From Vulcanimicrobiota bacterium (GTDB taxonomy: Bacteria > Vulcanimicrobiota > JAJTBE01): a DNA stretch of 64,000 nucleotides. The notes under the pieces were generated by a model. That model made no database searches. It saw only the letters and a program-made list of their open reading frames with translations, and was not told the DNA's origin. Location: positions 1,222 through 65,221 of the forward strand of contig JAIORV010000068.1 in NCBI GenBank assembly GCA_021107945.1, given 5' to 3'. The position numbers and the translations under genes were made by a program. The number at the start of each line of letters is the position of its first letter. Positions within the stretch are counted from its first letter, which is position 1. Below are positions 1 through 64,000 of this stretch, piece after piece.

Positions 1-217
1 AATTAACTAAGAACGAATTCGGGAAAAGACATCTCACCCGCAGAAAAATGAGAATTCTTTTTGACAGAAGACAATATGGAATAATTATCAGTAAAGAAGA
101 AAGAGATAAAAGAGAAGAAGCAAAATAAAGACAAATGGGATATTCCACCCTCCCGGAACCAAAAACCTTTTAGCTAAAAGCTAAAAGGTTTGTATTTATC
201 ATTTTAATTTTAAAATT

Positions 218-724
218 CTACATCATTGTTGACGTATCGATATACATTTCCTCGAGTTTTCTCCTGTTTTCCCGGTTTACTTTCATTGCCTTGTTAATGC
301 TCTCATTGCCCTCATCAACCAATTGTAATCCATATTCTATATGTTCAGGATCCTCATCTTCCAGGTATAACATCATATGAGCGATTCCTTCGTTATAAAG
401 GGCGATTCCGTTAAACCCCACTTCCAACTCCTCCGCGAAGTCGTCGTAGGCTTCTTCAGGGATCTCGATTTCTCTGATTTCCTGCTCTTTCTTAGCTAAA
501 ACCTGAGAAATACTTTCCAGGAATTCCCCATATTCTTCCACCGTCCATTCCCCATTCAGCACCAGATCTCCAGCCTCTTTCAACTGATAATACCTCTCCA
601 TTACAGTCTCGGAAAGTTTCGGTGACTGGGTAGCGGCAGGTATATTGGGAAGAACCGCCTGGCAATTTACACAATATTTTTTATTCTCCTGATTCTGAGC
701 ACCGCAACGTGTACAAACTTTCAA
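218..724 (-). CDS. hypothetical protein with N-terminal zinc-ribbon (CxxC-x10-CxxC), acidic C-terminal half
   Basis: 168-aa ORF; GGAGG 7 nt upstream of ATG; MKVCTRCGAQNQENKKYCVNCQ zinc-ribbon motif; no other recognisable domain. Confidence 0.5.
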   Translation of the reverse strand: MKVCTRCGAQNQENKKYCVNCQAVLPNIPAATQSPKLSETVMERYYQLKEAGDLVLNGEWTVEEYGEFLESISQVLAKKEQEIREIEIPEEAYDDFAEELEVGFNGIALYNEGIAHMMLYLEDEDPEHIEYGLQLVDEGNESINKAMKVNRENRRKLEEMYIDTSTMM

Positions 725-912
725 GGAATAAACCTCCCTTCATTCTCTACCTTGAGGGAACCACAAAATTCAAGTTAAAACTTTTATTCTCTATAAAGGA
801 AATGTTCTCCTTCTAACAAAAAACATTATTACATCTTTTCCCATGGAGAAGTAATTGTTCCGTTATACATAAAGTTCAATTATAATATAAATGGAAGTGA
901 GGAGAATATAAA

Positions 913-1695
913 TTGAAATTTCATGCAACAATATTAATTCTCGTTTTAATTCTGATTAACATGATTCCAACACAGGCTCCTGCCCAGGACGGCAGGAGAA
1001 TTATTGACAGCCTTTATATGTCGTCGGGGAGACTTCCCATAAATGATCTGGTGGCCGACGTGGAGGTATTTGCTCCCCTGGAGAAGCAGAAGGGAGCGAC
1101 CTCACTTTCACTGGCATCAAAGGATAAGGTGGTATTTAAGAAGCCTAATAAACTCAAGCTGGATATAATCATAAATGATCCCGGTGGAGCGCTGGACGGC
1201 AAGCAGATGACAATCATCCGCGATGGTGTACAATGCTGGCAATATGTGTCGGCGGGGCAATATCCGGTAAAGAAGAAGCCCGATGAACCGAGTCCCACTC
1301 TTAACCTGCCGCCCAACATACAGGTATATCCGCAGGACGCCAATAATATTTACACTGTGATCGGCAAGGAGAAAATCAGCAAAATAAATACCACAAAAGT
1401 TAAGATTGACGATAAGGGAACGGGGGAAATCACAATTATATGGGTTGACACGAAGAGATGGGTTCCCGTAAAGATGGAGAAGAAAGTGCCTGACCCCAAA
1501 GGAAAAGGATCTCCGATAACAAAAACGGTTAATTACCGGGAATTCAGACAGCTCAAGGATGGCAGATGGTTCCCCTTCGTACTGGAAGTCAAGGTGAACG
1601 GAAAAACCAACAGAGTCGTAGTTTACAAAGCTCTTTCCATAAATGTGGGAGTTGAGGATCACCTGTTCGAGCCTATGAAAAAATTCATAAAATAA
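913..1695 (+). CDS. secreted hypothetical protein (signal peptide; Lys-rich; possibly LolA-like fold)
   Basis: 260-aa ORF with TTG start preceded by GGAAGTGAGGAG; N-terminal hydrophobic signal MKFHATILILVLILINMIPTQAPAQ; the antisense ORF 1117..1728 has no features and is judged spurious. Confidence 0.5.
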   Translation: MKFHATILILVLILINMIPTQAPAQDGRRIIDSLYMSSGRLPINDLVADVEVFAPLEKQKGATSLSLASKDKVVFKKPNKLKLDIIINDPGGALDGKQMTIIRDGVQCWQYVSAGQYPVKKKPDEPSPTLNLPPNIQVYPQDANNIYTVIGKEKISKINTTKVKIDDKGTGEITIIWVDTKRWVPVKMEKKVPDPKGKGSPITKTVNYREFRQLKDGRWFPFVLEVKVNGKTNRVVVYKALSINVGVEDHLFEPMKKFIK

Positions 1696-2321
1696 GGCAT
1701 CTTCCTTGTTTGTTAAATGATTGGACAAAGTTATGAATTAGATGAAATGAAGAATTCAGGAATAATGGAATATGCAGTTTAAAGTTTTATGAAGATGAGG
1801 TCTGGGGAATAATTCTCGCCATGCCCGTCCGAATAATAATCAACGGTTATTTTCGAGTTCTCCCCTGTCTTTACCGTATCATTCTCTCTCAATTCCATCA
1901 TCAATCCCACCTTTACGGGTTTTGTGGGGTTGGATGAGGGGAAAGGGGAAAGGGGAGGTGGGAAACGAGATCTATTATCCGTCATCCATTATCCGAATCC
2001 CTCTGTGGTCTTTGTGGTGAAAAATATACGTACATTATGCACCATTCGTTTATCGGGACGAGGACGTCCCTCCTACAGTTATGAACTCTGCTATCCGAGC
2101 TTTATTGGCTGTTACAGACCATATTCCAACAAATTCATAAATACCCTCCAGGCTTATTCTTGCCCTTGTTTTTTTTATAATCCTACCCTCCAACAGAACG
2201 GGAATAAAAAAATAGGAAGATAGAGTTTTAAAGGATATCGATAGTAAATATAAAATAAACGAGGCCAGTGTAAAAAAAATATATCCCCTTTGAGAACTTT
2301 AATGGGTAAAAGTATATTTGC

Positions 2322-5300
2322 ATGAATAGACATTATTTATTGGAGAGTATGATGTTAAGTAAAGAGATGGTATCAAGCAAAGAGAATTCCACTAATCATA
2401 GTGAACTGGAGCATATCCCCAAAATTCTACATGTCGATGATGATCTAGGCTTTCTGAAGTTATTTTCAAGCATGTTCGGCAAGCAATTTAATATCTCATC
2501 GGTTGCGTCCGGGACTGAAGCTCTTGACATATTAAAAATAGAAGAATTTGACGCTGTTTTAACCGATTATGAGATGCCGGGCATGAACGGATTGGAACTT
2601 TTAAAAGGGATAAAAAAAGAATACTCTGATCTTCCTGTCATTTTTTATACCGGCCAGGGTAATGAAGATGTAGCAAGGGAAGCTTTTGTGAACGGCGTGA
2701 CCGATTATTTCACAAAATACAGCTATTCTCTTGTCCATAATGAGAAACTCAGGAATTCTATTAAAAATGCAATTGAAAAGAAAAAAGTTGGAGATGCCCT
2801 TGCCAGGAGTCAGGAAACGCTGAGGGAAATGTTCGAAAACATGAGCAGTGCCGTGGCAATATATGAAGCCGTTGATGACTGTAACGATTTTATATTTGTT
2901 AATTTCAACAGGACAGGAGAAAAGATAGAAAATGTCCGAAGAGAGGATTTGATCGGGAAAAGACTCAAGGATGTTTTTCCTGCCGTGGAGGAATTCGGAT
3001 TGTTTCCGGTTTTAAAGAGAGTATGGGAAACAGGTGAGCCTGAAAGATTTCCACTTGCTCTATATCAGGATGAAAGGACAGAAGGATGGAGAGATAATTT
3101 CGTATTCAAGCTTTCAACGGGTGAGGTTGTAGCGATATATGATGATGTGACGGAAAAAAAGAACGCGGAGTTTCGAATTAAACATCTTAACAGGGTCTTA
3201 AAAGCAATCAGAAACGTGAACCAGTTAGTTGTAAGAGAAAAAGACAAGGAAAAACTCCTTCAGGGCGTTTGTGACAATCTTATTGAAACAATGGGTTATG
3301 TAAGTGCCTGGATAGCTATTATTGATAAAGAAGGAAGTTTCTTAACGGCAAAAGAAGCGGGAGTCGGAGAAGAATTTGCCAAGTTTTATGAGAGATTGGA
3401 GAAGAATGATTACCCTGAATGCATTAAAATTGCCTGGAGGGAGGTAGGGGTGATTTCATACACGGGGGAAGAAATATTAGATATGGATTGTCCTCTTAAA
3501 GATGTTTATATAGGAAATTCAGGAATGACAACGCGAGTTGAACACTTTGGACGAATTTTTGGATTTTTATCAATTATAGTTCCAAGAAATATCATTATTA
3601 ACGAAGAAGAAAAATCGCTGTTTTACGAAGTTGCGGGTGATATTGCATACGCCCTTGACAGTCTTGAAATTAAAGAGGAAAGGAATGGTCATTGGAAATC
3701 TCTGAAGGAAAAGTCACTACAGTTTATTGAAAGAGGAAAAGAGCTGAATTGTCTTTACAAAATATCCAGATTTATAGAAAAAAAGGATGTTTCAGGTGTT
3801 TCAGTAGATCAGATGCTTCAGGGTATTGTCGGGTTGATACCACCGGGATTTCATCACCCGGAAATCACTGTGGCGAGGTTTGTTGTTAACGGTATAGAGT
3901 TTATGACGAAAGGTTTTGTAAAAACTCCATGGTTGGTCAAATCGGATCTATTTGTCGATGGTAATATAATTGGAGCTTTGGAAGTTTATTACACAGAAAA
4001 GATTTCCGATATTTACGAAGATCCGTTTCTTCCGGAAGAAAAAATGTTAATAAATGCAATAACCGAGAGAATGGGGAGGGTTATAAAACGTAAAAGAACG
4101 GAAAAATTATTAAAGAGAGAGCATGCTGTTTTGAGCAATATCATAGAAACAAGTCCCGCCGGGGTCTCGACGGTGGATAAAGACGGCAATTTTACATTTG
4201 CAAACACAAAGGCGGAAGAAATATTAAAATTGGAGAGAGATGAAATCAACAAAAGAAAGTATAACGATCCGAAATGGCATATTACTGACTTTGAGGGGAA
4301 GTTTTTTCCGGATGTTATGCTGCCTTTCAACATTGTAAAGAGAACCCTGAAGCCTGTTTATAATGTGCACCACGCGATTGAAGCAGAGCATAGTGAAAGA
4401 GTGCTTCTGTCTATTAGCTCCTCTCCCCTTTTTGATGAAAACGGGAATTTTGACGGTATGGTATCAACGATTGAAGATATAACCCAAAAAATTAGAATGG
4501 AGAAAGAGCTATTAAACATGGAGAAGCTTGAATCGATTGGAGTTCTTGCGGGTGGAATCGCACATGATTTCAATAATGTTCTCACTTCAATAATCGGAAA
4601 TATATCACTTGCAAAAATTAACCTCGAACCTGATGAGGAAGCTTTTGAAGCATTGACGGATGCAGAAAAATCATCCGATCAGGCAAGAAAGCTTACAAAG
4701 CAAATATTGACATTCGCAAAAGGCGGAGTACCGGTTAAAAAGACTGTATTTATTGAAGATTTTATCAGGAATACAGTTCAATTCTCCATGAGAGAATCAA
4801 ATGTGGCGGTTGAATTCAACTTTGAAGATGAATTATGGACTGTTGAAATTGATGAAGATCAGATGGCAAGAGCGCTATACAATATAGTAATAAATGCACA
4901 ACAGGCCACTCCCGGCGGTGGAGTAATAAAAGTTAAAGTACAGAATGCTATTCTTAACGAAACTGAAGTCACTACTTTGAAGAAGGGGAAATATGTAAAG
5001 GTATCCGTGCTCGACCAGGGATCGGGCATTCCGGAAAAAAATATCAATAAAGTTTTCGACCCATTTTTCAGTACAAAAGAAATTGGAAGAGGAATGGGAC
5101 TTACAACGGCATACTCGATCATTAAAAAGCATGAAGGCGATATTGTAGTAGATTCAGACGGTAAATCCCGGACGGAAGTTATCTTCTATATTCCGGCATT
5201 ATTAAAGAAAGAAAAGATTAATGTACATACTATTGCTGAGCCAGTTCCCGTTAATGGGAGAATCCTTGTTGTTGATGATGAAAGAATAGTGAGAAAAGTT

Positions 5301-5642
5301 GCCACAAAAATACTTGAAAAGATTGGATACAATGCCGAATCTGCGAAAAACGCGGAGGAAGGGATTGACATGTATCTGGATGCAATGCAAGCCGGGCGAA
5401 AATTTGACATTGTTATTATGGATCTGACAATGCCCGGGGGAATGGACGGCACGGAAGCAACAGGAAAAATATTAGAGATTGATCCGTCTGCGAAAATTAT
5501 TGTCTCAAGTGGATATTCAACTGACCCCATGATGGTGGAATATGGGAATTATGGATTTTGCTCTTTCCTGACAAAACCATATTCTGTTAAAGATATAAAG
5601 GAGACTATCTCCGGAGTTCTGAAAGACGGAGCTGAATCCTGA
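2322..5642 (+). CDS. hybrid sensor histidine kinase / response regulator with PAS and GAF sensory domains (REC-PAS-GAF-PAS-HisKA-HATPase-REC)
   Basis: 1106 aa; N-terminal receiver (ILHVDDD...DAVLTDYEMPGMNG); H-box HDFNNVLTSIIG; HATPase G-boxes (DQGSGIP, GRGMGL); C-terminal receiver (ILVVDDE...DIVIMDLTMPGGMDG); candidate promoter TTGAGA-17-TATATT at ~2250-2290. Confidence 0.85.
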   Translation: MNRHYLLESMMLSKEMVSSKENSTNHSELEHIPKILHVDDDLGFLKLFSSMFGKQFNISSVASGTEALDILKIEEFDAVLTDYEMPGMNGLELLKGIKKEYSDLPVIFYTGQGNEDVAREAFVNGVTDYFTKYSYSLVHNEKLRNSIKNAIEKKKVGDALARSQETLREMFENMSSAVAIYEAVDDCNDFIFVNFNRTGEKIENVRREDLIGKRLKDVFPAVEEFGLFPVLKRVWETGEPERFPLALYQDERTEGWRDNFVFKLSTGEVVAIYDDVTEKKNAEFRIKHLNRVLKAIRNVNQLVVREKDKEKLLQGVCDNLIETMGYVSAWIAIIDKEGSFLTAKEAGVGEEFAKFYERLEKNDYPECIKIAWREVGVISYTGEEILDMDCPLKDVYIGNSGMTTRVEHFGRIFGFLSIIVPRNIIINEEEKSLFYEVAGDIAYALDSLEIKEERNGHWKSLKEKSLQFIERGKELNCLYKISRFIEKKDVSGVSVDQMLQGIVGLIPPGFHHPEITVARFVVNGIEFMTKGFVKTPWLVKSDLFVDGNIIGALEVYYTEKISDIYEDPFLPEEKMLINAITERMGRVIKRKRTEKLLKREHAVLSNIIETSPAGVSTVDKDGNFTFANTKAEEILKLERDEINKRKYNDPKWHITDFEGKFFPDVMLPFNIVKRTLKPVYNVHHAIEAEHSERVLLSISSSPLFDENGNFDGMVSTIEDITQKIRMEKELLNMEKLESIGVLAGGIAHDFNNVLTSIIGNISLAKINLEPDEEAFEALTDAEKSSDQARKLTKQILTFAKGGVPVKKTVFIEDFIRNTVQFSMRESNVAVEFNFEDELWTVEIDEDQMARALYNIVINAQQATPGGGVIKVKVQNAILNETEVTTLKKGKYVKVSVLDQGSGIPEKNINKVFDPFFSTKEIGRGMGLTTAYSIIKKHEGDIVVDSDGKSRTEVIFYIPALLKKEKINVHTIAEPVPVNGRILVVDDERIVRKVATKILEKIGYNAESAKNAEEGIDMYLDAMQAGRKFDIVIMDLTMPGGMDGTEATGKILEIDPSAKIIVSSGYSTDPMMVEYGNYGFCSFLTKPYSVKDIKETISGVLKDGAES

Positions 5643-5643
5643 T

Positions 5644-6423
5644 TTATATTTTCAGCAATTCTCCAGCCTTTACCGCCCTATATATGTCAGAGTTCTTTCC
5701 CTTCATATATATTGCTTCTGTCGGACAAAGAGAAATACATCTCATACATTGCTGACATTTACCGAGAAATTCCGGATAATCATTCATCTCGATATTTCCA
5801 ATGGGACAGAGCTTTATACATATGTTGCATTGCTTACATTTATCTCTGTCAACCTGAAATTTCTTTCCCATTTTTGCAAAGAAATTCCATGCAAAGCCGC
5901 TGCGGGAAACTGAGCAAATCAAATCAGAGAAAAAGCTCTGACTTTTCCATTCCGCCTGACCGTCGATAAGACTCTTTGCATATTCCCGAGCTTCTTTCAG
6001 CCCCCCGGATATTAGTTCTTTGTTTTTAGTTTCGTTTATTTCACCGGGAAACCAGTTGCCGGGCATCTTGATTTCCTTCGAACCGATTGTTTTATATCCG
6101 CGTTTTTGAAGAAGCTTTTTCATCGGACCCACTAATCCACCGGATATTTGAGCAAGTGTATCAACCATAAAAATCTCGGTGCCTTGAGCATCCGGTAACT
6201 TCTCGAAAAAATCCCATATAAACTTGTATGTTGACTGGGCGGCCACAGGAAAACCTATCCCTATGGTGTGACTTGAATCAAAATCCTCCGGGTTTACATT
6301 TTCAATACGGAAAAGATTGACTTCCATTCCCTCTTCTTTGAATAAGTCTGCCATTTCTTTGACCACAAGATATGTATTCCCACTCCCCGAGAAAAAGTAA
6401 AAATCGATTGTTTTGATACTCAT
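5644..6423 (-). CDS. flavodoxin-like domain fused to 2x[4Fe-4S] ferredoxin domain protein
   Basis: Track ORF extends to 6438, but GGAGGA lies 6 nt upstream of the internal ATG (MSIKTIDFYFFSGSGNTY, typical flavodoxin start); C-terminal CKQCNICIKLCP and CQQCMRCISLCP cluster motifs. Confidence 0.75.
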   Translation of the reverse strand: MSIKTIDFYFFSGSGNTYLVVKEMADLFKEEGMEVNLFRIENVNPEDFDSSHTIGIGFPVAAQSTYKFIWDFFEKLPDAQGTEIFMVDTLAQISGGLVGPMKKLLQKRGYKTIGSKEIKMPGNWFPGEINETKNKELISGGLKEAREYAKSLIDGQAEWKSQSFFSDLICSVSRSGFAWNFFAKMGKKFQVDRDKCKQCNICIKLCPIGNIEMNDYPEFLGKCQQCMRCISLCPTEAIYMKGKNSDIYRAVKAGELLKI

Positions 6424-7001
6424 AATTATCCTCCGCATCCCTTGTTTTTCATCTGTTCAGTCAGGGTAGCCGAGGGTAGATATCCCCGGCGCAATTCTAA
6501 TCTAAAGAAATTCAAGATGTATGAATGAATACCTTTTCATAAAAAAGCTGTAATATCCGTTTATCGGGATGGGGACATCCCTCCTTTATGGGAAAGGGGA
6601 AAGGGGAGGTGGGAAAGGGGAGGTGGGAAACGAGATCCATTATCCGTCATCCATTTTCCATTATCCGTTTATCGTTATCCGTTTATCGTTATCCGTTTAT
6701 CGTTATCCGTTTATCGGGACGAGGACGTCCCTCCTACAGCTCCGCTCCCCGCTCCGCATAACCCTCTGTGATCTCTGTGTCTTCTGTGGTGAAAAAACAT
6801 ACATCCTGTAGTATCCGTTTATCGGGATGGGGACATCCCTCCTTTATGGGAAAGGGGAAAGGGGAAAGGGGAGGTGGGAAACGAGAGGCGGGAAGCGGGT
6901 CATCCGTTCTCCCCTTTGTGGTCTTTGCGGTGAAAAAAAATGTTATCAAAGATTAGGTCATGTTAGCACAATTCAACACACCACAGCAACATTACACCTA
7001 T

Positions 7002-7030
7002 TTGACATTAATGACAATATATGATACAAT
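7002..7030 (+). promoter_or_regulatory. sigma70-like promoter TTGACA-17 nt-TACAAT
   Basis: TTGACA at 7002-7007, 17-nt spacer, TACAAT at 7025-7030; predicted TSS ~7037. Supports the downstream ATG at 7070 (AAGGAGG SD) as the true start of the ATPase gene. Confidence 0.45.
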
Positions 7031-7069
7031 TTGATATAGATGAATCATTATGACAAGGAGGGCGCACCC

Positions 7070-8629
7070 ATGAGCAATACTCCGGAAACCCGAACCGACA
7101 CCATGAATACATGGGAACTACAACAGACCACACTGACGGGAAGCGAAATTCATCACAGGGAAGAAGCGGAGATCATCGGAATCAAAGAAGTAACCGATAT
7201 CCTGGGAATCTCACGATCTACTCTCTATCGCTGGATGAAAGACGGAAGAGTTACCGGCAAAAAACTCGGAGGTCAATGGCGATTCTACAGGGATGATGTC
7301 TATAGGCTTCTCAGCGCTCCGCACCGGGAGCAGGGCGAAATCGTGGAGAAAAGCTTTGAAAAGGCAATCGAAACATACCGACAACTATTTAAATCGATTA
7401 AAATTGATGATGAAAAAATTCTTGAATTGACTCCCGTCGCACCTGACGAAGAGGACAGAGAAGAAAGCTCCCGCAGCCCGGTCTCCGAGCTATTTGATTT
7501 GATCCTTATAAGAGCTGTCATGGAAGAGGCCTCGGACATTCATATTGATCCTTACGGGAATTCAATCCGTATCCGGCACAGGGATATGGGAACACTTTAT
7601 AATATCTGCCTCCTCCCCGAGGAGTTAAATCCTTTGCTTGCTATACATATAAAGAAAGTGGCGGGATGCGAGCATGACCTGAATCGTGTTCCCCAGAACG
7701 GCAAATTTACCCGCCGGATCGGAGAAAGGGAAGTGATCTTCCGGGCAAACTTTTTTCCATGCATTGAAGGGGAGGCAATTGAATTGAGAATATTGGATAA
7801 AAACATTGCCATACCGCCGGTGACGGAGCTGGGGTTGAATCCCGCCGATGCTGAAAAACTATCCGATGCCATTCACGCAAAATCAGGACTTATCATAGTT
7901 ACCGGACCCACCGGGAGTGGAAAGACTACGGCATTATACTCGTGTCTCCAGGAAATCAATACGGAGGGAAAAAATATTCTCACGGTGGAAGATCCCGTTG
8001 AAATATCATTCAAGGGAATAACTCAATCACAAGTGCTCCCCGACAGAGGATACACTTTTGCTAAAGCTATACGGGCAATGTTCAGGCATGATCCCGATGT
8101 CATAATGGTGGGAGAAATAAGAGATCTGGACATAATGAGATTTCTTCTACAGGCATCCATCACGGGCCATCTTGCCTTCACCGCACTGCATGCCCCGGAT
8201 ACGGTTTCGGCAATTAAGCGACTTCTGGATCTGGGCGTTGAGCCTTTTCTTGTAAATGACTCCGTTTCTCTTATTATTTCAGGTCGTATTGTCAGGAGGA
8301 TCTGCCGTCATTGCAAAGAAGAAGTTGCAGCCGACCCCGAACTTATAAAGAAGATGGCTTTCCCACTTTCATTCATCAAGAATTCCACATATCGGGGCAG
8401 GGGATGTAATTTTTGCCACGGGAAGGGCTACAAGGGAATGACTGCAATATATGAGGTGTTATCACTTACCGATGAGGTAAAACATCTCATTGACCGGAAC
8501 GCCCCCATATCTGAGATTCGAAAAGCGGCCCTTGAAGCGGGGATGAATACCATGAGAAGCGAGGCAAAAAGAAAGGTAAAGGAAGGAATCACTACACTGG
8601 AAGAGATATACAAAGTGCTTTATAACTAA
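7070..8629 (+). CDS. GspE/PilB-family type II secretion / type IV pilus ATPase with N-terminal excisionase/MerR-type HTH
   Basis: Walker A VTGPTGSGKTT; Asp box/Walker B region VGEIRD; His box; tetracysteine CRHC...CNFCHGKG; N-terminal ITDILGISRSTLYRWMKDGRVTGKKLGGQWRF is an HTH_17-like DNA-binding motif. Start moved from 7040 to 7070 because of AAGGAGGG 8 nt upstream. Confidence 0.8.
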   Translation: MSNTPETRTDTMNTWELQQTTLTGSEIHHREEAEIIGIKEVTDILGISRSTLYRWMKDGRVTGKKLGGQWRFYRDDVYRLLSAPHREQGEIVEKSFEKAIETYRQLFKSIKIDDEKILELTPVAPDEEDREESSRSPVSELFDLILIRAVMEEASDIHIDPYGNSIRIRHRDMGTLYNICLLPEELNPLLAIHIKKVAGCEHDLNRVPQNGKFTRRIGEREVIFRANFFPCIEGEAIELRILDKNIAIPPVTELGLNPADAEKLSDAIHAKSGLIIVTGPTGSGKTTALYSCLQEINTEGKNILTVEDPVEISFKGITQSQVLPDRGYTFAKAIRAMFRHDPDVIMVGEIRDLDIMRFLLQASITGHLAFTALHAPDTVSAIKRLLDLGVEPFLVNDSVSLIISGRIVRRICRHCKEEVAADPELIKKMAFPLSFIKNSTYRGRGCNFCHGKGYKGMTAIYEVLSLTDEVKHLIDRNAPISEIRKAALEAGMNTMRSEAKRKVKEGITTLEEIYKVLYN

Positions 8630-8642
8630 TAGGAGGATATAT

Positions 8643-9995
8643 ATGGAAATCAATCCTTTGCAAAGCAAAAACATCAAAATAAAAGGACGGTCAACTCCCG
8701 CAACAAGTAAACCGCCGGGTTTTGGCAGAGATTCCGTTCAGATATCAGGGAACAGGGAAATGAACCTGGTTTCAGGCGAAAAATTAAAGAAGCTTTTTGC
8801 TCCCACCCGGGCCACATGGACTCATGAATGGGACAAGAAACCACACCGCAAAAGCTTTCTCCTGTCAAAAGATGGAAATCTCTATACCGGGGATTATAAA
8901 GAGCTCTATTGCCTGGATCGGAAAACAGGTAAGGTAAAATGGAAAAAGAAATTTGAAAGGGAGCTTGATTCTTTCCCGGGTGTTGTGGGGATTGATAACA
9001 CTCTTTATGTCTGTACAACCGATTCCCATATAAGAGCTATCGATCCAAAAAACGGTAATGAGAAGTGGAGTTTTGATATGAAAGTCCGCGGAGGCACGCC
9101 TAAAATCGGCCCCGACGGAAGTCTTTATGCTCAGTATAAAGATGATCTTTGCATTCTCAAACCAAACGGCAGGAAAAAGTGGACTTACAGGATCAACGAG
9201 TACATGCAAAGAGTGGTGGAAATTGACGGTAACGGCGCATCTTACGTTGCAACCAAAGACAAAGGCGTGTTTGCTTTCTCACCGCGCGGGAAGAAGCTCT
9301 GGAATCATCCCGGAAAATCAGTTTTCACAGGGGATGACGATGTCTATGTCGCTGGGGAGAATAGCGTTTTACGGGTTGATCCCAAGACAGGCAATGAGTT
9401 GTGGGAAAAAAATGTGGGAGAGTATTGGGTTGGACGTTCGAAGTGCGGGAAGGTTGTATTACATAGATACGGAAGAATTACCTGCCTGGACAGGGATAAC
9501 GGAAACACTATCTGGAAAAATGAGACAAACGGCAGTCATTATGTAAGATATCTGAGCGATGAGGGTGTGGCCATAGTAGGATCCGACGAGGGTGAGATAT
9601 ATGCTTTGGATCCCGGGAATGGAAACAGAATATGGACCCACAAGTGCAGGGCGGAAGCGCAATATGGAAACGCCTGTTTGAGAGAAGACGGGATTTTATT
9701 TATAAGTGACAATAAAACAATATATGGTCTTGATATTAAAACGGGAAATTCAAAGTTTAGTTATTCGCCCGGCGGGGATATAGAGCAATTCGATATGGAC
9801 GAGGGGAAAGAATCCCTTATTATCGAGGAGAAAGATACATTTAATATTCAGTTGGTTGAATGCAAATCCGTCGATGAAACGGCAAGAGAGATTATGGATG
9901 ACTCCGGCAAGAGCGACGATACGGTTAAAAAGATAGATAAAGGAGAAAAGTTTGTTGACATAGGCGGTGTAAGATTGCCCATTCAGGGGACTTGA
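8643..9995 (+). CDS. PQQ-like beta-propeller repeat protein (BamB/YVTN-like), no signal peptide detected
   Basis: 450 aa; repeated motifs of the form lY..t.D..l.alD..tG...W (e.g. LYVCTTDSHIRAIDPKNGNEKW, IYALDPGNGNRIW); TAGGAGGATATATATG SD; 14-nt gap after the upstream ATPase gene. Confidence 0.7.
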   Translation: MEINPLQSKNIKIKGRSTPATSKPPGFGRDSVQISGNREMNLVSGEKLKKLFAPTRATWTHEWDKKPHRKSFLLSKDGNLYTGDYKELYCLDRKTGKVKWKKKFERELDSFPGVVGIDNTLYVCTTDSHIRAIDPKNGNEKWSFDMKVRGGTPKIGPDGSLYAQYKDDLCILKPNGRKKWTYRINEYMQRVVEIDGNGASYVATKDKGVFAFSPRGKKLWNHPGKSVFTGDDDVYVAGENSVLRVDPKTGNELWEKNVGEYWVGRSKCGKVVLHRYGRITCLDRDNGNTIWKNETNGSHYVRYLSDEGVAIVGSDEGEIYALDPGNGNRIWTHKCRAEAQYGNACLREDGILFISDNKTIYGLDIKTGNSKFSYSPGGDIEQFDMDEGKESLIIEEKDTFNIQLVECKSVDETAREIMDDSGKSDDTVKKIDKGEKFVDIGGVRLPIQGT

Positions 9996-10718
9996 GCTTG
10001 CCTGCCTGAGCAATAAACTATTCACCGCAAATGTCCCTCCTATAAATTTAGAGGCGGGAGGTGAGAGGCGGGAGGTGAGAAGCGGGGAGCGGGATCTGTT
10101 CTGCACCATCTGCCATCATTCATTTTCTTCGTATCTTCGTGATAAAAAAATCTCTGTGGTCTCTGCGATCTCTGCGGTGAAAAAATACGTACATCCTGCA
10201 CTATCCGTTTATCAGGATGGGGACATCCCTCCTGTATGGGAAAGGGGAGGTGGGAAACGAGATCCATTATCCGTCATCCATTTTCCATTATCCGTTTATC
10301 GGGACGAGGACGTCCCTCCTACAGATTCGGGCTGCATTATCCGTTTTCCGAATTCCTCTGTGGTCTTTGCGGTAAAAAACACGTTGGATGGGGACATCCC
10401 TCCTGCAAACGCGAGAAAGGCCTTCCGAAATGACATTCGCTTACGTCCCAATCATTAAATTGTGAAAAAAATCCTTTAAACGGGAAGGTATTTGTGATGT
10501 TGTAAAGAAAGAAAAAGCGATTTTAATTGCCATAATTTCCAGATGGAACCCAGGATATAAAATTCCCAGGGAAATGGCAAGCGATTTGGGGTATGTATAT
10601 TGAAGGTACGGGCTGAAAAACCATGCCGGCATTGTCGGTTCCTAAATTTTTGGATTATGAGAAGTAGCCGAATCTATATCAAGGGTCAATACCCAAAATT
10701 TCTAATAAGAACCAGGGG

Positions 10719-10830
10719 AGTCCGGGAATATTCCCGACTACCCTTTTTTAATTGAGAATCATTGAATATGGTATTTTGCAATAATGTAACTATTCAGTCC
10801 AGGTAGTCCGGGGAAATTATCCCTTGCTAC
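10719..10830 (+). promoter_or_regulatory. pair of ~20-bp near-palindromic motifs (AGTCCGGGRAAWATTMTCCC) upstream of the kor-hdr cluster
   Basis: AGTCCGGGAATATTCCCGACT at 10719-10739 (core CGGGAATATTCCCG is a perfect 14-bp palindrome) and GTAGTCCGGGGAAATTATCCC at 10803-10823, about 85 bp apart and 40-150 bp upstream of korD. Confidence 0.35.
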
Positions 10831-10887
10831 TTAAGAAATGGAGATCTGGACGGTTATAATTAAATGGGCGATCAGGGGTGTATAAAT

Positions 10888-11193
10888 ATGGAAAGCAAGT
10901 ATAAGTATATCGGGCAGAAAATCAATGTCAAGCAGAAGAAGTGGAAGACCCAACATCAGTTTGTCAGAATTATCAAGGATCGATGTAAGGGATGCAATCT
11001 GTGTATTGAATTTTGCCCCGAAGGGATACTTGAAGTATCGGAGGAGTTTAACGCCAAGGGTTATCATCCTCCCCGGATTCGAGAGTCGTTTAAAAGGGGA
11101 TATGATGACCGGGCTTGCATAGGGTGTGAATATTGCGCCCTGATATGTCCCGAGTTCGCTATCTACACGGTACCCGAGGAGGAGACAGCGTGA
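10888..11193 (+). CDS. korD: 2-oxoacid:ferredoxin oxidoreductase delta subunit (2x[4Fe-4S] ferredoxin)
   Basis: CKGCNLCIEFCP and CIGCEYCALICP motifs; start is either 10864 (track) or 10888 (GGGGTG 7 nt upstream); stop TGA overlaps the korA GTG start (GTGA). Confidence 0.75.
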   Translation: MESKYKYIGQKINVKQKKWKTQHQFVRIIKDRCKGCNLCIEFCPEGILEVSEEFNAKGYHPPRIRESFKRGYDDRACIGCEYCALICPEFAIYTVPEEETA

Positions 11194-12350
11194 CCACACA
11201 GACACTCAGCGGTGAATTTTTCATGGCAGGTAATGCGGCGGCGGCAGAAGGTGCAATTGCCGCAGGATGCAGGTTCTTTGGCGGATACCCTATCACTCCA
11301 TCCACCGAGCTGGCGGAGAGAATGTCCCGACGACTTCCACAAATAGGGGGAGTTTTCATCCAGATGGAAGACGAGATAGCATCTATGGCCGCTATTTTAG
11401 GAGCTTCATGGGCGGGCAAAAAAAGTATGACCGCAACATCAGGCCCCGGTATATCATTGATGATGGAGAACATAGGACTCGGGGTGATTACCGAGACTCC
11501 CTGCGTGATAGTCAACGTGCAAAGAGGAGGCCCCTCAACGGGACTTCCAACTCTCGTGGGACAGCAGGACGTAATGCAGGCAAGATGGGGATCTCATGGA
11601 GACTACGAAATAATAGCCCTTGCTCCGGGATCTGTTCAGGAATGCTTCGATGTTGTCATAAAAGCATTTAACTTTGCCGAGCAATACAGGACGCCGGTTA
11701 TTGTCCTGATGGATGAATGTACTTCGCATATGTGGGAGAAGGTTGTAATCCCACCTCCCGAAGAAATTGAGAGAATCAACAGGAAAACTCCCGACGGGCC
11801 GCCTCCAGAGGGCGAAGATTTCTATCCGTATCGCTGTACCGACGGCACGATGATTCCCCCCATGCCAAAAGCGGGGGACGGATACAGGATGCATATTACA
11901 GGATTGACCCACGACGAGAAGGGATATCCGAAGATAAACGCGGCTACCCAGGATAAGCTTGTGAGAAGACTTTGCGACAAGATAAGGAAAAATGCCGACG
12001 ATATTGTGATAACCGAGGATTATATGCTTGATGACGCAGAAATCGTGATTGTCGCATTTGGAACCGTGTCCCGCTCGGCAAAAAGTGCGGTCAGAATCGC
12101 GCGAAAAAAGGGACTCAAAGTGGGACTTCTCAAACTTGTAACAATATGGCCCTTTGCGGAAAAGAAGATAAAAGAGCTTGCCGAGAGAGTAAAGCTCTTT
12201 GTTGTAGCGGAGATAAATTACGGACAGATCGTCAATGAAGTGGAAAGATGCGTTGCAGGAAAAGCGGAAGTCAGGTTGTCGTCAAAACTCGGCGGCGAAC
12301 TTCATCATCCGGAAGAAATCCTGAGCGCTATACCGGAGGTGGTTGTATGA
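11190..12350 (+). CDS. korA: 2-oxoglutarate/2-oxoacid:ferredoxin oxidoreductase alpha subunit
   Basis: In-frame GTG at 11190 preceded by GAGGAGGAG and overlapping the korD stop; N-terminus TTQTLSGEFFMAGNAAAAEGAIAAGCRFFGGYPITPSTE is typical KorA/PorA; the track ORF start at 11133 would overprint korD. Confidence 0.85.
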   Translation: MTTQTLSGEFFMAGNAAAAEGAIAAGCRFFGGYPITPSTELAERMSRRLPQIGGVFIQMEDEIASMAAILGASWAGKKSMTATSGPGISLMMENIGLGVITETPCVIVNVQRGGPSTGLPTLVGQQDVMQARWGSHGDYEIIALAPGSVQECFDVVIKAFNFAEQYRTPVIVLMDECTSHMWEKVVIPPPEEIERINRKTPDGPPPEGEDFYPYRCTDGTMIPPMPKAGDGYRMHITGLTHDEKGYPKINAATQDKLVRRLCDKIRKNADDIVITEDYMLDDAEIVIVAFGTVSRSAKSAVRIARKKGLKVGLLKLVTIWPFAEKKIKELAERVKLFVVAEINYGQIVNEVERCVAGKAEVRLSSKLGGELHHPEEILSAIPEVVV

Positions 12351-13246
12351 TTTCTGATACACCGGAAATTACCCGGATTACACCGGCAATGGAGACAACA
12401 CAGGAGTTGCTCGAATCCCATCCCCTTGATCGGTTTTTGAGGGGCGACCGGATGCCCCACATATGGTGTCCCGGCTGTGGCGCGGGCAATGTTATGGCTG
12501 CATATATCAACGCTATCAAGAACCTGGAAATTGAACTTAACAGGCATGTAGTCGTTTCCGGGATAGGATGCACGGGGAGGATCGCCGGTTATATCAACCT
12601 GGACTCGTATCATACAACCCATGGCAGGGCGATACCTTTCGCTACGGGAATGAAAGTTGCAAACCCAGATCTTATTGTAACGGTGATAAGCGGTGACGGT
12701 GATCTTTTCGCCATAGGCGGAAATCATTTTCTCCACGCGGCAAGAAGAAACGTTAACCTGCTTGTTATTTGCGTAAACAATTACATATATGGAATGACGG
12801 GAGGTCAGCTTGCTCCCACAACACCCCTTGACAACATTACAACAACATCGCCCTTCGGAAACTATGAGCATCCGTTCAACCTTCCATATCTTGCAATGGC
12901 AAGCGGGGCGGCCTATGTGGCAAGGTGGACCACGATACACCTGAGAAGGTTGACAAAATCAATAGAGAAGGCGACGATGAAACCCGGATTTTCATTCATA
13001 GAGGTACTGTCCCCCTGTCCCACGGGATATGGCAAGCTTAACAAGAAAGGCGACGCTCTGGACGTTGCCCGGTTTTTCCAGGAAAAAAGTGTGATTAAAC
13101 ATGGATCGAATCCCTTTGACGCAGGCGTACGAGAAGGCAAGGAAATCATCCTGGGTGAGTTTATCAACAGGGATGACAGACCCTCATTTCTTGAATACCA
13201 GCGAAGAATGGAAGAGAGAGTGGTGGGAAAAAATGCAAATAAGTGA
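12347..13246 (+). CDS. korB: 2-oxoacid:ferredoxin oxidoreductase beta subunit (TPP-binding)
   Basis: ATG at 12347 with GGAGGTGG SD, overlapping the korA stop (ATGA); IWCPGCGAG cluster-binding motif; TPP-binding region GDGDLFAIGGNH. Confidence 0.85.
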   Translation: MISDTPEITRITPAMETTQELLESHPLDRFLRGDRMPHIWCPGCGAGNVMAAYINAIKNLEIELNRHVVVSGIGCTGRIAGYINLDSYHTTHGRAIPFATGMKVANPDLIVTVISGDGDLFAIGGNHFLHAARRNVNLLVICVNNYIYGMTGGQLAPTTPLDNITTTSPFGNYEHPFNLPYLAMASGAAYVARWTTIHLRRLTKSIEKATMKPGFSFIEVLSPCPTGYGKLNKKGDALDVARFFQEKSVIKHGSNPFDAGVREGKEIILGEFINRDDRPSFLEYQRRMEERVVGKNANK

Positions 13247-13811
13247 TGATAACAGGAGAGAAATAAGGGTTGCAGGATTCGGAGGACAGGGAATTGTCCT
13301 GTCGGCGGTTATCCTGGGCAAGGCGGCTTCCATTTATATGGGAAAAAAGGCGGCGGTAATGCAAAGTTACGGGCCGGAATCCCGCGGAGGTGCATGTAGC
13401 GGAGCGATCGTCATTGACGAGGAGACGGTGGATTATCCATACGCCACAAGACCCGATGTATTGCTTTTCCTGTCGCAGGAAGCCTATGCAAAGTATCGCA
13501 AGACGCTTAAAAAGGGTGGATTGATGATTGTCGAAGAAGACCTGGTGGAGCTTGCAGGCGATGACGGGGATGCAATCATATACAAGGTCCCGGCCACAAG
13601 GATGGCGGAAAACCTGGGGAAGAAGATTGTTGCAAACATTATTATGCTTGGCGCCCTGGTGGGAATCTCCGACATAATCACATTTTCTGCAATAAAACAG
13701 TCAGTACTTTCCATGGTTCCCCCAAAAACATTAAAAATCAATCAAGAAGCCGTGGAGCAGGGCTATGAATATGGCAATAAAATAAAGAAGGCTGTGGAGG
13801 TATCCACATGA
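13233..13811 (+). CDS. korG: 2-oxoacid:ferredoxin oxidoreductase gamma subunit
   Basis: ATG at 13233 (MQISDDNRREIRVAGFGGQGIVLSAVILG, the gamma-subunit GxGGQG motif); 14-nt overlap with korB; its stop overlaps the hdrA ATG at 13808 (ATGA). Confidence 0.8.
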   Translation: MQISDDNRREIRVAGFGGQGIVLSAVILGKAASIYMGKKAAVMQSYGPESRGGACSGAIVIDEETVDYPYATRPDVLLFLSQEAYAKYRKTLKKGGLMIVEEDLVELAGDDGDAIIYKVPATRMAENLGKKIVANIIMLGALVGISDIITFSAIKQSVLSMVPPKTLKINQEAVEQGYEYGNKIKKAVEVST

Positions 13812-15763
13812 AACGTATCGGAGTATTTGTATGTCACTGCGGAATAAATATCGCGGGGACACTTGATATCAACAAGATTATACACAGGATAAGCAATTAT
13901 CCTGGAGTGGCGCATGCCGAGCATTATGAATATATGTGCTCTGACCCGGGACAGAATATTGTCAGAGATACCATCAAGGATCAATACCTTGACGGCATAG
14001 TGGTCGCGGCTTGCTCGCCTACCCTTCATGAAACAACATTCAGAAACGCCGCAAAGGATGCGGATATGAATCCGTACATGGTCGAAATCGCCAACATCAG
14101 GGAGTATTGCTCCTGGGTGCACAGGGATAGGCCGGAAGATGCGACGGAAAAGGCCATCAGGATTATCAGAACGGCGGTTGAGAAAGTAAGACGGAATGAA
14201 TCTCTTTACCCCGTAAAAATCCCGGTTTTTCATAAATGCCTCGTGATCGGCGCAGGAATCAGCGGAATCCAGGCGGCGCTTGATGTCGCAAATGCCGGGT
14301 TTGAAGTGATCCTTGTGGAAAAAAGTCCGACTATCGGCGGGAGGATGGCACAGCTATCGGAAACATTCCCGACGCTTGACTGCAGTCAGTGTATCCTGAC
14401 GCCCAAGATGGTGGAGGTTTCAAGACACCCCAAAATCAGGTTGATGGCATATAGTGAAGTAAAAGAGGTTACAGGCTCAATCGGCAATTTCCATGTCAAA
14501 ATCCTGAAAAAACCCACATACGTTGATACCGATAAATGCAACCTGTGTGGAGAATGCGTCAATGTCTGTCCCATCATCATTCCCAGCGAGTTCGACAGGG
14601 GAATGAGCATGCGAAAAGCGATATATATGCCGTTCCCGCAGGCGGTACCGTCAACTTACTGCCTCGATGAAGCGAACTGTCTCGGTCTTAATCCTCTTCG
14701 TTGCAGTAAGTGCCAGGATGTTTGCGAACCCGGAGCTATTAACTATGATATGAAGCCTGAGATTATCGAGGAGGATGTGGGAGCGATTATCGTTGCCACC
14801 GGGTATGACCTATACCATAAAGAAGCTTTAACCGAGTATGGGCTGGGAATATACGAGGATGTCATAGACGGTCTTCAGTTCGAAAGACTTCTTTCTGCAT
14901 CCGGCCCCACATCGGGAGAGATACATCGCCCGTCCGACGGTGAGGTGCCAAAGGATGTAGTATTCATCCAATGCGCCGGCTCAAGGGATGAGAAGCATAA
15001 CCCGTACTGCTCGAAGGTATGCTGTATGTACACGGCAAAGCATGCGATGTTATACAAGCATCGAGTACCCGACGGCCAGGCATATATATTCTATATCGAT
15101 ATAAGGAGCGCGGGCAAGGATTACGAGGAGTTTGTCCAGAGGGCGATGGAAGAAGATCGGATCCTCTACCTGCGCGGAAAAGTCTCGAAAGTTTTCAAGG
15201 AAGGCGAAAAGTTGGTGGTCTGGGGCGTTGACACATTAACAGGTCAGAAAGTGGAAGTTCTTGCCGACCTGGTTGTCCTTGCAACTGCAATAGTTCCCAG
15301 AGCGGCAACGCCGGAGATTGTTAACAAGCTGAAAATAGCCGCCGACGGGAATGGTTTCCTGAAGGAAGCCCACCCGAAGCTCAGACCGGTGGAAAGCTTG
15401 ACATCGGGGATATTTCTGGCGGGAGCGGCACAGAGTCCCAAAGACATACCCGATGCCGTGTCCCAGGGAAGCGGATCCGCCTCGAAAGCTATAGGAATCC
15501 TGTCGCAGAAGAAGCTCCAGCATGATCCCACAATAACCGATGTGGAGGAGATAGCCTGCGGTGGTTGCGGAATCTGTATCTCGGTCTGCCCATACACTGC
15601 CCTGAGCATGGATGACAGACGAAATGTTGTCCTTGTTAATGATGTTCTCTGCGAAGGATGCGGAACTTGTGCCGCCGCCTGTCCCAGTGGCGCCGCCGAG
15701 TTGAGGAATTATACTAACCGGCAGGTCAGGGAAATGATATGCGCCGCTTTGAGTAAGGTATGA
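13808..15763 (+). CDS. hdrA: heterodisulfide reductase subunit A-like flavoprotein (FAD, multiple [4Fe-4S])
   Basis: 651 aa; N-terminal VFVCHCGINIAG Cys motif; FAD-binding GAGISG; ferredoxin-type CNLCGECVNVCP, CGGCGICISVCP, CEGCGTCAAACP; length and architecture typical of HdrA. Confidence 0.9.
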   Translation: MKRIGVFVCHCGINIAGTLDINKIIHRISNYPGVAHAEHYEYMCSDPGQNIVRDTIKDQYLDGIVVAACSPTLHETTFRNAAKDADMNPYMVEIANIREYCSWVHRDRPEDATEKAIRIIRTAVEKVRRNESLYPVKIPVFHKCLVIGAGISGIQAALDVANAGFEVILVEKSPTIGGRMAQLSETFPTLDCSQCILTPKMVEVSRHPKIRLMAYSEVKEVTGSIGNFHVKILKKPTYVDTDKCNLCGECVNVCPIIIPSEFDRGMSMRKAIYMPFPQAVPSTYCLDEANCLGLNPLRCSKCQDVCEPGAINYDMKPEIIEEDVGAIIVATGYDLYHKEALTEYGLGIYEDVIDGLQFERLLSASGPTSGEIHRPSDGEVPKDVVFIQCAGSRDEKHNPYCSKVCCMYTAKHAMLYKHRVPDGQAYIFYIDIRSAGKDYEEFVQRAMEEDRILYLRGKVSKVFKEGEKLVVWGVDTLTGQKVEVLADLVVLATAIVPRAATPEIVNKLKIAADGNGFLKEAHPKLRPVESLTSGIFLAGAAQSPKDIPDAVSQGSGSASKAIGILSQKKLQHDPTITDVEEIACGGCGICISVCPYTALSMDDRRNVVLVNDVLCEGCGTCAAACPSGAAELRNYTNRQVREMICAALSKV

Positions 15764-15770
15764 AAATTAA

Positions 15771-15796
15771 ACGCGGAGGACGCAGAGGACGCAGAG
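15771..15796 (+). repeat. 3-unit heptad array (CGCGGAG-GA-CGCAGAG-GA-CGCAGAG) abutting the start codon of the GxxExxY gene
   Basis: Read directly: acgcggaggacgcagaggacgcagagATG. Its inverted partner is at 16190-16226. Confidence 0.8.
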
Positions 15797-16234
15797 ATGA
15801 ATAAGGCGGAGATGATCAATAAAATAACCGGGAAAATTATCGGCGTGGCAATTGATGTTCACAGGGTGCTGGGACCCGGATTGCTGGAGTCTGCTTACGA
15901 AGCCTGTATGGTGTTCGATCTTATAGAAGCCGGTTTGAAGGTGGAACAGCAAAAACCTCTGCCGGTTATCTATAAAAATGAAAAACTTGATTGCGGATAT
16001 AGACTGGATTTACTTGTTGAAGATGAGGTGATTGTCGAAATAAAATCTGTTGAGAAAGTATTACCCATACATAAATCTCAGTTATTATCTTATTTAAGGC
16101 TTTCAGATAAAAAGGTCGGATTATTAATAAATTTCAATGTAATAATCCTTAAAGATGGAATTTCAAGGATAGTAAATAATTTTCAAGACTCTGCGGTCTC
16201 CGCGATCTCCGCGTTGAAAAAAGAAGGTGAATGA
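15797..16234 (+). CDS. GxxExxY-family protein (PD-(D/E)XK nuclease superfamily, PDDEXK_3-like)
   Basis: 145 aa; motif GVAIDVHRVLGPGLLESAYEACM contains G-x-x-E-x-x-Y; downstream D...E.K-like acidic/Lys residues (LLVEDEVIVEIKSVEK); inserted between hdrA and mvhD; its stop overlaps the mvhD ATG (ATGA). Confidence 0.8.
   Translation: MNKAEMINKITGKIIGVAIDVHRVLGPGLLESAYEACMVFDLIEAGLKVEQQKPLPVIYKNEKLDCGYRLDLLVEDEVIVEIKSVEKVLPIHKSQLLSYLRLSDKKVGLLINFNVIILKDGISRIVNNFQDSAVSAISALKKEGE
16190..16226 (+). repeat. 3-unit heptad array in inverted orientation (CTCTGCG-GT-CTCCGCG-AT-CTCCGCG-TTGAAAAAA), inside the last 12 codons of the GxxExxY gene
   Basis: Reverse complement is TTTTTTCAA-CGCGGAG-AT-CGCGGAG-AC-CGCAGAG, matching the 15771-15796 array unit for unit. 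Confidence 0.8.
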
Positions 16235-16671
16235 TGAAACCGAGTGATAATGGATTTGAGCCAAGAATAGTGGCTTTTTTATGCAAGTGGTGCGCCGGCG
16301 CCGGAGCGGATCTTGCCGGTGTCAGCAGGCTCCAATATGCCCCGAACGCAGTACCCATCATGTTTAACTGCACGGGCAGGCTGGATCCCACATTTGTCCT
16401 GAAGGCATTTACTCAGGGAGCCGACGGTGTTTTCATCGGGGGCTGCCATCCAGGTGATTGTCATTATCTCACAGGTAATTATAATGCCCTCAAAAGGGTA
16501 ATTCTTTTAGAAAAAGTCCTGGTGCAATTTGGAATCAACCCAAGACGCCTTCGCCTGGAATGGGTTTCCGCTTCCGAGGGAAACAAGTTTGCCCGGGTGA
16601 TGAATGAGTTTTCCGCTGAAATAAAGAAGCTGGGTCCCCTTGAAAAACTGGAGGTGTCCCGATGCGAATAA
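16231..16671 (+). CDS. mvhD: methyl-viologen-reducing hydrogenase delta subunit-like protein
   Basis: 146 aa; IVAFLCKWCAGAGADLAG...NCTGRLDP...GGCHPGDCHY, the MvhD/FlpD signature Cys pattern. Confidence 0.85.
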   Translation: MMKPSDNGFEPRIVAFLCKWCAGAGADLAGVSRLQYAPNAVPIMFNCTGRLDPTFVLKAFTQGADGVFIGGCHPGDCHYLTGNYNALKRVILLEKVLVQFGINPRRLRLEWVSASEGNKFARVMNEFSAEIKKLGPLEKLEVSRCE

Positions 16672-17069
16672 TACTGAAGGGAAGCAAGGTCAAGAGCAAA
16701 CTTACCGAGAAAGTGGAAAAAATCAGCGGGCAGAATATATTTGCCTGTTACCAGTGTGGAAAATGTTCGGCCGGATGCCCCATGATCGACTCTATGGATT
16801 ATATGCCGAATCAAGCGATGAAATTGCTGCAAATGGGAGCAGCGGAAGAGATTATCAATTCGAAAACAATGTGGATGTGCGCCTCGTGCCATACATGCTC
16901 GGTGCGATGCCCCCGCGACATCGATCTCTCCGCTGTTATGGAGGCATTAAGACTTATATATCTCAGAACAAATGTCAACAAAGTGGAGCCTTCGCAGATT
17001 CCCGAGGAAGAGTTGAAGGATCTCCCACAGATTGCACTTGTTTGCAATTTTCGGAAGATGACCAGATAA
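16662..17069 (+). CDS. hdrC: heterodisulfide reductase subunit C-like (2x[4Fe-4S])
   Basis: 135 aa; CYQCGKCSAGCP and CASCHTCSVRCP; GGAGGTG SD; 10-nt overlap with mvhD. Confidence 0.8.
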   Translation: MRIILKGSKVKSKLTEKVEKISGQNIFACYQCGKCSAGCPMIDSMDYMPNQAMKLLQMGAAEEIINSKTMWMCASCHTCSVRCPRDIDLSAVMEALRLIYLRTNVNKVEPSQIPEEELKDLPQIALVCNFRKMTR

Positions 17070-17074
17070 CGGAA

Positions 17075-17165
17075 AATGGATAATGGATAATGGAAGATGG
17101 AACTGTAGGAGGGACGTCCCCGTCCCGATGAACGGATAACGGATAACGGAGGACGGATCCAACCT
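17075..17165 (+). repeat. intercistronic composite repeat (GGATAAYGG units plus reverse-complemented GGGACG palindrome module) between hdrC and hdrB
   Basis: ggaaaatggataatggataatggaagatggaactgtaggagggacgtccccgtcccgatgaacggataacggataacggaggacgg; same family as the elements at 2047-2078, 6706-6740, 18841-18882, 37441-37492 and 62918-62975. Confidence 0.75.
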
Positions 17166-17195
17166 CCCTATTCTATATTTAGGTGGACAATTTAT

Positions 17196-18071
17196 ATGAA
17201 ATACGCATATTACCCCGGATGTACATTGAAAAGTTATGCTGACAACCTGGAGTCATCGGTATTGGCTGTGGCGGAAAAGCTGGGTATTCAAATGGAGGAG
17301 TTACCCCACTGGACATGCTGCGGCACTGTTTTCTCACAGGCTGATGACGACCTGGTTCACCAGATAGCTCCACTTCGAATTTTACTTGATGCGCAGAAAG
17401 TTGGCGCCAAAAAACTTCTGGTGGTCTGCTCCATGTGTTACAACACCCTGAAGCAGGCTTCCCTGTTGTTTGAGAAAAAGCCTGACAAACTGGAGACGCT
17501 TAACCTTTTCCTCGATGATGAGGATGACTACCTTGGTGAAGTTGAGGTTGTTCATTTTCTACAAGTTTTGAGGGATGAGGTCGGGATTGAAGAAATTGCA
17601 AAACAGGTGGTAAGGCCATTGACAGGGCTCAATGTCGCCCCTTACTACGGATGTCTTCTTCTCAGACCCCAGGAGGTTGCGTTTGATGAGCCGGAGCGTC
17701 CCACGGTAATTGAGGAGATCCTTGTCGCACTGGGAGCGGAAGCGATAATGGATCCTCTGAAAGTGGAGTGCTGTGGTTCATACCAGACGGTTAACAACAA
17801 GGAAATAATAGCGGACCGTACACGCACCATAATCAACTCCGCACGGTCCAGGGGAGCAGAGATGATAGCCCTTGACTGTCCCCTGTGTGACTTCAACCTT
17901 GATTTCCGACAAAAGGAATCGGAGAAGAAATACACGGATTTCTTTACCATGCCCATCCTGTATTACACGCAGTTGATGGCGCTGGCAATGGGAATTAATG
18001 GGGATATTTATGGGTTTGATAAGCATTATGTTGATCCAAGACCACTTCTCAAGGAGTATGAATTGATATGA
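17196..18071 (+). CDS. hdrB: heterodisulfide reductase subunit B-like (two CCG domains)
   Basis: 291 aa; N-terminal YYPGCTL...WTCCG; second domain YYGCLL...ECCGS; AGGTGG SD; its stop overlaps the next ATG (ATGA). Confidence 0.85.
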   Translation: MKYAYYPGCTLKSYADNLESSVLAVAEKLGIQMEELPHWTCCGTVFSQADDDLVHQIAPLRILLDAQKVGAKKLLVVCSMCYNTLKQASLLFEKKPDKLETLNLFLDDEDDYLGEVEVVHFLQVLRDEVGIEEIAKQVVRPLTGLNVAPYYGCLLLRPQEVAFDEPERPTVIEEILVALGAEAIMDPLKVECCGSYQTVNNKEIIADRTRTIINSARSRGAEMIALDCPLCDFNLDFRQKESEKKYTDFFTMPILYYTQLMALAMGINGDIYGFDKHYVDPRPLLKEYELI

Positions 18072-18814
18072 AAATAATGGAAAAGAATTCGTCAGCAACG
18101 GAAAAAGAAATGAAGGAGAAAAAACCGGCGGAGGTTGAGCAGGCTTTCATAAGTGTTTATATCATGGGGAAAGAACACAGGGTCCCCTTTGGGTTGACAA
18201 TAATGAAAGCGATGGAATATGCCGGTTATCGTTTTGTACGTGGAGCCGGTTGCAGAGCGGGCTTTTGCGGAGCGTGTGCTACTATTTACAGGATGAAGGG
18301 CGATTACAAGCTCGAGACCGCCCTTGCCTGTCAAACCACTGCACTGGACGGGATGTATCTCACCCAGATACCTTTCATGCCTGCAAACAAGTCTGTTTAT
18401 GACATTGAAAAGCTCAATCCGGACATTAACTCGATTCTTCATCTTTATCCCGAAATAGCGCGTTGCGTGAGCTGTAATATGTGCACGCGCTCCTGCCCTC
18501 AGGATCTTGAGGTTATGGATTACATTCAGGCCGCTCTGCGGGGCGACACAGAAGAAGCCGCCAGGCTTTCATTCGACTGCATACAATGCGGACTTTGCAC
18601 TGTGCGCTGTATGGCTGAAATTTCTCATTACCACGTGGGGCAGCTCGCTCGCAGATTGTATGGCAAATATTATTCCCCCACTCCCCGGCATCTTACAGAA
18701 AGGCTCGAGGAGATGGATGAGGGAAAATATGATGAGGCAATGGACGAGCTTGTTGTTATGGATAAGGAAAACTTGAAGAAAAAATACTGGAAACGTGATA
18801 TGGAAGTTAAATAA
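18068..18814 (+). CDS. succinate dehydrogenase/fumarate reductase iron-sulfur subunit-like protein ([2Fe-2S] plus 2x[4Fe-4S] motifs)
   Basis: 248 aa; CRAGFCGAC (plant-type 2Fe-2S), CVSCNMCTRSCP, CIQCGLCTVRC; AAGGAGTATGA SD. Confidence 0.8.
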   Translation: MKIMEKNSSATEKEMKEKKPAEVEQAFISVYIMGKEHRVPFGLTIMKAMEYAGYRFVRGAGCRAGFCGACATIYRMKGDYKLETALACQTTALDGMYLTQIPFMPANKSVYDIEKLNPDINSILHLYPEIARCVSCNMCTRSCPQDLEVMDYIQAALRGDTEEAARLSFDCIQCGLCTVRCMAEISHYHVGQLARRLYGKYYSPTPRHLTERLEEMDEGKYDEAMDELVVMDKENLKKKYWKRDMEVK

Positions 18815-18819
18815 CGGAC

Positions 18820-18950
18820 AACGGAAGCCAGAGGCCGGATCTGTAGGAGGGACGTCCCCGTCCCGATAATCGGTTATCGGAAATTGCAGCTCAAACCTTT
18901 AGGTTTGCCGCTTCTGCTCTGCGGACTCTGCGTTAAATAAAAAAATCGAA
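18820..18950 (+). repeat. intercistronic composite repeat (palindrome module plus heptads CTCTGCG-GA-CTCTGCG-TTAAATAAAAAAA) between the sdhB-like and sdhA-like genes
   Basis: ctgtaggagggacgtccccgtcccgataatcggttatcgg ... cttctgctctgcggactctgcgttaaataaaaaaa. Confidence 0.75.
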
Positions 18951-18978
18951 TCCTTATGAATATGAAGAGGAGAACAAT

Positions 18979-20625
18979 ATGGAAATCATCGACGGTTACC
19001 CCGACTTTATGATGGAATCAATTAAGAAGGTTGAAAGAACCCGTAAATCCCGCATCGGCAGAAACCTTCCCAGGATGTCTTCAGATCAGCGAGAAGTCAT
19101 ATTAAGTAAATTTCATCCCGATTATAAGGAGCATGAAAAGAAGAAGCTTCAAATCGGTCCCAACAAGGGATATCGCATGCCCCTCGAAATGATATCACTC
19201 CTGGAAGCGGAGCCTTTCCTTGATACGAGCAAGGTTGATTTATCCCGCGTGGATTATGATGTTGATGTCCTGATTATTGGGGGCGGAGGGGGAGGAACTG
19301 TCGCATCCATATGGGCGAATATGTCCGGTGTACCCGCCGACAGGATCCTCATCAGCACAAAGCTTCGCCACGGCGACAGCAACTCCATGATGGCACAGGG
19401 CGGAATCCAGGCGGCGGATGGCCCCATTGACAACCCGCCGATTCATTACCTGGATATTATCGGCGGAGGCCATTTCGCCAATAAGCCCAAACTCGCAAGA
19501 ATTCTTGCCATGCAGGCGCCAAAGATTATCAAATGGCACGAGTCCCTGGGCGTGATGTACGACAAGGATAAAGAAGGTAACTTCGTCGAGAGACCGGGAG
19601 GCGGAACTTCTCGCAAGAGAATGCACTCATCCAAGGATTATACAGGAATGGAGATCCTCCGGGTCGTCCGTGATGAGTCCATAAACAGGAAGATTCCCGT
19701 GCTTGAATTTTCACCCGCAATCGAGCTTTTAAAGGACGATATGGGACAGGTAGCCGGCGCAATACTGATGAACCTTGAGACGAACCAGTACTATATTGTG
19801 AAAGCCAAGGTGGTCATAATGGCCACAGGCGGATGGGGAAGATTACATATACAGAATTTCGCCACGACAAATCATTACGGAGCAACGGCGGACGGACTGG
19901 TAATGGCATACCATGTCGGCGCCAAACTCAGAGACCTCGATTCCGTCCAGTATCATCCCACAGGAGCAGCGTACCCGGAGCAGATAGTGGGACTCCTGAT
20001 CACCGAGAAAGTCAGAACGATGGGCGCGCAACCGGTGAATATGAATGGCGAGCTTTTCGTAAATCCACTGGAGCCAAGGGATGTGGAGGCGTCAGCGTTC
20101 ATCAGGGAGTGTTACGAGAGGGAAATGGGAATCACCACACCCACAGGCATGACCGGAGTATGGCTTGACTCGCCAATGATCGATATTGTCCAGGGTGAAG
20201 GCACGATCCATGCCAACCTGGATGCCATGTACAGGATGTTCCAGCGATTCGGGATAGATATGACAAAGCATCCCATGCTGGTTTTCCCGACGCTTCATTA
20301 CCAAAACGGCGGAGTAGAGATAAATGAGCATTGCCAGACATCTGTGAAAGGCCTTTTCGCCGCTGGAGAAGTTACCGGAGGAGTCCACGGCAAAAACAGG
20401 CTTATGGGAAATTCCCTCCTGGATTACAATGTATTCGGTAAGATTGCGGGAATAAATGTGGCAGAGTATATCAAGAATGTGAAGATCGGCAAGCTTACCC
20501 TCGATCATGTAGATAAATACAGAAATATCCTGAGGGATGCCAATATTAAATCAAAAGTCAAAGCCCCCATGATCCTGCCGGAATATCGCGAAGAGAACCT
20601 CATGAAAAGAACGATAAAGGTATAG
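18979..20625 (+). CDS. FAD-binding succinate dehydrogenase/fumarate reductase flavoprotein-like subunit with ~95-aa N-terminal extension
   Basis: 548 aa; dinucleotide motif VLIIGGGGGGTVAS at residue ~97; MAQGGIQAA (FAD-binding_2 signature); active-site-region HY..ATADG / QYHPTGAAY; GAAGAGGAGAACAATATG SD. Confidence 0.8.
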   Translation: MEIIDGYPDFMMESIKKVERTRKSRIGRNLPRMSSDQREVILSKFHPDYKEHEKKKLQIGPNKGYRMPLEMISLLEAEPFLDTSKVDLSRVDYDVDVLIIGGGGGGTVASIWANMSGVPADRILISTKLRHGDSNSMMAQGGIQAADGPIDNPPIHYLDIIGGGHFANKPKLARILAMQAPKIIKWHESLGVMYDKDKEGNFVERPGGGTSRKRMHSSKDYTGMEILRVVRDESINRKIPVLEFSPAIELLKDDMGQVAGAILMNLETNQYYIVKAKVVIMATGGWGRLHIQNFATTNHYGATADGLVMAYHVGAKLRDLDSVQYHPTGAAYPEQIVGLLITEKVRTMGAQPVNMNGELFVNPLEPRDVEASAFIRECYEREMGITTPTGMTGVWLDSPMIDIVQGEGTIHANLDAMYRMFQRFGIDMTKHPMLVFPTLHYQNGGVEINEHCQTSVKGLFAAGEVTGGVHGKNRLMGNSLLDYNVFGKIAGINVAEYIKNVKIGKLTLDHVDKYRNILRDANIKSKVKAPMILPEYREENLMKRTIKV

Positions 20626-20687
20626 TAAACCGCCTCTTGGGCTGTTTTATAAATATTAACCCGGATAAAACTTTTGAATTAACCACA

Positions 20688-20720
20688 GAAGCCTGCCCTG
20701 AAAGTTTCAAGGCAGGCTTT
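20688..20720. terminator. hairpin AGCCTGCC-CTGAAAGTTTCAAG-GGCAGGCT followed by AGATTTTATT; possibly bidirectional
   Basis: 8-bp GC-rich stem read directly; U-rich tracts on both sides. Confidence 0.4.
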
Positions 20721-20743
20721 AGATTTTATTACATTCAACGTAG

Positions 20744-20770
20744 CGCGGGTCTTTAGACCCGCCTTTTTTT
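20744..20770 (+). terminator. rho-independent terminator GCGGGTC-TTTA-GACCCGC-TTTTTTTT
   Basis: Perfect 7-bp GC stem, 4-nt loop, T8 run; lies in the convergent gap between the sdhA-like gene (+) and glyQS (-). Confidence 0.7.
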
Positions 20771-20797
20771 TATACTCGATAAAAACAAAATCAGCAA

Positions 20798-22141
20798 TTA
20801 CAGTTCCAGCAGGTTCTTCAGTTTCCCTTTCAACTCCTCGATGGGAATCCTTTCCTGCACCAGGGTGTCCCTGAACCTGACTGTCACGGCATTATCCTCA
20901 ATTGTGTCAAAATCCACGGTTATACAGAAGGGCGTTCCAACCTCGTCCTGTCTGCGGTATCTCTTGCCGATTGAGCCTTTGATGTCATAATCGGTATAGA
21001 AATCTTTCCTGAGATCCTTGTATATCTTTTCCGCGATCTCCGGAAGGGGTTCCTTTTTAGAGAGCGGTAAGACCGCCGCTTTTATCGGAGCAAGCTTGTT
21101 GCTGAAGCGAAGAACTGTTCTCACGTCTATCCCGCCTTTTGCCGTGGGGGTTTCGTCCTCGTCGTAAGCGTCAACCAGGAATGCCAGAGCGGAGCGATCA
21201 ACACCGGCTGAAGGTTCGATTACAAAAGGTGCTATATGCTCTTTTCTTTCCTCGTCGAAGAATTTCATATCCTTTCCGCTGTCCTTCTCGTGTGCTTTCA
21301 GGTCGTAATCGGTCCTGTTGGCTATGCCCTCAAGCTCCGACCATCCCCAGGGGAATTCATATTCAACGTCGTAGCAGGACAGGGCGTAATGAGCAAGCTC
21401 ATCATCCTCGTGTCGCCGGAGTCTCAGTTTTTCTTTTTTGATTCCCAGATCCGCATACCACTTCATGCGAGTCTCGAGCCATTTTTGATGGCATTCTTCC
21501 GACTGCTCCGGGTATGTGAAATATTCCAATTCCATCATCTCGAACTCCCTTGTGCGGAAAGTGAATTTGCCCGGCGTAATCTCGTTTCTGAATGCCTTGC
21601 CTATCTGTGCAATTCCAAAGGGGAGTTTCTTTCTTGATACCGTCTGAACATTCTTAAAATTGACAAATATTCCCTGAGCCGTCTCGGGGCGCAGATGGAC
21701 CACCGATGATGTATCCTCAACCGCTCCCATAAATGTCTTGAACATCAGATTGAAAAGCCTGGCGTCTGTAAGTTCGCCTCCGCATTCGGGGCACTTGTCG
21801 CCCTCGACGTGATCCGCCCTGAATCTGAGCTTACATTCCTTACAGTCAACCATTGGGTCGGTGAAGCTTTCCACATGCCCCGATGCCACCCAGACCTGCG
21901 GGTGCATCAAAATGGAGGAGTCGAGTCCCACAACATCATCCCTCTCCTGGACATTTGATTTCCACCAGGAGTTTTTAACGTTATTTTTCAACAGCACTCC
22001 CATGGGACCGTAATCATAACAGGAATTTAACCCGCCATATATTTCTGATGATTGAAATATAAAACCTCTCCTCTTACAGAGGGAGACAATTTTCTCCATC
22101 CTTTCCCGCCCGGGAGTCACTTTCTTTTTTACTTTAGACAT
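20798..22141 (-). CDS. glyQS: glycine--tRNA ligase, alpha2 (archaeal/eukaryote-like) type
   Basis: 447 aa; class II synthetase motifs (FRNEITPGKFTFRTREFEMMELEYF motif 2 region; GIANRTDYDL); Zn-ribbon-like CKECKLRF...CPECGG insertion; anticodon-binding C-terminus. Confidence 0.9.
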   Translation of the reverse strand: MSKVKKKVTPGRERMEKIVSLCKRRGFIFQSSEIYGGLNSCYDYGPMGVLLKNNVKNSWWKSNVQERDDVVGLDSSILMHPQVWVASGHVESFTDPMVDCKECKLRFRADHVEGDKCPECGGELTDARLFNLMFKTFMGAVEDTSSVVHLRPETAQGIFVNFKNVQTVSRKKLPFGIAQIGKAFRNEITPGKFTFRTREFEMMELEYFTYPEQSEECHQKWLETRMKWYADLGIKKEKLRLRRHEDDELAHYALSCYDVEYEFPWGWSELEGIANRTDYDLKAHEKDSGKDMKFFDEERKEHIAPFVIEPSAGVDRSALAFLVDAYDEDETPTAKGGIDVRTVLRFSNKLAPIKAAVLPLSKKEPLPEIAEKIYKDLRKDFYTDYDIKGSIGKRYRRQDEVGTPFCITVDFDTIEDNAVTVRFRDTLVQERIPIEELKGKLKNLLEL

Positions 22142-22450
22142 ATATTAATACCTCCAAATTTGAATGTTTTATATCTTGATTTATCCGGTTGGATATTGCC
22201 ATAATCTTTACTCTATATGATAAAGTTGTTTTTTTCTTCTTTTTCATATCAAAACCTTTTTTTACCACTCATCATAGGAGAAGTTTCCAGCACCTGTATT
22301 CGTAGAAATGCCACTTATAGAGGTGGGTTAGTCTGCCTTTATTCAAATAAATGCTCTGTGAATTCTGTGGTGAATGGTCGCCATAATTCCTCTTTACAGT
22401 CCATTTTTCTCATAGTCCTCACAATATATACTATAAGTGTTTTCATAAAA

Positions 22451-24766
22451 TCACTGATTACATGATTTAATAAACTCATAGATTTTCTCAGTCAGGTCTT
22501 TTGATTCATCAGTCATATTGTCATAAGTTATGAATTCAATGGCTTTCTTGCAGAAATCAGACTTCTCTTTTAATGTTCCCGAATCGGTAGCATATTTATA
22601 TTCTCCTTTTTTTCTGGTAGTTTTTATATTGCTATCAATGAATCTACCCAGAGGTTCTGTTTTATAGCTTTCATTCCAACTCTCTTCAAAATCCTTCAAT
22701 ATTATCCCAGTACCATCTTCATTTTTAAAGGCTTTAAGCGCTTTTATTATAACTTGAGATGATAATAAGTTCTCTATTTCTCTGACCTTAAGACAATAAT
22801 AATTGTCATTCAAGTTTTTCTTGAGTTCTTCTTTTCTTTCAAGTTTAGAGTTTCCATCCTCATCAGTTATGAGCAGAATATCCCTGCTAATTCGGTCATA
22901 GCTAATTGGATTTTCCTCTTTATTCAAAAATGACCAATGTGTAATATTACTACCAGCATACTCAATGAAAGAAAAATGTGTATCTTCTTTGTAAGTTTTT
23001 TCTTTCTTTTTTTCCTTTTGCTTTTGATATTCCTCGAAGTATTTCCTTATATATAACCTGTCGGTAATACCTTCCACCCAAATTGTACAATTTGACAGAA
23101 ATACCGAGGAACTTCTGACTCCCAATTGTCTAAGCACCACATCATCTCCCGTTGAGACGACTTCTATAGCGAAATTCTCAACAGATCGGTTTTCAACTTT
23201 ATTACTATCTACCGGCGACATCGAATATATAGAAATATTGTCATAATCAAAAGTCAGATCCAAAAAATGATTCGAATGTGTTGTAATAAAAAATTGATGA
23301 TTAAATCCTTCGCTTAGCATGATATCAATAAGTTTTCTTTGATATCCTGGATGAATATACATTTCTGGTTCTTCAATAAAGAACCAACAAGATTTGTCGC
23401 GATGCTTGAACATTGGAAAAGTCAGAATTATAATTGATTGCATCCCGTCCCCTAAGTCATAAATTCTTCTATCAGGAAGATCTCCAATTTTCACGTTAAG
23501 CACATCACTATCCATCCTGGGTATAAGTACAACTGGCTTATCAAATATATTCTTGCCAAGAAATTCCTCGAATTCTCTGATTATCTCCCTTTCTTTTTGT
23601 TCGCCCAATAGCATATCTCTTATTTCATCATAAAATCCCAAACCTGTAATTATATCAACACCACTTCTTGCAATTTCATCTTTGAATATTGCTTCAATCA
23701 AAAGTCGACCAAATTTTCTCTGTCCTTGTTTATTCAAATTTCCAGGAACCTTTTTATGAAGCCTTAAAGTTTCTCCTTTTAGCCTAATTTCGGAAAAATC
23801 GGTATTATTGTAAATATTATGCAAAGTTTCATTCATTCTATGAATAATTTTTTCCTTTTGATTATTGGAGAGAAAAATATAATCTGAGCATTCTTCTATC
23901 GTATTTTTTATAATGGGGTTGTTTTCAGTAAGAACTTCCCACAATCTGCGATGAGCAGAAGAGTTGTGTTCCCTCACCTTATTAATAAAGCCCGACCAAT
24001 CCAAAATATCATCTACTTGAAAATCTGAAGGCATGTCCTTGAAATAATCATTTCTTGTCCTATTGAGGTATACATCCTCTTTAATCTCACGGTATTTTCC
24101 TCTATTTATTCCTATATTTAATAATTCTTTGACTTCCGGATGTAAAATATCCTCAAGAGATACTTTGAAACCACGAAGTCCCCTAAGGGTGGGTATATAT
24201 ATTTTCTTATAGAGGTTATAGTTATCCTGATATTCAGATAATCTATCAAAGAATTTACTTCCCATATTTTCGAGATATTCTATCCATTGGCCACTTGTAA
24301 TTTCTATCGGATTGCCATTAGCGAGGAACAAAGAATTACAATTCTCATATTTTCTCAAATCTCTTAATAGGGATGCCAACTGTATGATTTCAAAGAGCCT
24401 CGTCCGTGCAATAGCCATTTTTCTTGGCACCAACCAAAACTCATCTTGTGCAATATAAGCAGCCCCCAACTGTAAGGGATTTTTCCCTTGAGCCGGACTC
24501 TTTCTATTCGCGAAATCGTAAAAGTAACTTTTAAATTCATTAATATCCCTTATTAACTGCTTTTGAGTCTCTTCTCCATATTCCGTCTTGTACTTATCGT
24601 TATTGGCAATCTTTCTTAACAATCTGCTTTTGCCTGAATTATTTGGCCCAACAAATATATTTATTCTTGATAATTTCTCTATTGATCTTAATGGAGAATA
24701 GTTTCCTTTTTCTAATCTATGGAATTCTGTAAGATTGAATGTTTCTGTTAATAGATTATCGACCAT
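22451..24766 (-). CDS. OLD-family-like ATPase-Toprim nuclease (ABC/AAA_15-type ATPase plus C-terminal Toprim); candidate anti-phage defence protein
   Basis: 771 aa; Walker A INIFVGPNNSGKS; Q-loop/signature-like LGDGMQS; Walker B WFFIEEPEMYIHP; H-loop FITTHSNHF; C-terminal Toprim-like IWVEGITD (conserved Glu) and ILLITDEDGN (DxD); lone gene flanked by repeats. Confidence 0.7.
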   Translation of the reverse strand: MVDNLLTETFNLTEFHRLEKGNYSPLRSIEKLSRINIFVGPNNSGKSRLLRKIANNDKYKTEYGEETQKQLIRDINEFKSYFYDFANRKSPAQGKNPLQLGAAYIAQDEFWLVPRKMAIARTRLFEIIQLASLLRDLRKYENCNSLFLANGNPIEITSGQWIEYLENMGSKFFDRLSEYQDNYNLYKKIYIPTLRGLRGFKVSLEDILHPEVKELLNIGINRGKYREIKEDVYLNRTRNDYFKDMPSDFQVDDILDWSGFINKVREHNSSAHRRLWEVLTENNPIIKNTIEECSDYIFLSNNQKEKIIHRMNETLHNIYNNTDFSEIRLKGETLRLHKKVPGNLNKQGQRKFGRLLIEAIFKDEIARSGVDIITGLGFYDEIRDMLLGEQKEREIIREFEEFLGKNIFDKPVVLIPRMDSDVLNVKIGDLPDRRIYDLGDGMQSIIILTFPMFKHRDKSCWFFIEEPEMYIHPGYQRKLIDIMLSEGFNHQFFITTHSNHFLDLTFDYDNISIYSMSPVDSNKVENRSVENFAIEVVSTGDDVVLRQLGVRSSSVFLSNCTIWVEGITDRLYIRKYFEEYQKQKEKKKEKTYKEDTHFSFIEYAGSNITHWSFLNKEENPISYDRISRDILLITDEDGNSKLERKEELKKNLNDNYYCLKVREIENLLSSQVIIKALKAFKNEDGTGIILKDFEESWNESYKTEPLGRFIDSNIKTTRKKGEYKYATDSGTLKEKSDFCKKAIEFITYDNMTDESKDLTEKIYEFIKSCNQ

Positions 24767-24848
24767 GTAATTTACCCTCCAAGAAATCCTATGGAATTTT
24801 AATATTACTACAGGAATTACGCATTTCCAAGAAAGAAATGTGCGAAAC

Positions 24849-25175
24849 TGTCATCCTGAGCGAAATACGATTTTTACCTTTTCTTAATAAACCCTGGCAA
24901 GAATGAGTTTTACTTGCCTCCGATGTCTTCCACAGCGAAGGATCTCTTCCCCGGGAGTCTCCTTAAAAATAATCCTCATTCTAATTGAGATTTGCTCCTT
25001 ATATACCATTGGGGTCGAGATTCTTCGCTATGTAAATCCTCGAATATAAGAGAATCCCATCTTTGAGAAAGTCATTGGATTAAAGTAATTCTTTCTTGTA
25101 TCGCTCAGAATGACAATTTGGATGCCTTCATTTAATAAGAAAGCCCATGCTCAGAATGACAATTGCGTAAGTCCA
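24849..25175 (+). repeat. interspersed ~330-bp repeat, copy 1 (contains GTCATYCTGAGCG / CGCTCAGAATGAC and GAGATTCTTCGC sub-motifs)
   Basis: About 75% identity over ~330 bp to 43600-43962, in the same orientation (e.g. ttacttgcctccgatgtcttccacagcgaaggatctc versus ttacttacttccgatgtcttccacagcgaaggatctc). Confidence 0.75.
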
Positions 25176-25319
25176 ATTATTAATGACTCCGTGTTCTTCG
25201 TGTCTTCGTGGTAATTATCAGCTATCCGACTTTTGACCTCCATTTTCTGGCCTCCGTAATCCATATTCCTTTATCTTTTTTCCCTATACGTGGTCTTTGC
25301 GATGAATAGACACTTGCCT

Positions 25320-26192
25320 TTATGGGGTTATATTGATCCTCACCGTCTTCTTGCCCATTGCAATAATCTCGTAGCCTACATCTGAAGAGGCATCCCATGT
25401 GAACTTTTCCGGGAGGAACCCATAAACCGTTATATCAACCGCTCCCGTGGTTTTGAATATCGCCGCCGGCACATATATATCACGGTCTGTCGTGGTTTTG
25501 CCTGTTATGAATGTGTATATCGAAAGGGGATCCGCCCAGTTCAAGCTTCGAAAATCATCGGAGCTCCATGCCACGGGGATAATACCCTCTTCAGTGGCCT
25601 CGACATATTCCACAACAACAAAGTACCTGTAATCGCCGTTGTCGGATGACCATTTTATCTGAAAGGATCTACCGGCCTCGATTTCATCGCCTTCCTCCGG
25701 GCTATCGATTCTTATCTCGTTTGGATATTCGAAATCGTTCGTCATTGTGTTGAATTCGTCATCATTTACAAATGTATAAAGTCCGGTGGGGCTTTCCGGC
25801 GCGTTGGACCCGGAAAAATCACGGTAAAACCTGATCTGCAAGGGATTGTAGAGAGTATGGTTTGATATCCCGGAAGCCTGGTTTACCTGAACACCGTAAA
25901 AATAATCCTCAACTCTTGCGTTGAATGAGAATGGTGACATCTCGTAATTTCTCTCGCCGGGAGGGGCGACCTCGTAATCACCGGTCAATTCGTTATTTGA
26001 AGCCACGCCGCATCTGACACTCTCATCGGATTGTACAATAACAAGGTTGTAAAAATCGGATATGGGTGTATCCGTGGGTGTGGGGTCGGAGCTTGAGCCG
26101 CCGCCACCACCACCGCCACATCCCAACATACATGCAAATGCGAATAAAGACATAACTAAAACTATAGAGACTATGTAAAATATTTTTTTCAT
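25320..26192 (-). CDS. hypothetical lipoprotein (lipobox MLGC followed by Gly/Ser linker)
   Basis: 290 aa; signal peptide MKKIFYIVSIVLVMSLFAFACMLGC then GGGGGGGSSSDPTPTD low-complexity linker. Confidence 0.6.
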   Translation of the reverse strand: MKKIFYIVSIVLVMSLFAFACMLGCGGGGGGGSSSDPTPTDTPISDFYNLVIVQSDESVRCGVASNNELTGDYEVAPPGERNYEMSPFSFNARVEDYFYGVQVNQASGISNHTLYNPLQIRFYRDFSGSNAPESPTGLYTFVNDDEFNTMTNDFEYPNEIRIDSPEEGDEIEAGRSFQIKWSSDNGDYRYFVVVEYVEATEEGIIPVAWSSDDFRSLNWADPLSIYTFITGKTTTDRDIYVPAAIFKTTGAVDITVYGFLPEKFTWDASSDVGYEIIAMGKKTVRINITP

Positions 26193-26312
26193 TAGAAATC
26201 CACCTCCGTGAAGTTCTTTTCTAAATAAGGAATAAAAATCCCTTCAAATGGGGAAATTAGGAATTTAGCCTCTAAGGAAATTAGGAAATAAGGAGAACGG
26301 AAAGCGGAGGTA

Positions 26313-26510
26313 TTTTTCACCACGGAGCCACGGAGGGCACGAAGATTTTTTTTACTCCGTGTTCTTCGTGACTTCGTGGTGGATTGCGGAGTACGGAAAT
26401 GTTTTTTCACCACAGAGGACGCAGAGGACACAGAGGACGCAGAGGTTTCCCGGATAATGGAAGATGGAGAACGGATTACGGATCCCACTTCCCACTTCCC
26501 ATTTCCCTAA
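26313..26510. repeat. cluster of three heptad arrays plus a C-rich (G-quadruplex complement) module
   Basis: ttttcaccacggagccacggagggcacgaag / ctccgtgttcttcgtgacttcgtggtgg / ttttttcaccacagaggacgcagaggacacagaggacgcagagg / ggataatggaagatggagaacggattacggatcccacttcccacttcccatttccc. Confidence 0.8.
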
Positions 26511-26602
26511 ATTGATACAGGTAATAATTAGAAAAAGGGGGATTGAGGGCATAGAAAAAGAACAATGTAAAGTTGAAAACATTATTCGCGGGAGATGATT
26601 TT

Positions 26603-27874
26603 ATGAACCGTACAAGGACAATCCTGACATTGCTTGCAGTAGCGATATTTTCTCTTATTGTAATTGGCACATCTTTCAGTGCTCCGGTGATTCAATTCGA
26701 TAACTATGAGCGATCCACATGGGATATAGGAGACATGGAATGTATTGCGGTTGTTGATATGGTGGGGCACAATCCCGGTATCGGCGAAGACGTCTCCGAC
26801 CTGATTGCTGAGAGGATCAAACAGCATAAATTCCTCAGGGTGCTTGATCGAAAAAAGACAAACCAAACTCTTGAATCGGCGGGGATACATATCCACGGGA
26901 TACCCGATATCAGGCAGGCAAAAAGAATATGCGAAGCTCTTAATGTTGACGGTGTGATATACGGCTCAATGGACGGCAATTTCACAACGAGCAGGAGATA
27001 CAGGAGAAATTACCGGTATTATTACAACAACGATGACAACAGGAGGAGAAGGCGCCGGGTCGATTACGAGGTTCCATACATAAACAGATCGGGATTCGCA
27101 AGGTTGAAGCTCTTCCTGTATTCCAGGGATAAAGATAAGATAATCGGAGAGATGGAGAATAAGAAGTCGTTTTCGAAGGATTACGATCTGTATTACGGCG
27201 ATTATTATCAGTCGAATTATCCTTCCGACAGCCGGATGCTGATGGATCTTGTTGATGCTATCGTAAAAAAGGCGGTTTATAAATTTACTCCCCATTTTGT
27301 AAGGCGCAGGAGAGAATTATCCAACAAGAACAATTCCGGCACAAAACTTGCCATGGAGACGAAATGGGAAGAAGCTGTCGTGATATGGAAAAAACAATTA
27401 CAGGAAAACCCCGGGGATTTCACCGCTTTGAAAAACCTCGGAATTTATAACGAGATGGAAGGAAACACAACCAGGGCAATCGATTGTTACATGCGCGCTC
27501 GCAAGATAAAGCCTGGTGACAAAAAACTCGTAATATATTTAGGTCAGGCAAGGAATGCCGATCTCACCGGGAAGCCCTTGAAAGCGATTAAAGTTGCCGA
27601 CGAGAAAAACCTGGTGAAGATAGCGAAAATCGAGAGTAACGAGAGGGTATTTATCCTTGGCGGCGAGGAAAAAGGAATAAAGACCGGAGACGAGTTTCCT
27701 ATCGTCAGAAAGATTCCGGTTTTTAATGATGATGTAATAAAGATCGTGGGACGAGCCTATTGCCGCATCGGCACATTGAAGATAAACAAGGTCTTCGAGG
27801 GCGCAAGCATGGGAACAATTACCGATGTGGCGAAGGATTATAAGATTGAAGTAGGAGATAGCGTGGTTAAGTAG
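26603..27874 (+). CDS. secreted protein with CsgG/LpoB-like N-terminal region, Arg-rich low-complexity segment and a TPR-like segment
   Basis: Start moved from 26573 to 26603 (GGGAG SD); signal/TM TILTLLAVAIFSLIVIGTSFSA; TPR-like WEEAVVIWKKQLQENPGDFTALKNLGIYNEMEGNTTRAIDCYMRARKIKP. Confidence 0.5.
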   Translation: MNRTRTILTLLAVAIFSLIVIGTSFSAPVIQFDNYERSTWDIGDMECIAVVDMVGHNPGIGEDVSDLIAERIKQHKFLRVLDRKKTNQTLESAGIHIHGIPDIRQAKRICEALNVDGVIYGSMDGNFTTSRRYRRNYRYYYNNDDNRRRRRRVDYEVPYINRSGFARLKLFLYSRDKDKIIGEMENKKSFSKDYDLYYGDYYQSNYPSDSRMLMDLVDAIVKKAVYKFTPHFVRRRRELSNKNNSGTKLAMETKWEEAVVIWKKQLQENPGDFTALKNLGIYNEMEGNTTRAIDCYMRARKIKPGDKKLVIYLGQARNADLTGKPLKAIKVADEKNLVKIAKIESNERVFILGGEEKGIKTGDEFPIVRKIPVFNDDVIKIVGRAYCRIGTLKINKVFEGASMGTITDVAKDYKIEVGDSVVK

Positions 27875-27903
27875 GAAAATGGATAGTGGAGGATTGAAGA
27901 CGT

Positions 27904-27974
27904 TTTTTACCACGGAGCCACGGAGTGCACGAAGAATTATAAAAACCTCCGTGTTCTTTGTGACTTCGTGGTGG
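27904..27974. repeat. inverted pair of heptad arrays forming a long imperfect hairpin (ACCACGGAG-CCACGGAG-TGCACGAAG / 13-nt loop / CTCCGTG-TTCTTTGTG-ACTTCGTGG)
   Basis: Read directly; T-run lies 5' of the hairpin, not 3', so it is not a canonical intrinsic terminator. Confidence 0.7.
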
Positions 27975-28032
27975 AGGTCGAATCCCGCTTCCCTTTTCCC
28001 GCTTCCCGTCTCCCCGAAACGGAGGAATAATA

Positions 28033-29865
28033 TTGAATAAGCATAAATTCATCGGAATTATCGGAGGTCTTTTAATAATGGCAATATTTATAGCTTCAAC
28101 CAATCTGTCGGCGGATGCAGAAAAAATCAAGGGGAAAGATGACAAAAAATCTGAGCCCCTTTATGTCACATTTATATGGAATCAACACCAACCTATGTAC
28201 AAGGATCCATACACCGGCACATACAACCTCCCCTGGGTCAGGCTTCACGGGGTTAAGTCATATTACCCGATGGTCGCATATCTTGATGATTACGAAAATA
28301 TCAAGGGAGTTTTCAACCTGACTCCGTCGCTTCTCGAGCAAATTCTGGATTACAGGAATGGGATGAGAGACAGTTATTTTCTCATCTCGGAAAAGTCGCC
28401 GGAGAAGCTCACAAAAGAAGATAAGGAGTTTATCCTGAAGAACTTTTTTGTATATCCAAAAATGGCAAGAATTGGGAAACAGCCCGCTTTCAAAAGGCTC
28501 CGGCAGTTAAAGGGGAAATCGAAAAAAGGGATGGAGGAACTCACCGATAACGACTGGCGGGACATTCAGCTTCTTCATAACTTCGCATGGATAAACCCCG
28601 TTTTAAGGGACGGTGATAAAAAGCTGATTGCGATAACGGAAAAACCGGGGAATTATACGGAAAAAGAAAAGAAATATGTTCTTGATTATCACATAAAGAT
28701 AATGAACAAAATCATTTCCGCCCATAAAAATATGCAGAAGAAGCACAAGGCGGAAATAATCACAACACCATATTACCACCCGATTTTGCCCCTTCTTATT
28801 GATAATTATGTCGCCCGACGATGTAGGCCGGGAATGAAGCTCCCCAAAACTCATTTTCAACATCCGGAAGACGCTCTGTATCACGTGAAAAAGGCATTGA
28901 AACAGTACAAAGAGCTTTATGGAAGGAACACCACGGGCATGTGGCCGGCGGAACAGGCCGTTAGCCAGGAGATAGTTCCCATTCTTAGCGGCGAGAAGAT
29001 AAAATGGATCGTAACCGACGAATCCATCCTCAGCAAATCCCTGAACAAGAAGCTCCGTGAGGATTCACAAGAAGTTGAGAAAAAGAAACAACAAGATGAG
29101 ATATATGTAACGGGAAACGCAAGCGACAACCTGACTTACCCCGATTTATTATATCGCCCGTGGCAGGTTAATACTCCCAAGGGCGGCCTTGTGGTCTTTT
29201 TCAGGGATCAGTTCCTGTCGGACAAGGTAGGATTCGCATATTCCAACGACGGCGGAGAAAAAGGCGCCAAAGACCTGATAGCTCGACTTGATGGGATAAA
29301 AGCTTCGTTGAAAGGGAAGAAGGGTCCTTTTATCGTTACAATCGCTCTGGATGGCGAAAACTGCTGGGAGAATTATCCCGATGACTCCAGAACCTTTTTT
29401 AAGACACTTTATGGACAGCTTGACAAACGGCAGGATATTGTCCTCACAACCCCCCGTGATTTCCTCGAAATATTGAAAAAAAAGAAGGAGCATATTCCTT
29501 CTCTCAAAACTCTTGCCACCGGGTCGTGGAATGGCGGAAACCTTGATCGCTGGATTGGTTCGCCCTCGAAAAACAAAGCCTGGGATTATCTTTATAAGGT
29601 GAGGGAAGATCTGGTGAAGAACCTGGGGAAAGCAAAGAATGACAAAAAAAGAGATGCCGCGTGGGAGTCCCTATATACTGCTGAGGGGAGCGATTATGCC
29701 TGGTGGTTCGACTCAATGGGCTATTACTCCGCAAAGCATTTTGACGAGCTTTACCGTCTGCATCTTCGAAATGTGTATCTGAATCTCGGAATAAAATCCC
29801 CGGGATATTTGAATAAGATGATCATAAAGAAGAAAAAAGGCGGAAGGATGAAGGTGACGGATTAA
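28033..29865 (+). CDS. secreted glycoside hydrolase family 57-like protein (alpha-glucan-active)
   Basis: 610 aa; TTG start with GGAGGAA SD; signal peptide; FIWNQHQP and TPYYHPILPLLID resemble GH57 conserved regions; assignment by motif memory only. Confidence 0.6.
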   Translation: MNKHKFIGIIGGLLIMAIFIASTNLSADAEKIKGKDDKKSEPLYVTFIWNQHQPMYKDPYTGTYNLPWVRLHGVKSYYPMVAYLDDYENIKGVFNLTPSLLEQILDYRNGMRDSYFLISEKSPEKLTKEDKEFILKNFFVYPKMARIGKQPAFKRLRQLKGKSKKGMEELTDNDWRDIQLLHNFAWINPVLRDGDKKLIAITEKPGNYTEKEKKYVLDYHIKIMNKIISAHKNMQKKHKAEIITTPYYHPILPLLIDNYVARRCRPGMKLPKTHFQHPEDALYHVKKALKQYKELYGRNTTGMWPAEQAVSQEIVPILSGEKIKWIVTDESILSKSLNKKLREDSQEVEKKKQQDEIYVTGNASDNLTYPDLLYRPWQVNTPKGGLVVFFRDQFLSDKVGFAYSNDGGEKGAKDLIARLDGIKASLKGKKGPFIVTIALDGENCWENYPDDSRTFFKTLYGQLDKRQDIVLTTPRDFLEILKKKKEHIPSLKTLATGSWNGGNLDRWIGSPSKNKAWDYLYKVREDLVKNLGKAKNDKKRDAAWESLYTAEGSDYAWWFDSMGYYSAKHFDELYRLHLRNVYLNLGIKSPGYLNKMIIKKKKGGRMKVTD

Positions 29866-29995
29866 GCGAAGTATAGTTTATTCACCGCAGAGAGCGCAGA
29901 GGACAAGTAGAGAAACAAAAGACACCCATATTTTTGGGTGCCTTTTATTTTTTTGAATGGAAATATATTTTATAGACCCGGATTGGTGATTCAGG

Positions 29996-31384
29996 TCACT
30001 GGACCTTGCCATCGGGCTTTTTTTCTAACGGTTTACCTTTGATCTCGGGCAATTTTTCTAACGGTTTACCTTCGCCACCGGGCTTTTTTTCCAACGGTTT
30101 ACCTTTGATCTCGGGCAATTTTTCGAACTGTTTTCCTTCGCCACCGGGCATTTTTTTAAACTGTTTACCTTCGCCACCGGGCATCTTTTCGAACGGTTTT
30201 CCTTCGCCACCGGGCATCTTTTCGAACTGTTTTCCTTTACCACCGGGCATTTTTTCGAACGGCTTTCCTTCCACCGGGGTTGTTAACGGGGGAAGCATCT
30301 GCGTATTACTGCCTGGTGGGGGCATAGAATTACTACCACCTTGATTCATACCTTCTTGTGGCGAAACCATGGGGCGTTTCTGATAGAATTTTATGTCCTT
30401 GATTACGACGCCGGCAACATTTTTCTGCGGTATTTTCCCGGCATGGGCATTCTTCTTTATAACACTAAATAATTGTTGGGCAACGCCCCCCCAATCAGCT
30501 TCAACATTGGCTTTTAAGATACCTCCCTTTATAATAAAAGGTATGGTCATAAGTTCGTCACCAAATGAAACCATGCTGACATCTTTCATATTTAGCTCAT
30601 CAAGAACTTTATAAACATCAAGTTGTGCCACTTCACTCATAACAACAATGCCTTTAACATCCCGGTATTTTTTCAAGATACTCCCAATTTTTTTATATAG
30701 CATACGCTTCTCTTTATTTATAGAAAGCATTCTTCCGGGGTCGAGGCTCAACTTTTCTCCTGCTTTGATTTCACATACCGCTACAAGGTTTAGTTTTTTG
30801 TCTTTCTTTACTATTTTTTTGAAATTCTTTGCCATCTTCTGATTTAATGGAACCTCATCATGGATTACAAGTACCTTCGCCCCCTTGCCAAGCTTTTTTG
30901 CAAGGTAATCCTCCACTGCTTTAGCCAAATTGCTATAATCAACAACTAAAGTATAAGTCGAATTCTTCTGGATGGAGGTTCTGGAAATAACGAAAACGGG
31001 AACATTGACAGACTTAGTAACATTTATGCATTCTTCCATCTGTTCTGGCGGTAAATCAACCAGACAAATGGCATCGATACCTATATCGACGAGCTGATGG
31101 ATAATTCTCCCGGAACCCATACCCCCTTCTTTTCCCAGGTATATATCAATAATCGCTACATCGGCGTTACTCAATGCAAAATCGCTTATCCTATTCTTTA
31201 AAGTCTGAGGGGAATCAAACGAATAGATCATGGCCACCTTTACTTTCCCCTGCTTAGAAGTGGGGTCCGAAGTTGATTTTTTTGGATCGGTAACATTCCC
31301 TTTCTGTGGTTGACATGAAGTTAAAACCAAAATGAAAAATACTGCCAGTATGACGCAAATAGAAGTTGAATGCCTCTTAAACAC
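29996..31384 (-). CDS. lipoprotein with periplasmic-binding-protein-like (sugar-binding/LacI-type) domain and C-terminal 12-aa tandem repeats (GKPFEKMPGGEG)x~9
   Basis: 462 aa; lipobox LTSC; PBP-like core; 36-bp DNA tandem repeats at 30000-30295. Confidence 0.65.
   Translation of the reverse strand: MFKRHSTSICVILAVFFILVLTSCQPQKGNVTDPKKSTSDPTSKQGKVKVAMIYSFDSPQTLKNRISDFALSNADVAIIDIYLGKEGGMGSGRIIHQLVDIGIDAICLVDLPPEQMEECINVTKSVNVPVFVISRTSIQKNSTYTLVVDYSNLAKAVEDYLAKKLGKGAKVLVIHDEVPLNQKMAKNFKKIVKKDKKLNLVAVCEIKAGEKLSLDPGRMLSINKEKRMLYKKIGSILKKYRDVKGIVVMSEVAQLDVYKVLDELNMKDVSMVSFGDELMTIPFIIKGGILKANVEADWGGVAQQLFSVIKKNAHAGKIPQKNVAGVVIKDIKFYQKRPMVSPQEGMNQGGSNSMPPPGSNTQMLPPLTTPVEGKPFEKMPGGKGKQFEKMPGGEGKPFEKMPGGEGKQFKKMPGGEGKQFEKLPEIKGKPLEKKPGGEGKPLEKLPEIKGKPLEKKPDGKVQ
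30000..30295. repeat. intragenic 36-bp tandem repeat (~8-9 copies) encoding a GKPFEKMPGGEG-type repeat
   Basis: ggtttacctttgatctcgggcaatttttctaac / ggtttaccttcgccaccgggctttttttccaac ... periodic 36-mers with point variants. Confidence 0.85.
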
Positions 31385-31570
31385 TGATATACCTCCTATA
31401 TAAAAATAAAGTATTGCTCTTGAAATGCTTGGGGTGCTCTTGAAATATTTAGACTGCTGATATATAATAATATTACAGCATGATTTACTCTATTTGTCAA
31501 GTGAAAGACACCTTCTTACAGTGAGGTAGACGGGGCTATTCACTGGCGGATTGGTTATCGTTTTTTATAT

Positions 31571-34144
31571 ATGGGGTGTAGCTTGAACAAACAAATAAAC
31601 AAAGCGGTTAGAGCCGAAGGAATTGCGGAAAAGACAAAAACTGTCTTTAAGAAAGTGCTTCGCGAGTTCAGGCCTTTTCATTCCTTATTTTCTATTGTGC
31701 TTTATGCAATTTTTGCATTAATCTATACTTTTCCGCTTATCCTTAATATGAACACCGTCGTCGTAGGGAATAAATACGGGGAGATGTGGAGTCATCTGTG
31801 GGGATTTGAATGGGTGAAAACTCAATATTTTGCGACCGGTACTTTTCCCCTGCAAACAACATATCTGAATTATCCTTACGGTGGAAGTCTTTTTTTTATT
31901 GATCCCATTGGGGCATTGTTCTCCATACCCCTGCAAATGGTGATGTCTGTTCAGGCGGCATATAACACACTAATTCTTCTCAATCTTGTATTTGGAGCGT
32001 ATGCGGCATACTTGCTTGCAAATTATATCCTGAAAAGCAGGGCATCTGCATTTTACTCCGGTGTTGTATTTTCATTTTCTTCGTTTATACTTTCATACAT
32101 ATCCACGGGAACTTCGGAAATTTTCAACATTGGATGGATACCCCTTTTTATATATTTCTTTATGAGAAGCCTGTTTGAAAACAGCTACAAGTATGCGTTC
32201 TACTGCGGCGTGTCCCTCTTTATGACAGTTTTTGTAAATTTCTATTATGCTATGTTTAGCGCTCTTTTTGCAAGTTTTATATTTTTCTACTTTTTATATG
32301 AAAGGTTAAAGAAGAATGACCTTGTCGGCGGTAATACACTCAAAATAAATTACCACTTTTCCAGAATTCTCTATTCTATAAAAAAAAGAATCAAAGGATT
32401 CATTCTCTCAAAGAGAAAACCTCGAATCTCTTTGACTGTCCAATCCGAGCAAAATAGTTCTTTGAATGTTAAGAAATCTCACAAATCAGGACATATACAT
32501 AAAACAAGGGAATTGTTATCAGGTTTTATTGATCGATTCTACAAAAGCACGGAAGAAATTCACATTAAAACAAGAAAGCTTATCCCTGTCGTTTTATTCA
32601 TTATCTGCCTTGTGGGGTTATTTATATTATATCTGTTATTACCAACCGCCTCATTTTCGCTGATATTACCGCTTGGCGTCATATCCTCTTTTATGCTGGT
32701 AGCCGGCTTTGCGTTTACCTTGATGGAATTAAAATACAAGAGAAAGTCGGAAGCGGACGGTGGCTTCAAAGAAAAGATATCCACAATTGCAGGTTTTGCA
32801 ATCCAATCTGCCCCTGCACTATTAGCGATTCTATCATTCATTAACATTCTCTGCCTGATTCGATTCTACCCATACATGAGTGGTTATTATTCAGCTAATT
32901 TCCTCTTCATAAATTTCGCGATTTCATTCCTTTTGCTTGCCGGCTTATGGACTTATTTAGTTTACATCCAATCTAATCTGCACAATAATGCCGATAGAAT
33001 TATCAAAACCAAAGCTTACAAGGAAAGTGAGAAAACTATTGGTAGGTTGAAAGTCTTCGCCGGAGAAATCACAAGAAAAACGATCCCGCTTATGATTTTT
33101 ATCGGACTTATCGCTCTTATTTTTGTTCTTCCTTACCTATACGTATTTAATGCTTCGCTGAAGGCTCACGATTCAATCATTCTAAGAACTTCCCTGAAAA
33201 GTGTCCTCCCAAAGCAACTTATGAATGAAATCCTTATGGGGGATAATTCGACTCCCCTTCTGGATTATGTCCAAATTGGGAAGAGGAATCTACTTAGAAG
33301 GTACTATGCTCATTTCTACAACCTCATAACAAGTTCATCATATATCGGAATTCTCACCCTGTTTTTCTGCCTTTATGCATTTATTAGAGGAAGACGACAA
33401 AGGTTCTTCTGGCTCTGGGCCGTATGTGGATTTCTATTCCTCATATTGTCAATGGGACCGTTTTTCAGCATAACAAGGGAAATAAATATGAAGAAACCTT
33501 TCTTTTTGTATATGTTTTTCTATTACTTCTTTCCATTCTTTCACAGAATAACAATACCAACACGTCTCACCCTTTGCACCTTGCTCAGTCTCGGAATTTT
33601 GTCCGGCTTTGGAATCAAATATTTGACTCGGGGTCTGTCCAACATCGGCAGAAATATTTCGGTGATTATCTTTTCGCTCTTTGCCTTGATTGAAATTATG
33701 CTCCTCTCACCTGCTCCATTTCCCGTTGAATTATGCAAGCTGGACGTTCCTCCATTTTACCGGCAAATCGCAGAAGACAAAGAATTTTATGGGATTATTG
33801 AATCTCCAATCAAGAAATTCAAGGGAGGATTATATTATCAATTAATTCATAAAAAGGGAATTATTCTGTCCGTAAGTGATACCACCCCCAAGATCCTTCA
33901 AAAGAATCTCTTCTTATTATATCTATACAATATCGAAGGTGGATTGCCCGCACCTCCGGATGTTTTTTCTGAAAAGAGACTTAGAAAATCATTCCATGAA
34001 TTGCAAAAACTTCGTGTAAAATATATTGTGGTACACAACACCTACCTCGGAAACCGGGCGGAAGTTGTCAATACATATTTACACTATTTTGCAGGAGAAC
34101 CCATTATATCCGGGCAAGGCGTCTTCATTTACCGTATATATTGA
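31571..34144 (+). CDS. large polytopic membrane protein (YfhO/GT-C-like, >15 predicted TM helices)
   Basis: 857 aa, highly hydrophobic with periodic TM segments; no soluble catalytic motif recognised; start uncertain. Confidence 0.55.
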   Translation: MGCSLNKQINKAVRAEGIAEKTKTVFKKVLREFRPFHSLFSIVLYAIFALIYTFPLILNMNTVVVGNKYGEMWSHLWGFEWVKTQYFATGTFPLQTTYLNYPYGGSLFFIDPIGALFSIPLQMVMSVQAAYNTLILLNLVFGAYAAYLLANYILKSRASAFYSGVVFSFSSFILSYISTGTSEIFNIGWIPLFIYFFMRSLFENSYKYAFYCGVSLFMTVFVNFYYAMFSALFASFIFFYFLYERLKKNDLVGGNTLKINYHFSRILYSIKKRIKGFILSKRKPRISLTVQSEQNSSLNVKKSHKSGHIHKTRELLSGFIDRFYKSTEEIHIKTRKLIPVVLFIICLVGLFILYLLLPTASFSLILPLGVISSFMLVAGFAFTLMELKYKRKSEADGGFKEKISTIAGFAIQSAPALLAILSFINILCLIRFYPYMSGYYSANFLFINFAISFLLLAGLWTYLVYIQSNLHNNADRIIKTKAYKESEKTIGRLKVFAGEITRKTIPLMIFIGLIALIFVLPYLYVFNASLKAHDSIILRTSLKSVLPKQLMNEILMGDNSTPLLDYVQIGKRNLLRRYYAHFYNLITSSSYIGILTLFFCLYAFIRGRRQRFFWLWAVCGFLFLILSMGPFFSITREINMKKPFFLYMFFYYFFPFFHRITIPTRLTLCTLLSLGILSGFGIKYLTRGLSNIGRNISVIIFSLFALIEIMLLSPAPFPVELCKLDVPPFYRQIAEDKEFYGIIESPIKKFKGGLYYQLIHKKGIILSVSDTTPKILQKNLFLLYLYNIEGGLPAPPDVFSEKRLRKSFHELQKLRVKYIVVHNTYLGNRAEVVNTYLHYFAGEPIISGQGVFIYRIY

Positions 34145-34172
34145 ACAATACAATTGAGGAAGGAATACTATC

Positions 34173-35303
34173 GTGCAACGAATTTATGAGACAATCAGAT
34201 TTGCTGTTAAAGAAATGCAATCTATAATCAGCCGCACGTATCTGAGCGCACGGTCTTTTCTGTTAAAGACTACAAATAGATTCTTTCCCGGGCAAAGTAA
34301 AATCGTGTTTGCCCTCATCCTGATTCTGATTTTATTACAAATTTATCTCATAGCCATAAGAAATCCGGCAAAAATGGTATCAGATGAATTGGAGCAATGT
34401 GAAATTGTCTATCAGGGATTCAGGAAGATTGACGCGGCAATCACTCTTTACCCCAAGATGACATTCAATAACAGGGAAGAAAGAATCGAATTAGAGCGCA
34501 GGATTCCCCTGGCGAGGATTTCAGATAAAATGCACCCCGGTTTTTCCGGGAATTATAATTCAGCCCAACCATCTGAGAAACCACATATGGAAATTAATAA
34601 TAGGTTCGATTTAGCCGACAGTGGCAAAGACCTGTCAGCTTCTTTGCTTTGCTCCCTGGATAAATCAAGATATAGTTTGGAGTCAATTCTTAAAGATCTG
34701 GGGTGTCTTTCATATTTTGTCGAGATACTGCGAAAATCCGACAATCTTTCTCTCACCCCTGAACAGAGCGAAAAATTTAAAAAGATCACAAAGATTCAAA
34801 GAACAATAACTGAAAATGTCCCGGTTATTCGAAATGTTATCATGCAAACACTCTGGGAGCGTCAGTTGAAACAGATTTACATCTATATGAGCACAGAAGG
34901 AATTGTCGAGGATAAATCTACTCTTCCACCAATTGAAGAATCTATGAAAATTGCACTCGAATCAATACAAAATCCAGAAGCCTACCGTAAGACCACTCAG
35001 GGCAGAAAACGTGACGGAAAGGCTTTGGATGGGCTTAATAAAAAAATACTTTCGAACAAATATAACCTTCATAGATGGAAAACATCCGAGTTGGTCTGGG
35101 GAATAACAAAACTCCAGAAGAAACCTAAACAGAGCCTTAATCAAGTACAGGCAAAAACCATTGAATCTATCCTGAAAGAATTGGAGGTTCTTTCATCTAA
35201 AACCAATGAGGTCAATTCACTCAGGAAGGGGCTCTTCACAGTACAGCAAAAGCGATACCTGAAGAAATACATTATCGACAACATATCGGCCAAAAAGAAT
35301 TGA
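34173..35303 (+). CDS. hypothetical protein with one N-proximal TM helix
   Basis: 376 aa; GTG start with GAGGAAGGAA SD; TM IVFALILILILLQIYLIAI. Confidence 0.5.
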   Translation: MQRIYETIRFAVKEMQSIISRTYLSARSFLLKTTNRFFPGQSKIVFALILILILLQIYLIAIRNPAKMVSDELEQCEIVYQGFRKIDAAITLYPKMTFNNREERIELERRIPLARISDKMHPGFSGNYNSAQPSEKPHMEINNRFDLADSGKDLSASLLCSLDKSRYSLESILKDLGCLSYFVEILRKSDNLSLTPEQSEKFKKITKIQRTITENVPVIRNVIMQTLWERQLKQIYIYMSTEGIVEDKSTLPPIEESMKIALESIQNPEAYRKTTQGRKRDGKALDGLNKKILSNKYNLHRWKTSELVWGITKLQKKPKQSLNQVQAKTIESILKELEVLSSKTNEVNSLRKGLFTVQQKRYLKKYIIDNISAKKN

Positions 35304-35424
35304 GGAATCAAGAGTGGAGTAAGGAGAAGAGACTATCGAACAAGTGGTTTTTCACCGCAGAGATCGTGGAGTTCGCAGAGGATAACCGGAATTTTGAGGT
35401 TTTTCGATACCCTCAGAAGAGGGT

Positions 35425-35520
35425 TCAAATTTCCATCTTCCATCTTCCATCTTCTATCTTCTATCTTCCATCTTCTATCTTCTATCTTCTATCTTCTTTC
35501 TTCCATCTTCTATCTTCCCA
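35425..35520. repeat. heptamer microsatellite (ATCTTCY)n, ~13 copies
   Basis: catcttccatcttctatcttctatcttccatcttctatcttctatcttctatcttctttcttccatcttctatcttccc; related to GGAAGATGGA modules in the composite repeats. Confidence 0.85.
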
Positions 35521-37126
35521 CTTTTATCGGTATGTTTATCTCGAATAGCCTGTGAAACGGGAAAGAGATGGGACCGATCCGGATTATTGCTTTCTTTTCA
35601 TATTTATTGCCGGGAATGTTTGCCGTGAACTGAAATACAATTCGCTCTCCCGGCGTTTTACCTATTTCACCGGGATCGAGGGGGATATAGTTTATTTTGC
35701 CGGAGCCCGGAATATTGCTTGCCCCACTTTCCGCTCCGGGTTCTCCTTCTTTTAAAACCCTATATTTAATCCCCAGATCATTTAAATTCTCCATAATTTT
35801 TTTGTTTGTAAGATCAAGAGCTTTTTTCTCTTCGTCAATACTCATCCTGTGATAGCTATATGCAGGTATCCCTGTCTTTCCCGGAAGTTTGAGGTGGATC
35901 CCGTCAAGGTATATAAAGTCCGTTATCATTCTCTCGTATAAAAATGCAATTTTCTCCTTGTTCGCTTTCCTGTCGGGGCAATACAGGGAGGCGCATCCTT
36001 CGCAAAGCGCAGTGCCGAGGGTGTTTGTGCCCATTCCCCAGTTTGCATAACCGGAAAGCCTGTTGAACATTCCTCTTTTGTACAATGCCCTGAAGAATTC
36101 CGCCTGCTGCTTGCGATTCGACAGGTCTCCCACCGTGACAGGCTTTTCTTTTAGCAGATTTTCTATTCTGTCTAAAAAATCATCAATCGATTTTTCCCCT
36201 GACAGGTGATTCACTGCAAGAATAAGGTCGGCTTTTTCAGGTTCATAGACAACATCCGCGCCGATTGAATCGACCATATCCAGAGCGACGGACATTATGG
36301 GGGTTGCACTGTAATGATCAATCTTCATCCTGGATGAGGTTATATCCCGATATTCGATATAGACTTTCAGTCTTTTTTTCCTTTTCTCATTCAGGAACCG
36401 GGTAAAAAGAACCATCGCCGATTCATCAATTCCAAGGCGGATCCTGTCAACATCCGAGATGAGGACTTTTTTTCCGATGCCGGCTCTCTTAATATAATCC
36501 TTCATCTTCACGATTTCCCTGACCTGATTGGATATATCTGTAACATCGTCGCCGGAGACGCTGAGGAAGTCTATGACGCCCTCCTTCACATATTCCAGCA
36601 ACTTCATGTTTGCGGACATATTACGTTGCCTGTGCTGAGCTTCTTTCCGGGGGATGCTTGTGAACACTAGGATTTTGAGTTGAGGGTATTTTTTTCTTAT
36701 TATCTTGATGAGGGCTACTGAGTTTAAAGCCTGCCTCGTTGAAACTGAGCTTTTTCTTGATTCCAGAAGTCCTCCATAGATGAGGGAATCGGCGGATATA
36801 ATCAGTAGCTTACAATCATCGTCAAGGTTGTGTTTGAGCCAGAACCAGACATTCCATTGCTTTTTGAATGCGTCCTCATATTTGCTGATGTTTCCCATAA
36901 TCTCACGGGGAGGCACGACGGGATCCCATCCGCATATTTTCGCGATATATTGAACATATTCATATGTCTGATTTCGGCTGTCCAGTGGGATTATTACAAC
37001 CTTTTTGGAATTGGATTGAGCCGGGAAAGAGGATGTCGTCAGAAATGAAATTAATATGAGTGTGAAAAAGAATATTAAAAAGACACGCTTTGTTCGGAAT
37101 ATTGAATTATTATTTGTTTTATTCAT
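35510..37126 (-). CDS. secreted hypothetical protein (possibly DUF4127-like)
   Basis: Track ORF runs to 37237, but the first 37 codons overlie the three-hairpin repeat element 37172-37300. The internal Met (MNKTNNNSIFRTKRVFLIFFFTLILISFL, signal peptide) is the likely start; no strong SD, so the start is uncertain. Confidence 0.55.
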   Translation of the reverse strand: MNKTNNNSIFRTKRVFLIFFFTLILISFLTTSSFPAQSNSKKVVIIPLDSRNQTYEYVQYIAKICGWDPVVPPREIMGNISKYEDAFKKQWNVWFWLKHNLDDDCKLLIISADSLIYGGLLESRKSSVSTRQALNSVALIKIIRKKYPQLKILVFTSIPRKEAQHRQRNMSANMKLLEYVKEGVIDFLSVSGDDVTDISNQVREIVKMKDYIKRAGIGKKVLISDVDRIRLGIDESAMVLFTRFLNEKRKKRLKVYIEYRDITSSRMKIDHYSATPIMSVALDMVDSIGADVVYEPEKADLILAVNHLSGEKSIDDFLDRIENLLKEKPVTVGDLSNRKQQAEFFRALYKRGMFNRLSGYANWGMGTNTLGTALCEGCASLYCPDRKANKEKIAFLYERMITDFIYLDGIHLKLPGKTGIPAYSYHRMSIDEEKKALDLTNKKIMENLNDLGIKYRVLKEGEPGAESGASNIPGSGKINYIPLDPGEIGKTPGERIVFQFTANIPGNKYEKKAIIRIGPISFPFHRLFEINIPIKVGR

Positions 37127-37171
37127 AAGATACAGTCCTGGTGTAATCTGTAATCCGCCCTCCGTTTTCCT

Positions 37172-37300
37172 TCCCGGAAAGACGCTGAAGCGTCTAAAGG
37201 TTTGTATGATAGGCGCGGGGAGTGGGATTCCTTCCATCCCCCCGGATAAATCCGGGGGTTAATCTAATGAGAGGTTTAAAAACCTCTGACCCCGACCTGA
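37172..37300 (+). repeat. ~120-nt three-hairpin element, copy 1 (GACGCTGAAGCGTC / CCCCGGATAAATCCGGGG / GAGGTTTAAAAACCTC)
   Basis: Near-identical core to 53427-53545: ccccggataaatccgggggttaatct[a/c]atg[a/g]gaggtttaaaaacctc. Confidence 0.75.
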
Positions 37301-37357
37301 GAGTATCGAAAAACCTCAAAATATCTTTTATTGGTGGTCAGTATTTAACCGGTAGAG

Positions 37358-37492
37358 ATCACAGAGGACACAGAGGACACAGAGATATTAATATTTCCCC
37401 CCCGATTATCTTCCGCGAACTCTGCGTTAAAAAAACACTTCCGCCTTCCGTCACCATTATCGGGACGGGGACGTCCCTCCTACAGTTCTGAC
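37358..37492 (+). repeat. composite repeat: heptads (CACAGAG-GA)x3, CTCTGCGTTAAAAAAA, palindrome module ATTATCGGGACGGGGACGTCCCTCCTACAG
   Basis: Read directly. Confidence 0.8.
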
Positions 37493-37613
37493 CTCCGACC
37501 TCCGGCATCCGTGTCTGTTATCCTTTTCCTCATTTCCTAATTTCCTTAGAGGTAGAATTCCTCATCTCCTTATCTTCCTGTATTCCTTATCCCGGATCCC
37601 GGCCTCCGTTTTC

Positions 37614-38240
37614 CTAGTATTTAAACTCCTCTTCCTCTTGTCTCTTTTTATCCTCTTTTTCTCTCCTGTAGATGAAAAGGAATGCGATAGCTCCCAGGAT
37701 AATAACGATTATGAGAACCGCCAGTCCGACTACATATATGAACGGCAGTACAGTTGATTCCGCCATGAATTCCCTGCTCGAAAACGGACTTTCCCATTTT
37801 GAGTAGTTGCAGTAACTATAATCGGCGTTAGTTTTCGTGATCCATCCCGGCATAATCGCTTCTATCTTGCGTGTCTCCACATTATGCGGGAAACGGTTTT
37901 GGTGGCGGAAGACCCATTTTCCGCTGATTTTCTTCAGTGAAAAATTGTCCTTTTGCAGGAGCTTTCTTTTTATAATCATGCACTTCTGATTTCCTGATCT
38001 CTCCTGCGTAATCTCGGCGTTCCTGTATTCCGATTTCAATTTCTCCATTGCGCTGTTAAAGTCTTTTTTGGCATCCTCATTGGCAGGGAAAACCCTGTAT
38101 GTCTCCAGCGATCCACCGTCATCATAAAAAATATACTTGATATTAACATACCATTTCCCCTGCTTGCATGAAGACAAAGTAAACAGCAGTAATAATATCA
38201 CAGGAAAAATCAATAACTTGTTTACATGTACCTTCCTCAA
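37614..38240 (-). CDS. hypothetical lipoprotein with C-terminal TM anchor and charged tail
   Basis: 208 aa; lipobox LSSC; C-terminal TM LPFIYVVGLAVLIIVIILGAIAFLFIY. Confidence 0.5.
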   Translation of the reverse strand: MRKVHVNKLLIFPVILLLLFTLSSCKQGKWYVNIKYIFYDDGGSLETYRVFPANEDAKKDFNSAMEKLKSEYRNAEITQERSGNQKCMIIKRKLLQKDNFSLKKISGKWVFRHQNRFPHNVETRKIEAIMPGWITKTNADYSYCNYSKWESPFSSREFMAESTVLPFIYVVGLAVLIIVIILGAIAFLFIYRREKEDKKRQEEEEFKY

Positions 38241-38276
38241 GACATATAATCCCTTCGTAATTATTCAGACCCATCA

Positions 38277-38333
38277 CTGTAGGAGAGGCTTCCAGCCTCG
38301 ATTTTCGTGGCAAGATGCCACTCCTACAACTGA
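38277..38333. ncRNA. ~57-nt structured element (outer stem TGTAGGAG/CTCCTACA enclosing hairpins GAGGCT-TCC-AGCCTC and GTGGCA-AGA-TGCCAC), copy 1
   Basis: A second copy at 57283-57337 carries compensatory substitutions in two stems; a degenerate third copy lies at ~43100-43133. Confidence 0.45.
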
Positions 38334-38347
38334 ATATTTTAAAATAA

Positions 38348-40585
38348 TTATATCCATCGTTTGAATATATTAAGTTTCATTATGAAGTCATAATATTTCT
38401 GTGTGATTGGGGAACCGGTGAGTATGGGGAAGAAGAATATCAAAAACGCGATAAGGCCAATGCAGTAAATCACTATGGACACCTTCCCCAGCCTTGAATC
38501 CCGCAGATCGTCCAGGGTCTCGGTCAGGGCAAGAGCCATGAACGGGACGCAGGGAAGCATGTAATAGAAGAAACCTCCCTTGAAATGGAGTCCGCCGTGA
38601 AATGAGAAAGACGAGAGCCAGAAGAGATAGAGTGGTAAGTATCCGCAGAGTATGAAAATGACATTGCGCTCCCTGTCCTTGAACGAGCGGAAGAACATAT
38701 CGAAGAGTACGGGGATAAAACTCCACCAGAAAAGCAAGCTTCCTATTGCGACGATTCCATATATCAAAGCTCCCTTTTTCTCATATTCATACCAGATGGG
38801 TCTTCGCACAATAGGCCACTCCCACATCTGGGAGAGGTACGGGTGCTCAAATTTTTGCTTATAGTGAAAATCGAATGTTCTGCGATAAAGCATTCTTTCC
38901 CATTTTACCTTGTCGGGACTTCTCTTGATTTCAGCAGGGAACAGCGCCTCAATCAGCCGCCGGTTGACCTTGTGTTTTTCTACTGTGGAAATATTAGCAT
39001 AACCTTTTTTCAGGTATTCTCCTGCATCTCCGCCTAAATTTATCCCTGCAGACACTTCCGGTGAATAAAACTCACGATGATTGACAATCTTGTTGAAATT
39101 TTCCAGTATCTTATTCTGCCTTGCTTCCTCCACCTTTTCCTTTAACTTGTAGGAAGTAACAAACTCCTGGTTGTCCCTGTCAAGGAGAGTCCATATTTTC
39201 TGCCTTCCAGCTCCCTGGTTATTTTTGATAGTTGTCAGGAATTTGGACCAGTCGGATACATCGCTGGGGCCGAAATATGATGTATCTTTCATCATAAGTG
39301 GGAGATGAGATAATACAAATGTGCCTGTGAAAACAATGATAAATATGAGAGATAGGATACCCATTCGCTTCCAGGGAAGTTTAAAGAAACCGTCCAGGTA
39401 TTCCCATGCTCGTTTTTTTGGAATCGATGATATAAATGTAAGAACCGCGTGGGCATATCCGAGTACGATACATCCAAGAATAAACGAGCTTGATATTGTG
39501 AGAACCTGGAAAAGCATTATCTTGTTGCTCATGTGGAGTTGGAGGACCTGGGATATCAGTGGTTTCACACCGAAATATACACCGGTGAATGTTGCGGAGA
39601 GAAGTATGATCCGCCACCATCCCACTTTTTCATCCTTCTTGTAATCTATAAATATCAGAGCGCCGATTGCGACAAGTTTGTATATCCAGCATAAGGCAAA
39701 TATACCCTTGCCGGCGGGAAAATATCCCACGAGGGCGATAATTACAATGTCAAGCAGGGGGATGCCGGGAAAAATATACAGAGGTGGAAATTTTATTTCT
39801 TTCTTCGAGGGCTCACCCGTCTTCAGGAACATCATAATGAAGACATAAAGGAAAACGCCTCCCACTCCTGCAAGTGCGCTCAGCTTTACCGAGAACGCCA
39901 ATCCCAGGAAAAGCGAACTCAATATAGCATATTTGTAAGTAATGAAAAATGACTTAATTATATCTATGAGAGAAGATTTCTCTGCTTTTTTCTTGCCGGA
40001 TTTCTTCTCGATTTCTTCGGGTTTCTCTTTGAGATATTGTTCTATATATAAATATGCAAAATAATAACCTATCAAAATAAACGCGGCAATATAAATATCA
40101 AGAGTGGCAATCCTGCTCTGTGCAATATGTAGAAACTCTATAGACAGGAGGGATGCCGACATAATCGCACCAAACCTGCTCTTGAACATGGCAAGTCCCA
40201 GAAGGTACATTATGATAATCATGATAAGCCCGAATGCAACTGAGCCGGCGCGCCATCCCACAGGCTTGTCGCCCATGCATTTCATAAAAGCTGCCATTAC
40301 ATATTTCGCCATGGGTGGGTGTATGTCGTTCCGGTCTATTTTGCCAGGCTCAAGAATGTCTCTCGCCGCCGGTACATAATGCGTTTCGTCGAAATAGACT
40401 TTCGTGGGATATGACAGTCCATAAATACGAATCCAGAGCGAAACAAGAAGAATTACAGTCAAAATGACAACATCAATCCAGCCAAACCTTGTGCTTCCGG
40501 ATTTTTCTTTCTTTTCGATTTTATTCTTCTCGATTTTGTCCCCGGAGGGATCATTTTCTTTTTGTTTCTTGCTTTTCTTTCCCAT
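38348..40585 (-). CDS. GT39/PMT-like phospholipid-carrier-dependent glycosyltransferase (polytopic membrane protein)
   Basis: 745 aa; first periplasmic loop motif YFDETHYVPAARD (DE motif of the GT-C/PMT family); many TM helices; Lys-rich N-terminus. Confidence 0.7.
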   Translation of the reverse strand: MGKKSKKQKENDPSGDKIEKNKIEKKEKSGSTRFGWIDVVILTVILLVSLWIRIYGLSYPTKVYFDETHYVPAARDILEPGKIDRNDIHPPMAKYVMAAFMKCMGDKPVGWRAGSVAFGLIMIIIMYLLGLAMFKSRFGAIMSASLLSIEFLHIAQSRIATLDIYIAAFILIGYYFAYLYIEQYLKEKPEEIEKKSGKKKAEKSSLIDIIKSFFITYKYAILSSLFLGLAFSVKLSALAGVGGVFLYVFIMMFLKTGEPSKKEIKFPPLYIFPGIPLLDIVIIALVGYFPAGKGIFALCWIYKLVAIGALIFIDYKKDEKVGWWRIILLSATFTGVYFGVKPLISQVLQLHMSNKIMLFQVLTISSSFILGCIVLGYAHAVLTFISSIPKKRAWEYLDGFFKLPWKRMGILSLIFIIVFTGTFVLSHLPLMMKDTSYFGPSDVSDWSKFLTTIKNNQGAGRQKIWTLLDRDNQEFVTSYKLKEKVEEARQNKILENFNKIVNHREFYSPEVSAGINLGGDAGEYLKKGYANISTVEKHKVNRRLIEALFPAEIKRSPDKVKWERMLYRRTFDFHYKQKFEHPYLSQMWEWPIVRRPIWYEYEKKGALIYGIVAIGSLLFWWSFIPVLFDMFFRSFKDRERNVIFILCGYLPLYLFWLSSFSFHGGLHFKGGFFYYMLPCVPFMALALTETLDDLRDSRLGKVSIVIYCIGLIAFLIFFFPILTGSPITQKYYDFIMKLNIFKRWI

Positions 40586-40745
40586 TTTTCCTCATTTAAC
40601 GGTCCAACACCTTATTATTAGCTCTTTTAATTCTACACAATAACAAAATAACCTATTAATCATTAAATTTATTTGGATTATTCTGCTTATGTAGCTTCCG
40701 GAAAACCCTATGAAAATTTTCATGTGAGATTTTATATTCAAAGCC

Positions 40746-40780
40746 CTTGACAAAACATCATGAAAGCGTGATATATGATG
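40746..40780 (+). promoter_or_regulatory. sigma70-like promoter TTGACA-17-GATATA upstream of the 40869 gene
   Basis: ttgacaaaacatcatgaaagcgtgatatat read directly. Confidence 0.35.
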
Positions 40781-40868
40781 AGAGAAAGAATAGTTATTGC
40801 CTCAGGGGATAAAATCCCTGACGGTCAGTTTTGAGGTATAAGAAGTGAGATTATTTTAAGGAGGATAT

Positions 40869-41798
40869 TTGATGAATATGTTCGGTGGAAGTTTCATGAT
40901 GATGAATATGGGTAATTCACGAGTTCCCTCAATGCGGAAATTTTTCGATGTGAACGTTGTTCCGCAATTCTGGGCTCCCCCGGCGCAGATAGGTTCTGTT
41001 CCATCTAGTGTGGAAAGTGGAATGATTGACCCCAATTCCATAGTCCCGGGACTGGGATTTGGCGCCAATAATGTCCCTGCACCTCCCACAATGGAAGATA
41101 CAATGGCTCTTATGGGAATGTACCAGAACCAGCAAGCAAACGAGGGGCAGTATTTCAACCATATGTATAATGATGTGCTGGCCAAAAAGGAAGAGGTATT
41201 CAAGGAAAATCACTACAAGTTTGACGAGGATGGCAGTCCGGTTCTAAATGAGGAAACCGGCAAGCCCGAGGTGTTCGAGGGATCAGAGGATGCATTTGGC
41301 AAATTCCAGAGACACCAATGGGAGCAAGGTGTTGCACAGGAAATGGGAGAAAAGCATCAAGAGGAGTTCATGAATTTCGAGAGAACAGCTAACAAGATTC
41401 TGTTGAGTCAAGACAATAAGCCCAGTTCCATGTTCGACATTCAGGCCAGACAGAATAGAAACGAGCAGATCGAAAGTCTTCAGAAACAGGAGCACCAGCT
41501 ACTGGTGTCCCAGAAACAGGAGTACTTGCAAGAAATAGCGGGACACCTGCCCAATCCCGATTCCGAGGGAGAAACGATAGGGCAATACATCGATCAGGGC
41601 TTTCAGGATTATTCTTTGATGACGGAGCAATCTGAAACCGATATAACTACCAGTGATGCAGGACAGGTATTCCAGGATTATTTCGACGCAGTCGGTGACT
41701 TTCTTGCTCAGCAACAACAAATATGGGATGCGTACGGCATGGAATCATTTGATCCCAATGCAATGAAAAACTTTGCCAAGGGACAGAAACTTGTCTGA
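40869..41798 (+). CDS. hypothetical Gln/Met-rich low-complexity protein
   Basis: 309 aa; AAGGAGGATATTTGATG SD; followed by an A-run/T-run hairpin at ~41808-41850 in a convergent gap. Confidence 0.55.
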   Translation: MMNMFGGSFMMMNMGNSRVPSMRKFFDVNVVPQFWAPPAQIGSVPSSVESGMIDPNSIVPGLGFGANNVPAPPTMEDTMALMGMYQNQQANEGQYFNHMYNDVLAKKEEVFKENHYKFDEDGSPVLNEETGKPEVFEGSEDAFGKFQRHQWEQGVAQEMGEKHQEEFMNFERTANKILLSQDNKPSSMFDIQARQNRNEQIESLQKQEHQLLVSQKQEYLQEIAGHLPNPDSEGETIGQYIDQGFQDYSLMTEQSETDITTSDAGQVFQDYFDAVGDFLAQQQQIWDAYGMESFDPNAMKNFAKGQKLV

Positions 41799-41854
41799 GG
41801 CAAATATTTAATTATAAAAAAAAAGACGGCGGGTTTTACCACTCGTCGTTTTTT

Positions 41855-42937
41855 TTATGATTTTTTTTGCTTCTCCGCAAGGAAATGGAATAAGAAAAGC
41901 GCAGCCATAGTGCTTGTAATATCATTATGATCCGCCACGGGATTCAGGTTGATAATATCCAGATATACAGCCATCTTGAACTTGGAGAGTTGCTTTGCTA
42001 TGGAGATGACACATTCAGGGCTGAATCCTCCCGGCAGTGGGAATGAAGTTCCCGGCATCATACACCCGTCACATACATCCATATCGAATGTGATAATCGT
42101 TCCCTCACTCATGTTATTCGCCTGGTTGAGAGCCTGGAAAAGTTCTTTTTTTATATTTTTTATCTTGTCCTGAGAGTGTAACTGGATAATGTCATTATAA
42201 TATGTATGCATCTTGCTTTCCCGGGCGAAACGGGCATAATGCGGCGATATTGTCTCCTTGCGCAGGCCGAAATGCACAACATTTTCCATGTTGAAAAGAT
42301 CCGGAAAATCGTCCATTATTCTAAACATCGAGGATGCGCTGATGAATTTTCCCGGCACGTCATGGAAGTTGAGGTGAGCATCAAATGACAGCAGTCCCAG
42401 CCTGTTGTAAACGCCTGATTCTTTTATGCCTTTTGCACCGGCATATGTTACATCATTTCCACCGCCAATCACAATGGGAAAGACATTCAACTTGATAAGA
42501 CAGGATATTACCTCCACCATCCGGGTGTGAATATCCTGGAGATCAGCATCAAGGTCAATCTTGATATTACCCAGGTCAATAATCATATCACGGGGTTTTT
42601 CAAAATGATTCGAGAGACTGTAGAATGGTTTTCTGAAACCGTATGGGCCGTCCCTGACACCATGTTTTCCACCCATGTTGCGAATACCGATGTCCTGGGG
42701 AAACCCGATAATTGCAAAATCGAATTTCGAAAGATCCAGATCATCACCATTCCAAAAATGGGTTATGTTGCCCATGCACTCGTCTTGAGAGTCGAATTGC
42801 CTGAACACCTCTTCCTGCCTTGTTAAATCAACATTCTTACGGATTATATCAAGATAGCTCAAATCCATTACATTACTCCGTTTCATACCATCGTATTGAA
42901 TTTTATTTTCCACTTGAATATCTGCTATAACGATCAT
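41855..42937 (-). CDS. arginase/agmatinase/formiminoglutamase-family ureohydrolase
   Basis: 360 aa; binuclear Mn-site motifs IVIGGGNDVTY, LSFDAHLNFHD, FDMDVCDG; the true start may be the internal Met at 42868 (GGAG SD). Confidence 0.8.
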   Translation of the reverse strand: MIVIADIQVENKIQYDGMKRSNVMDLSYLDIIRKNVDLTRQEEVFRQFDSQDECMGNITHFWNGDDLDLSKFDFAIIGFPQDIGIRNMGGKHGVRDGPYGFRKPFYSLSNHFEKPRDMIIDLGNIKIDLDADLQDIHTRMVEVISCLIKLNVFPIVIGGGNDVTYAGAKGIKESGVYNRLGLLSFDAHLNFHDVPGKFISASSMFRIMDDFPDLFNMENVVHFGLRKETISPHYARFARESKMHTYYNDIIQLHSQDKIKNIKKELFQALNQANNMSEGTIITFDMDVCDGCMMPGTSFPLPGGFSPECVISIAKQLSKFKMAVYLDIINLNPVADHNDITSTMAALFLFHFLAEKQKKS

Positions 42938-43423
42938 GTGAATCCCTTTTAATAAATTTAACTATTCACCAAAGATGACCTGGGGAGCACATAGCTTTAA
43001 ATAAGCTTAATGCGTCAGAATCCTGACCATGATAAATCAATATAGAGCCTTAAGATAGCCGCCCTCCCGACCAACCTGAAGCGGTGTAAAATCGAGAGTC
43101 ACGAACATCGAGGCTGTCAGCTTCTCCTACAAATAGTTCTTTGAATAGTTCTTTATTTAATAATATAATTTTAAGAGGTATAAATCAATTGTCCTTTGGA
43201 CTTATAAAAAACATTATTACGGTATTTTGACCTACGCCTTGGCGTTACCCGCCTATATTTAATTTGACACCACTGGTATTTACAAACCTGTCGCCATATG
43301 TGATCTTCAACAAAAACGCCAATGTTTTCTAAACAAGATAAAACTCCGCCTAATGCGGAAAATGAATTGGGTGCACATGTTTCCTGTCAAAAATATTTAT
43401 TACTATTCGGATCCCACCATCAT

Positions 43424-43962
43424 GTCATTTCTTCACGAAGCTTTCCCTCGATCGGAGCGAAGTATCTCCCGTAAGAGAGTCGCCCACGCTGTCATTCCTT
43501 CACGGAGCCTGCCCTCGAGCGGAGCGAAGGGTTCAAGGACAGGCTCTGAGCGGAAAAAGATCATCTTACTTTATTCGATCAATCCCGGTAAGAATGTATT
43601 TTACTTACTTCCGATGTCTTCCACAGCGAAGGATCTCCTCTCCCGGGTTCTTCTCACAACAATCATTCTTATTAATACTTGCTCCTCCATGCCACGGGGG
43701 TTGAGATTCTTCGCTGTGTTAATCCTCGTAGATCAAGGTAATCCCGTCTTTGAGAAAATCATAGAAGTAAAGTTATTCTCTCGTGATCCGCTCAGAATGA
43801 CATGCTCAAGTCTTTCTTGATCCGCTCAGAAGGACAAGAAGCCTTGGGAGACTGAATAATTACGCCTGAACCTTTGACAAAAAGTAAATGCACCCAAATG
43901 AATTATTAAAACGGCTTGGTTAAGAGATTCTTCGCGGGCGCTCAGAATGACAATGCGTAAGT
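43424..43962 (+). repeat. interspersed repeat, copy 2 (extended; includes two tandem ~60-bp GTCATTYCTTCACGRAGC...CGGAGCGAAG sub-repeats)
   Basis: Aligns with 24849-25175; the track ORF 43353..43820 across it is judged spurious because the two copies are not conserved in a common reading frame. Confidence 0.75.
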
Positions 43963-44108
43963 CCTGATCTATATTGTATTATGGGAGACAGTTTTAAAAA
44001 AAATGCCAACCCTGAAGTTGGCAATAAAATATCATAATTCAGTTAAAAAACATTAAATAGTCATTTTATCAGTTTTTCCTGATATATTTCAAGAATATTG
44101 GTTTTATC

Positions 44109-45794
44109 CTACTTGTTGGCTTCATAGACTTTTTTGCCGCCAATCCAGGTTGACATAACCCTGGGAAAATCTTTATCAAGCTTATCCGGCTCAATGGAGA
44201 AAAAGTCCTTTTCATAGACTACCATGTCGGCTTTGCATCCGCGATAAAGAACGCCCAAGTCTTTCATGCTTGTTGCTAAAGAACTGCCAAGAGAAAGACC
44301 GCTGATAATATCCTTTTTTTCTAAAGGTTGATGAATGGCAGGTTTATTGCCTCCAGTTTCGGCAACTTTCATAATAGCAGCCGGCGCAGCATATGCCAAA
44401 GGCGAAACGCTGAAATCAGTACTTATGCCCACCGGAATTTCATTTTTAAAAAGTTTTTTTATCTGATAAGACTGGTTGCTATGTTTCCCATAATAATAAT
44501 CAACACCTTTTTCCACTTCCCAGAAAGCGGGCTGGACTGTTACAATTACATGCCCGTTAAACTTTTTAATTCTTGCAATCTGCTCGTCAGTAATGAAAGC
44601 AACATGCGCCAGAACATGTTTCCCTTTTATGCTTCCCTTCTTGGCCACAACCTTATCAAGAGCATCAAGCACCACTTCCACAGCCATATCGCCTTGAGTA
44701 TGATAATGCATATTCAATCCCAAATCTTCGGCCCTTGCAATAATCCTGTTGATGTTTTTCTGTGGACCTGCTTGATCATTGTTTGATACTTCCATGAGTC
44801 CATGATTATTCTGTTGGTTTTTCCAACTGGTCCACGCCTGCCCTCCGGCAAATGCTCCGTCAATAAAAATCTTACAACCATAAAATTTGACCATATCGGT
44901 ATCTTTACCAACATATTTTAAAGCGTCATCTACATCGTCAAGGTTGTAAATTGTATAGCAGTAGTTGACGCGCACAGGAAGGATGCCTTCTTTTTCCATG
45001 TCATAAAAAACTTCAGGTTTCATAAGCCTGCATCCGGGAAGTCCCATAAGATCGACAACAGATGTGTATCCAATAGATGCCCACAATTTCAGCATTTTCT
45101 CCGTTCCAATCTTTACATCTTTGTTATCAATCATACTCATAATTTTATTTCCCGGAATGCTCATCGCAGACTCTCTAAGCATACCGGTAGGCTTTCCATC
45201 TTCTATTATAATTTTTCCACCATAGGGCACTGGGGTTGACTTTGATATATTACAAAGTTTCATGGTAGCGCTATTGATTATTGAGTTATGCCCTAAATAA
45301 TCCACTATAAAGAGTGGTCGGTTCCCCGTTGCCCTGTCAACTTTTACAAGATCTTCTATCGACCATTTGTCATAATCTTTTAAGGAAAAGCCAACACCTA
45401 TCAAGATAGAGCCTTCCGGAACCGTTTTCGCCTTTTTGGCCAACACCAACGCTATGGCATCAACATTATTACAGTTCTGGAGATCTACACCGATATTAAA
45501 GAATGTACCTGCCTCCATTAAATGAACGTGGGAATCAATGAAACCTGGATAAGCTGTCCCTTTGGCAAGATCAACAATTTCAGCATCTTTGAATTTGACC
45601 GGGTCTACGTTATAGGCTTGAACTGTCCCATCCTTTACAAGAAGATTCTTGACAGTTGTCTTTGTGTCAATATATATTGTGCCATTGGTAAAAAGTTTAA
45701 AGGAACTATTTTGAGCTACAGCCGTACCAGTCAAAATACACAAACAGATTGTCGTTAATGTTAAATAAAAAAGAAAACCTTGTGCATATTTCAT
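44109..45794 (-). CDS. secreted metal-dependent amidohydrolase (Amidohydro_3-like)
   Basis: Start moved from 45902 to 45794 (GGGAGGA 5 nt upstream of ATG; the N-terminus MKYAQGFLFYLTLTTICLCILTGTAVAQ is a signal peptide); HxH motif GFIDSHVHLMEAG; later metal-ligand residues (HYHTQGD). Confidence 0.75.
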   Translation of the reverse strand: MKYAQGFLFYLTLTTICLCILTGTAVAQNSSFKLFTNGTIYIDTKTTVKNLLVKDGTVQAYNVDPVKFKDAEIVDLAKGTAYPGFIDSHVHLMEAGTFFNIGVDLQNCNNVDAIALVLAKKAKTVPEGSILIGVGFSLKDYDKWSIEDLVKVDRATGNRPLFIVDYLGHNSIINSATMKLCNISKSTPVPYGGKIIIEDGKPTGMLRESAMSIPGNKIMSMIDNKDVKIGTEKMLKLWASIGYTSVVDLMGLPGCRLMKPEVFYDMEKEGILPVRVNYCYTIYNLDDVDDALKYVGKDTDMVKFYGCKIFIDGAFAGGQAWTSWKNQQNNHGLMEVSNNDQAGPQKNINRIIARAEDLGLNMHYHTQGDMAVEVVLDALDKVVAKKGSIKGKHVLAHVAFITDEQIARIKKFNGHVIVTVQPAFWEVEKGVDYYYGKHSNQSYQIKKLFKNEIPVGISTDFSVSPLAYAAPAAIMKVAETGGNKPAIHQPLEKKDIISGLSLGSSLATSMKDLGVLYRGCKADMVVYEKDFFSIEPDKLDKDFPRVMSTWIGGKKVYEANK

Positions 45795-46149
45795 AAAATC
45801 CTCCCTACAAAATTGTATTTCCTTTTCAGAACTATAATTTGGGAGGGCGAAGCCCATCCCAATATAAATCCCCCCTTTCGCTGACCAGTTGCGTTTTTTC
45901 ATGTCCTTACTTCCATCTACATGATAATTCCCCCTGCCTGAGGAGGTTTACTCTACACTTGCAAATACCCAAATACATACAGGGTCATGGTTAACATTGT
46001 CTTGAGAAACAATGAAAATATTTTTATTTGAATCAATTAAGCCTTTAATATCCCAAGCATCAAAATAATTTGTTAATTTATCTTTTAGTAAATACAATAG
46101 CTTCAAAAGCCCTGTATTGCACAATATTCAATTTTTCCTGGTTGCGGGA

Positions 46150-46225
46150 CAGACTATAAAAACCCGCGCCACGTGATGTAGATATAATTATTTTGCGGGT
46201 TTGAAAACCCGCGCTACGTGGTGGG
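46150..46225. promoter_or_regulatory. direct repeat of GAAAACCCGCGCYACGTGRTG (two copies, each containing the CACGTG palindrome) plus a GCGGGTTT-GAAA-ACCCGC hairpin
   Basis: tataaaaacccgcgccacgtgatg ... ttttgcgggtttgaaaacccgcgctacgtggtg; lies between oadB (stop 46247) and the amidohydrolase start (45794). Confidence 0.35.
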
Positions 46226-46246
46226 AGATAACAAAAAGAAGCTCCG

Positions 46247-47386
46247 CTAATGTACTACCAATTTCCCCAAAGTTGAGAGCAATATTCCTGCCGCTATTGC
46301 CGAGCCTATGACTCCTGCCACATTCGGTCCCATTGCATGCATCAGGAGGTAATTGTCGGGATCTTCCTGATTACCCACCATCTGCGCCACGCGTGCGGAG
46401 TCCGGTACTGCCGAAACACCTGCGGCACCTATGAGGGGATTGATTTTTTCTTTCAAAAAGAGGTTCATAAATTTGGCGAATAGAACTCCGCCTGCGGTTG
46501 CAATGGCAAATGAAAGCGCGCCCAGGGCGAATATTTTAAGAGAATCGCCCGTAAGAAAAACATCAGCCTGTGTGCTTGCTCCCACTGCAATACCGAGAAG
46601 AATTGTTATTATATCAATCAGTGAAGTTCTGGCAGTATTCGCCAGCCTCTCCGTAACCCCGGACTCTTTAAGAAGGTTTCCGAAGAAGAGCATTCCCAGG
46701 AGTGGAAGTGATGCCGGAGCTATAAATGTGCACACAAGGAATGCAATAATTGGAAATACAATTTTTTCTATTTTTGAAACCGCTCTTGGTGGTTTCATCC
46801 TTATTCTTCGCTCTTCAGGAGTTGTGAGGAGCTTCATGATGGGTGGTTGAATTACCGGAACAAGTGCCATATATGAATATGCCGCTATTGCAATCGCTCC
46901 TATCAATTGTGGGGCAAGTTTTGAGGCGAGAAATATTGCTGTTGGTCCGTCCGCCCCGCCGATAATACCTATTGACCCGGCTTGCGCCGGAGTGAACCCC
47001 AGGAAAAGTGCGCCTGTAAAGGTGATAAATATACCCACCTGAGCGGCCGCCCCCAGCAGAAGTAATTTCGGGTTCGATATGAGCGAAGAGAAATCAGTCA
47101 TTGCGCCGATTCCAAGGAATATCAGAGGGGGATATATTCCCTTGACGACACCGAAATATATATAGTTCATCACGCTTCCGGTCTCATATACTCCTATCTG
47201 TGTTCCATATAAAATCGGGATGTTTCCGATAAGGATTCCGAATCCAATGGGAACAAGAAGCAGTGGCTCGTAATGTTTGGCGATTGCGATGTATATAAAA
47301 AGCAATCCCACCAGTATCATAATTATATGCTTATATGTTACCAGGTAGAAACCTGTGGAATGATAGAATTGTTGGAGTAATTCCAA
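46247..47386 (-). CDS. Na+-translocating decarboxylase beta subunit (OadB/MmdB/GcdB family)
   Basis: 379 aa polytopic membrane protein; strongly conserved family-typical segments ([62 protein letters not shown]). Confidence 0.85.
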
Positions 47387-47389
47387 TTT

Positions 47390-47830
47390 CTATGCCTCCT
47401 GTCCGATTTTCAACAATTGTGCTCCTTCAAGCACACTGTCACCGGGCTTTATATATACTTCAAGTACCTTACCGTCAGTCGGGGTCTGTATATCATTCTC
47501 CATTTTCATCGCTTCCATTTTCAACACAAACTGACCGACCTTAATCAGGTCTCCCTCTTTCACATTGACCTCAAGTATGACACCGGGAAGAGGAGCCTTG
47601 ATTGTTTTGAAGCCATGCTCCTTGCCCGGAGCTTTGGTGACCCTGGGTCTTGAAATCGATTCGTGAACCACGCTTTTTCGAACGAGTTTGGGAGTCTTTT
47701 GCTTGAATAGCTGCTCGATGTTTACAGTATATTCCGTACCGTTAACATCCACAACCGCTTCTTCCTCGGTTATTTTTTCTAAGTGCACGTTATAATCGTT
47801 TCCGTTAATTACAAATTGATACTGGTACAT
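47390..47830 (-). CDS. biotin carboxyl carrier protein subunit of the decarboxylase
   Basis: Start moved to the internal Met MYQYQ (AGGAGGA SD 5 nt upstream); biotinylation motif EAMKMEN; the upstream track extension overlies a G-tract repeat. Confidence 0.8.
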   Translation of the reverse strand: MYQYQFVINGNDYNVHLEKITEEEAVVDVNGTEYTVNIEQLFKQKTPKLVRKSVVHESISRPRVTKAPGKEHGFKTIKAPLPGVILEVNVKEGDLIKVGQFVLKMEAMKMENDIQTPTDGKVLEVYIKPGDSVLEGAQLLKIGQEA

Positions 47831-47935
47831 AATTCCTCCTATATGGGAAAGGGGAAAGGGGACATGGGAAACGGGATCCGACCTCCGACTCACGGATCCC
47901 GCTTCTCGTCTCTCACCTCTCGCCTCCATTCTATG

Positions 47936-48385
47936 TCATCTGTTCTTCATTTGTCTGACCTTGCCGCTCAACGCCCAGGGAGAAAGCCGTCTTAATGTCG
48001 ATCCGAATGTGATTTTCTGTCGCTGTTCATCCATATGAAGTCGGTGATACAGAATCAAGGCGGTACAGATAGCCGCCGCCTCCTCACCGGTTATTCTCTT
48101 TCCTTCTTTATCCCTGATTATCTCTTCTTTGCCGTTATCTTTTCTCCACAGTCCAGATACTTTTTTCAACATACGCCTGCCCATATTAATAACTTTCTCC
48201 AGAAAAAAAAGAACAAAAAACAGAACAATCAGTCCGGAAAAAACCACCGACATTCCTATTATGGAAAGCGTGGGACCTTGTCCATCAATGATGTTTTGAA
48301 TCCCGGATTTATTGGATTGATCTGCGGCCTGCGCCAAAATTGACAATATATTCGTTAGATGAATGAATGACATTCCGTTCACCAT
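47936..48385 (-). CDS. OadG-like small membrane subunit of the Na+-pumping decarboxylase (gamma/delta)
   Basis: 149 aa; single N-terminal TM LSIIGMSVVFSGLIVLFFVLFFL; Ala-rich C-terminal stretch EEAAAICTALILY typical of OadG/MmdD. Confidence 0.55.
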   Translation of the reverse strand: MVNGMSFIHLTNILSILAQAADQSNKSGIQNIIDGQGPTLSIIGMSVVFSGLIVLFFVLFFLEKVINMGRRMLKKVSGLWRKDNGKEEIIRDKEGKRITGEEAAAICTALILYHRLHMDEQRQKITFGSTLRRLSPWALSGKVRQMKNR

Positions 48386-48412
48386 ATTTCTAATTTTTTA
48401 CTATTTTAAATA

Positions 48413-49969
48413 CTATAAAGGGATATTTCCATGTTTTCTGGGAGGATTTGTATCCTTCTTGGTGGCTAACATCTCAAGCCCCCGAATTATCCTGAACCGG
48501 GTTCTCCGCGGCTCGATGACATCATCGACAAATCCTCTCTCGGCGGCGACATACGGGTTGGCAAACCTTTCCTTGTAATCTGTCTCCAACTCGCATACTC
48601 TTTTGTCCCTGTCCTCGCGCTCCAATTCTTTCAATTCCTTGCCGTATATGATTTCCACGGCTCCTTTCGGTCCCATGACGGCAATCTCGGCTGTGGGCCA
48701 GGCATAATTCAGATCACCGCGAATATGCTTCGAGGACATGACGCAGTATGCACCACCGTAGGCCTTGCGAGTGATGATTGTGATCTTTGGCACAGTCGCC
48801 TCGGCAAAAGCATATAAAAGTTTTGCCCCGTTCCTGATTATACCTCCGAATTCCTGAACCGTCCCGGGCATGAAACCCGGTACGTCTTCAAGAGTTATGA
48901 TAGGTATGTTGAAGCAATCGCAGAAGCGCACGAATCTGGCTCCTTTTATTGAAGCATTTATATCCAGCACTCCCGCAAGGTATCGAGGCTGGTTTGCAAC
49001 CATACCCACAGGCTTCCCGTTAAAACGGGCGAATCCCACAATGATATTGGGAGCATATAGCCTGTGAACTTCTAAAAACTCACCGTCATCAACCAGCATC
49101 TGAATTACATCATGCATATCATAGGGCTTATTAGGATTATCGGGAATTATCTCGTTTAAAGAGTCTTCCATCCTGTCCACCGGGTCGTTGCAAATAGTTG
49201 CAGGGGGATCTTCCATATTATTCGAGGGCATGTAAGAAAGAAGCTTCCTTAGCAACATCAATGCTTCTTCCTCATTCTCAGCAAGGAAATGTGATACACC
49301 GGAATGAGTACAGTGTATCATGGAGCCTCCCAGCTCTTCATTTGTAACGATCTCGTTCGTAACCGTCTTCACAACTTTTGGTCCGGTAACGAACATATAA
49401 CTGATATCCTTGGTCATAATTGTAAAATCGGTAATAGCCGGGGAATAAACGGCTCCACCGGCGCAGGGTCCCATAATAGCGCTTATCTGGGGTACAACCC
49501 CGGAATACTTAACGTTACGAAGAAAAATATCCGCATATCCCGCCAGGCTGTCAACACCTTCCTGAATCCTTGCGCCTCCCGAATCGTTCAGCCCTATAAC
49601 CGGAACACCCATCTTGGCCGCCATATCCATGATCTTGCATATTTTCTCCGAGAAAGCTTTTGACAGGGATCCCCCAAAAACTGTGAAGTCTTGTGAGAAT
49701 ACCATAACAAGACGTCCGTCTATTGTGCCATAACCTGTTATGACACCGTCCGACGGTATTTTTCTGTCAGCCAGTCCAAAGTCAACACAGCGGTGAGTTA
49801 CAAACATGTCAAACTCCTCGAAACTGTCCTGGTCAAGCAACATTTCAATTCGCTCACGTGCAATGAATTTGCCCTTTTTGTGCTGAGAATCAATCCTCCT
49901 TTGACCACCACCTATCTTGGCCTTTTCTCTCAACTGACTTAATTTTAAAAGTTTGGATTCCAGACTCAT
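48413..49969 (-). CDS. methylmalonyl-CoA decarboxylase alpha / propionyl-CoA carboxylase beta-type carboxyltransferase
   Basis: 518 aa; two crotonase-like halves with conserved [13 protein letters not shown] and GAYCVMS segments; GGAGGG SD. Confidence 0.9.
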
Positions 49970-50011
49970 CCGGTTCCCTCCTGGATTAACTAATTTGAAA
50001 AGACAATAAAT

Positions 50012-50036
50012 AAACGACCTATTAATCGGGTCGTTT
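50012..50036 (-). terminator. hairpin AACGACC-CGATTAATAG-GGTCGTT followed (on the minus strand) by TATTTATTGTCTTTTC
   Basis: Read directly; downstream of the minus-strand GGDEF gene and its repeat block. Confidence 0.45.
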
Positions 50037-50134
50037 AATTTTACGACAGGGATTTGTTATTGATTTAGTTCACAAATCCTTCTGTTTTTCTCTCTTAATG
50101 TAAAAAAAATTGTATTCGCCATATTCAACATAGA

Positions 50135-50290
50135 AATCACGGAGGCCGCGGAGGATAACCGGAGGAAAAATATTGATATCTCTGAGGTAGATGGAAGTGG
50201 GAAATGGGAAGTGGGAAATAACTGGGATTTTAAGCTTTTTCGACACCCTCACATCCCGTCTCCCGCCTCTCGCCTCCCGTTTCCCGCTTC
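50135..50290. repeat. composite repeat: heptads ATCACGGAG-GC-CGCGGAG-GATAACCGGAGG and a C-rich complement of the G-tract module
   Basis: gatggaagtgggaaatgggaagtgggaaataactggg ... cccgtctcccgcctctcgcctcccgtttcccgcttctcgtc. Confidence 0.75.
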
Positions 50291-50297
50291 TCGTCTA

Positions 50298-51203
50298 TCA
50301 TATATATACCCTGTCCCTGCCATGAGATTTGCACATATACATCAACTCATCTGCCCTTTTTAACAGCGAATCGATTGTGTCTTCTTTCCGGGCTATAACA
50401 GCGCCTATAGAGGATGTCACGTTTATTATATTTCCTTCATAATCAAACCCGGACTCTCTCACAAGGCTCCATAGCCTGTTACCGACCGCCTCAAGTTGAT
50501 CTTTCTCGCTGACAAACGGGGCAAGCACAAGAAATTCCTCTCCGCCCCACCTTCCAACCATATCATAACCCCTGACGGCATGAGTCATAGTATTTGCAAC
50601 CATTTTCAGAACCCTGTCCCCGATAGCATGCCCATATTTATCATTTACTTTTTTAAAATTATCAATGTCCAGATAGCATACCCCAAAAGAAATAAGGTGT
50701 CTTCTTAACGCGCTTAATGCCTCTTGCAATCTGAACTCAACCATACGCCGGTTCGGAAGCAGAGTAAGATGATCAATAAATGCTATTTTCTTGAGTTCTT
50801 CCATTTTCTCGACAATTCCCTTTTGCTCGGAGTTGTCGCTGAATATTTCCACCGCGCCGAGAATCTCGTTGTTTTCATCCTCAACAGGGACAACTTTAAC
50901 AAGCAGGGGAATTCTGTGACCTTCCTTGTGTTTTCCATAAAGTCTGCATGACACTGACGCTCTGGTTTCAATCGCTTGTTTAAGTGGGCAGTAACCGTTG
51001 CAAACCTCTCTTCCCCGGTCGTCAATATGAACAAGCACTTCGTCGCGACAACGCTTGCCGATGATTTCATCCGCCTTATAACCGGTTATCTTTTCCGCAC
51101 CCTTGTTCCAGTACCAGATTTTGCAATTCATATCAACAAAAAAAACACCGTCATAAATATTTTTTAAAAGAAGACTTTTAAAATGGTCGCCTTTGTTTAT
51201 CAT
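50298..51203 (-). CDS. PAS-domain diguanylate cyclase (GGDEF)
   Basis: Start moved to the internal Met MINKGDH (AGGGGGA SD); PAS core; active site RWGGEEF; I-site-like RKED. Confidence 0.8.
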   Translation of the reverse strand: MINKGDHFKSLLLKNIYDGVFFVDMNCKIWYWNKGAEKITGYKADEIIGKRCRDEVLVHIDDRGREVCNGYCPLKQAIETRASVSCRLYGKHKEGHRIPLLVKVVPVEDENNEILGAVEIFSDNSEQKGIVEKMEELKKIAFIDHLTLLPNRRMVEFRLQEALSALRRHLISFGVCYLDIDNFKKVNDKYGHAIGDRVLKMVANTMTHAVRGYDMVGRWGGEEFLVLAPFVSEKDQLEAVGNRLWSLVRESGFDYEGNIINVTSSIGAVIARKEDTIDSLLKRADELMYMCKSHGRDRVYI

Positions 51204-51647
51204 TGCTTGCTTCCCCCTGTTCATGAAGAATCCATTAAAAAGGCAATACTTTCAATTTATATTATACCCTTTTCATGCATATTATTTCCCTTCCCACTTC
51301 TGATAAAATCCATTTCCTTTTCTCTATAGCAGGTACCAATTCGCCTGAGCTGTTTTTAAACTATGATGGTAATAAATGAGCGAATCGAAGATGATGCAGG
51401 GGACTAGTTAAAACCACAGAGGACACCCTGAAACAACCCCGCCCTGAAACAAGTTCAGTGTAGGCGGACAGGGTTCAGGGCAGGTACAGAGAATTCTCTG
51501 ATTTATCTCAGTGCTCTCTGTGTTCTCTGTGGTAAAAAAAACATAGGGGCTGAGCAGTATCGACTTTTAAAACACGACCTAATAAAATAAAGAAGAAAAC
51601 TTGTTTTTTAGCAGGAATTCAAACATACGGAAATAATTATCTGAAAC

Positions 51648-52805
51648 ATGAATATCGGAATTTTTACAAATGCATATAAACCAATTATTTCAGGGGTAGT
51701 CAATTCGATAGACCTGATAAAATCAGGACTGGAAGCCCGCGGACACCGGGTTTTTATATTTGCCCCGCGATACAAAGGATATCATGACAAAGAGAAGGAC
51801 GTTCACAGGTTCTTTTCGGTGAATCTGACCAACAGGGTTGACTTCCCCGTTGCGATACCATATTCTTTCAGGCTTTTTAAGCTCATTCCAAACCTGAAGC
51901 TTGATATCATTCATACACACCACCCGTTCATACTGGGAGAGGTTGGCGTAAATTTCGCAAAAAAACTTAAAATCCCGCTTGTTTATACATTCCATACACA
52001 ATTCGAGCAATACTCCCACTATATACCGTTTAACCAGGATATTGTAAGGAAAGTTACCCGATTTTCAGTGATAAAGTATGCGCAGAAATGCAACCTTATT
52101 ATATGTCCCAGCACAACCATTTTATCATTGCTTGATAATTACGGGATAACATCTCCCATAGAAATGATTCCCAATGCCATAGATATATCTGCCTTCGATC
52201 ATCCGGATGCGGAGCCTGTGAGGAAAAAATACGGACTTACACAAAAGGATAAGCTCCTGATTTATGTGGGCAGGATTGGACTGGAGAAAAACCTCGGTTT
52301 TATGCTCAAAGCATTCAAGAAAGCAAGAGAGCGTGTTCCCAATGTAAAACTGATGATCGTCGGTGAGGGGGCAGAGCTTGATTCCCTCAAAGATCTTGCC
52401 GTGAACCTGAAGATCGACGATGACGTAATCTTCCCCGGGAGGGTCGAATACAGCGATATCCCATCATATTACGGCGCGGGATATGCGTTCATAATGACAT
52501 CCACAACCGAGGTGAAGCCCCTCGCCCTCCTGGAGGCTATGGCCTCCGGACTTCCGGTCGTTGCAATATCAGCCGCAGGCTCTTCCGACACAATCACCCC
52601 CGATTTCGATGGACTCCTCACGGATCACGATATGGATAACTATGTGAATGCCCTTCTGAAACTCCTTGAAGACAAGGATTACAGGGATAAGTTGAGTTCA
52701 GGAGCGAAAACGACATCGAAAAAATACTCCATGCTCCAGACCTCTGAAAGACTGGAAAAACTTTTTATGCGAGTAATAGAGGAAAACAGGCAGGTAGCTG
52801 TATGA
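51648..52805 (+). CDS. GT4-family glycosyltransferase
   Basis: 385 aa; N-terminal MNIGIFTNAYKPIISGV; C-terminal EX7E-like region PLALLEAMASGLPVVA. Confidence 0.8.
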   Translation: MNIGIFTNAYKPIISGVVNSIDLIKSGLEARGHRVFIFAPRYKGYHDKEKDVHRFFSVNLTNRVDFPVAIPYSFRLFKLIPNLKLDIIHTHHPFILGEVGVNFAKKLKIPLVYTFHTQFEQYSHYIPFNQDIVRKVTRFSVIKYAQKCNLIICPSTTILSLLDNYGITSPIEMIPNAIDISAFDHPDAEPVRKKYGLTQKDKLLIYVGRIGLEKNLGFMLKAFKKARERVPNVKLMIVGEGAELDSLKDLAVNLKIDDDVIFPGRVEYSDIPSYYGAGYAFIMTSTTEVKPLALLEAMASGLPVVAISAAGSSDTITPDFDGLLTDHDMDNYVNALLKLLEDKDYRDKLSSGAKTTSKKYSMLQTSERLEKLFMRVIEENRQVAV

Positions 52806-53332
52806 GGTTGGAAAAAGGACGTGTTCAGGTATATACAGGAGATGGAAAGGGTAAAACCACCGCCGCCCTTGGGCTTGCGATAAGAGCGGCGGGGCATGGA
52901 CTGAAAATAAAGATAATACAGTTCATGAAGGGCAGGTTCGATTACGGTGAGATTGCCGCGATGAAGCGATTCCCGGAAATTTCCATGCATCAATTCGGGA
53001 GGGTGGATCTTGTATATAAGGGGAAAGAGAAAGAGATTGACTATCAGCAGGCGCAGTCAGCATTAAAAATGGCGATGGATTCACTTCATGATCCCGATCT
53101 GGATATATTGATACTTGATGAAATAAATGTCGCTATTCATTTCGACCTTATAAATACGGAAAGCTTGCTCGATCTTCTGAATAATAGGCCGAAGAATATG
53201 GAGATAATTATCACAGGCAGAAAAGCCCCCGAAGAAATTATAGAAAGAGCGGATCTGGTGACAAGAATGGAATCGGTGAAGCATTATTATGATACGATAA
53301 ACCTGGAAGCACGCAAGGGGATTGAATACTGA
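52802..53332 (+). CDS. cobO: cob(I)yrinic acid a,c-diamide / cob(I)alamin adenosyltransferase
   Basis: 176 aa; P-loop VYTGDGKGKTTAALG; conserved ILDEINVA; ATGA overlap with the GT4 gene. Confidence 0.85.
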   Translation: MRLEKGRVQVYTGDGKGKTTAALGLAIRAAGHGLKIKIIQFMKGRFDYGEIAAMKRFPEISMHQFGRVDLVYKGKEKEIDYQQAQSALKMAMDSLHDPDLDILILDEINVAIHFDLINTESLLDLLNNRPKNMEIIITGRKAPEEIIERADLVTRMESVKHYYDTINLEARKGIEY

Positions 53333-53426
53333 GAGAGATAACGACTTTTTTTTTACCACGAAGTCACGAAGGACACGTAAAGAAAAAAGAGAGAAGAAAT
53401 TGGAAGATGGAAATCCGTCACTCGTC

Positions 53427-53545
53427 CCGGGAAGACGCTGAAACGCCTGAAGCAGTGGGGGTTGTGTGCATTCTCTTCTTCCCCGGATAAATCCGGGGGT
53501 TAATCTCATGGGAGGTTTAAAAACCTCCGCTACCCGACCTCCAGC
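53427..53545 (+). repeat. three-hairpin element, copy 2
   Basis: cccgggaagacgctgaaacgcctgaagc ... ccccggataaatccgggggttaatctcatgggaggtttaaaaacctccgctacccgacctcc; matches 37172-37300. Confidence 0.75.
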
Positions 53546-53625
53546 ATCCGTCCTCCATTACCCTCTGTGCCTGCGCTGAACTTGTTTCAGTGTCCTCTGT
53601 GGTAAAAATTTTAACGGTGAAAAAG

Positions 53626-55989
53626 TTAAGCCCTTCGCAAGATTCCCGTTTTGACCAGTATAAAATAAATAATCCACAGGATAACCGCCGTTCCTTCCAG
53701 GGCGGCAAGGAAGAAGCTGCATCCGGCTATTCCCAGTAACGGGACAAAGAAAGCTCCGATCAAAATCGCTCCAATACATCCTCCAAAATGATCTGCACTG
53801 TCTGTGAACGCCGCCGCTCTGCCGACTTCCGATCCCCACTCTTCCATTAGATACGCCGCCAGCGGAAAAATATGTCCCGAAAGCACTCCCACAATCATCA
53901 CTATAAGGAAAAAAAGAAACTGGTAAGAAGAGGGAAGTTTGCCCAGGAATCCCAGGATAAACGGAAGAGATAAGCCAAGAATGACGATAAGAATCAAAAC
54001 GCCCATAAAGAGCGGCATTACGGAGTCTCCCCCGGATTGCGGAATATTATCAACTTCCTCTTTCAGATCTTTTATTTTCTTCTTTATAATGCGATGAACC
54101 GAGCTTCCACCGAGAAAAAGCCCCAGCATAAAGAGCGCGATGAGGAAGCCTATCTTTTCGAAAAGGTATCCGTATAGACTCTGGTATGAATAACTCAGTA
54201 AAACTGTGAATCCCATGGCACATAATCCTGTTGCAAAAACCGAGAAAAGAGAGCAAAATTTAGCAGATCTTGCTTTACCGGGTCGAATAATTAATGAGCT
54301 TAATAAATATAAAACCACAATTGCAATCAGAATGGATATCCAGAAAACAGTCCCCTTTTTTTCCATAAAGGATATTACTCCCGCAAGCCTGGAACTTGAG
54401 TATTTATCCCATAATTTGAGATTATGGAGGTAAGCTACGGGAGATAGATCAGTATTTATGCGGCCTTTTATATTCTCCCGGTATATTTGCTTTTTGAATT
54501 TCACTCTCTCGGGCTCGTAGATAGTTTCAAATATATAAGGGGTGAAAACTGTGTCGGAAATATTCCTCTCCTGGAATCTTTTGAATAGCACATTATAATC
54601 ATCGCTTGAGGCGGATTTGTCAAACGATGCAAAGAAATGGGTGTGTGTTCCCGGGGACATTGATATATAAGGGAATACTTTATTAACAGTCCTGTAAATC
54701 GTTGTATTGTAATCCGCTATCTGGCTTCCTTTTCCCAGAAAATTCTCCGAGGATGTGATATTAAGCGCAACAACCGCCCCGGGTTTCATTATTCTCAAAA
54801 TCTCCTGAAAAAATTCCAGTGTATAATATCTGTTTATAAATGCCGTTGAGGGATCCGGCATATTAAGAAAAATAAGATCATATTTATTTTTGGTGTTTTT
54901 CACAAAAAGTCTTCCGTCAGAAACGGCATGCTTTACTCTCGGGTTTTGCAGTATCTTTTTCTCTTTCTTTGATAAAACAGGCTCCATCATTTCATAAAGG
55001 GAAGGATCCAGATATACCATGGTGACCGATTCCACGGGCTGTTTCAATGTTTCCTTGATAAATCCCGGTGTTACCTCTCCGATTATGAGAATATTTTTGG
55101 GGGACGGATGTTGTGTGAGTATATGATGCGCCGCCGTTGCATCATCATATTCCACAGGAAACGAAAATCCATAGATCCCGTTAAAAAAGACGTTGTACTG
55201 ATCTTCCTGTTTCGTAAGTGCAAGATTCTGGTATGGAGAATCCCGGCTGTCAAGCAGGGGCATATCTTTTATAAGGGTTCTCCATCTTGCAAGAAGGGTT
55301 GTTCTGTCAATGTATGAGGCGGCAAATGGAGAAATAAGAGTAAAGAATAATACAAGAAAAATAGCTGCTCTTTTAATTTTACCAGCGTGAGACCTTGCCA
55401 AAATATGGTATGCGAAAATGACTCCCGAGAAAAGAATCAATATCAGCGAAGCAATAAACGGCGTTGAGAGAAAACGAATCAATAGGAAACTGAAAACCAC
55501 CCCGCCGGTGAGGGAGCCTAGAGATTCGGATATATATATCCTTGCAACGGCGGTCTTATCTCCAAGTATCCTGCATCCGACAGGGAATGTAAGCCCGATC
55601 AGAAAACCCGGTGGGAAGATGGCAATGAGGGAGATCCATACCATTGAAAGAAACGGCATAAACTGTCCGTACGGCGTGCCGGATAACGCTCTGCTCATTC
55701 TGATGAATGGTATGAGGGCGATTGGCAGGATGGAAAAAATGAAGGTGAGATTTAGAAAAAGTCTGTTATAATCCCTGATGCGATCTGCAATAAGAGGATA
55801 TACTATCGCCCCCGCCGTTATTGCGATCAGCCAGAAGAACAGTATGACCCCGAGTATAAGTTCATTGCCGTAGAAAATCACCAGGAACTCACGAAATAAT
55901 ATCGATTGACATATTGTCGAAGAGAGTCCCATGAGGAAGAATATCATCAATACCAGGATATGCTTTTTTAATGTTTCTTTATTCATCAA
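53626..55989 (-). CDS. membrane-embedded spermidine/spermine-synthase-like protein (MFS-like TM bundle plus aminopropyltransferase domain plus C-terminal TM segments)
   Basis: 787 aa; central domain ILIIGEVTPGFIKE ... YDLIFLNMPDP ... GAVVALN matches the spermidine synthase fold; flanked by ~12 TM helices. Confidence 0.7.
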   Translation of the reverse strand: MMNKETLKKHILVLMIFFLMGLSSTICQSILFREFLVIFYGNELILGVILFFWLIAITAGAIVYPLIADRIRDYNRLFLNLTFIFSILPIALIPFIRMSRALSGTPYGQFMPFLSMVWISLIAIFPPGFLIGLTFPVGCRILGDKTAVARIYISESLGSLTGGVVFSFLLIRFLSTPFIASLILILFSGVIFAYHILARSHAGKIKRAAIFLVLFFTLISPFAASYIDRTTLLARWRTLIKDMPLLDSRDSPYQNLALTKQEDQYNVFFNGIYGFSFPVEYDDATAAHHILTQHPSPKNILIIGEVTPGFIKETLKQPVESVTMVYLDPSLYEMMEPVLSKKEKKILQNPRVKHAVSDGRLFVKNTKNKYDLIFLNMPDPSTAFINRYYTLEFFQEILRIMKPGAVVALNITSSENFLGKGSQIADYNTTIYRTVNKVFPYISMSPGTHTHFFASFDKSASSDDYNVLFKRFQERNISDTVFTPYIFETIYEPERVKFKKQIYRENIKGRINTDLSPVAYLHNLKLWDKYSSSRLAGVISFMEKKGTVFWISILIAIVVLYLLSSLIIRPGKARSAKFCSLFSVFATGLCAMGFTVLLSYSYQSLYGYLFEKIGFLIALFMLGLFLGGSSVHRIIKKKIKDLKEEVDNIPQSGGDSVMPLFMGVLILIVILGLSLPFILGFLGKLPSSYQFLFFLIVMIVGVLSGHIFPLAAYLMEEWGSEVGRAAAFTDSADHFGGCIGAILIGAFFVPLLGIAGCSFFLAALEGTAVILWIIYFILVKTGILRRA

Positions 55990-56011
55990 TTAATTCAACT
56001 TGCTCAATAAA

Positions 56012-56794
56012 CTACATCCCTCTCACCTTAATGTCAAAATTATACATCTTCATCTGTTTGCCAATATAATCATCATCATCCGTCAGAGCAACAATCTCTA
56101 TCCCGGTTTTTTTAGATTTTTCAAATAACAATTTACTGTTCCTGAGATTGACCTGGTTTATCTCACCATCGCCAATTTTCGGGAAAACCTTTTCCAGTAA
56201 TGAAAAGTCCTCCGATGTAAACGGACCTTTAATCTTTATGGAGTCAAAATGATCTACACCATTGACATTCTTGCTGTTGGGTTTCGGACCGGTCCTTAGC
56301 ATATTCCACATCATCGTGTCATATTGAATCCAGCGAATCCACAGGGGCAGGTCTTCTATTATTGGCAGGTCAAGGTATCTCAGGGGCATTGATTTTTTAT
56401 TGCGTTTCACCCCGTAGTATTCTCGATAGGGTTCTTTCACATACACTTTATTTTGACATAAGGTCTTGTATATGACATCCAGATCTTTCACCCTCAAAAA
56501 AAGCATGACAACTCCACGAACACCGCCTTTGTTCCATTGATTCACACAATCGGGACATTCATCAGAAGCACCTCCCAAAAGGCGAAGCATTTCGAAATAA
56601 GAACGCCCTACGAAGGGAGTTATTGTTTTGAAATTCTTCCCTTCTTTCCCGGAATTAAGACTCACCGGAAAACCTGATTTCTCGAATTCTTTCTTGATTT
56701 TTTCGAAAATATATTCAGAATCATCAACCAGTGCAACAAGATGATCTATTTCACTTGAAAGAACAGGATTAATCAATATAAAAAACCTCCCCAA
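56012..56794 (-). CDS. hypothetical protein
   Basis: 260-aa ORF with good codon periodicity; no motif recognised. Confidence 0.45.
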   Translation of the reverse strand: MGRFFILINPVLSSEIDHLVALVDDSEYIFEKIKKEFEKSGFPVSLNSGKEGKNFKTITPFVGRSYFEMLRLLGGASDECPDCVNQWNKGGVRGVVMLFLRVKDLDVIYKTLCQNKVYVKEPYREYYGVKRNKKSMPLRYLDLPIIEDLPLWIRWIQYDTMMWNMLRTGPKPNSKNVNGVDHFDSIKIKGPFTSEDFSLLEKVFPKIGDGEINQVNLRNSKLLFEKSKKTGIEIVALTDDDDYIGKQMKMYNFDIKVRGM

Positions 56795-57282
56795 TTATAA
56801 ATACAAACTTAAAATTCAACATGGGTAGTATTTAATGAAACCTGGAATCAATCCTTCAAAAGCCCAGGTCAGTAGTGTCCTTTGTCCAATCTTTCCGCAA
56901 ACAAAAAGGATACCTTATTTTATCAAGGTCAGCAAACCCAAAACCACTCTTTTACTTGGACAACATTGACTTTTTCTATTTACTTTTCAGATTTAACGCC
57001 CGTATCCTTATGTGTCTTTAATATATTTTTTTTCCTGGGGCTTATCAAAGACGTCTTTCCCAGTTCAGGCCTTTTTTCGTTTACGGCAACATCTTTCTCC
57101 AGATCCGATTTTTCAAAAAATAAATAGAAAAATACAAGGAGACCAAATAGAAAGAGCATGCTAATTAAGAAGAAAAACATTATCACTTTCACCATTTCAC
57201 CCTTCTATTTCTTTTTATACCCATTGTCAGAGGAAATAACCATTTCATGAAAAATTTATTTATATCTATTCAGACCTCCCAC

Positions 57283-57337
57283 AGCAGGAGAGCCTTCCAG
57301 GCTCGATTTTCGTGGCAGGATGCCACTCCTGCAAACA
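57283..57337. ncRNA. structured element, copy 2 (outer stem GCAGGAG/CTCCTGC; hairpins GAGCCT-TCC-AGGCTC and GTGGCA-GGA-TGCCAC)
   Basis: Compensatory changes relative to the copy at 38277-38333 preserve both helices. Confidence 0.45.
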
Positions 57338-57520
57338 ATACCACTAAATTAAGGCAGGAGTGACGCATCTTTAAAGCGGAATGGCATGAGAACATCGATA
57401 AAACCCATAGGGCATCTCACATTGTTATTATAATCCAGCGCCAAAACCCACATCACCCATGTGTTGACTCACTAATTCATGGGCATTGCCTATGGGAGGG
57501 ATTTCCCAACCCCGATAAAT

Positions 57521-57947
57521 TAGTGTCTGTCCCTAATTAACAAAATGGCGTCTGTCCCTGTCCCTATTAGTGAATTAATTAGGGACAGACACCAATTATT
57601 TTCCCCTCCGGATATGCCCACAGGTTTTGGGTAATATGATGTATAATGGGAAAAACCTATCGTTGCAATCCTTGTAATTCTTGTTAATAAAAATAGTGTC
57701 TGTCCCTAATTAACAAAATGGCGTCTGTCCCTGTCCCTATTAGTGAATTAATTAGGGACAGACACCAATTATTTTCCCCTCCGGATATGCCCACAGGTTT
57801 TGGGTAATATGATGTATAATGGGAAAAACCTATCGTCGCAATCCCTGCAATTCTTGTTAACAAAAATAGTGTCTGTCCCTAATTAACAAAATGGTGTCTG
57901 TCCCTGTCCCTGTCCCTGTTAATGAATTTATTAGGGACAGACACCAA
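57521..57947 (+). repeat. 173-bp tandem array, 2.5 units. Each unit has a perfect 18-bp inverted repeat GTGTCTGTCCCTAATTAA ... TTAATTAGGGACAGACAC (34-nt spacer carrying a third half-site) followed by an extended -10 element TGTATAAT
   Basis: Units start at 57521, 57694 and 57867; inter-unit segments ~97% identical; TGnTATAAT at 57640-57647 and 57813-57820. Confidence 0.85.
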
Positions 57948-58133
57948 TAGGGGGAACTGAACATTTACCTTCGAATTGGGTGTAAGATAAATATATGAAA
58001 ATACTTTTTGCAAGGAAGGATAAACGCGTACCTCTTAAAGAATAAAACTGCCTGTTGATTCTGTAAAACATATAATTCTATAATTCGGAAGTATTTAATA
58101 ACACTTTTAAAACCGCACCTGGAGAAAAATGTA

Positions 58134-58835
58134 ATGCAAAAGAATGCAATCGCAATATTGACTGTTATTTTCTATGTTTTTATTGGAGCAGGGCTTTCAT
58201 ACTCCGAGGCGGCACGAACAATCACAGATCGCAGCGACCCTTATTCCCCCAAGAGTTATGCAAATATCGACTTTGTAAAAAAATTCAATCAGGCAATACC
58301 GGGACTTGAAAATTTAGGTGAAAAAATAGATCAGGCACTTTTATACAGTGATGTAAAAATGCTGACGGAGTCCGCCGCTGTGTTGGGATATTGCGAGAAG
58401 CAATGGGAAGTAAAATCTTCCGGGATTACGGCGGACAAACTCATGGACATCGCCGGACAAATAGCGGATTACAGAAAATCACCCGATGAGTTGAAGGCTG
58501 TAATCAATACATACAATGAAAGATCCATTTCCGTCTATAACCCTGAGAAAGCAAAAAAATACGAAACAATTCTGCAAAATCTGAAAACCCATCCTGCCGG
58601 ACAAAATCAATGCGGCACGTTGTTTGTTCGTAACAATACCGGTAAAAACAACATACTGATATATGTGAATAAAATATATTTTGGCACTGTAAGGGCAGGC
58701 AGAAGTGTTAAGTTCAGTAATATTCCCACGGGTAAAATAGATCTATCGGCAAATGATGGGAAACATAGAAAATGGGGACCGAGAAAAGTATATTTATCAC
58801 GCAACATAATTTTTCGATGGGAATTGTATCTTTAA
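58134..58835 (+). CDS. secreted hypothetical protein
   Basis: 233 aa; signal peptide MQKNAIAILTVIFYVFIGAGLSYS. Confidence 0.5.
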   Translation: MQKNAIAILTVIFYVFIGAGLSYSEAARTITDRSDPYSPKSYANIDFVKKFNQAIPGLENLGEKIDQALLYSDVKMLTESAAVLGYCEKQWEVKSSGITADKLMDIAGQIADYRKSPDELKAVINTYNERSISVYNPEKAKKYETILQNLKTHPAGQNQCGTLFVRNNTGKNNILIYVNKIYFGTVRAGRSVKFSNIPTGKIDLSANDGKHRKWGPRKVYLSRNIIFRWELYL

Positions 58836-58857
58836 ATCAAGAGGGCGTGACGCAGGC

Positions 58858-59301
58858 TTGATAATTGAACTTTCCAAAAATGCAAAGAGATGTATCCGCA
58901 GGGCGAAAGACATAGCTGTTTCCCTGGGGCATTCCAGTCTGGATTCGGGACATTTGCTCCTGGGTATATTAACAGATGCCGCCACAAAAGCATACATAGT
59001 AATGGAAAGTATCGGTATTCAACGCTATGATGTGGAAAAAGAACTAAAATCTCTGAGGCCGCCGATAGGTCAGCTTATCGAAGAACCGGAGATTTCAGAA
59101 GATCTAAAAAATGCGATTGAAATCGCATCCGATATATTAAAGAGAACTAATGAACAAGAAATATCACCAGAGTTGCTAATTGTTTCCACATTATTAAGGG
59201 GTAATTCCCCATCCAATAAAATAATAAAAAACATGGAATACGATCCCGGGTTAATAATCCGGGAAATGGGGATTCCATTGGGCGAAAACCCGGTTTTCTG
59301 A
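58858..59301 (+). CDS. Clp N-terminal (Clp_N/ClpR) repeat domain protein
   Basis: 147 aa; TTG start; two Clp_N-like repeats (LSKNAKRCIRRAKDIAVSLGHSSLDSGHLLLGIL ...). Confidence 0.55.
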   Translation: MIIELSKNAKRCIRRAKDIAVSLGHSSLDSGHLLLGILTDAATKAYIVMESIGIQRYDVEKELKSLRPPIGQLIEEPEISEDLKNAIEIASDILKRTNEQEISPELLIVSTLLRGNSPSNKIIKNMEYDPGLIIREMGIPLGENPVF

Positions 59302-59466
59302 TCCCCGGAAGTATCGTTGAATGCTGAATTTGCAGGGGATATTGTTTTTTTACTCCGCCCGGAATTACCTCTTTTTATATTGAAGGGCATATTCCATTGG
59401 AATAGAACAATAAAAAAGGAATATCTGTTATAGTGTAGTATATACACAAACAATAATTCACAGGGA

Positions 59467-60384
59467 GTGATTTGTATTTCCTTCTCTTATGAAGTAAGAG
59501 ATGAAATGGCCAAAGGCCTTCCCGAGAAGACATGTTGCAGAGAAACCATGTTGGCTTCAATCTTATTATTCGGAAGGCACTTTCCAGATGTCGGGCATAT
59601 TCAAATAGTACAGACACCATTTCCCAAAGTTGCAAGACTTACTTATAAATTGGTCAAGCAGGTATCTGACTCACAGGTTTTATGGGAGCAGGCTCAGGAA
59701 AAATGCCTCCAAAAAAGAAAGATATACAGGATTCTGATCCCCGAGACTGAATCAATGAATGATTTCCTTTCAAGATGGGGGTTTGATGGAAATTTTAATA
59801 AAAACAATTTGCGCAAAGCATGCTGTAAAAGAGCATTTCTCAAGGGAGCATTCCTGGGATCCGGATCCGTTAGTGATCCAAGAGCATATTACCATTTTGA
59901 GATAATATCCCCATCAAAGGATCTCTCCCGCATTCTGGTGAGGATCTTAAAAAGGATGGAAATTGAAGGGAAAATCACCACTCGAAGAAATCAATGGCTG
60001 GTTTATGTCAAGCGGGCGGATGATATCTCCAATATACTCAATATTCTGGGAGCATACAGGGGACTGCTTGAATTTGAGGAAGTCAGGGCAATCAAAGAGA
60101 CTAAAGAAGAAATACACCGCAGAGTGAATTGCGAAACCGCCAACCTGGACAAGACGGGCAAGGCGGCGGTAAGACAATTAATTAACATTCGATATTTAAA
60201 TGAGAAGGGAGTACTCGAGAAGTTACCTAAAGGACTCAGGGAAATTGCCGATCTCAGGATAAGATTCCAGGAAGCTAACTTGAGAGAATTGGGGGAAAGA
60301 CTTTCGCCTCCAATATCAAAGTCTTCTGTCAACAGCAGGTTCAGGAGACTGGAAGCACTGGCGGCAAAACTCAGAAAAGAATAA
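59467..60384 (+). CDS. whiA: DNA-binding protein WhiA
   Basis: 305 aa; N-terminal SFSYEVRDEMA...CCRETMLASIL, LAGLIDADG-like middle, C-terminal HTH (LRELGERLSPPISKSSVNSRFRRL); conserved synteny upstream of gap-pgk; GTG start uncertain. Confidence 0.8.
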   Translation: MICISFSYEVRDEMAKGLPEKTCCRETMLASILLFGRHFPDVGHIQIVQTPFPKVARLTYKLVKQVSDSQVLWEQAQEKCLQKRKIYRILIPETESMNDFLSRWGFDGNFNKNNLRKACCKRAFLKGAFLGSGSVSDPRAYYHFEIISPSKDLSRILVRILKRMEIEGKITTRRNQWLVYVKRADDISNILNILGAYRGLLEFEEVRAIKETKEEIHRRVNCETANLDKTGKAAVRQLINIRYLNEKGVLEKLPKGLREIADLRIRFQEANLRELGERLSPPISKSSVNSRFRRLEALAAKLRKE

Positions 60385-60417
60385 TATATTTATTAAAAAA
60401 CACAAGGAGGAATAATA

Positions 60418-61431
60418 ATGAAGGTAGGAATTAATGGATTCGGAAGAATTGGAAGATTATTTTTAAGAGCGGTTCTGCACTCAAAACCCGATTTCGAAGT
60501 AGTGGCAATCAATGATATCGGCAAGCCGGAAACGATGGTTCACCTGTTCAAACACGATTCCACATACGGAGGCTTCCCCGGCAAGGTCAAACTTGAGGGC
60601 GACACGATGGTGGTTGACGGCCGTAAGATCAAGATGCTCTGTGAGAGAAATCCAGAGAATCTCCCCTGGAAAGAGATGGGCGTGGATATGGTTCTCGAAT
60701 CAACAGGATTATTCAGAACCAGGGAAGAGGCTGAAAAACATATAAAGGCCGGAGCGAAAAAAGTCATTATCAGCGCACCGGGAAAAGGCGGCGGGATAAG
60801 AACAATCGTACTGGGAGTCAATGAGAAAGATTTTAATCCCGATACGGACACCGTGGTCTCAAATGCATCTTGCACAACCAATTGCCTTGCGCCGGTGGCA
60901 AAGGTAATCAACGATAATTTCAAGATTGTAAATGCATTGATGACAACAATACACTCATATACAAACGACCAGAAAATCCTGGATCTGCCCCATCCGGATC
61001 TCAGAAGAGCAAGGGCCGCAGGACTCAACATCATCCCAACAACAACCGGAGCGGCAAAAGCTACAACAACAGTCATCCCCGACTTGAAAGGCAAATTTGA
61101 CGGAATGGCAATCAGGGTTCCAACACCCACAGTTTCACTGGTGGACATGGTAGTGCTGGTAGAGAAAGAAGTTACCGCGGAGGAAGTTAAATCTGCTCTG
61201 ACCAAGGCTGCTGAGGGAGAACTCAAGGGATTGCTCGAAGTAACCAATGAGCCTCTCGTTTCGATGGACTTCAAGGGAAATCCGGCTTCGTCAATTGTCG
61301 ATCTGGGCTGTGTATATGTCAACGGCAGACTGATCAAGATACTTTCATGGTACGACAATGAGTGGGGATACTCCCAGAGACTGGTTGACCTGATGGAGTA
61401 TATGCTCAAAAAAGTACACGCAAACGCATAG
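60418..61431 (+). CDS. gap: glyceraldehyde-3-phosphate dehydrogenase, type I
   Basis: 337 aa; INGFGRIGR; active site [10 protein letters not shown]; AAGGAGGAATAATAATG SD. Confidence 0.95.
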
Positions 61432-61538
61432 TTTTCGAGTTGATAAATAAAACGTAACTATTGGACATCTTTGTTTTTCAAAGTAAAGCAAGCTGTTTCC
61501 AATAAGTAATGTCGTTTTTATTGGAATATTAATAAAAC

Positions 61539-61612
61539 CGCAAAGAAGCAAAGAACACAAAGAAAATTATTTTTAAACCTTTGTGGTCTTTGCGGTCTTT
61601 GCGGTAAAAAAA
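61539..61612. repeat. inverted heptad arrays forming a long hairpin (CCGCAAAG-AAGCAAAG-AACACAAAG / 16-nt loop / CTTTGTG-GTCTTTGCG-GTCTTTGCGG-TAAAAAAA)
   Basis: Read directly between gap and pgk. Confidence 0.75.
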
Positions 61613-61661
61613 TGTTATCTGCGGTGAATAGTAATGAGAATTTTAAGGGGAGGTAATAACT

Positions 61662-62864
61662 GTGAACAAAGCTACAGTAAGGGATATTGACGTTAACGGC
61701 AAGAGGGTCCTGATGCGCGTCGATTTCAACGTGCCCGTCAAAAACGGAGTTGTAACCGACGACACAAGGATACAGGCCGCTCTTCCCACGATTAAATATA
61801 TTCTCAATCATAACGCAAAGCTTATTCTCATGTCCCACAGGGGAAGACCCAAGGGAAAGGTGATCCCTGAAATGAATATGGACCCCGTGGCAAAAAGACT
61901 TGAGGAGGTTCTTGGAAAGCCTGTCACAAAGCTCAATGAATGTGTCGGCGAAGAAGTAAAGAAAAAAGTAATGGCTATGAAACCCGGGGATGTTATTTTG
62001 TTGGAGAACACACGGTTTTATCCCGGCGAGAAGAAAAATGACCCGGAATTTGCAAAAAAGCTGGCAAGCCTCGGGGAGGTCTATGTCAATGATGCGTTCG
62101 GCACAGCTCACAGGGCGCATGCCTCAACGGTGGGTGTCACGGAATATATCCCCGTCTGTGTGTCCGGATTCCTCATTGAGAAGGAATTAAAAGAACTGGG
62201 AAAGATGCTCACAAATCCGGAGAAGCCCTTCTATGCAATTCTGGGAGGTGCAAAGGTAAAGGACAAAATCGGCGTGATAGATAATCTGGCAAATATATGC
62301 GACGGAATTCTTATAGGCGGTGGAATGGCGTTTACATTCCTCAAAGCTGAAGGGTATGAAATCGGCAAATCACTCCTGGATCCGAATCTTGATCGTGTAA
62401 AGAAAATAATGAAAACGCTGTCGGAAAAGGGAGTCATTCTCGCATTGCCCGTTGATGTGGTTGTAACAGATGACCCAAAGGGCGAAGGCACATCAAAAAC
62501 AGTTGACGCCGACAAGATACCTGCGGATATGATGGGTGTTGATATCGGTCCGAAAACCATAGAGAAATTTTCCAGTCTGATTTCAATGGCAAAGACAATT
62601 TTCTGGAACGGCCCCATGGGCATATTCGAGGTGAATGAATTTGCAACCGGCACAAAAGCGGTAGCGCAGGCTGTCGCCAAGATGAACGGAGTTTCCGTAA
62701 TAGGCGGAGGGGACTCGGTAGCGGCGGTAAAAGAAGCCGGGCTGTCAGATAAAATGACTCATATCTCAACAGGCGGCGGAGCGTCTCTGGAGTTTATTGA
62801 AGGCAAGGAATTACCAGGCATAGCGGCGCTGACGGATAAGGAGAAATTACCGATAGTGATGTGA
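61662..62864 (+). CDS. pgk: phosphoglycerate kinase
   Basis: 400 aa; GTG start with GGGGAGGT SD; [24 protein letters not shown] motifs. Confidence 0.95.
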
Positions 62865-62871
62865 GAGACTT

Positions 62872-63068
62872 CTTTTCACCACAGAGGCCGCAGAGGTATT
62901 CGGGGAATGGAACCCTGATCTGTAGGAGGGACGTCCTCGTCCCGATAAACGGATACGCAGGACGGATGTTTTATTTCACCGCAGAGATCACTGAAATAAA
63001 TTCAGGGCAGGCTCAGAGCACGGAGTTTTTTGATTTAAATTCTTCGTGTCCTTCTCGTCTTCGTGGTT
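62872..63068. repeat. composite repeat cluster (heptads TTTTCACC-ACAGAGG-CCGCAGAGG; reverse-complemented palindrome module; TTTCACCGCAGAGATCAC; TTCTTCGTG-TCCTTCTCG-TCTTCGTGG)
   Basis: Read directly, in the convergent gap after pgk. Confidence 0.75.
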
Positions 63069-63073
63069 TAACC

Positions 63074-63916
63074 TCAAGAATATTCTGTTTCATCCAGCGA
63101 CAAGATCAACTGATATCCCGGGTCCGAGAGTATCCTGGTTTTTATTTTTCCTACTCTGCAGCCAGGCAACAGCTTCTTTATGGTTTCTTTTTCATCGGGT
63201 TTTCTCGGTGGTGAAAGCTTGAATGTCAGGATAACATTATCTCCGCTTTTTTTGCCTTCGACAATCATTGTATCTTTGTTCCTGGCGCACTTGATTATAT
63301 TGTGGAAAATTTCAAACAAAATGATTTTCACATTCCTGGAATCCAGTGGAAATTTCTTCTCCAGCAATTCTTCGTCAAATTCCTTTACCAATACAAGACT
63401 TTTGCGCTGAAACTTTATATCAAACACATCGATAATCCATCCAACCATTTTCGAGATACTGCAGTCTTTGAGGTTGTGATTTCGCGATTCTAAAAAGCTC
63501 TGAATTAGCTCCTCAAGCCCCTCAAGTCTTTTAAGGGCAATTTTACCGTCTTCCCCTACGCTTTCCGAGAATTCTTTTGTGAGATCCATTTCGCTCGAAT
63601 TGTTACCGAAAGCTTCACTGAATCCCACCATGGATACCAGCGGGGAACGAATATCGTGAATCAAATCCGGCAGAACCTTCAACACAAAGCCTCTTTGCTC
63701 CTCAAACTGTTCAATTCGTTCTTTCAGATTGCTCAGCCTTTCTGCAAATTCAAAACCGGACTCCCCGATTCTTGATAGAAAATCAAACCCTTTAAAATAA
63801 TTTGTCGAATCGACTCTGCTTGCCTCCGCCATGTAATTTGGTTTGCTCCTGGCAGGACTTTTTTTATCAAATTTTTTAGAATTTTCCGGTGATTTACACA
63901 TAATAAAACTCCTCAT
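63074..63916 (-). CDS. soluble histidine-kinase-like protein (HisKA H-box plus degenerate HATPase)
   Basis: 280 aa; LIHDIRSPLVSMVGFSE H-box; the C-terminal half has weak GHKL similarity; start uncertain. Confidence 0.55.
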   Translation of the reverse strand: MRSFIMCKSPENSKKFDKKSPARSKPNYMAEASRVDSTNYFKGFDFLSRIGESGFEFAERLSNLKERIEQFEEQRGFVLKVLPDLIHDIRSPLVSMVGFSEAFGNNSSEMDLTKEFSESVGEDGKIALKRLEGLEELIQSFLESRNHNLKDCSISKMVGWIIDVFDIKFQRKSLVLVKEFDEELLEKKFPLDSRNVKIILFEIFHNIIKCARNKDTMIVEGKKSGDNVILTFKLSPPRKPDEKETIKKLLPGCRVGKIKTRILSDPGYQLILSLDETEYS

Positions 63917-64000
63917 ACAAATAAATATAAGGCCTCAAAGAGCCAAGTGGGAGGGATTTTAATTGAATCTATTTTGAATCTATTCCGGTATTGCCAAAAA

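Follow-up and report, generated by a model that had tools for sequence, protein, structure and literature searches.

The 64,000-nt stretch of Vulcanimicrobiota DNA analysed here, referred to as the window, carries an inverted pair of short-repeat arrays (15772-16213) that encloses a gene for a 145-aa PD-(D/E)XK protein of the GxxExxY family. This cassette sits between hdrA and flpD, and comprises the following features:

15764-15796, plus strand: 5′ arm, degenerate cap (aaattaaa) followed by CGCGGAG-ga-CGCAGAG-ga-CGCAGAG
15797-16234, plus strand: cargo gene, 145-aa GxxExxY protein with a PD-(D/E)XK nuclease fold (PF13366, E=7e-42; TIGR04256, E=5e-44)
16189-16226, minus strand: 3′ arm, CTCTGCG-gt-CTCCGCG-at-CTCCGCG followed by the cap ttgaaaaaag

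The 5′ arm runs from 9 bp past the hdrA stop codon to 1 bp before the cargo ATG, and the 3′ end of the cargo gene passes through the 3′ arm to overlap the flpD start codon. A preliminary description of the repeats overlooked the place and nature of this ORF; lying exactly between two arrays, it is the link that explains the repeat family. Its product looks like an active nuclease, as predicted from the invariant residues E31, D71, E81 and K83 and from an AF2 model (pLDDT 83) whose nearest folds are Cas4 SSO0001 and the lambda or alkaline exonucleases. Matches to Cas4 profiles are weak.

Four forms of the hdrA-flpD junction occur among the window source and three relatives. In L205 it is a pristine, repeat-free 15 bp; in L204 it spans 132 bp and has no heptads; in L203, whose HdrA is 93% identical, arrays surround 157 bp of non-coding DNA; and in the window they surround the GxxExxY gene. 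As proposed in the preliminary description, homologous intergenic sites were compared, and the repeats proved absent from L204 and L205 (HdrA ~80% identical), with no arrays in 17 kb and 12 kb of syntenic DNA, respectively.

The repeat family in the window

Arrays were defined as at least two CRCNRAG units at a period of 7-13 nt. The window holds 21, whereas 200 shuffles averaged 0.4 and never exceeded 3. Of the 21, 20 are intergenic; the remaining one is the cassette's 3′ arm, into which the GxxExxY ORF extends. The 10.3 kb of intergenic DNA contain 71 single CRCNRAG units, and the 53.7 kb of coding DNA contain 63. A TTYAC/GTRAA cap closes the outer side of most arrays, and the earlier search pattern YTTCACCRCRRAG has 8 exact matches where 0.02 are expected.

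The dispersed modular family first described is real, and its motif occurs far outside the window, so that a local duplication fails to account for it. Some details change. Blocks are indeed widespread, although they occupy ~17 of the 30 intergenic gaps of at least 80 bp rather than nearly every gap. The heptad stands, with a measured period of 8-10 nt that corresponds to spacers of 1-3 nt instead of 1-2, and unit position 4 is free, since CRCTGAG and CRCCGAG occur besides the variants originally listed. Nearly all of the 25 listed blocks lie where they were placed; the one at 10366-10389 was off by ~10 bp and belongs at 10356-10381. The figure of 2-4 units per block does not extend to 22335-22375, 25289-25306, 51411-51430 and 62972-62990, with one intact unit each.

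Units are short and purine-rich, and many sources are metagenome-assembled genomes, as might be expected of chance low-complexity sequence or an assembly artefact. We regard this as virtually impossible: it is already refuted by the shuffle counts and by identical sequence in three independent assemblies, and elements also occur in cultured bacteria, both in complete genomes and on plasmids.

One copy in the window is coding (15764-16226, hdrA/flpD) and ~24 are gene-less, with an array-to-gene ratio of ~25:1. The gene-less elements and remnants are:

2001-2025, minus: solo capped array of 2 units at the end of a composite element with a 29-bp palindrome module and GGGAAAG repeats
6764-6797, minus: solo capped array of 3 units, one of them degenerate, at the end of a composite element
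6914-6940, minus: solo capped array, 2 units
10152-10186, minus: solo capped array, 3 units
10356-10381, minus: solo capped array, 2 units
18917-18945, minus: solo array, CTCTGCG twice and cap, 47 bp upstream of an sdhA-like gene; the L203 orthologue has CTCCGCG twice
22384-22402, minus: degenerate remnant, one intact unit and ctgtggtgaa
25187-25214, minus: solo array, 3 units, CACGAAG/CACGGAG type
25289-25306, minus: single weak unit that may be a chance match or a remnant
26313-26383, unstranded: complete hairpin, TTTTTCAC-(CACGGAG, CACGGAG, CACGAAG)-10-nt loop-(CTCCGTG, CTTCGTG, CTTCGTG)-GTGG
26405-26446, plus: solo capped array, 4 units, CACAGAG/CGCAGAG alternating, period 9; then GGATAAT-type heptads
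27904-27976, unstranded: complete hairpin, 37 bp past the stop codon of gene 26573-27874
29881-29907, plus: solo capped array, 2 units, 21 bp past a stop codon
35348-35382, plus: solo capped array, 2 intact units flanking a degenerate one; then a heptad array of TTCTATC x12
37358-37448, unstranded: asymmetric pair, 3 forward CACAGAG, ~45 nt, one reverse unit and cap; weak fold
50135-50160, plus: solo array, 2 units
51411-51540, unstranded: degenerate pair, 1 forward unit, ~80 nt with a CTGAAACAAGTTCAG module, 3 reverse units and cap
53346-53378, plus: solo capped array, 2 units, 25 bp past a stop codon
53563-53608, minus: a CTGAACTTGTTTCAG module between two reverse units, and cap
61539-61612, unstranded: complete hairpin, CGCAAAG/CACAAAG type, between gap and pgk
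62872-62897, plus: solo capped array, 2 units, 16 bp past the pgk stop codon
62972-63068, unstranded: degenerate pair, cap and 1 unit, internal module, 2 reverse units

RNA helix or recognition motifs

On either strand, the three complete hairpins have strong predicted folds (-29 to -40 kcal/mol; z -5.6 to -8.7); for 26313-26383 the values are -39.5 and -34.1 kcal/mol (z -8.7 and -7.3). With a T-run 5′ and an A-run 3′ on both strands, the elements are not intrinsic terminators, as originally noted. The accompanying claim that paired arms keep complementarity is correct for the fixed positions and for positions 2 and 5, and mostly fails for spacers and position 4 (complementary spacers 151/344, position 4 166/256; 87 in-register hairpins). 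Further, wobble-type mismatches lack strand bias, with G:U and A:C at 61 vs 60 in cassettes, relative to the cargo coding strand, and 114 vs 101 in hairpins. Together, these features argue for repeated recognition motifs in inverted orientation, and not for a selected RNA helix.

Elements lie inside host transcription units, usually beginning a few bases past the host stop codon; of 200 cases with the cap side facing a gene end, 94 have the first unit no more than 20 bp from the stop codon of a long ORF. In a Brocadia cassette, the cargo TGA stop is inside the cap and the ATG of the next gene follows 3 nt after it. Such placement, the strong folds, the transitions at positions 2 and 5 that match between arms, and a Shine-Dalgarno-like purine arm would suit a host-useful RNA, whether an mRNA stabiliser, an RNase III site or a translational-coupling module, as in E. 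coli REP, with the GxxExxY cassette merely a user. We consider this improbable, given the uncompensated spacers and position 4 and the unbiased wobbles. Moreover, roughly half the copies exist as solo arms, which are unable to form the hairpin, the elements are missing from orthologous junctions of relatives, and no Rfam family matches.

Of the roles first suggested, an RNA-stability hairpin is therefore not upheld, and REP/BIME membership is rejected, the unit being non-palindromic and both a GTAG head and a RAYT gene absent. The evidence favours the remaining suggestion, that these are protein-binding elements or substrates of a mobilising enzyme, although binding is something we infer.

Arrays and GxxExxY genes across bacteria

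In a scan of species genomes, the matches listed include copies in more than 10 phyla, among them Chloroflexota, Acidobacteriota, Planctomycetota, Pseudomonadota, Bacteroidota, Verrucomicrobiota and Nitrospirota. Most of these matches show extra units or an inverted partner beyond what the search pattern demanded. The GxxExxY family itself forms 29,705 clusters at 50% identity (E≤0.001), and the cassette architecture recurs in cultured Bacteroides finegoldii, Bernardetia and Gemmatirosa, and in Ca. Brocadia. The preliminary description did not recognise the repeat family, and we likewise found no prior account of it in Rfam or the searchable literature.

Arrays were sought within 200 bp of the gene in the best 80 of 592 metagenomic GxxExxY loci. 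Forward arrays lie at most 200 bp upstream in 59 of 74 cases, reverse arrays downstream in 59 of 74 (~80% each), and arrays on both sides in 46 of 68 (68%), against a background elsewhere in these loci of 0.05 arrays per equal-sized window (~5%). Wrong-orientation arrays appeared just 14 and 11 times. Among ~55 small ORFs between inverted arrays, 44 are GxxExxY and no second family recurs. Interiors have a bimodal length distribution (10-150 bp and 350-500 bp); GxxExxY is encoded by 49 of the 58 longer interiors, and its remnants persist in two shorter ones. No GxxExxY ORF was found in 99 array-bearing viral-collection loci.

A motif and cap conserved across phyla with free spacers are typical of repeated protein sites, and the arrays might bind a host protein conserved in all these phyla, for example a nucleoid-associated or RNA-binding factor, making the GxxExxY link secondary. 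Little probability attaches to this idea: distribution is patchy, relatives with ~80% identical HdrA lack arrays over 12-17 kb of syntenic DNA, GxxExxY is the only recurrent neighbour, and no candidate factor emerged.

Within an element the two arms correlate in type, with r=0.93 for unit position 2 and r=0.87 for position 5. Position-2 type (CAC vs CGC) does not track GxxExxY similarity (mean identity 0.573 vs 0.571, p=0.37), which indicates that gene and arms do not simply travel together. Each exact GxxExxY protein looked up had one genomic context only, and several Brocadia-like lineages are fixed for a cusB-cusA cassette, a pattern that points to ancient insertions inherited vertically and not to recent movement. 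No target-site duplication is visible.

These observations bear on a rival reading, in which the capped arrays are an independent REP-like family spreading by other means and the nuclease explains filled sites only. GxxExxY would then be a free-standing gene resembling those of homing endonucleases, cutting gene-less palindromes and being copied into their centre with the arms as homology. Small PD-(D/E)XK homing endonucleases do exist, I-Ssp6803I being one. The failure of arm type to track protein phylogeny is in keeping with this proposal, as are the exact fit of the gene between the arms, the bimodal interiors, the single site found with arrays around either non-coding DNA or the gene, and the excess of arrays over genes, including the gene-free viral-collection loci. 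Yet it offers no reason for cap and motif to have persisted in more than 10 phyla if they lack a conserved partner. Beside the arrays, GxxExxY is the only recurrent enzyme gene, and exact gene copies are not seen at several sites. We view it as possible, though rather unlikely.

Relationship to known systems and a proposed mechanism

Like REP/REPIN sequences with their RAYTs (Y1), these are high-copy extragenic repeats whose inverted doublets can form hairpins, and non-coding copies far outnumber the one protein gene flanked by inverted repeats. However, REP units are palindromes with a GTAG head and are species-specific, whereas tandem 7-nt motifs, separated by spacers and closed by a TTYAC cap, are common to many phyla here, and a PD-(D/E)XK nuclease (PF13366) replaces the IS200/IS605-type Y1 transposase. 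Eukaryotic foldback transposons (Drosophila FB) share long inverted ends of short tandem repeats, with most copies near-empty and a minority holding coding DNA, but are much larger and use a different transposase; the present element totals 70-500 bp, with a 125-145-aa nuclease as cargo. In 23S rRNA intervening sequences with an ORF (Leptospira, Coxiella type), a small promoterless ORF also lies inside inverted repeats within a host transcript whose function stays intact, and distribution is patchy and horizontally spread. Those sequences are located in rRNA helices, have an RNase III site as stem and encode a four-helix-bundle protein (PF05635), whereas ours lie between protein genes, encode PF13366 and have arms without RNA-type compensation.

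I-Ssp6803I resembles the cargo as a small nuclease of the same superfamily, present or absent at one site with pseudo-palindromic surroundings. Unlike that system, ours involves no intron or intein, and the putative target, where cleavage is only predicted, is itself a dispersed repeat. Cyanobacterial STRR repeats are likewise intergenic tandem units of ~7 nt in either orientation, but are uninterrupted exact heptamers lacking a cap, inverted partner or associated gene, and occur only in heterocystous cyanobacteria.

We favour, at a probability of about one half, a foldback/REPIN-like selfish element whose terminal arrays are the observed blocks and whose coding form carries the GxxExxY nuclease. 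Its structure, distribution, link with the gene, polymorphic insertion and lack of an RNA-type signature are directly observed, and its mode of spread is proposed on indirect grounds. Each end consists of 2-4 copies of C-R-C-N-R-A-G every 8-10 nt, closed on the outer side by a TT(C/T)AC cap, with the two ends inverted. The coding form holds one promoterless gene, that of a small Cas4/RecB-like PD-(D/E)XK nuclease (the GxxExxY protein of PF13366), and the far commoner gene-less forms are hairpins with a short loop, single ends, or ends joined to other short-repeat modules. Counting against this reading are the one context of each protein looked up and the fixed cusB-cusA cassette, the arm type that does not track protein similarity, the excess of arrays over genes with the gene-free viral-collection loci, and the lack of a visible target-site duplication; further, a 125-aa nuclease alone is not, to our knowledge, a known transposase.

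Apparently, this is a small, undescribed element present across many bacterial phyla. Judging from examples, the purine-rich 5′ arm may provide a Shine-Dalgarno-like GGAGGA right before the cargo ATG, and the cargo ORF would end in or just past the 3′ cap, beside the next host start codon. Consequently, the cargo would be expressed by translational coupling, with the operon left unbroken. The repeated motifs may be recognised by a protein, with the GxxExxY nuclease as the likeliest candidate. If the arrays, or the DNA between them, were cut and then repaired with another copy as template, arrays would multiply and become more uniform and the gene would pass from one pair to another, and gene-less copies would rely on a nuclease encoded elsewhere in the genome, as REPINs do on RAYT.

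Capped arrays in the window and across bacteria

The repeats are real. The regular expression offered in the preliminary description, YTTCACCRCRRAG, matches 8 times in the window where 0.02 matches are expected, and clustering of strict units yields 21 arrays of 2-4 units apiece. With position 4 of the unit freed (CRCNRAG), the window again has 21 arrays, whereas 200 shuffles averaged 0.4 and never exceeded 3. Arrays lie outside genes (20/21 are intergenic), and single units are ~6 times denser in intergenic than in coding DNA. A cap, TT(C/T)AC, directly precedes the first unit. Tandem Repeats Finder gives clean arrays a period of 9, so the 'heptad' is a 7-nt motif with a 1-3-nt spacer. The 25 block positions reported beforehand are almost all correct, although one was off by 10 bp (its true position is 10356-10381) and four contain a single intact unit. 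The statement that blocks occupy nearly every intergenic gap went too far, as they are found in only ~17 of the 30 gaps of at least 80 bp.

The window has three full hairpins, a structure proposed beforehand from the sequence, at 26313-26383, 27904-27976 and 61539-61612. Whichever strand is folded, their energies run from -29 to -40 kcal/mol and their z-scores from -5.6 to -8.7. The arrays have a T-run on their 5' side and an A-run on their 3' side on both strands, which rules out intrinsic terminators, as had been argued. The surrounding DNA is ordinary chromosome (G+C 42.6%) with housekeeping content that includes por, hdrA, flpD, an sdhA-like gene, gap, pgk, whiA, a GH57 enzyme and sensor kinases, among others. 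No tRNA, rRNA or transposase was found in the window, and the identical sequence is carried by three independent assemblies. One protein of the window matches exactly an NCBI entry labelled 'Candidatus Eremiobacteraeota bacterium'.

The motif also occurs far outside the window. In a scan of one genome per species, TTTCACCRCRRAGRMCRCRRAG was present in at least 119 loci, where ~17 chance matches are estimated from the information in the pattern, assuming equal base frequencies. The matches listed come from Chloroflexota, Acidobacteriota, Planctomycetota, several proteobacterial classes, Bacteroidota, Verrucomicrobiota, Nitrospirota, Binatia and others, and their cultured carriers include Bacteroides finegoldii, Pedobacter, Ravibacter, Shewanella and Botrimarina. 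Most of these listed matches go beyond TTTCACCRCRRAGRMCRCRRAG, with one or two further units (the third or fourth) and, very often, a partner array in inverse orientation, which lies 10-60 nt away and ends in GGTGAAA. The loci contain at least 83 short hairpins. Further, TTTCACCRCRRAGRMCRCRRAG is found in 99 loci of a viral-contig collection, a number to be read cautiously since the collection includes prophage predictions.

In this genome several other repeat modules occur beside the arrays. Tandem repeats of period 7 and period 14 adjoin the interior side of the arrays, among them GGATAAT/GGAAGAT, GGGAAAG/GGGGAGGT, TTATCCGTTTATCG (four copies) and TTCTATC (12 copies); ATCCATT repeats are also present. 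Composite elements at ~1930-2080, 6590-6830 and 10230-10400 carry tandem-repeat modules in similar order. A 29-bp module, which takes part in this arrangement and contains the small palindrome GGGACG-n4-CGTCCC, often sits on the interior side of a capped array. A variant of it is present in two relatives of the window (loci L203 and L204); the compact junctions of a third (L205) are without these modules, and L204 has a partial ctgtaggagggg-like stretch.

Short repeats accompanying the arrays in the window
Short tandem repeats, period 7 or 14: 6590-6716, 6847-6894, 10050-10086, 10262-10297, 17065-17158, 26483-26507, 27983-28014, 35431-35528, 50193-50293
29-bp module CTGTAGGAGGGACGTCCYCGTCCCGATAA, 7 copies (0 expected): 2050-2078, 6711-6739, 10296-10324, 17103-17131, 18841-18869, 37457-37485, 62920-62948

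The mini-palindrome CTGAAAYAARTTCAG lies inside three degenerate heptad pairs (51440-51470, 53575-53592 and 62990-63010), where it may replace the innermost unit or be a variant of it (CACTGAG-like). A small hairpin with a GTAG head, GTAGCGCGGGTYTTYARACCCG, has two copies in the window (20740-20761 and 46196-46217) and others in L203 near 13000 and 14950; its resemblance to a classical REP unit is closer than that of the heptad arrays. Two longer repeats are also present. The largest intergenic gap (56795-58133) holds a 173-bp tandem repeat of 2.5 copies, 94% identical, at 57517-57948. This repeat, which has no relation to the heptad family, contains in every copy an inverted repeat of TAATTAGGGACAGACAC and CTGTCC runs. 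A 33/66-bp tandem repeat at 30003-30278 (8.5 copies, ~81-85% identical) falls within ORF 29996-31384 of the periplasmic-binding-protein family, where it presumably encodes repeats in one terminal part of the product.

The GxxExxY gene between inverted arrays

One pair of inverted arrays in the window, between hdrA and flpD, encloses a gene.

Features of the cassette between hdrA and flpD
15772-15796, forward strand: forward array, CGCGGAG-CGCAGAG-CGCAGAG
15797-16234: 145-aa ORF between the inverted arrays, PF13366 (PDDEXK_3) at E=7e-42 and TIGR04256 ('GxxExxY protein') at E=5e-44
16189-16213, reverse strand: reverse array, CTCTGCG-CTCCGCG-CTCCGCG

The ORF scores 142.8 bits against the Pfam profile (cut-off 22) and 149.3 bits against the NCBIfam profile (cut-off 35), and its product is identical to an NCBI protein named GxxExxY protein. 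Among candidate metagenome stretches, 592 of 600 encode a relative, and the best 80 of these 592 were used to measure the association with arrays. Where the flank in this set was long enough, a forward array stood no more than 200 bp upstream of the gene in 59 of 74 loci, and a reverse array no more than 200 bp downstream, likewise in 59 of 74; 46 of 68 loci had arrays on both sides. Arrays in the wrong orientation number 14 and 11, and the background elsewhere in the same loci is 0.05 arrays per equal-sized window. The upstream array of the metagenome loci typically ends ~20 bp before the protein match; the 3' array begins ~8 bp past it, often overlapping the end of the ORF. Some GxxExxY genes are flanked by different, related units, namely CTTTCGTG, CAGGGAG/GTCTCACC and CTTGGCG (loci L032 at ~3560-3600, L153 and L201). 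The motif grammar is thus wider than CRCNRAG, and the association counts are consequently lower bounds.

Across all loci, 44 of the ~55 small ORFs lying between inverted arrays encode GxxExxY, and no other recurrent cargo was found there, the four-helix-bundle '23S IVS protein' and transposases having been looked for. The lengths of element interiors are bimodal, at 10-150 bp and 350-500 bp. The gene is encoded in 49 of the 58 interiors in the longer class, and two shorter interiors keep a remnant of it. The architecture is found in the cultured species Bacteroides finegoldii, where radA is followed by an array, GxxExxY, a second array and the gene for an FAD-dependent protein, and also in Bernardetia and Gemmatirosa. 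Public annotation of such loci names the protein and not the repeats. In Ca. Brocadia and related Planctomycetes (loci L308-L323), several lineages have, as a fixed feature of an RND efflux operon, a capped-array GxxExxY cassette separating cusB from cusA.

The protein itself appears to be a nuclease. Forty homologues keep E31 (of the GxxExxY motif), D71, E81, K83, Q95 and Y99; D71, E81 and K83 are invariant in the 40 sequences and form the D...ExK signature of PD-(D/E)XK nucleases. An AlphaFold (AF2) model with pLDDT 83 has as its closest structural matches an alkaline exonuclease, Cas4 SSO0001 and lambda exonuclease (E ~1e-3, TM ~0.4), and defence-system profiles give only weak Cas4 matches. 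Neither single-sequence nor profile searches returned a solved structure. The conserved core and the predicted fold together mark the protein as a putative PD-(D/E)XK nuclease, a class defined by a D...(D/E)xK core on an alpha-beta-beta-beta-alpha-beta fold. Its family is large: grouping at 50% identity gives 29,705 clusters for E<=0.001 and 12,724 for E<=1e-10. PF13366 is listed in a single survey, which enters the function as 'Unknown' and records multiple transfers between divisions. Many of the top representatives (P0241-P0249 and others) are ~270-295 aa long and contain the domain in two full copies. These two-domain proteins suggest tandem cassettes read through as one ORF, possibly with a linker encoded by the array.

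Arrays and cargo fit closely into host operons. Of the 200 cases in which the cap side points at the end of a long ORF, 94 have the first unit no more than 20 bp from the stop codon. The distance from stop codon to first unit has a broad peak at 5-14 nt, so that the cap begins 0-8 nt past the stop. Window arrays at 15772, 27911, 29886, 53357 and 62880 come 9-37 bp after stop codons. The cargo ATG is preceded at ~9-14 nt by GAGGA or AGAGGA, supplied by the purine arm, both in the window and in Brocadia. The cargo TGA stop in Brocadia lies inside the cap GGTGAA, and the next host gene, cusA, starts 3 nt past that TGA; in RIFOXYD2-type loci the cusA start is 11 nt after the cargo stop, and in the window the cargo ORF continues into an overlap with the start of flpD. 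These examples from the window and Brocadia suggest that the cargo would be promoterless and translated by coupling to the upstream host gene, in an arrangement that would preserve coupling to the downstream one.

Insertion polymorphism, and proposed recognition and spread

Three relatives share the por-hdrA-flpD-...-sdhA operon in synteny with the window, and their hdrA-flpD junctions differ.

The hdrA-flpD junction in the window and three relatives
L205 (HdrA 80% identical to the window): gap of 15 bp, repeat-free
L204 (HdrA 81% identical to the window): gap of 132 bp, no heptads
L203 (HdrA 93% identical to the window): gap of 224 bp, 157 bp of non-coding DNA between capped arrays
Window: gap of 467 bp, GxxExxY gene within capped arrays

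The remaining operon junctions are compact in L204 and L205, and swollen by short-repeat modules in L203 and the window. Homologous intergenic sites without arrays, which the preliminary description had proposed looking for, therefore exist: L204 and L205 have 0 arrays in 17 and 12 kb, against 4 in 20 kb in L203. Decay of the gene within the L203 element was considered, and its 157-bp interior has no detectable similarity to GxxExxY. No target-site duplication is visible at hdrA-flpD, where the empty and filled sites are too diverged for base-by-base alignment. A solo array 5' of sdhA reads CTCTGCG twice in the window (18917-18932) and CTCCGCG twice at the orthologous position in L203 (15005-15020). 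The one substitution common to both units suggests, from sequence alone, that whole arrays are converted or rewritten.

The strong hairpins may act in RNA, as stabilisers or processing sites, and the preliminary description offered an RNA-stability role as one reading, beside protein binding and mobilisation by an enzyme. The sequence statistics do not point that way. The arms were said to keep complementarity, and overall they do (~82-84% in 54 cassettes and ~140 short hairpins); in 87 hairpins of exact register, however, only 166 of 256 comparisons at position 4 and 151 of 344 in the spacers are complementary. Were a helix under selection in RNA, changes in the spacers and at position 4 would be expected to be compensated, and G:U to prevail on the transcribed strand. 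The data show neither, with G:U and A:C mismatches at 61 versus 60 relative to the cargo coding strand and 114 versus 101 in hairpins, and we consequently demote the helix. Rfam likewise returned no match in the window at the gathering score, and two weak unrelated ones at E<=1.

Motif type does agree between arms, with r=0.93 at position 2 (A or G) and r=0.87 at position 5, which partly tracks host G+C (r=0.52). Since the signs of an RNA helix are absent, the arms look like one repeated recognition motif in opposite orientations, with complementarity as a by-product. Such a pattern favours a protein that recognises the units one by one. It has parallels in some transposons with multi-site ends and in eukaryotic foldback elements, whose inverted ends consist of tandem repeats.

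The evidence best fits a selfish element of foldback or REPIN-like kind whose coding form carries the GxxExxY nuclease, the blocks first noticed in the window being its far commoner non-coding forms. Under this model, the nuclease would recognise the arrays, and cutting followed by repair from other copies would spread and homogenise them. Two expectations were tried and rejected: the arm type at position 2 shows no relation to protein similarity, contrary to what co-evolution would predict, and the exact proteins P0133 and P0140 each occur in one genomic context, which does not indicate recent transposition. Together with the fixed cusB-cusA cassette, the excess of arrays over genes (~25:1 in the window), viral-collection loci that have arrays and no GxxExxY gene, and the lack of a visible target duplication, these results speak against simple transposition of a gene plus its ends. 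They fit the main rival, in which the gene 'homes' into gene-less palindromes that were already there. Presence or absence of a nuclease gene at one site, as at hdrA-flpD, is one trait of homing endonuclease genes; cutting of the empty site by the nuclease would be the other.

Returning to the selfish-element reading in its full form, we speculate that arrays and GxxExxY constitute an unrecognised, pan-bacterial class of minimal selfish elements of ~0.07-0.5 kb. A Cas4-like PD-(D/E)XK nuclease of ~125 aa would read repeated 7-nt motifs, and would copy itself and thousands of gene-less array pairs while leaving host operons intact. This is a tentative proposal, to which we assign a probability of roughly 0.4.

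Known systems and significance

The arrays share with REP/BIME and REPIN-RAYT elements an extragenic location, high copy number and inverted doublets. However, the units of those systems are imperfect palindromes of 20-40 bp with a GT[AG]G head, whereas the arrays consist of non-palindromic tandem 7-mers with a TT(C/T)AC cap. REPINs flank the gene for a Y1 transposase (RAYT), whereas the arrays flank PF13366, and no RAYT domain was found in the window ORFs scanned. The REP/BIME assignment first suggested is thus not upheld. MITEs have terminal inverted repeats together with a target-site duplication; here the ends are inverted, and at the diverged hdrA-flpD site no direct duplication is visible. 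A MITE with a parent IS (known transposase, same ends) was rejected, PF13366 being the sole recurrent cargo. The IVS cassette of 23S rRNA (rRNA helix, PF05635 ORF) was set aside as well, given that the window has no rRNA and the ORF is PF13366. Type III toxin-antitoxin loci (ToxIN-like) have tandem repeats of ~34-36 nt upstream of an endoribonuclease gene, with a terminator in between; here, units are 8-10 nt, inverted, and on both sides, and there is no terminator between array and gene.

The repeat family appears to be undescribed, as first supposed: the literature searched, which covered few subscription journals or database family descriptions, yielded no published account. Nor did we find a paper linking GxxExxY, PDDEXK_3, TIGR04256 or PF13366 to flanking repeats, although an earlier remark elsewhere is possible. 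Dispersed inverted repeats with an associated enzyme gene are known in kind; this family differs in its enzyme, its repeat grammar and its unusually wide host range.

Arrays are common in MAGs of many phyla, where they yield spurious small ORFs and may break assemblies, and recognising them would consequently improve annotation. The link between PF13366 and the motif hints at the role of the family. It also offers a direct experimental handle, in the binding or cutting of arrays, that can be used in cultured carriers such as Bacteroides finegoldii. If the nuclease reads a tandem 7-nt code with free spacers, it could attract interest as a sequence-directed nuclease. The 'polite' insertion, after a host stop codon and with the cargo end beside the next start, would exemplify a selfish gene living within essential operons. 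If the proposal is true, it would represent a REPIN/RAYT-like system built on a different enzyme, and would provide a function for ~30,000 protein clusters now listed as 'unknown'.

Follow-up and report, generated by a model that had tools for sequence, protein, structure and literature searches.

Judging from its sequence anatomy, the palindrome that recurs through the 64-kb stretch of DNA analysed here (the window) is a new family of the GTAG-tagged super-family of repetitive extragenic palindromes (REPs), with the GTAG-1 (Pseudomonas-type) layout, a kind of element that is already known. It is the unpaired CTGTAG tag on the complementary strand that places the unit among GTAG-tagged REP elements. 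Taken whole, the best explanation, in which a GTAG-1 REP is spread by a REP-associated tyrosine transposase (RAYT), grows into arrays and has a role in RNA, is considered probable (roughly 0.8).

Eleven matches to the core GGGAYGRGGAYRTCCC with at most one mismatch were found in the window, compared with 0.06 +/- 0.24 expected from shuffles, which bears out the original prediction that the palindrome recurs; ATCCGTTTATCG likewise gave 11 matches with at most one mismatch, where 0.52 were expected. Copies lie on both strands, and all 11 are intergenic, at seven loci, in a window of which intergenic DNA makes up 15.7% (Table 1). Their coordinates had been listed correctly to within a few bases, except that the copy described as partial lies at 10385-10408 and not at 10392-10410. 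Seven copies are arranged head-to-tail inside mosaic arrays, while the four single copies stand in sense orientation 26-128 nt downstream of a gene or ORF, a placement matching that reported for 'uni-REPs' and 'conv-REPs'. As predicted, two copies are located between cistrons of the kor-hdrA-mvhD-hdrCB operon, one between hdrC and hdrB and the other between the 248-aa FeS gene and the 548-aa flavoprotein gene.

Table 1. Coordinates of palindrome copies, arrays and other GTAG-tagged hairpins in the window
Feature	Position	Strand	Remarks
REP copy, subtype A (CTGTAGGAGGGACGTCCTCGTCCCGATAA on - strand)	2050..2078	-	last module of composite 1924-2078
REP copy, subtype B (ATAAAGGAGGGATGTCCCCATCCCGATAA)	6561..6589	-	compensated stem, degenerate GTAG tag; head fused to G-tract heptads
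Tandem array, 4 x 14-mer TTATCCGTTTATCG	6661..6716	+	abuts tail of next REP
REP copy, subtype A	6711..6739	-	
REP copy, subtype B	6819..6847	-	22 nt past GGTGAAAAAA end of nonamer block
REP copy, subtype B	10209..10237	-	first stem pair broken, tag ATACAG
REP copy, subtype A	10296..10324	-	
REP copy, subtype B	10385..10408	-	truncated tail (no GATAA), tag TTGCAG
REP singleton, subtype A, sense	17103..17131	+	hdrC stop +33 nt; hdrB start 64 nt further on
REP singleton, subtype A, sense	18841..18869	+	26 nt past 248-aa FeS gene stop
REP singleton, subtype A	37457..37485	-	sense to minus-strand genes; 128 nt past ORF 37614-38240 stop
REP singleton, subtype A, sense	62920..62948	+	55 nt past pgk stop, convergent genes; nonamer block on each side (two)
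Mosaic (BIME-like) array	6555..6945	+	
Second mosaic array	10050..10408	+	collinear with 6555-6847
GGGAYGRGGAYRTCCC core matches	2055, 6566, 6716, 6824, 10214, 10301, 10385, 37462	+	
GGGAYGRGGAYRTCCC core matches	17111, 18849, 62928	-	
Copies 22-26 nt from GGTGAAAAAA nonamer block	2055, 6824, 10214, 37462, 62928		
F2 GTAG-tagged hairpin family, GTAGC-GCGGGT-YTTYAR-ACCCGC	20740..20762	+	
F2 further unit	46195..46217	-	
F2 unit with different stem	53511..53533	-	
F3, separate GTAG-tagged family	38277..38329	.	two inverted hairpins, TGTAGGAG tags outermost
F3 third unit	43109..43131	-	

Besides the 11 copies of the 64 kb, contig L010 has one copy and the relative L014 has two. When 14 copies were aligned, conservation was confined to ~29 nt, with a sharp drop outside; these consistent boundaries mark a discrete repeated element and not simple-sequence noise. 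The conserved stretch, TTATC-GGGAYG-RGGA-YRTCCC-TCCTACAG, runs from (T)TATC to CTACAG. On the complementary strand it reads CTGTAG-GA-GGGAYG-TCCY-CRTCCC-GAT(AA). Here an unpaired GTAG tag is followed first by the dinucleotide GA, then by a 6-bp stem closed by a 4-nt loop, and finally by a GAT tail, which 90% or more of the 14 copies keep. The CTGTAG tag, a key feature absent from the original prediction, occurs in all seven A-type copies of the window and in those of L010, L011 and L014 (9816). A degenerate tag is found in the four B-type window copies and in L014 14336; the B-type tags read ATAAAG, ATACAG and TTGCAG, so that GTAG is lost. Published GTAG families also include degenerate tags (PMC3733652).

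The 6-bp stem and 4-nt loop, together with the variant GGGATG-GGGA-CATCCC, are as originally described. Stem pair 5 covaries (C-G in eight copies, T-A in five and an intermediate C·A in one), 96% of cells are paired versus 37-64% in slid controls, and the stem is preserved through compensatory change; complementary stem changes are known from GTAG REP sub-families (Di Nocera et al. 2013, PMC3733652). Isolated 29-mers fold as a hairpin at -5.5 to -7.0 kcal/mol (z ~ -2.6). With ~29 nt, 6 bp and 4 nt, the unit has the dimensions of a REP (a unit of 20-40 bp, a stem of 6-13 bp and a short loop), and four further GTAG-1 characters were found, namely the GTAG tag, the dinucleotide with a 3-bp motif, the extragenic site and the complementary stem changes. 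In published GTAG-1 and GTAG-2 REPs, the unpaired dinucleotide lies between tag and stem and the conserved 3-bp motif on the other side (PMC3733652). The 6-bp stem stands at the short end of the REP range; GTAG REP stems are mostly 6-9 bp, and 6-13 bp across families (PMC3733652).

The compensated stem also speaks for a cis-regulatory site of the host with no history of mobility, either a protein-binding palindrome (the core has GACGTC within GGACGTCC) or an RNA regulatory or processing hairpin, as does the position of four sense copies shortly past stop codons, two of them within one operon. Such a site is nevertheless highly improbable, because the adjoining genes are functionally unrelated (histidine kinase, T2SS ATPase, kor/hdr, DUF4127 and pgk), copies point either way and also form tandem clusters, and the whole window gave no Rfam match at gathering score. 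In addition, the orthologous hdrC-hdrB spacer varies, being 29 nt long and repeat-free in L012, containing heptads and no palindrome within the 131 nt of L015 (a fragment of a close relative), and holding CTGTAGGAGGGATGTCCTCATCCCGATAA, with a compensated stem, in L014. No target-site duplication emerged when the window's filled site was compared with the L015 fragment, which is an unclean empty site since the surrounding heptads differ too. The REP explanation does allow for a regulatory role gained once a copy had inserted.

That the hairpins are intrinsic transcription terminators is scarcely credible: they are G+C-rich and come after ORFs, but no T-run follows the hairpin in either orientation, a conserved operon has two copies between its cistrons, and a scan of 16900-21000 skips the palindromes yet calls F2 at 20745-20762, where a T-run is present. 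CRISPR and integron attC readings were dropped on anatomy together with the terminator reading, there being no spacers, no R'/R'' cores and no T-run.

The modules flanking the palindrome (GGGAAAG, ATCCRTT, CTCCGCT, TTCTATC and others) are short tandem heptamer arrays found only in intergenic DNA. Array 6555-6945 runs in the order REP-B, G-tract heptads, ATCC heptads, REP-A, CTCCGCT heptads, nonamer block, REP-B, G-tract and nonamer block. It is collinear over 6555-6847 with 10200-10408, and both share the order B palindrome, G-tract heptads, ATCC heptads, A palindrome, spacer, nonamer block and B palindrome; 10237-10301 equals 6610-6674, 65 nt at 100% identity. Within each of the two clusters (6561/6711/6819 and 10209/10296/10385) the copies all point the same way, with subtypes alternating B-A-B. 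The predicted tandem array is real, with 4.0 copies at 100% matches, although its unit is a 14-mer made of two heptads and not the 15-mer of the earlier title. Chaining to a repeat block through a spacer was seen in part, as five of the 11 copies lie 22-26 nt from the 'GGTGAAAAAA' nonamer block and the remainder do not; for copy 10385 the gap to the nonamer block is just 5 nt. The proposed link to a G-tract applies to the GGGATG subtype only (6566, 6824 and 10214). The four B-type copies, which have lost the GTAG tag, always accompany the G-tract and may spread only through array duplication.

Composites of fixed module order and collinear arrays thus exist as the original prediction held, but what is conserved is a unit of only ~29 nt and not the 150-400 bp composite. 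If the mobile unit were nonetheless the whole composite, a MITE-like non-autonomous transposon with the palindrome as one module, the collinear arrays with their identical 65 nt would be accounted for, as would the third composite (1924-2078), which keeps the order G-tract, ATCC heptads, nonamer block and palindrome, and the same relative orientation of the five palindromes lying 22-26 nt past the GGTGAAAAAA nonamer end. We regard this as quite unlikely, given that conservation across all copies is limited to ~29 nt, that flanks are unrelated in four window copies and in the L010 copy, that copies 17103, 18841 and L010 lack the other modules or show a different arrangement, and that module copy numbers vary freely. 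Target-site duplications, which the original prediction proposed to look for at copy ends, are not visible, and no terminal inverted repeats, target-site duplications or shared outer boundaries such as would define a MITE were found around the unit or the composites. A distant-mode search of a plasmid collection with the composite 6540-6945 gave no match.

The nonamer blocks raise a further alternative, in which a GxxExxY (PD-(D/E)XK) nonamer-block mobile system either left the palindromes and heptads behind as footprints or uses them as accessory sites, and they are not RAYT-dependent REPs. In the window, as in three other lineages, the GxxExxY gene lies between nonamer blocks that form inverted repeats, and five to seven of the 11 palindromes are near a nonamer block. 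Even so, this is very unlikely, as no such palindrome lies beside the cassette ends in the window or in the Brocadia, Aminicenantes-labelled and Deltaproteobacteria-labelled contigs, the palindrome bears the complete GTAG-1 REP signature, and GTAG-1 REPs occur in cassette-free genomes.

The palindrome coexists with other GTAG-tagged hairpin families, both in this genome and in relatives. All 10 TGTAGGAG octamers of the window directly precede a hairpin, and these hairpins have three unrelated stem sequences. At 38277-38329, F3 forms a head-head dimer resembling a REPIN, with a DNA fold of -16.9 kcal/mol (z -5.7), and additional GTAG-headed hairpin families were found in the relatives L012 and L014. 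With the copies of the palindrome removed, GTAG occurs upstream of any 6-bp hairpin in 6 of 179 cases versus ~3.5 expected; because this general excess is small, the tag argument rests on the longer TGTAGGAG head. The F2 copy at 20740..20762, with a T-run after it, looks like the operon terminator.

Beyond the window, an identical 27-mer is present at another locus, on the unrelated contig L010, and near-identical GTAGGAGGGACRTCCYCGTCCC units occur in Poribacteria-labelled and Cytophagia-labelled contigs. A scan of genome contigs with GGGAYGRGGAYRTCCCTCCT gave at least seven loci, and among the matches listed the GTAG tag was seen in L001 and L006 only. Five of these loci look like chance matches (unrelated genomes, no GT before AGGAGG). 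The scan of metagenome contigs yielded two loci and that of viral contigs no match. For ORF 63074-63916, no encoding contig is on record, and its start codon is probably wrong.

As for mechanism, a RAYT (HUH/Y1) encoded elsewhere in the genome would spread or maintain the copies in the form of single-stranded DNA hairpins. Since no RAYT/Y1 transposase was found by Pfam among the 44 window ORFs or in the Pfam lists of ~100 kb of related loci, we infer mobilisation and do not observe it; published surveys indicate that REPtrons may be missing from some REP-bearing strains. Clusters may then grow via local duplication, gene conversion and slippage, giving B-A-B head-to-tail arrays with variable heptad counts. 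The sense single copies just past ORFs, including the two in the hdr operon, are probably transcribed; as small RNA hairpins they could, for instance, block 3'-exonucleases or mark processing sites and thereby adjust relative cistron expression. We infer this RNA role from position only; in the full intercistronic RNA, the hdr copies form no significantly stable larger fold (z 0.2 and -0.1 versus shuffles).

The palindrome finding is real but reveals no new kind of system. With it, the range of Pseudomonas-type (GTAG-1) REPs reaches an uncultured lineage that carries the label Candidatus Eremiobacteraeota, and the REP family accounts for a large part of the unusually repeat-rich intergenic DNA of this genome. 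Units and surrounding arrays break metagenome assemblies and seed spurious ORFs, and knowing their structure aids annotation; the two hdr-operon copies may serve to tune subunit stoichiometry after transcription. A by-product of the analysis, the GxxExxY cassettes with nonamer inverted repeats at their ends, may hold more novelty than the palindrome. Palindromes, heptad arrays and nonamer blocks could be parts of one intergenic system, a repeat grammar in which the GxxExxY PD-(D/E)XK cassette, with inverted nonamer arrays at its ends, could insert between operon cistrons, and a shared mechanism could set GTAG hairpins at a fixed distance outside the cassette termini. Both this reading, which ties the grammar to a cross-phylum GxxExxY cassette, and its alternative, that the GTAGGAGGGACRTCCYCGTCCC units mark a single REP/RAYT pair spread horizontally across phyla, are unlikely.

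Among known systems, the cyanobacterial STRR heptanucleotide repeats, reportedly described by Mazel et al. in 1990, resemble the flanking modules, which are likewise short tandem heptamer arrays in intergenic DNA; however, the likeness concerns the flanks and not the palindrome, the host is not a cyanobacterium, and the resemblance drawn here is one of form. REPINs, said to have been described by Bertels and Rainey in 2011, are matched by F3 at 38277-38329, an inverted REP doublet folding into a long hairpin, whereas the palindrome itself was never seen as an inverted doublet in the window. As in the bacterial interspersed mosaic elements (BIMEs) of E. coli and in Neisseria mosaic intergenic regions, two REP subtypes alternate (B-A-B), with recurrent linkers and arrays at several loci; successive BIME REPs alternate in orientation, however, while those found here are all direct, and the linkers here are tandem heptad and nonamer arrays. 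From the Pseudomonas GTAG-1 REPs, the palindrome differs in stem sequence, in its loop (4 nt versus 2-3 nt), in its host, an uncultured MAG and not a proteobacterium, in that no cognate RAYT is seen, and in that its clusters consist of head-to-tail copies throughout, with heptad and nonamer tandem repeats between them; head-to-tail clustering is reported to be rare for GTAG REPs (PMC3733652). Both are extragenic, have complementary stem sub-families, occur with several REP families per genome and form tandemly reiterated clusters. Position for position, the palindrome matches the layout of TGTAGGAGCGGATTCATCCGCGAT of P. entomophila and GTGGGAGGGGGCTTGCCCCCGAT of P. fluorescens SBW25 (Nunvar et al. 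2010, PMC2817692), with TGTAG, an unpaired GA, a G+C-rich stem of 6 bp, a short loop and GAT.

The palindrome family F1 (match pattern CTGTAGGAGGGAYGTCCYCRTCCCGAT) is a real, well-bounded family of GTAG-tagged repetitive extragenic palindromes (REPs) with a Pseudomonas-type layout, found in a new host lineage and lying within mosaic arrays. With at most one mismatch allowed, the core GGGAYGRGGAYRTCCC was matched 11 times in the window compared to 0.06 expected from shuffles, and the flanking ATCCGTTTATCG was also matched 11 times (0.52 expected). Re-inspection of these matches showed that the copy coordinates in the original prediction were all right to within a few bases; the tandem array it had described as 15-mers is also real, with 4.0 perfect copies at 6661-6716, but its unit is a 14-mer. 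Once oriented, the copies fall into two subtypes (see table), and no match to the family was found in Rfam. In an alignment of 14 copies (11 from the window, two from the related contig L014 and one from contig L010), conservation was limited to approximately 29 nt: identity was 90% or higher between ATC and CTACAG, and the flanks failed to align. On the complementary strand, CTGTAG-GA-GGGAYG-TCCY-CRTCCC-GAT(AA), a GTAG tag that stays unpaired is followed by the dinucleotide GA, then by a 6-bp stem closing a 4-nt loop, and finally by a GAT tail. Ninety-six percent of stem cells pair, compared to 37-64% when the partner is slid as a control, and folding of the 29-mers gives the predicted hairpin at -5.5 to -7.0 kcal/mol (z about -2.6). 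The fifth stem pair is C-G in eight copies, T-A in five and C·A in one, the last being an apparent intermediate between the other two.

Features of the window and of the contigs compared
Feature	Location	Content
F1 subtype A	window	TTATCGGGACGRGGACGTCCCTCCTACAG; 7 copies
F1 subtype B	window	TTATC(G/A)GGATGGGGACATCCCTCCTKTAT fused to GGGAAAG heptad tract; 3 copies plus truncated copy at 10385
F2 hairpin family	20740, 46195; also 53511	GTAGC-GCGGGT-loop-ACCCGC; another stem at 53511
F3 hairpin family	38277-38329; 43109-43131	Inverted doublet; one further unit
hdrA-mvhD site, window	15764-16233	GxxExxY cassette
hdrA-mvhD site, L012	9070-9135	Nothing (66 nt)
hdrA-mvhD site, L013	7218-8957	IS4-type DDE transposase
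hdrA-mvhD site, L014	8600-8823	Inverted nonamer pair (8600-8810) without ORF
GxxExxY cassette, L021	1470-1925	
GxxExxY cassette, L025	970-1425	
GxxExxY cassette, L026	975-1420	
'Empty' nonamer pairs, window	61530-61612, 26310-26390, 53349-53612	10-20 nt or other repeats between
hdrC-hdrB spacer, L012		29 nt, no repeat; HdrB 77% identical
hdrC-hdrB spacer, L013		Heptads and another TGTAGGAG element
hdrC-hdrB spacer, L014 (about 83% identical)		CTGTAGGAGGGATGTCCTCATCCCGATAA, T-A compensated stem, beside F2 unit
hdrC-hdrB spacer, L015		Heptads, no palindrome within 131 nt covered; fragment ends inside spacer; coding DNA 89% identical
Heptamer/octamer arrays, window	35431-35528, 26252-26294, 37525-37591, 50193-50293, 27983-28014	Among many intergenic arrays; e.g. 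(TTCTATC) x12
173-bp tandem repeat, window	57517-57948	2.5 copies, 94% matches
33/66-nt tandem repeat, window	30003-30278	8.5 copies

Both the ENA assembly ERZ26872897 and Logan runs contain contigs identical to the window, and NCBI labels protein records of this MAG 'Candidatus Eremiobacteraeota bacterium'. The gene content consists of ordinary housekeeping and energy genes, including the operon korDABG-hdrA-mvhD-hdrC-hdrB-FeS-flavoprotein. All 11 F1 copies, at seven loci, are intergenic, while intergenic DNA makes up 15.7% of the window. Four are solitary, each in sense orientation downstream of an ORF at a distance of 26, 33, 55 or 128 nt (two within the hdr operon and one after pgk); uni- and conv-REPs have been described in this position. 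No copy has a T-run after its hairpin, and a terminator scan of 16900-21000 called no F1 site. The remaining seven copies are distributed over three mosaic arrays, in which they always run head-to-tail. Two of these arrays, 6555-6847 and 10200-10408, are collinear, with the module order B, G-tract, ATCC heptads, A, spacer, nonamer block, B, and have 65 identical nucleotides in common; therefore, the composite elements of 150-400 bp originally proposed are real higher-order repeats, although conservation of F1 itself stops at about 29 nt. The composites resemble BIMEs, yet their REPs are in direct orientation. In five copies the distance past the GGTGAAAAAA end of a nonamer block is 22-26 nt; in copy 10385 it is 5 nt.

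The nonamer block motif was matched 21 times in the window (0.8 expected), and GxxExxY (PF13366 / TIGR04256) gene cassettes have these blocks, which stand beside many F1 copies, as their inverted terminal arrays. One such gene (PDDEXK_3; 15797-16234) lies between hdrA and mvhD, inside the hdr operon, with AACGCGGAGGACGCAGAGGACGCAGAG at one boundary and CTCTGCGGTCTCCGCGATCTCCGCGTTGAAAAAA at the other; in its cassette (15771-16221) the nonamer GCAGAGNNC forms inverted arrays that end on the outside in TTCACC and GGTGAA. Homologues 70-78% identical occur on contigs labelled Brocadia, Jettenia, Aminicenantes, Deltaproteobacteria and Thermodesulfobacteriota. At three of three sampled homologue loci (labelled Brocadia, Aminicenantes and Deltaproteobacteria), the gene is bounded by the same inverted nonamer arrays, and each cassette sits as an insertion between two neighbouring genes, in the same direction as they run. 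No literature on nonamer-bounded GxxExxY cassettes was found; gene and arrays together look like a small mobile cassette not described before. The 'empty' inverted nonamer pairs look like MITE-type derivatives of it. With four states in four relatives, the hdrA-mvhD spacer is an insertion hot spot within a conserved operon.

The hdrC-hdrB spacer also varies among relatives. No target-site duplication was seen at this site, which is too variable for a clean comparison; none would be expected from IS200/IS605-like single-strand transposition. A scan of metagenome contigs for the palindrome gave matches on two contigs only. No REP-associated tyrosine transposase (RAYT) was found among the window genes or the related loci examined, which leaves mobilisation of F1 copies by a RAYT as something we infer; the hairpins may have a role at the RNA level. 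Separately, an independent metagenome contig (L011, JGI Ga0255407_1333), 99.96% identical over 2.3 kb, differs in its positions 1-186 from window 37355-37661: the composite with the REP at 37457-37485 is joined, inverted, to the 3' end of ORF 37614-38240. The single junction seen has a 4-nt overlap and a weak flanking inverted repeat (74%), and the arrangement could be a true inversion or else a chimera that arose in amplification or assembly.

Other tandem repeats are also present. The intergenic heptamer and octamer arrays are similar to the STRR repeats of cyanobacteria; relatives have purine-rich heptad arrays and complementary pyrimidine-rich ones on either side of the spacer centre, which are predicted to fold into long hairpins (z -3.1 in L015). 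The 173-bp repeat falls within the largest intergenic gap (56795-58133); the difference there between the window and the ENA contig L016 amounts to about one repeat unit. The 33/66-nt repeat lies at the 3' end of a minus-strand gene (29996-31384) with a periplasmic-binding-protein domain and codes for its repetitive C-terminal tail.

GTAG-headed hairpins extend beyond F1. In the window TGTAGGAG occurs 10 times, each time directly before a hairpin, with three unrelated stems overall, and hairpins of their own are found in L012 (GTAGCGGAGACCTTTAGGTCTCC, three times) and L014 (GTAGCRCGGGTYTTYARACCCGY). Near-identical GTAG-tagged units were also observed in at least two MAGs that are unrelated: GTAGGAGGGACATCCCYGTCCC, repeated head-to-tail as a doublet adjoining an IS607-like serine recombinase gene, in L006 (3793-3860; Candidatus Poribacteria chromosome OZ251518.1), where one copy has A-T as its closing pair compared to G-C in the window, and GTAGGAGGGACGTCCTCGTCCC in L001 (2482-2504). 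These could reflect convergence or horizontal spread of a REP family. Published REPs have been sorted by tag into a GTAG and a CGTC super-family (Di Nocera et al. 2013; PMC3733652); stems are mostly 6-9 bp long, with a range of 6-13 bp over all families, and sub-families are distinguished by complementary stem changes. What sets GTAG-1 and GTAG-2 apart is that an unpaired dinucleotide separates the tag from the stem and that the opposite side carries a conserved 3-bp motif (PMC3733652). Pseudomonas REPs include TGTAGGAGCGGATTCATCCGCGAT and GTGGGAGGGGGCTTGCCCCCGAT (Nunvar et al. 2010; PMC2817692), and the window unit TGTAGGA-GGGACG-TCCC-CGTCCC-GAT agrees with them position for position, the differences being limited to stem sequence and loop length.

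What the first reader, a model, noticed from the sequence alone, without database searches (positions are those of the whole stretch)
10888..20625. Translationally coupled kor-hdrA-mvhD-hdrCB-sdhBA supercluster: candidate ferredoxin/heterodisulfide-type bifurcating module linked to a fumarate-reductase-like flavoprotein pair
Eleven same-strand genes run with overlapping stops and starts: korD/korA GTGA at 11190; korA/korB ATGA at 12347; korB/korG 14-nt overlap; korG/hdrA ATGA at 13808; GxxExxY/mvhD ATGA at 16231; mvhD/hdrC 10-nt overlap; hdrB/sdhB-like ATGA at 18068. HdrA-MvhD-HdrBC is the canonical flavin-based electron-bifurcation core. Kor supplies or consumes low-potential ferredoxin. SdhA/SdhB-like proteins reduce fumarate, a high-potential acceptor. 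Established knowledge: methanogen thiol:fumarate reductase fuses an SdhB-like and an HdrB-like module, and soluble multi-subunit fumarate reductases of rTCA-cycle bacteria contain Hdr-like subunits. A contiguous KorDABG + HdrA-MvhD-HdrCB + SdhBA array suggests a soluble complex coupling 2-oxoacid/ferredoxin, a thiol or direct electron relay, and fumarate/succinate. There is no membrane anchor gene (sdhC/D) here. The sdhA-like protein has an unusual ~95-aa N-terminal extension before the GxGxxG FAD motif.
Basis: partly seen in the sequence, partly recalled or inferred. Interest (0 to 1): 0.65.

Follow-up and report, generated by a model that had tools for sequence, protein, structure and literature searches.

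The report
Hdr-linked fumarate reductase plus Kor operon
This is a real ten-gene operon that joins a 2-oxoacid:ferredoxin oxidoreductase, an electron-splitting heterodisulfide-reductase core and a soluble fumarate-reductase-like enzyme; the same gene set is widespread in uncultured anaerobes and has already been proposed, but never shown biochemically, to couple fumarate reduction to the making of low-potential electrons.

Summary
Eleven + strand ORFs (10888-20625) have exactly the start/stop overlaps described. A promoter-like site lies upstream and a strong terminator downstream. Ten ORFs form the system: KorDABG, canonical HdrA, MvhD, HdrC, HdrB, and a [2Fe-2S]+2x[4Fe-4S] protein with a fumarate-reductase-like flavoprotein. 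The eleventh (GxxExxY/PD-(D/E)XK) is an insertion flanked by inverted repeats and is absent from the closest relative.

The flavoprotein keeps every fumarate-binding and catalytic residue of E. coli FrdA. It has Asn in place of the covalent-FAD histidine, lacks the C-terminal Sdh/Frd domain, and carries a conserved 95-aa N-terminal extension.

Its family (58-70% identity) occurs in roughly 600 or more matched stretches of species-representative genomes of Archaea and Bacteria. In 37 loci with enough flank, hdrCB accompanies it in 35, hdrA in 34, mvhD in 32 and kor in 25, in at least nine gene orders. A donor module (MvhGA hydrogenase or FlxCBA NADH module) is often present. The window has none.

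The idea that Hdr bifurcates electrons to OGOR and a Tfr-like fumarate reductase is already published as a hypothesis (Rubin-Blum 2019; Williams 2021; Mitchell 2024). Verdict: a donor-less new member of a known, biochemically untested kind. Moderate interest.

The parts
10831..10860 (+). sigma-70-like promoter candidate (TTAAGA-18-TATAAT) just upstream of korD
   Evidence: a consensus match only
10888..11193 (+). korD: 2x[4Fe-4S] ferredoxin-like delta subunit (101 aa; an alternative ATG lies at 10864)
   Evidence: Fer4 families. The best NCBIfam hits are OorD/OGOR delta, below cut-off. The public gene call gives 101 aa.
11190..12350 (+). korA: 2-oxoacid:acceptor oxidoreductase alpha subunit
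   Evidence: POR_N + PFOR_II. NF006412 scores 592 bits, above the 411 cut-off. Nearest solved chains are 1yd7, and OGOR 8ys5 and 6n2n.
12347..13246 (+). korB: TPP-binding beta subunit
   Evidence: TPP_enzyme_C. The best NCBIfam hit is 2-oxoglutarate:Fd oxidoreductase beta, 246 bits, below cut-off.
13233..13811 (+). korG: gamma subunit
   Evidence: POR family; NF006323 scores 207 bits, below the 235 cut-off
13808..15763 (+). hdrA: canonical FAD/6x[4Fe-4S] electron-bifurcating subunit (651 aa)
   Evidence: HdrA2 model 827 bits over residues 3-648; 712 bits to 5ODC_A over residues 5-642
15767..16234 (+). Insertion carrying a GxxExxY / PD-(D/E)XK_3 gene (15797-16234), bracketed by 30-nt inverted repeats (15767-15796 / 16189-16218). 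It is an intruder, not part of the redox system.
   Evidence: PF13366 at 7e-42 and TIGR04256. Inverted repeat I1. Absent from L001, where hdrA and mvhD are 66 nt apart, and absent from all 83 related loci.
16231..16671 (+). mvhD/flxD: [2Fe-2S] adaptor that feeds donor electrons to HdrA
   Evidence: FlpD at 6e-51. It matches the MvhD part of the HdrA2 fusion model. Its five Cys are conserved in 40-41 of 45 homologues.
16662..17069 (+). hdrC: 2x[4Fe-4S] subunit (135 aa, shorter than methanogen HdrC)
   Evidence: Fer4_8/Fer4_17. TIGR03290 scores 71 bits, below cut-off. Eight Cys are invariant in 62/62.
17070..17195 (+). hdrC-hdrB spacer holding a dispersed REP-like element (core at 17105-17126) and short ATAACGGA/ATAATGGA-type repeats
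17196..18071 (+). hdrB: two CCG domains (ligands of two non-cubane [4Fe-4S] clusters)
   Evidence: CCG x2. TIGR03288 scores 173 bits, below cut-off, and the SdhE-type anchor model scores 161 bits. Ten Cys are invariant in 65/65.
18068..18814 (+). 'SdhB-like' iron-sulfur subunit: CX4CX2C...C ([2Fe-2S]) plus two CX2CX2CX3C ([4Fe-4S]) motifs
   Evidence: Weak Fer2 hit plus Fer4 dicluster. Only a faint TfrB hit. No sequence match to solved SdhB/FrdB. Twelve Cys are invariant in 78/78, and it is always adjacent to the flavoprotein gene.
18815..18978 (+). sdhB-sdhA spacer holding a second copy of the REP-like element (18843-18864) and a GACGCAGAG-type repeat (18917-18934)
   Evidence: In relatives this spacer is mostly about 10-100 nt (for example 11 nt in L002/L003).
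18979..20625 (+). Fumarate-reductase-like flavoprotein (548 aa): conserved 95-aa N-terminal extension, FAD_binding_2 domain, no Succ_DH_flav_C domain, Asn135 at the covalent-FAD His position
20745..20762 (+). Strong intrinsic-terminator-like hairpin (GCGGGTC-TTTA-GACCCGC + T8) after the last gene. It could also serve the convergent glyS gene.

Best explanation
The region is one operon for a soluble, Hdr-based electron-bifurcating fumarate reductase, co-expressed with its low-potential partner enzyme.

Proposed electron path:
1. A mid-potential donor feeds electrons through the [2Fe-2S] adaptor MvhD to the FAD of HdrA. In relatives the donor is H2 via MvhGA or NADH via FlxCBA. It is not encoded here and is presumably supplied in trans.
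2. HdrA splits each electron pair.
3. The high-potential electron runs HdrC -> HdrB -> [2Fe-2S]/2x[4Fe-4S] subunit -> non-covalent FAD of the flavoprotein. There it reduces fumarate to succinate (E0' about +30 mV).
4. This pays for sending the other electron uphill through the HdrA ferredoxin domains to ferredoxin or the KorD subunit. Kor then reductively carboxylates succinyl-CoA to 2-oxoglutarate (about -500 mV), or the cell otherwise uses the reduced ferredoxin.

HdrC + HdrB + the Fe-S subunit together correspond to a methanogen TfrB split into three genes. Only one CCG protein is encoded, so a direct Fe-S wire, rather than a free thiol/disulfide shuttle, is the more economical reading.

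Shown: gene identities, cofactor ligands, active-site conservation, conserved synteny.
Inferred: substrate, direction, bifurcation, any physical contact with Kor.
For: - Gene identities and tight start/stop coupling.
- A single promoter-like site and a single strong terminator.
- HdrA is full-length canonical.
- All Fe-S cysteines are invariant: HdrB 10/10 in 65 sequences, HdrC 8/8 in 62, Fe-S subunit 12/12 in 78.
- The flavoprotein keeps the FrdA equivalents H232, T234, E245, R248, R287, H355 and R390. These are H326, T328, E343, R346, R367, H440 and R474, all invariant in 57 homologues.
- The covalent-FAD His is replaced by an invariant Asn135. From established knowledge (E. coli FrdA His44 variants), such enzymes keep fumarate reduction but lose succinate oxidation. 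This favours the reductive direction.
- The fold is closest to E. coli FrdA.
- The TfrB model aligns piecewise to the Fe-S subunit, HdrC and HdrB.
- Synteny in 37 well-flanked loci: hdrCB 35, hdrA 34, mvhD 32, kor 25, with MvhGA in 15 and FlxCBA in 7. There are at least 9 gene orders across Archaea and Bacteria.
[quoted passage not shown] Operon-like co-expression was seen in Endoriftia (PMC11636981). A TFR-OGOR-Mvh-Hdr cluster was described in Cloacimonadota (PMC8542988).
Against: - No biochemical data exist for any member.
- No donor module is present in the cluster or in the 64-kb window, so bifurcation here needs an unseen partner.
- The flavoprotein and Fe-S subunit fall below every curated NCBIfam cut-off (TfrA 324 vs 718), so fumarate as substrate is inferred from residues only.
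- Kor specificity for 2-oxoglutarate is not established: only the generic 2-oxoacid alpha model passes its cut-off.
- 12 of the 37 loci lack kor nearby, and Methanofastidiosum and Theionarchaea carry only hdrCB plus the reductase pair. Kor is therefore an optional associate.
- Two repeat-filled spacers and the inserted nuclease gene could break co-transcription.
- Many hosts are fermenters in which Kor is usually read as catabolic.
Confidence: 0.55

Rival explanations
1. Pool-mediated version. HdrCB plus the reductase pair is a free-standing four-subunit thiol:fumarate reductase, and/or HdrABC reduces a still unknown soluble disulfide. Kor, Hdr and the reductase communicate only through free ferredoxin and a thiol/disulfide couple. 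Clustering then reflects co-regulation, not a complex.
For: Methanofastidiosum and Theionarchaea loci carry only hdrC-hdrB-sdhB-sdhA. Methanofastidiosum is reported as a methanogen lineage (my own knowledge, not tested here). HdrB keeps all ten CCG cysteines that form the heterodisulfide site in methanogen HdrB. Rubin-Blum et al. list this as the alternative route. Kor position and orientation within the cluster vary widely.
Against: Only one HdrB/CCG protein is encoded here, so the same site would have to both make and consume the thiols. No thiol-cofactor biosynthesis or DsrC-like gene was seen among the larger ORFs of the window that were scanned. The Fe-S subunit gene directly follows hdrB in most relatives and overlaps it (ATGA) in this window, as expected for assembled subunits.
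Confidence: 0.2
2. Oxidative, confurcating direction. Low-potential electrons from 2-oxoglutarate oxidation (Kor) are combined with high-potential electrons from succinate oxidation to make H2 or NADH. This would let amino-acid-fermenting or syntrophic anaerobes oxidise succinate without a membrane potential. The two steps are 1:1 in an oxidative TCA segment.
For: Many hosts (Asgard, Thermoplasmata, Bathyarchaeia, Thermotogae) are described as fermenters in which Kor is read as catabolic. Group 3c Mvh/Hdr systems are considered reversible. The 1:1 stoichiometry and the complementary potentials come from established thermodynamics.
Against: Asn is invariant at the covalent-FAD position. Non-covalent flavin variants of FrdA lose succinate oxidation (established knowledge). 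The mean potential of the two donors (about -235 mV) would allow H2 formation only at extremely low H2 pressure.
Confidence: 0.12
3. In the donor-less variant seen here there is no bifurcation. The proteins form a plain downhill wire from Kor (2-oxoacid oxidation) through HdrA/HdrCB to fumarate, that is, a 2-oxoacid:fumarate oxidoreductase serving as a fermentative electron sink on the way to succinate and propionate.
For: No MvhAG or FlxABC in cis or in the window. 11 of 37 loci share the donor-less layout. A Na+-pumping methylmalonyl-CoA-decarboxylase-like operon in the same window (46247-49969) points to a succinate-to-propionate route.
Against: MvhD, whose known role is to dock a donor onto HdrA, is retained with its cysteines. 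A full bifurcating-type HdrA would be superfluous. About 100 kJ/mol would be wasted. The donor may simply be encoded elsewhere in the genome.
Confidence: 0.08
4. The flavoprotein pair acts on a substrate other than fumarate (another unsaturated dicarboxylate, aspartate, or a sulfur compound as in AprAB).
For: All curated family cut-offs are missed. The architecture is unusual, with an N-terminal extension and no C-terminal domain. The Fe-S subunit is not recognisably SdhB by sequence.
Against: Every fumarate-contacting and catalytic residue of FrdA is invariant. The NadB-specific Glu121 position is Pro or variable. The only Apr/PAPS-reductase-type hit is marginal (37 bits). Foldseek ranks Frd/Sdh first.
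Confidence: 0.05

Closest known systems
rTCA-associated FlxABCD-HdrABC-KorABCD-TfrAB gene cluster of tubeworm symbionts (Ca. Endoriftia, Escarpia symbiont) and Thioflavicoccus mobilis (Rubin-Blum et al. 2019, PMC6315080; Mitchell et al. 2024, PMC11636981)
   Same: Same core gene set: four-subunit Kor, hdrA, an MvhD-type adaptor (flxD), hdrC, hdrB, frdB/tfrB-like and frdA/tfrA-like. The genes are on the same strand and interspersed. The published order (frdB-frdA-hdrC-hdrB-korDABC-hdrA-flxDCBA) is a rotation of the order in L060; L068 has the same order without flxCBA. The proposed mechanism is also the same: Hdr bifurcates electrons to OGOR and to the fumarate reductase.
   Different: The window lacks flxABC (the NADH module), ATP-citrate lyase and other rTCA genes, pntAB and rnf. 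The host is an uncultured bacterium labelled Ca. Eremiobacteraeota, not a sulfur-oxidising gammaproteobacterium, and there is no evidence of autotrophy. I could not test directly whether the gammaproteobacterial TfrA belongs to the same 549-aa family.
TFR-OGOR-Mvh-Hdr cluster of Ca. Celaenobacter (Cloacimonadota) (Williams et al. 2021, PMC8542988)
   Same: Fumarate reductase of Tfr type, OGOR and Hdr in one cluster, read as functionally linked. The H2-dependent version matches the MvhGA-containing relatives found here (L005, L073 and others).
   Different: That cluster also carries the group 3c [NiFe] hydrogenase, fumarase and succinyl-CoA synthetase. None of these is in the window.
MvhADG-HdrABC of hydrogenotrophic methanogens (PDB 5ODC and related)
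   Same: HdrA is a full-length homologue (712 bits). MvhD, HdrC and HdrB have all cluster ligands. Same bifurcation logic.
   Different: There is no MvhAG here. HdrC is shorter, and HdrB and HdrC score below the equivalog cut-offs. The host is not known to make CoM/CoB. The proposed high-potential acceptor is fumarate via an attached reductase instead of CoM-S-S-CoB.
Thiol:fumarate reductase TfrAB of Methanothermobacter (Heim et al. 1998; NCBIfam NF004900/NF004898)
   Same: TfrA is the best-scoring curated model for the flavoprotein. TfrB equals the Fe-S subunit + HdrC-like + HdrB-like parts found here as three separate genes. Both are soluble, with no membrane anchor.
   Different: Scores are far below the cut-offs (324 vs 718). 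The flavoprotein has a 95-aa N-terminal extension and lacks about 120 C-terminal residues of TfrA. The Fe-S/CCG functions are split over three proteins, with one extra dicluster.
Membrane-bound complex II (SdhABCD/FrdABCD; type E SdhABEF with a CCG-domain SdhE)
   Same: FAD_binding_2 fold, identical catalytic residues, a [2Fe-2S]-containing Fe-S partner, and, as in type E enzymes, a CCG-domain protein next to it (the HdrB hit to the SdhE model scores 161 bits).
   Different: No membrane anchor, no covalent-FAD His, no C-terminal flavoprotein domain. A second [4Fe-4S] motif replaces the [3Fe-4S] motif. The TIGR00384 SdhB family is not matched.
Five-subunit soluble NADH-dependent fumarate reductase of Hydrogenobacter thermophilus (Miura et al. 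2008; cited from my own knowledge, not re-read)
   Same: A soluble, multi-subunit fumarate reductase working in a reductive TCA context with Hdr-like subunits.
   Different: The genes are scattered in that genome, bifurcation is not established, and there is no Kor linkage. I did not compare sequences.

Membership tests
HdrABC/MvhD flavin-based electron-bifurcating core | Full-length HdrA with the FAD domain and all ferredoxin domains of structurally characterised HdrA | tested here: met
   712 bits to 5ODC_A, query residues 3-640 vs chain residues 5-642; HdrA2 model 827 bits (below its 1100 cut-off because that model includes a fused MvhD)
HdrABC/MvhD flavin-based electron-bifurcating core | MvhD/FlxD [2Fe-2S] adaptor | tested here: met
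   PF02662 FlpD at 6e-51; five Cys conserved in 40-41 of 45 homologues
HdrABC/MvhD flavin-based electron-bifurcating core | HdrC with two [4Fe-4S] motifs and HdrB with two CCG motifs | tested here: met
   Pfam hits. Eight and ten Cys respectively are invariant. The equivalog cut-offs are missed (71 vs 160; 173 vs 345), so these are Hdr-like rather than CoB-CoM equivalogs.
HdrABC/MvhD flavin-based electron-bifurcating core | A mid-potential electron donor module (MvhAG, FlxABC, Fdh, Frh) associated with MvhD | tested here: not met
   No hit to MvhG/MvhA or FlxA/B/C anywhere in the 64-kb window. Present in 22 of 37 related loci as MvhGA or FlxCBA. The rest of the genome could not be searched.
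HdrABC/MvhD flavin-based electron-bifurcating core | Bifurcating activity / heterodisulfide substrate | not testable with these tools
   Needs enzyme assays
Thiol:fumarate reductase TfrAB | TfrA equivalog score (NF004900 cut-off 718 bits) and TfrA length/architecture | tested here: not met
   324 bits. Only model positions 6-425 of 546 are matched. There is an extra 92-aa N-terminus and a missing C-terminal part.
Thiol:fumarate reductase TfrAB | Single TfrB polypeptide combining SdhB-like and CCG domains | tested here: not met
   The TfrB model aligns in pieces to three separate proteins: the Fe-S subunit to model positions 46-166, HdrC to 119-221 and HdrB to 263-468
Sdh/Frd flavoprotein superfamily (fumarate/succinate active site) | Dicarboxylate-binding and catalytic residues (E. 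coli FrdA H232, T234, E245, R287, H355, R390) | tested here: met
   H326, T328, E343, R367, H440 and R474 are aligned and invariant in 57 homologues. Top Foldseek hit is 1kf6_A, E=1e-29.
Complex II SdhA/FrdA proper | Covalent FAD histidine (FrdA His44) and C-terminal Succ_DH_flav_C domain | tested here: not met
   The His position is an invariant Asn135. There is no PF02910 hit and the sequence ends about 50 aa after the FAD domain.
Complex II SdhB/FrdB and membrane anchor | SdhB family HMM (TIGR00384 / Fer2_3) and sdhC/D or frdC/D genes | tested here: not met
   No dhsB hit at 1e-5 and only generic Fer2/Fer4 hits. No sequence match to solved SdhB. No anchor gene in the locus.
L-aspartate oxidase NadB | NadB equivalog score and the NadB-specific Glu121 | tested here: not met
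   TIGR00551 scores 235 bits vs a cut-off of 453. The position aligned to FrdA Phe (NadB Glu121, from my own knowledge) is Pro or variable. NadB ranks 44th by fold.
2-oxoglutarate:ferredoxin oxidoreductase (four-subunit KorABDG) | Four subunits alpha/beta/gamma/delta with TPP and 2x[4Fe-4S] domains | tested here: met
   Pfam POR_N, PFOR_II, TPP_enzyme_C, POR and Fer4. The generic alpha model NF006412 passes (592 vs 411).
2-oxoglutarate:ferredoxin oxidoreductase (four-subunit KorABDG) | Specificity for 2-oxoglutarate | tested here: inconclusive
   2-oxoglutarate-specific models are the best or near-best hits for most subunits, but all are below cut-off (alpha 431 vs 579; beta 246 vs 364; delta 52 vs 93). 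Por, Vor and Ior models score much lower. The nearest solved chains include OGORs.
Published Kor-Hdr-Tfr 'rTCA bifurcation' cluster (Rubin-Blum 2019) | Co-directional, interspersed korABCD + hdrA + flxD/mvhD + hdrCB + frdBA | tested here: met
   Window gene order compared with the published order
Published Kor-Hdr-Tfr 'rTCA bifurcation' cluster (Rubin-Blum 2019) | flxABC NADH module and linkage to ATP-citrate lyase / rTCA genes | tested here: not met
   No Flx homologue in the window. No acl, idh or acn genes among the larger window ORFs that were scanned.

The most novel reading that the evidence does not exclude
The conserved core (HdrA-MvhD-HdrCB + Fe-S subunit + flavoprotein, usually with Kor) may be a universal, modular super-complex found from Asgard archaea to Chloroflexota. 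In this reading fumarate, not a heterodisulfide, is the physiological high-potential acceptor of non-methanogen 'MvhADG-HdrABC' systems. The low-potential electron would be injected directly into Kor through KorD without free ferredoxin, analogous to the Hdr-Fwd super-assemblies of methanogens. That would hard-wire the two redox steps flanking succinyl-CoA. It would identify the 'unidentified heterodisulfide' invoked in Asgard, Thermoplasmata and Bathyarchaeia genome papers. The donor-less form in this window would accept electrons from an as yet unknown partner docking on MvhD.
Probability: 0.2. Interest if true: 0.8.

Novelty: new member of a known kind. Interest (0 to 1): 0.45.

Why it matters
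If the proposed coupling is real, fumarate reduction would join crotonyl-CoA, caffeyl-CoA and heterodisulfide reduction as an exergonic half-reaction that drives ferredoxin reduction. It would also explain what Hdr does in the many anaerobes that lack CoM/CoB.

The survey made here shows the gene set is much more widespread than the few lineages for which it has been discussed. It occurs in Thermoplasmata, Bathyarchaeia, Heimdall- and Promethearchaeota, Chloroflexaceae, Thermotogae, Acetothermia, Spirochaetota and others, with exchangeable H2 or NADH donor modules. A 2026 survey of autotrophs still treats the co-location as peculiar to Endoriftia (PMC13147460).

For this particular window the finding is one more, slightly reduced and repeat-invaded, member. 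Its value is as a compact ten-gene target for expression, and as evidence that the donor module can be uncoupled from the core.

Tried and rejected
- L-aspartate oxidase (NadB) reading: rejected on HMM rank, the Glu121 position and fold rank.
- AprAB / PAPS-reductase reading: only a 37-bit hit to 8a8o_A, so rejected.
- Canonical TfrAB or SdhAB membership: curated cut-offs and architecture are not met.
- Search for a hydrogenase or Flx donor in the window: none found.
- Pfam or NCBIfam scan of 38 of the window's ORFs (all of at least 300 aa plus some shorter ones; several small ORFs were not scanned). No SucCD, fumarase, ACL, Rnf, formate dehydrogenase or thiol-cofactor genes were found.
- Internal terminators: only weak candidates, no more than in shuffled sequence.
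- Papers that looked promising but did not address this cluster: the non-methanogenic Methanocellales paper, the Atabeyarchaeia paper, which speaks only of an 'unidentified heterodisulfide', the HdrA evolution preprint, which gives only STRING partners, and the WOR-3 and Cloacimonadota surveys.
- I did not run a multimer prediction (no tool for it), nor a second structure job for the Fe-S subunit.

Full report
**1. What is in the sequence**

The + strand between 10888 and 20625 carries eleven consecutive ORFs.
- GTGA at 11190 (korD/korA).
- ATGA at 12347 (korA/korB).
- A 14-nt overlap at 13233-13246 (korB/korG).
- ATGA at 13808 (korG/hdrA).
- ATGA at 16231 (GxxExxY/mvhD).
- A 10-nt overlap at 16662-16671 (mvhD/hdrC).
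- ATGA at 18068 (hdrB/Fe-S subunit).

Three junctions are not coupled: 33 nt after hdrA, 126 nt between hdrC and hdrB, and 164 nt before the flavoprotein gene. A public gene call of the same contig gives identical genes and lengths. A promoter-like site (10831-10860) precedes korD, and a strong hairpin with a T-run (20745-20762) follows the last gene. Internal terminator candidates are weak and no more frequent than in shuffled sequence. A single transcription unit of about 9.9 kb is therefore plausible, but it has not been shown.

**2. Gene identities**

Pfam and NCBIfam give the following.
- KorD is a 2x[4Fe-4S] protein. KorA has POR_N + PFOR_II, and the generic 2-oxoacid:acceptor oxidoreductase alpha model passes its cut-off at 592 bits. 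KorB binds TPP. KorG belongs to the POR family.
- HdrA is 651 aa.
- Next comes a GxxExxY / PD-(D/E)XK_3 protein.
- MvhD matches FlpD at 6e-51.
- HdrC has two [4Fe-4S] motifs, and HdrB has two CCG domains.
- A 248-aa protein has a plant-type [2Fe-2S] cysteine pattern plus two CX2CX2CX3C motifs.
- A 548-aa FAD_binding_2 protein closes the row.

HdrA is canonical: 712 bits over its full length to the HdrA of the solved MvhADG-HdrABC complex (5ODC_A). The nearest solved relatives of KorA are a Pyrococcus 2-keto acid:ferredoxin oxidoreductase and two OGORs. The 2-oxoglutarate-specific models are the best or near-best for most Kor subunits, but all are below cut-off. Specificity for 2-oxoglutarate is therefore likely but not established.

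**3. The flavoprotein pair**

The flavoprotein scores best against TfrA (324 bits), then Sdh/Frd models, then NadB. It is below every curated cut-off. The FAD domain starts at residue 96, there is no Succ_DH_flav_C domain, and TfrA model positions 426-546 are unmatched.

Alignment to E. coli FrdA shows that H232, T234, E245, R248, R287, H355 and R390 correspond to H326, T328, E343, R346, R367, H440 and R474. All are invariant in 57 homologues. The histidine that carries covalent FAD in FrdA aligns with Asn135, which is also invariant. The position that is Glu121 in NadB (my own knowledge) is Pro or variable.

An AlphaFold2 model (pLDDT 85.7; N-terminal extension above 85) is closest to E. coli FrdA (1kf6_A, E=1e-29). 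NadB appears only at rank 44. The protein is therefore a fumarate-reductase-type enzyme with non-covalent FAD. It is neither an aspartate oxidase nor a canonical SdhA/FrdA/TfrA.

From established work on FrdA His44 variants, loss of the covalent link preserves fumarate reduction but abolishes succinate oxidation. This favours the reductive direction.

The partner Fe-S protein has no sequence match to solved SdhB/FrdB. Its 12 cysteines are nevertheless invariant in 78 homologues, and its gene always sits directly upstream of the flavoprotein gene. The TfrB model aligns piecewise to this protein, to HdrC and to HdrB. The three together therefore resemble a split TfrB.

**4. Distribution and synteny**

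The flavoprotein family is about 549 aa long, with the N-terminal extension conserved. Members are 58-70% identical across Archaea and Bacteria.

I compared the window proteins with 83 loci by tblastn. Among the 37 loci with at least 9 kb upstream and 5 kb downstream:
- the Fe-S subunit is present in 37;
- hdrC-hdrB in 35;
- hdrA in 34;
- mvhD in 32;
- korA and korB in 25.

The gene order differs in at least nine ways. Examples are kor upstream (as here), kor downstream (Thermoplasmata, Chloroflexaceae), kor split around the cluster (Thermotogae, Acetothermia), and hdrCB before kor (L060, L068). Such shuffled but persistent linkage across many phyla is strong evidence for a functional unit.

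The 2.5-3 kb that many relatives have between mvhD and hdrC encodes the small and large subunits of a [NiFe] hydrogenase, sometimes with a maturation protease. It is present in 15 of the 37 loci. Seven loci instead carry FlxC/FlxB/FlxA-like genes (Fe-S proteins plus an NAD-binding flavoprotein). Some have a 1061-aa double HdrA (L046). Eleven loci, like the window and its 83%-identical relative L001, have no donor in cis. No hydrogenase or Flx homologue exists anywhere in the 64-kb window.

**5. The intruders**

The GxxExxY gene is bracketed by 30-nt imperfect inverted repeats (15767-15796 and 16189-16218). It replaces the 66-nt hdrA-mvhD spacer of L001. It is absent from all 83 related loci. 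It is best read as a small mobile cassette that landed inside the operon and acquired an ATGA junction with mvhD.

The two long spacers each hold a copy of a dispersed element (core GTAGGAGGGACGTCCyCGTCCC). It has 7 copies in the window against none expected. GACGCAGAG-type 9-mers accompany it, found at 8 intergenic sites.

**6. How it most likely works**

The parts list is that of a flavin-based electron-bifurcating Hdr whose high-potential branch ends in a fumarate reductase rather than in heterodisulfide reduction. The path is donor -> MvhD -> HdrA-FAD. One electron then goes HdrC -> HdrB -> Fe-S subunit -> FAD -> fumarate. The other goes through the HdrA ferredoxin domains to ferredoxin or KorD, and on to Kor.

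With NADH (-320 mV) or H2 (-414 mV) as donor, fumarate (+30 mV) and ferredoxin or 2-oxoglutarate synthesis (about -500 mV) as acceptors give a mean acceptor potential of about -235 mV. The overall reaction is therefore exergonic (established potentials, my own arithmetic). The two acceptor reactions flank succinyl-CoA synthetase in a reductive TCA branch and are needed 1:1.

Only one CCG protein is encoded, so a direct Fe-S relay is more economical than a free thiol shuttle. This is inference. The missing donor is the main gap for this window.

The window also encodes a Na+-pumping methylmalonyl-CoA-decarboxylase-like operon (46247-49969). In this organism, fumarate reduction may therefore feed a succinate-to-propionate fermentation, with the reduced ferredoxin as the conserved energy, rather than or in addition to 2-oxoglutarate synthesis.

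**7. What is already known**

The same gene set (frdB-frdA-hdrC-hdrB-korDABC-hdrA-flxDCBA) was described in tubeworm symbionts and Thioflavicoccus mobilis. [quoted passage not shown] The cluster behaves as an operon in Endoriftia transcriptomes (PMC11636981). A TFR-OGOR-Mvh-Hdr cluster was noted in Cloacimonadota MAGs (PMC8542988). A 2026 survey still cites this as an unproven suggestion and did not find the co-location in the other autotrophs it examined (PMC13147460).

Genome papers on Asgard archaea speak of an 'unidentified heterodisulfide' for their Mvh-Hdr (PMC11291895). They do not mention the adjacent reductase that I find in Heimdall- and Promethearchaeota loci (L067, L070, L073, L081, L083).

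I found no biochemical characterisation in the searchable library.

**8. Verdict**

The system is a new, donor-less and repeat-invaded member of a kind that has been hypothesised but never tested. The breadth of the family and its exchangeable donor modules are the most interesting by-product of this check.

Confidence in the bifurcating fumarate-reductase reading is about 0.55. Confidence in direct wiring to Kor is about 0.2-0.3.

Noticed in passing
window 15767-16234: A GxxExxY / PD-(D/E)XK_3 nuclease-family gene sits between hdrA and mvhD, flanked by 30-nt imperfect inverted repeats. It is absent from the 83%-identical relative L001 and from all other related loci, and it looks like a small mobile cassette. 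Its stop overlaps the mvhD start (ATGA).
   Followed up: yes
window 2055, 6716, 10301, 17105, 18843, 37462, 62922 (22-nt cores): A dispersed REP-like element, GTAGGAGGGACGTCC(C/T)CGTCCC, occurs 7 times (0 expected), always intergenic. Two copies lie inside the operon spacers, embedded in about 69-nt similar blocks with ATAACGGA/ATAATGGA-type short repeats.
   Followed up: partly
window 10152-10178, 15770-15796, 16189-16215, 18917-18934, 26409-26444, 29884-29901, 37411-37428, 62878-62895: A second repeat family consists of tandem 9-mers of GACGCAGAG type. It often lies within about 150 nt of the REP-like element. The ORF at 10075-10458 (127 aa, no family hit) overlaps such repeats and is probably not a gene.
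   Followed up: partly
window 46247-49969 (- strand): A Na+-translocating decarboxylase operon: a beta subunit (TIGR01109 passes its cut-off), a biotin carrier, and a carboxyltransferase whose best match is methylmalonyl-CoA decarboxylase alpha (814 bits, below the 999 cut-off). It suggests a succinate-to-propionate route in the same organism.
   Followed up: partly
window 5644-6438 (- strand): An EFR1-family ferredoxin (163 bits, above cut-off). It is a possible soluble electron carrier close to the operon, next to a large hybrid sensor kinase/response regulator gene (2322-5642).
   Followed up: no
window 22001-24800: A stretch with a marked G+C drop (0.33 against about 0.45) holds a 771-aa AAA_15/AAA_21 (AbiEii/OLD-like) ATPase gene on the - strand. 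It may be a horizontally acquired defence gene.
   Followed up: no
L046:3000-6185 (also L010, L012, L019, L031 and others): Chloroflexaceae and many Thermoplasmata clusters replace HdrA with a roughly 1060-aa double HdrA-like protein that has a second Pyr_redox_2/NAD(P)-binding region. This may be a built-in pyridine-nucleotide donor.
   Followed up: partly
L026, L052, L056, L082: In Thermotogae, Acetothermia and one Nitrososphaerota locus the kor genes are split: korG lies upstream of hdrA (or of hdrC), while korDAB lie downstream of the flavoprotein gene or of hdrA. This implies co-expression of the whole block.
   Followed up: no
L002, L003, L004: Methanofastidiosum and Theionarchaea carry only hdrC-hdrB-FeS-flavoprotein, without hdrA, mvhD or kor within 10 kb. 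This could be a free-standing four-subunit thiol:fumarate reductase.
   Followed up: partly
window 59467-62864: whiA, type I GAPDH and phosphoglycerate kinase genes are clustered. They are ordinary housekeeping context.
   Followed up: no
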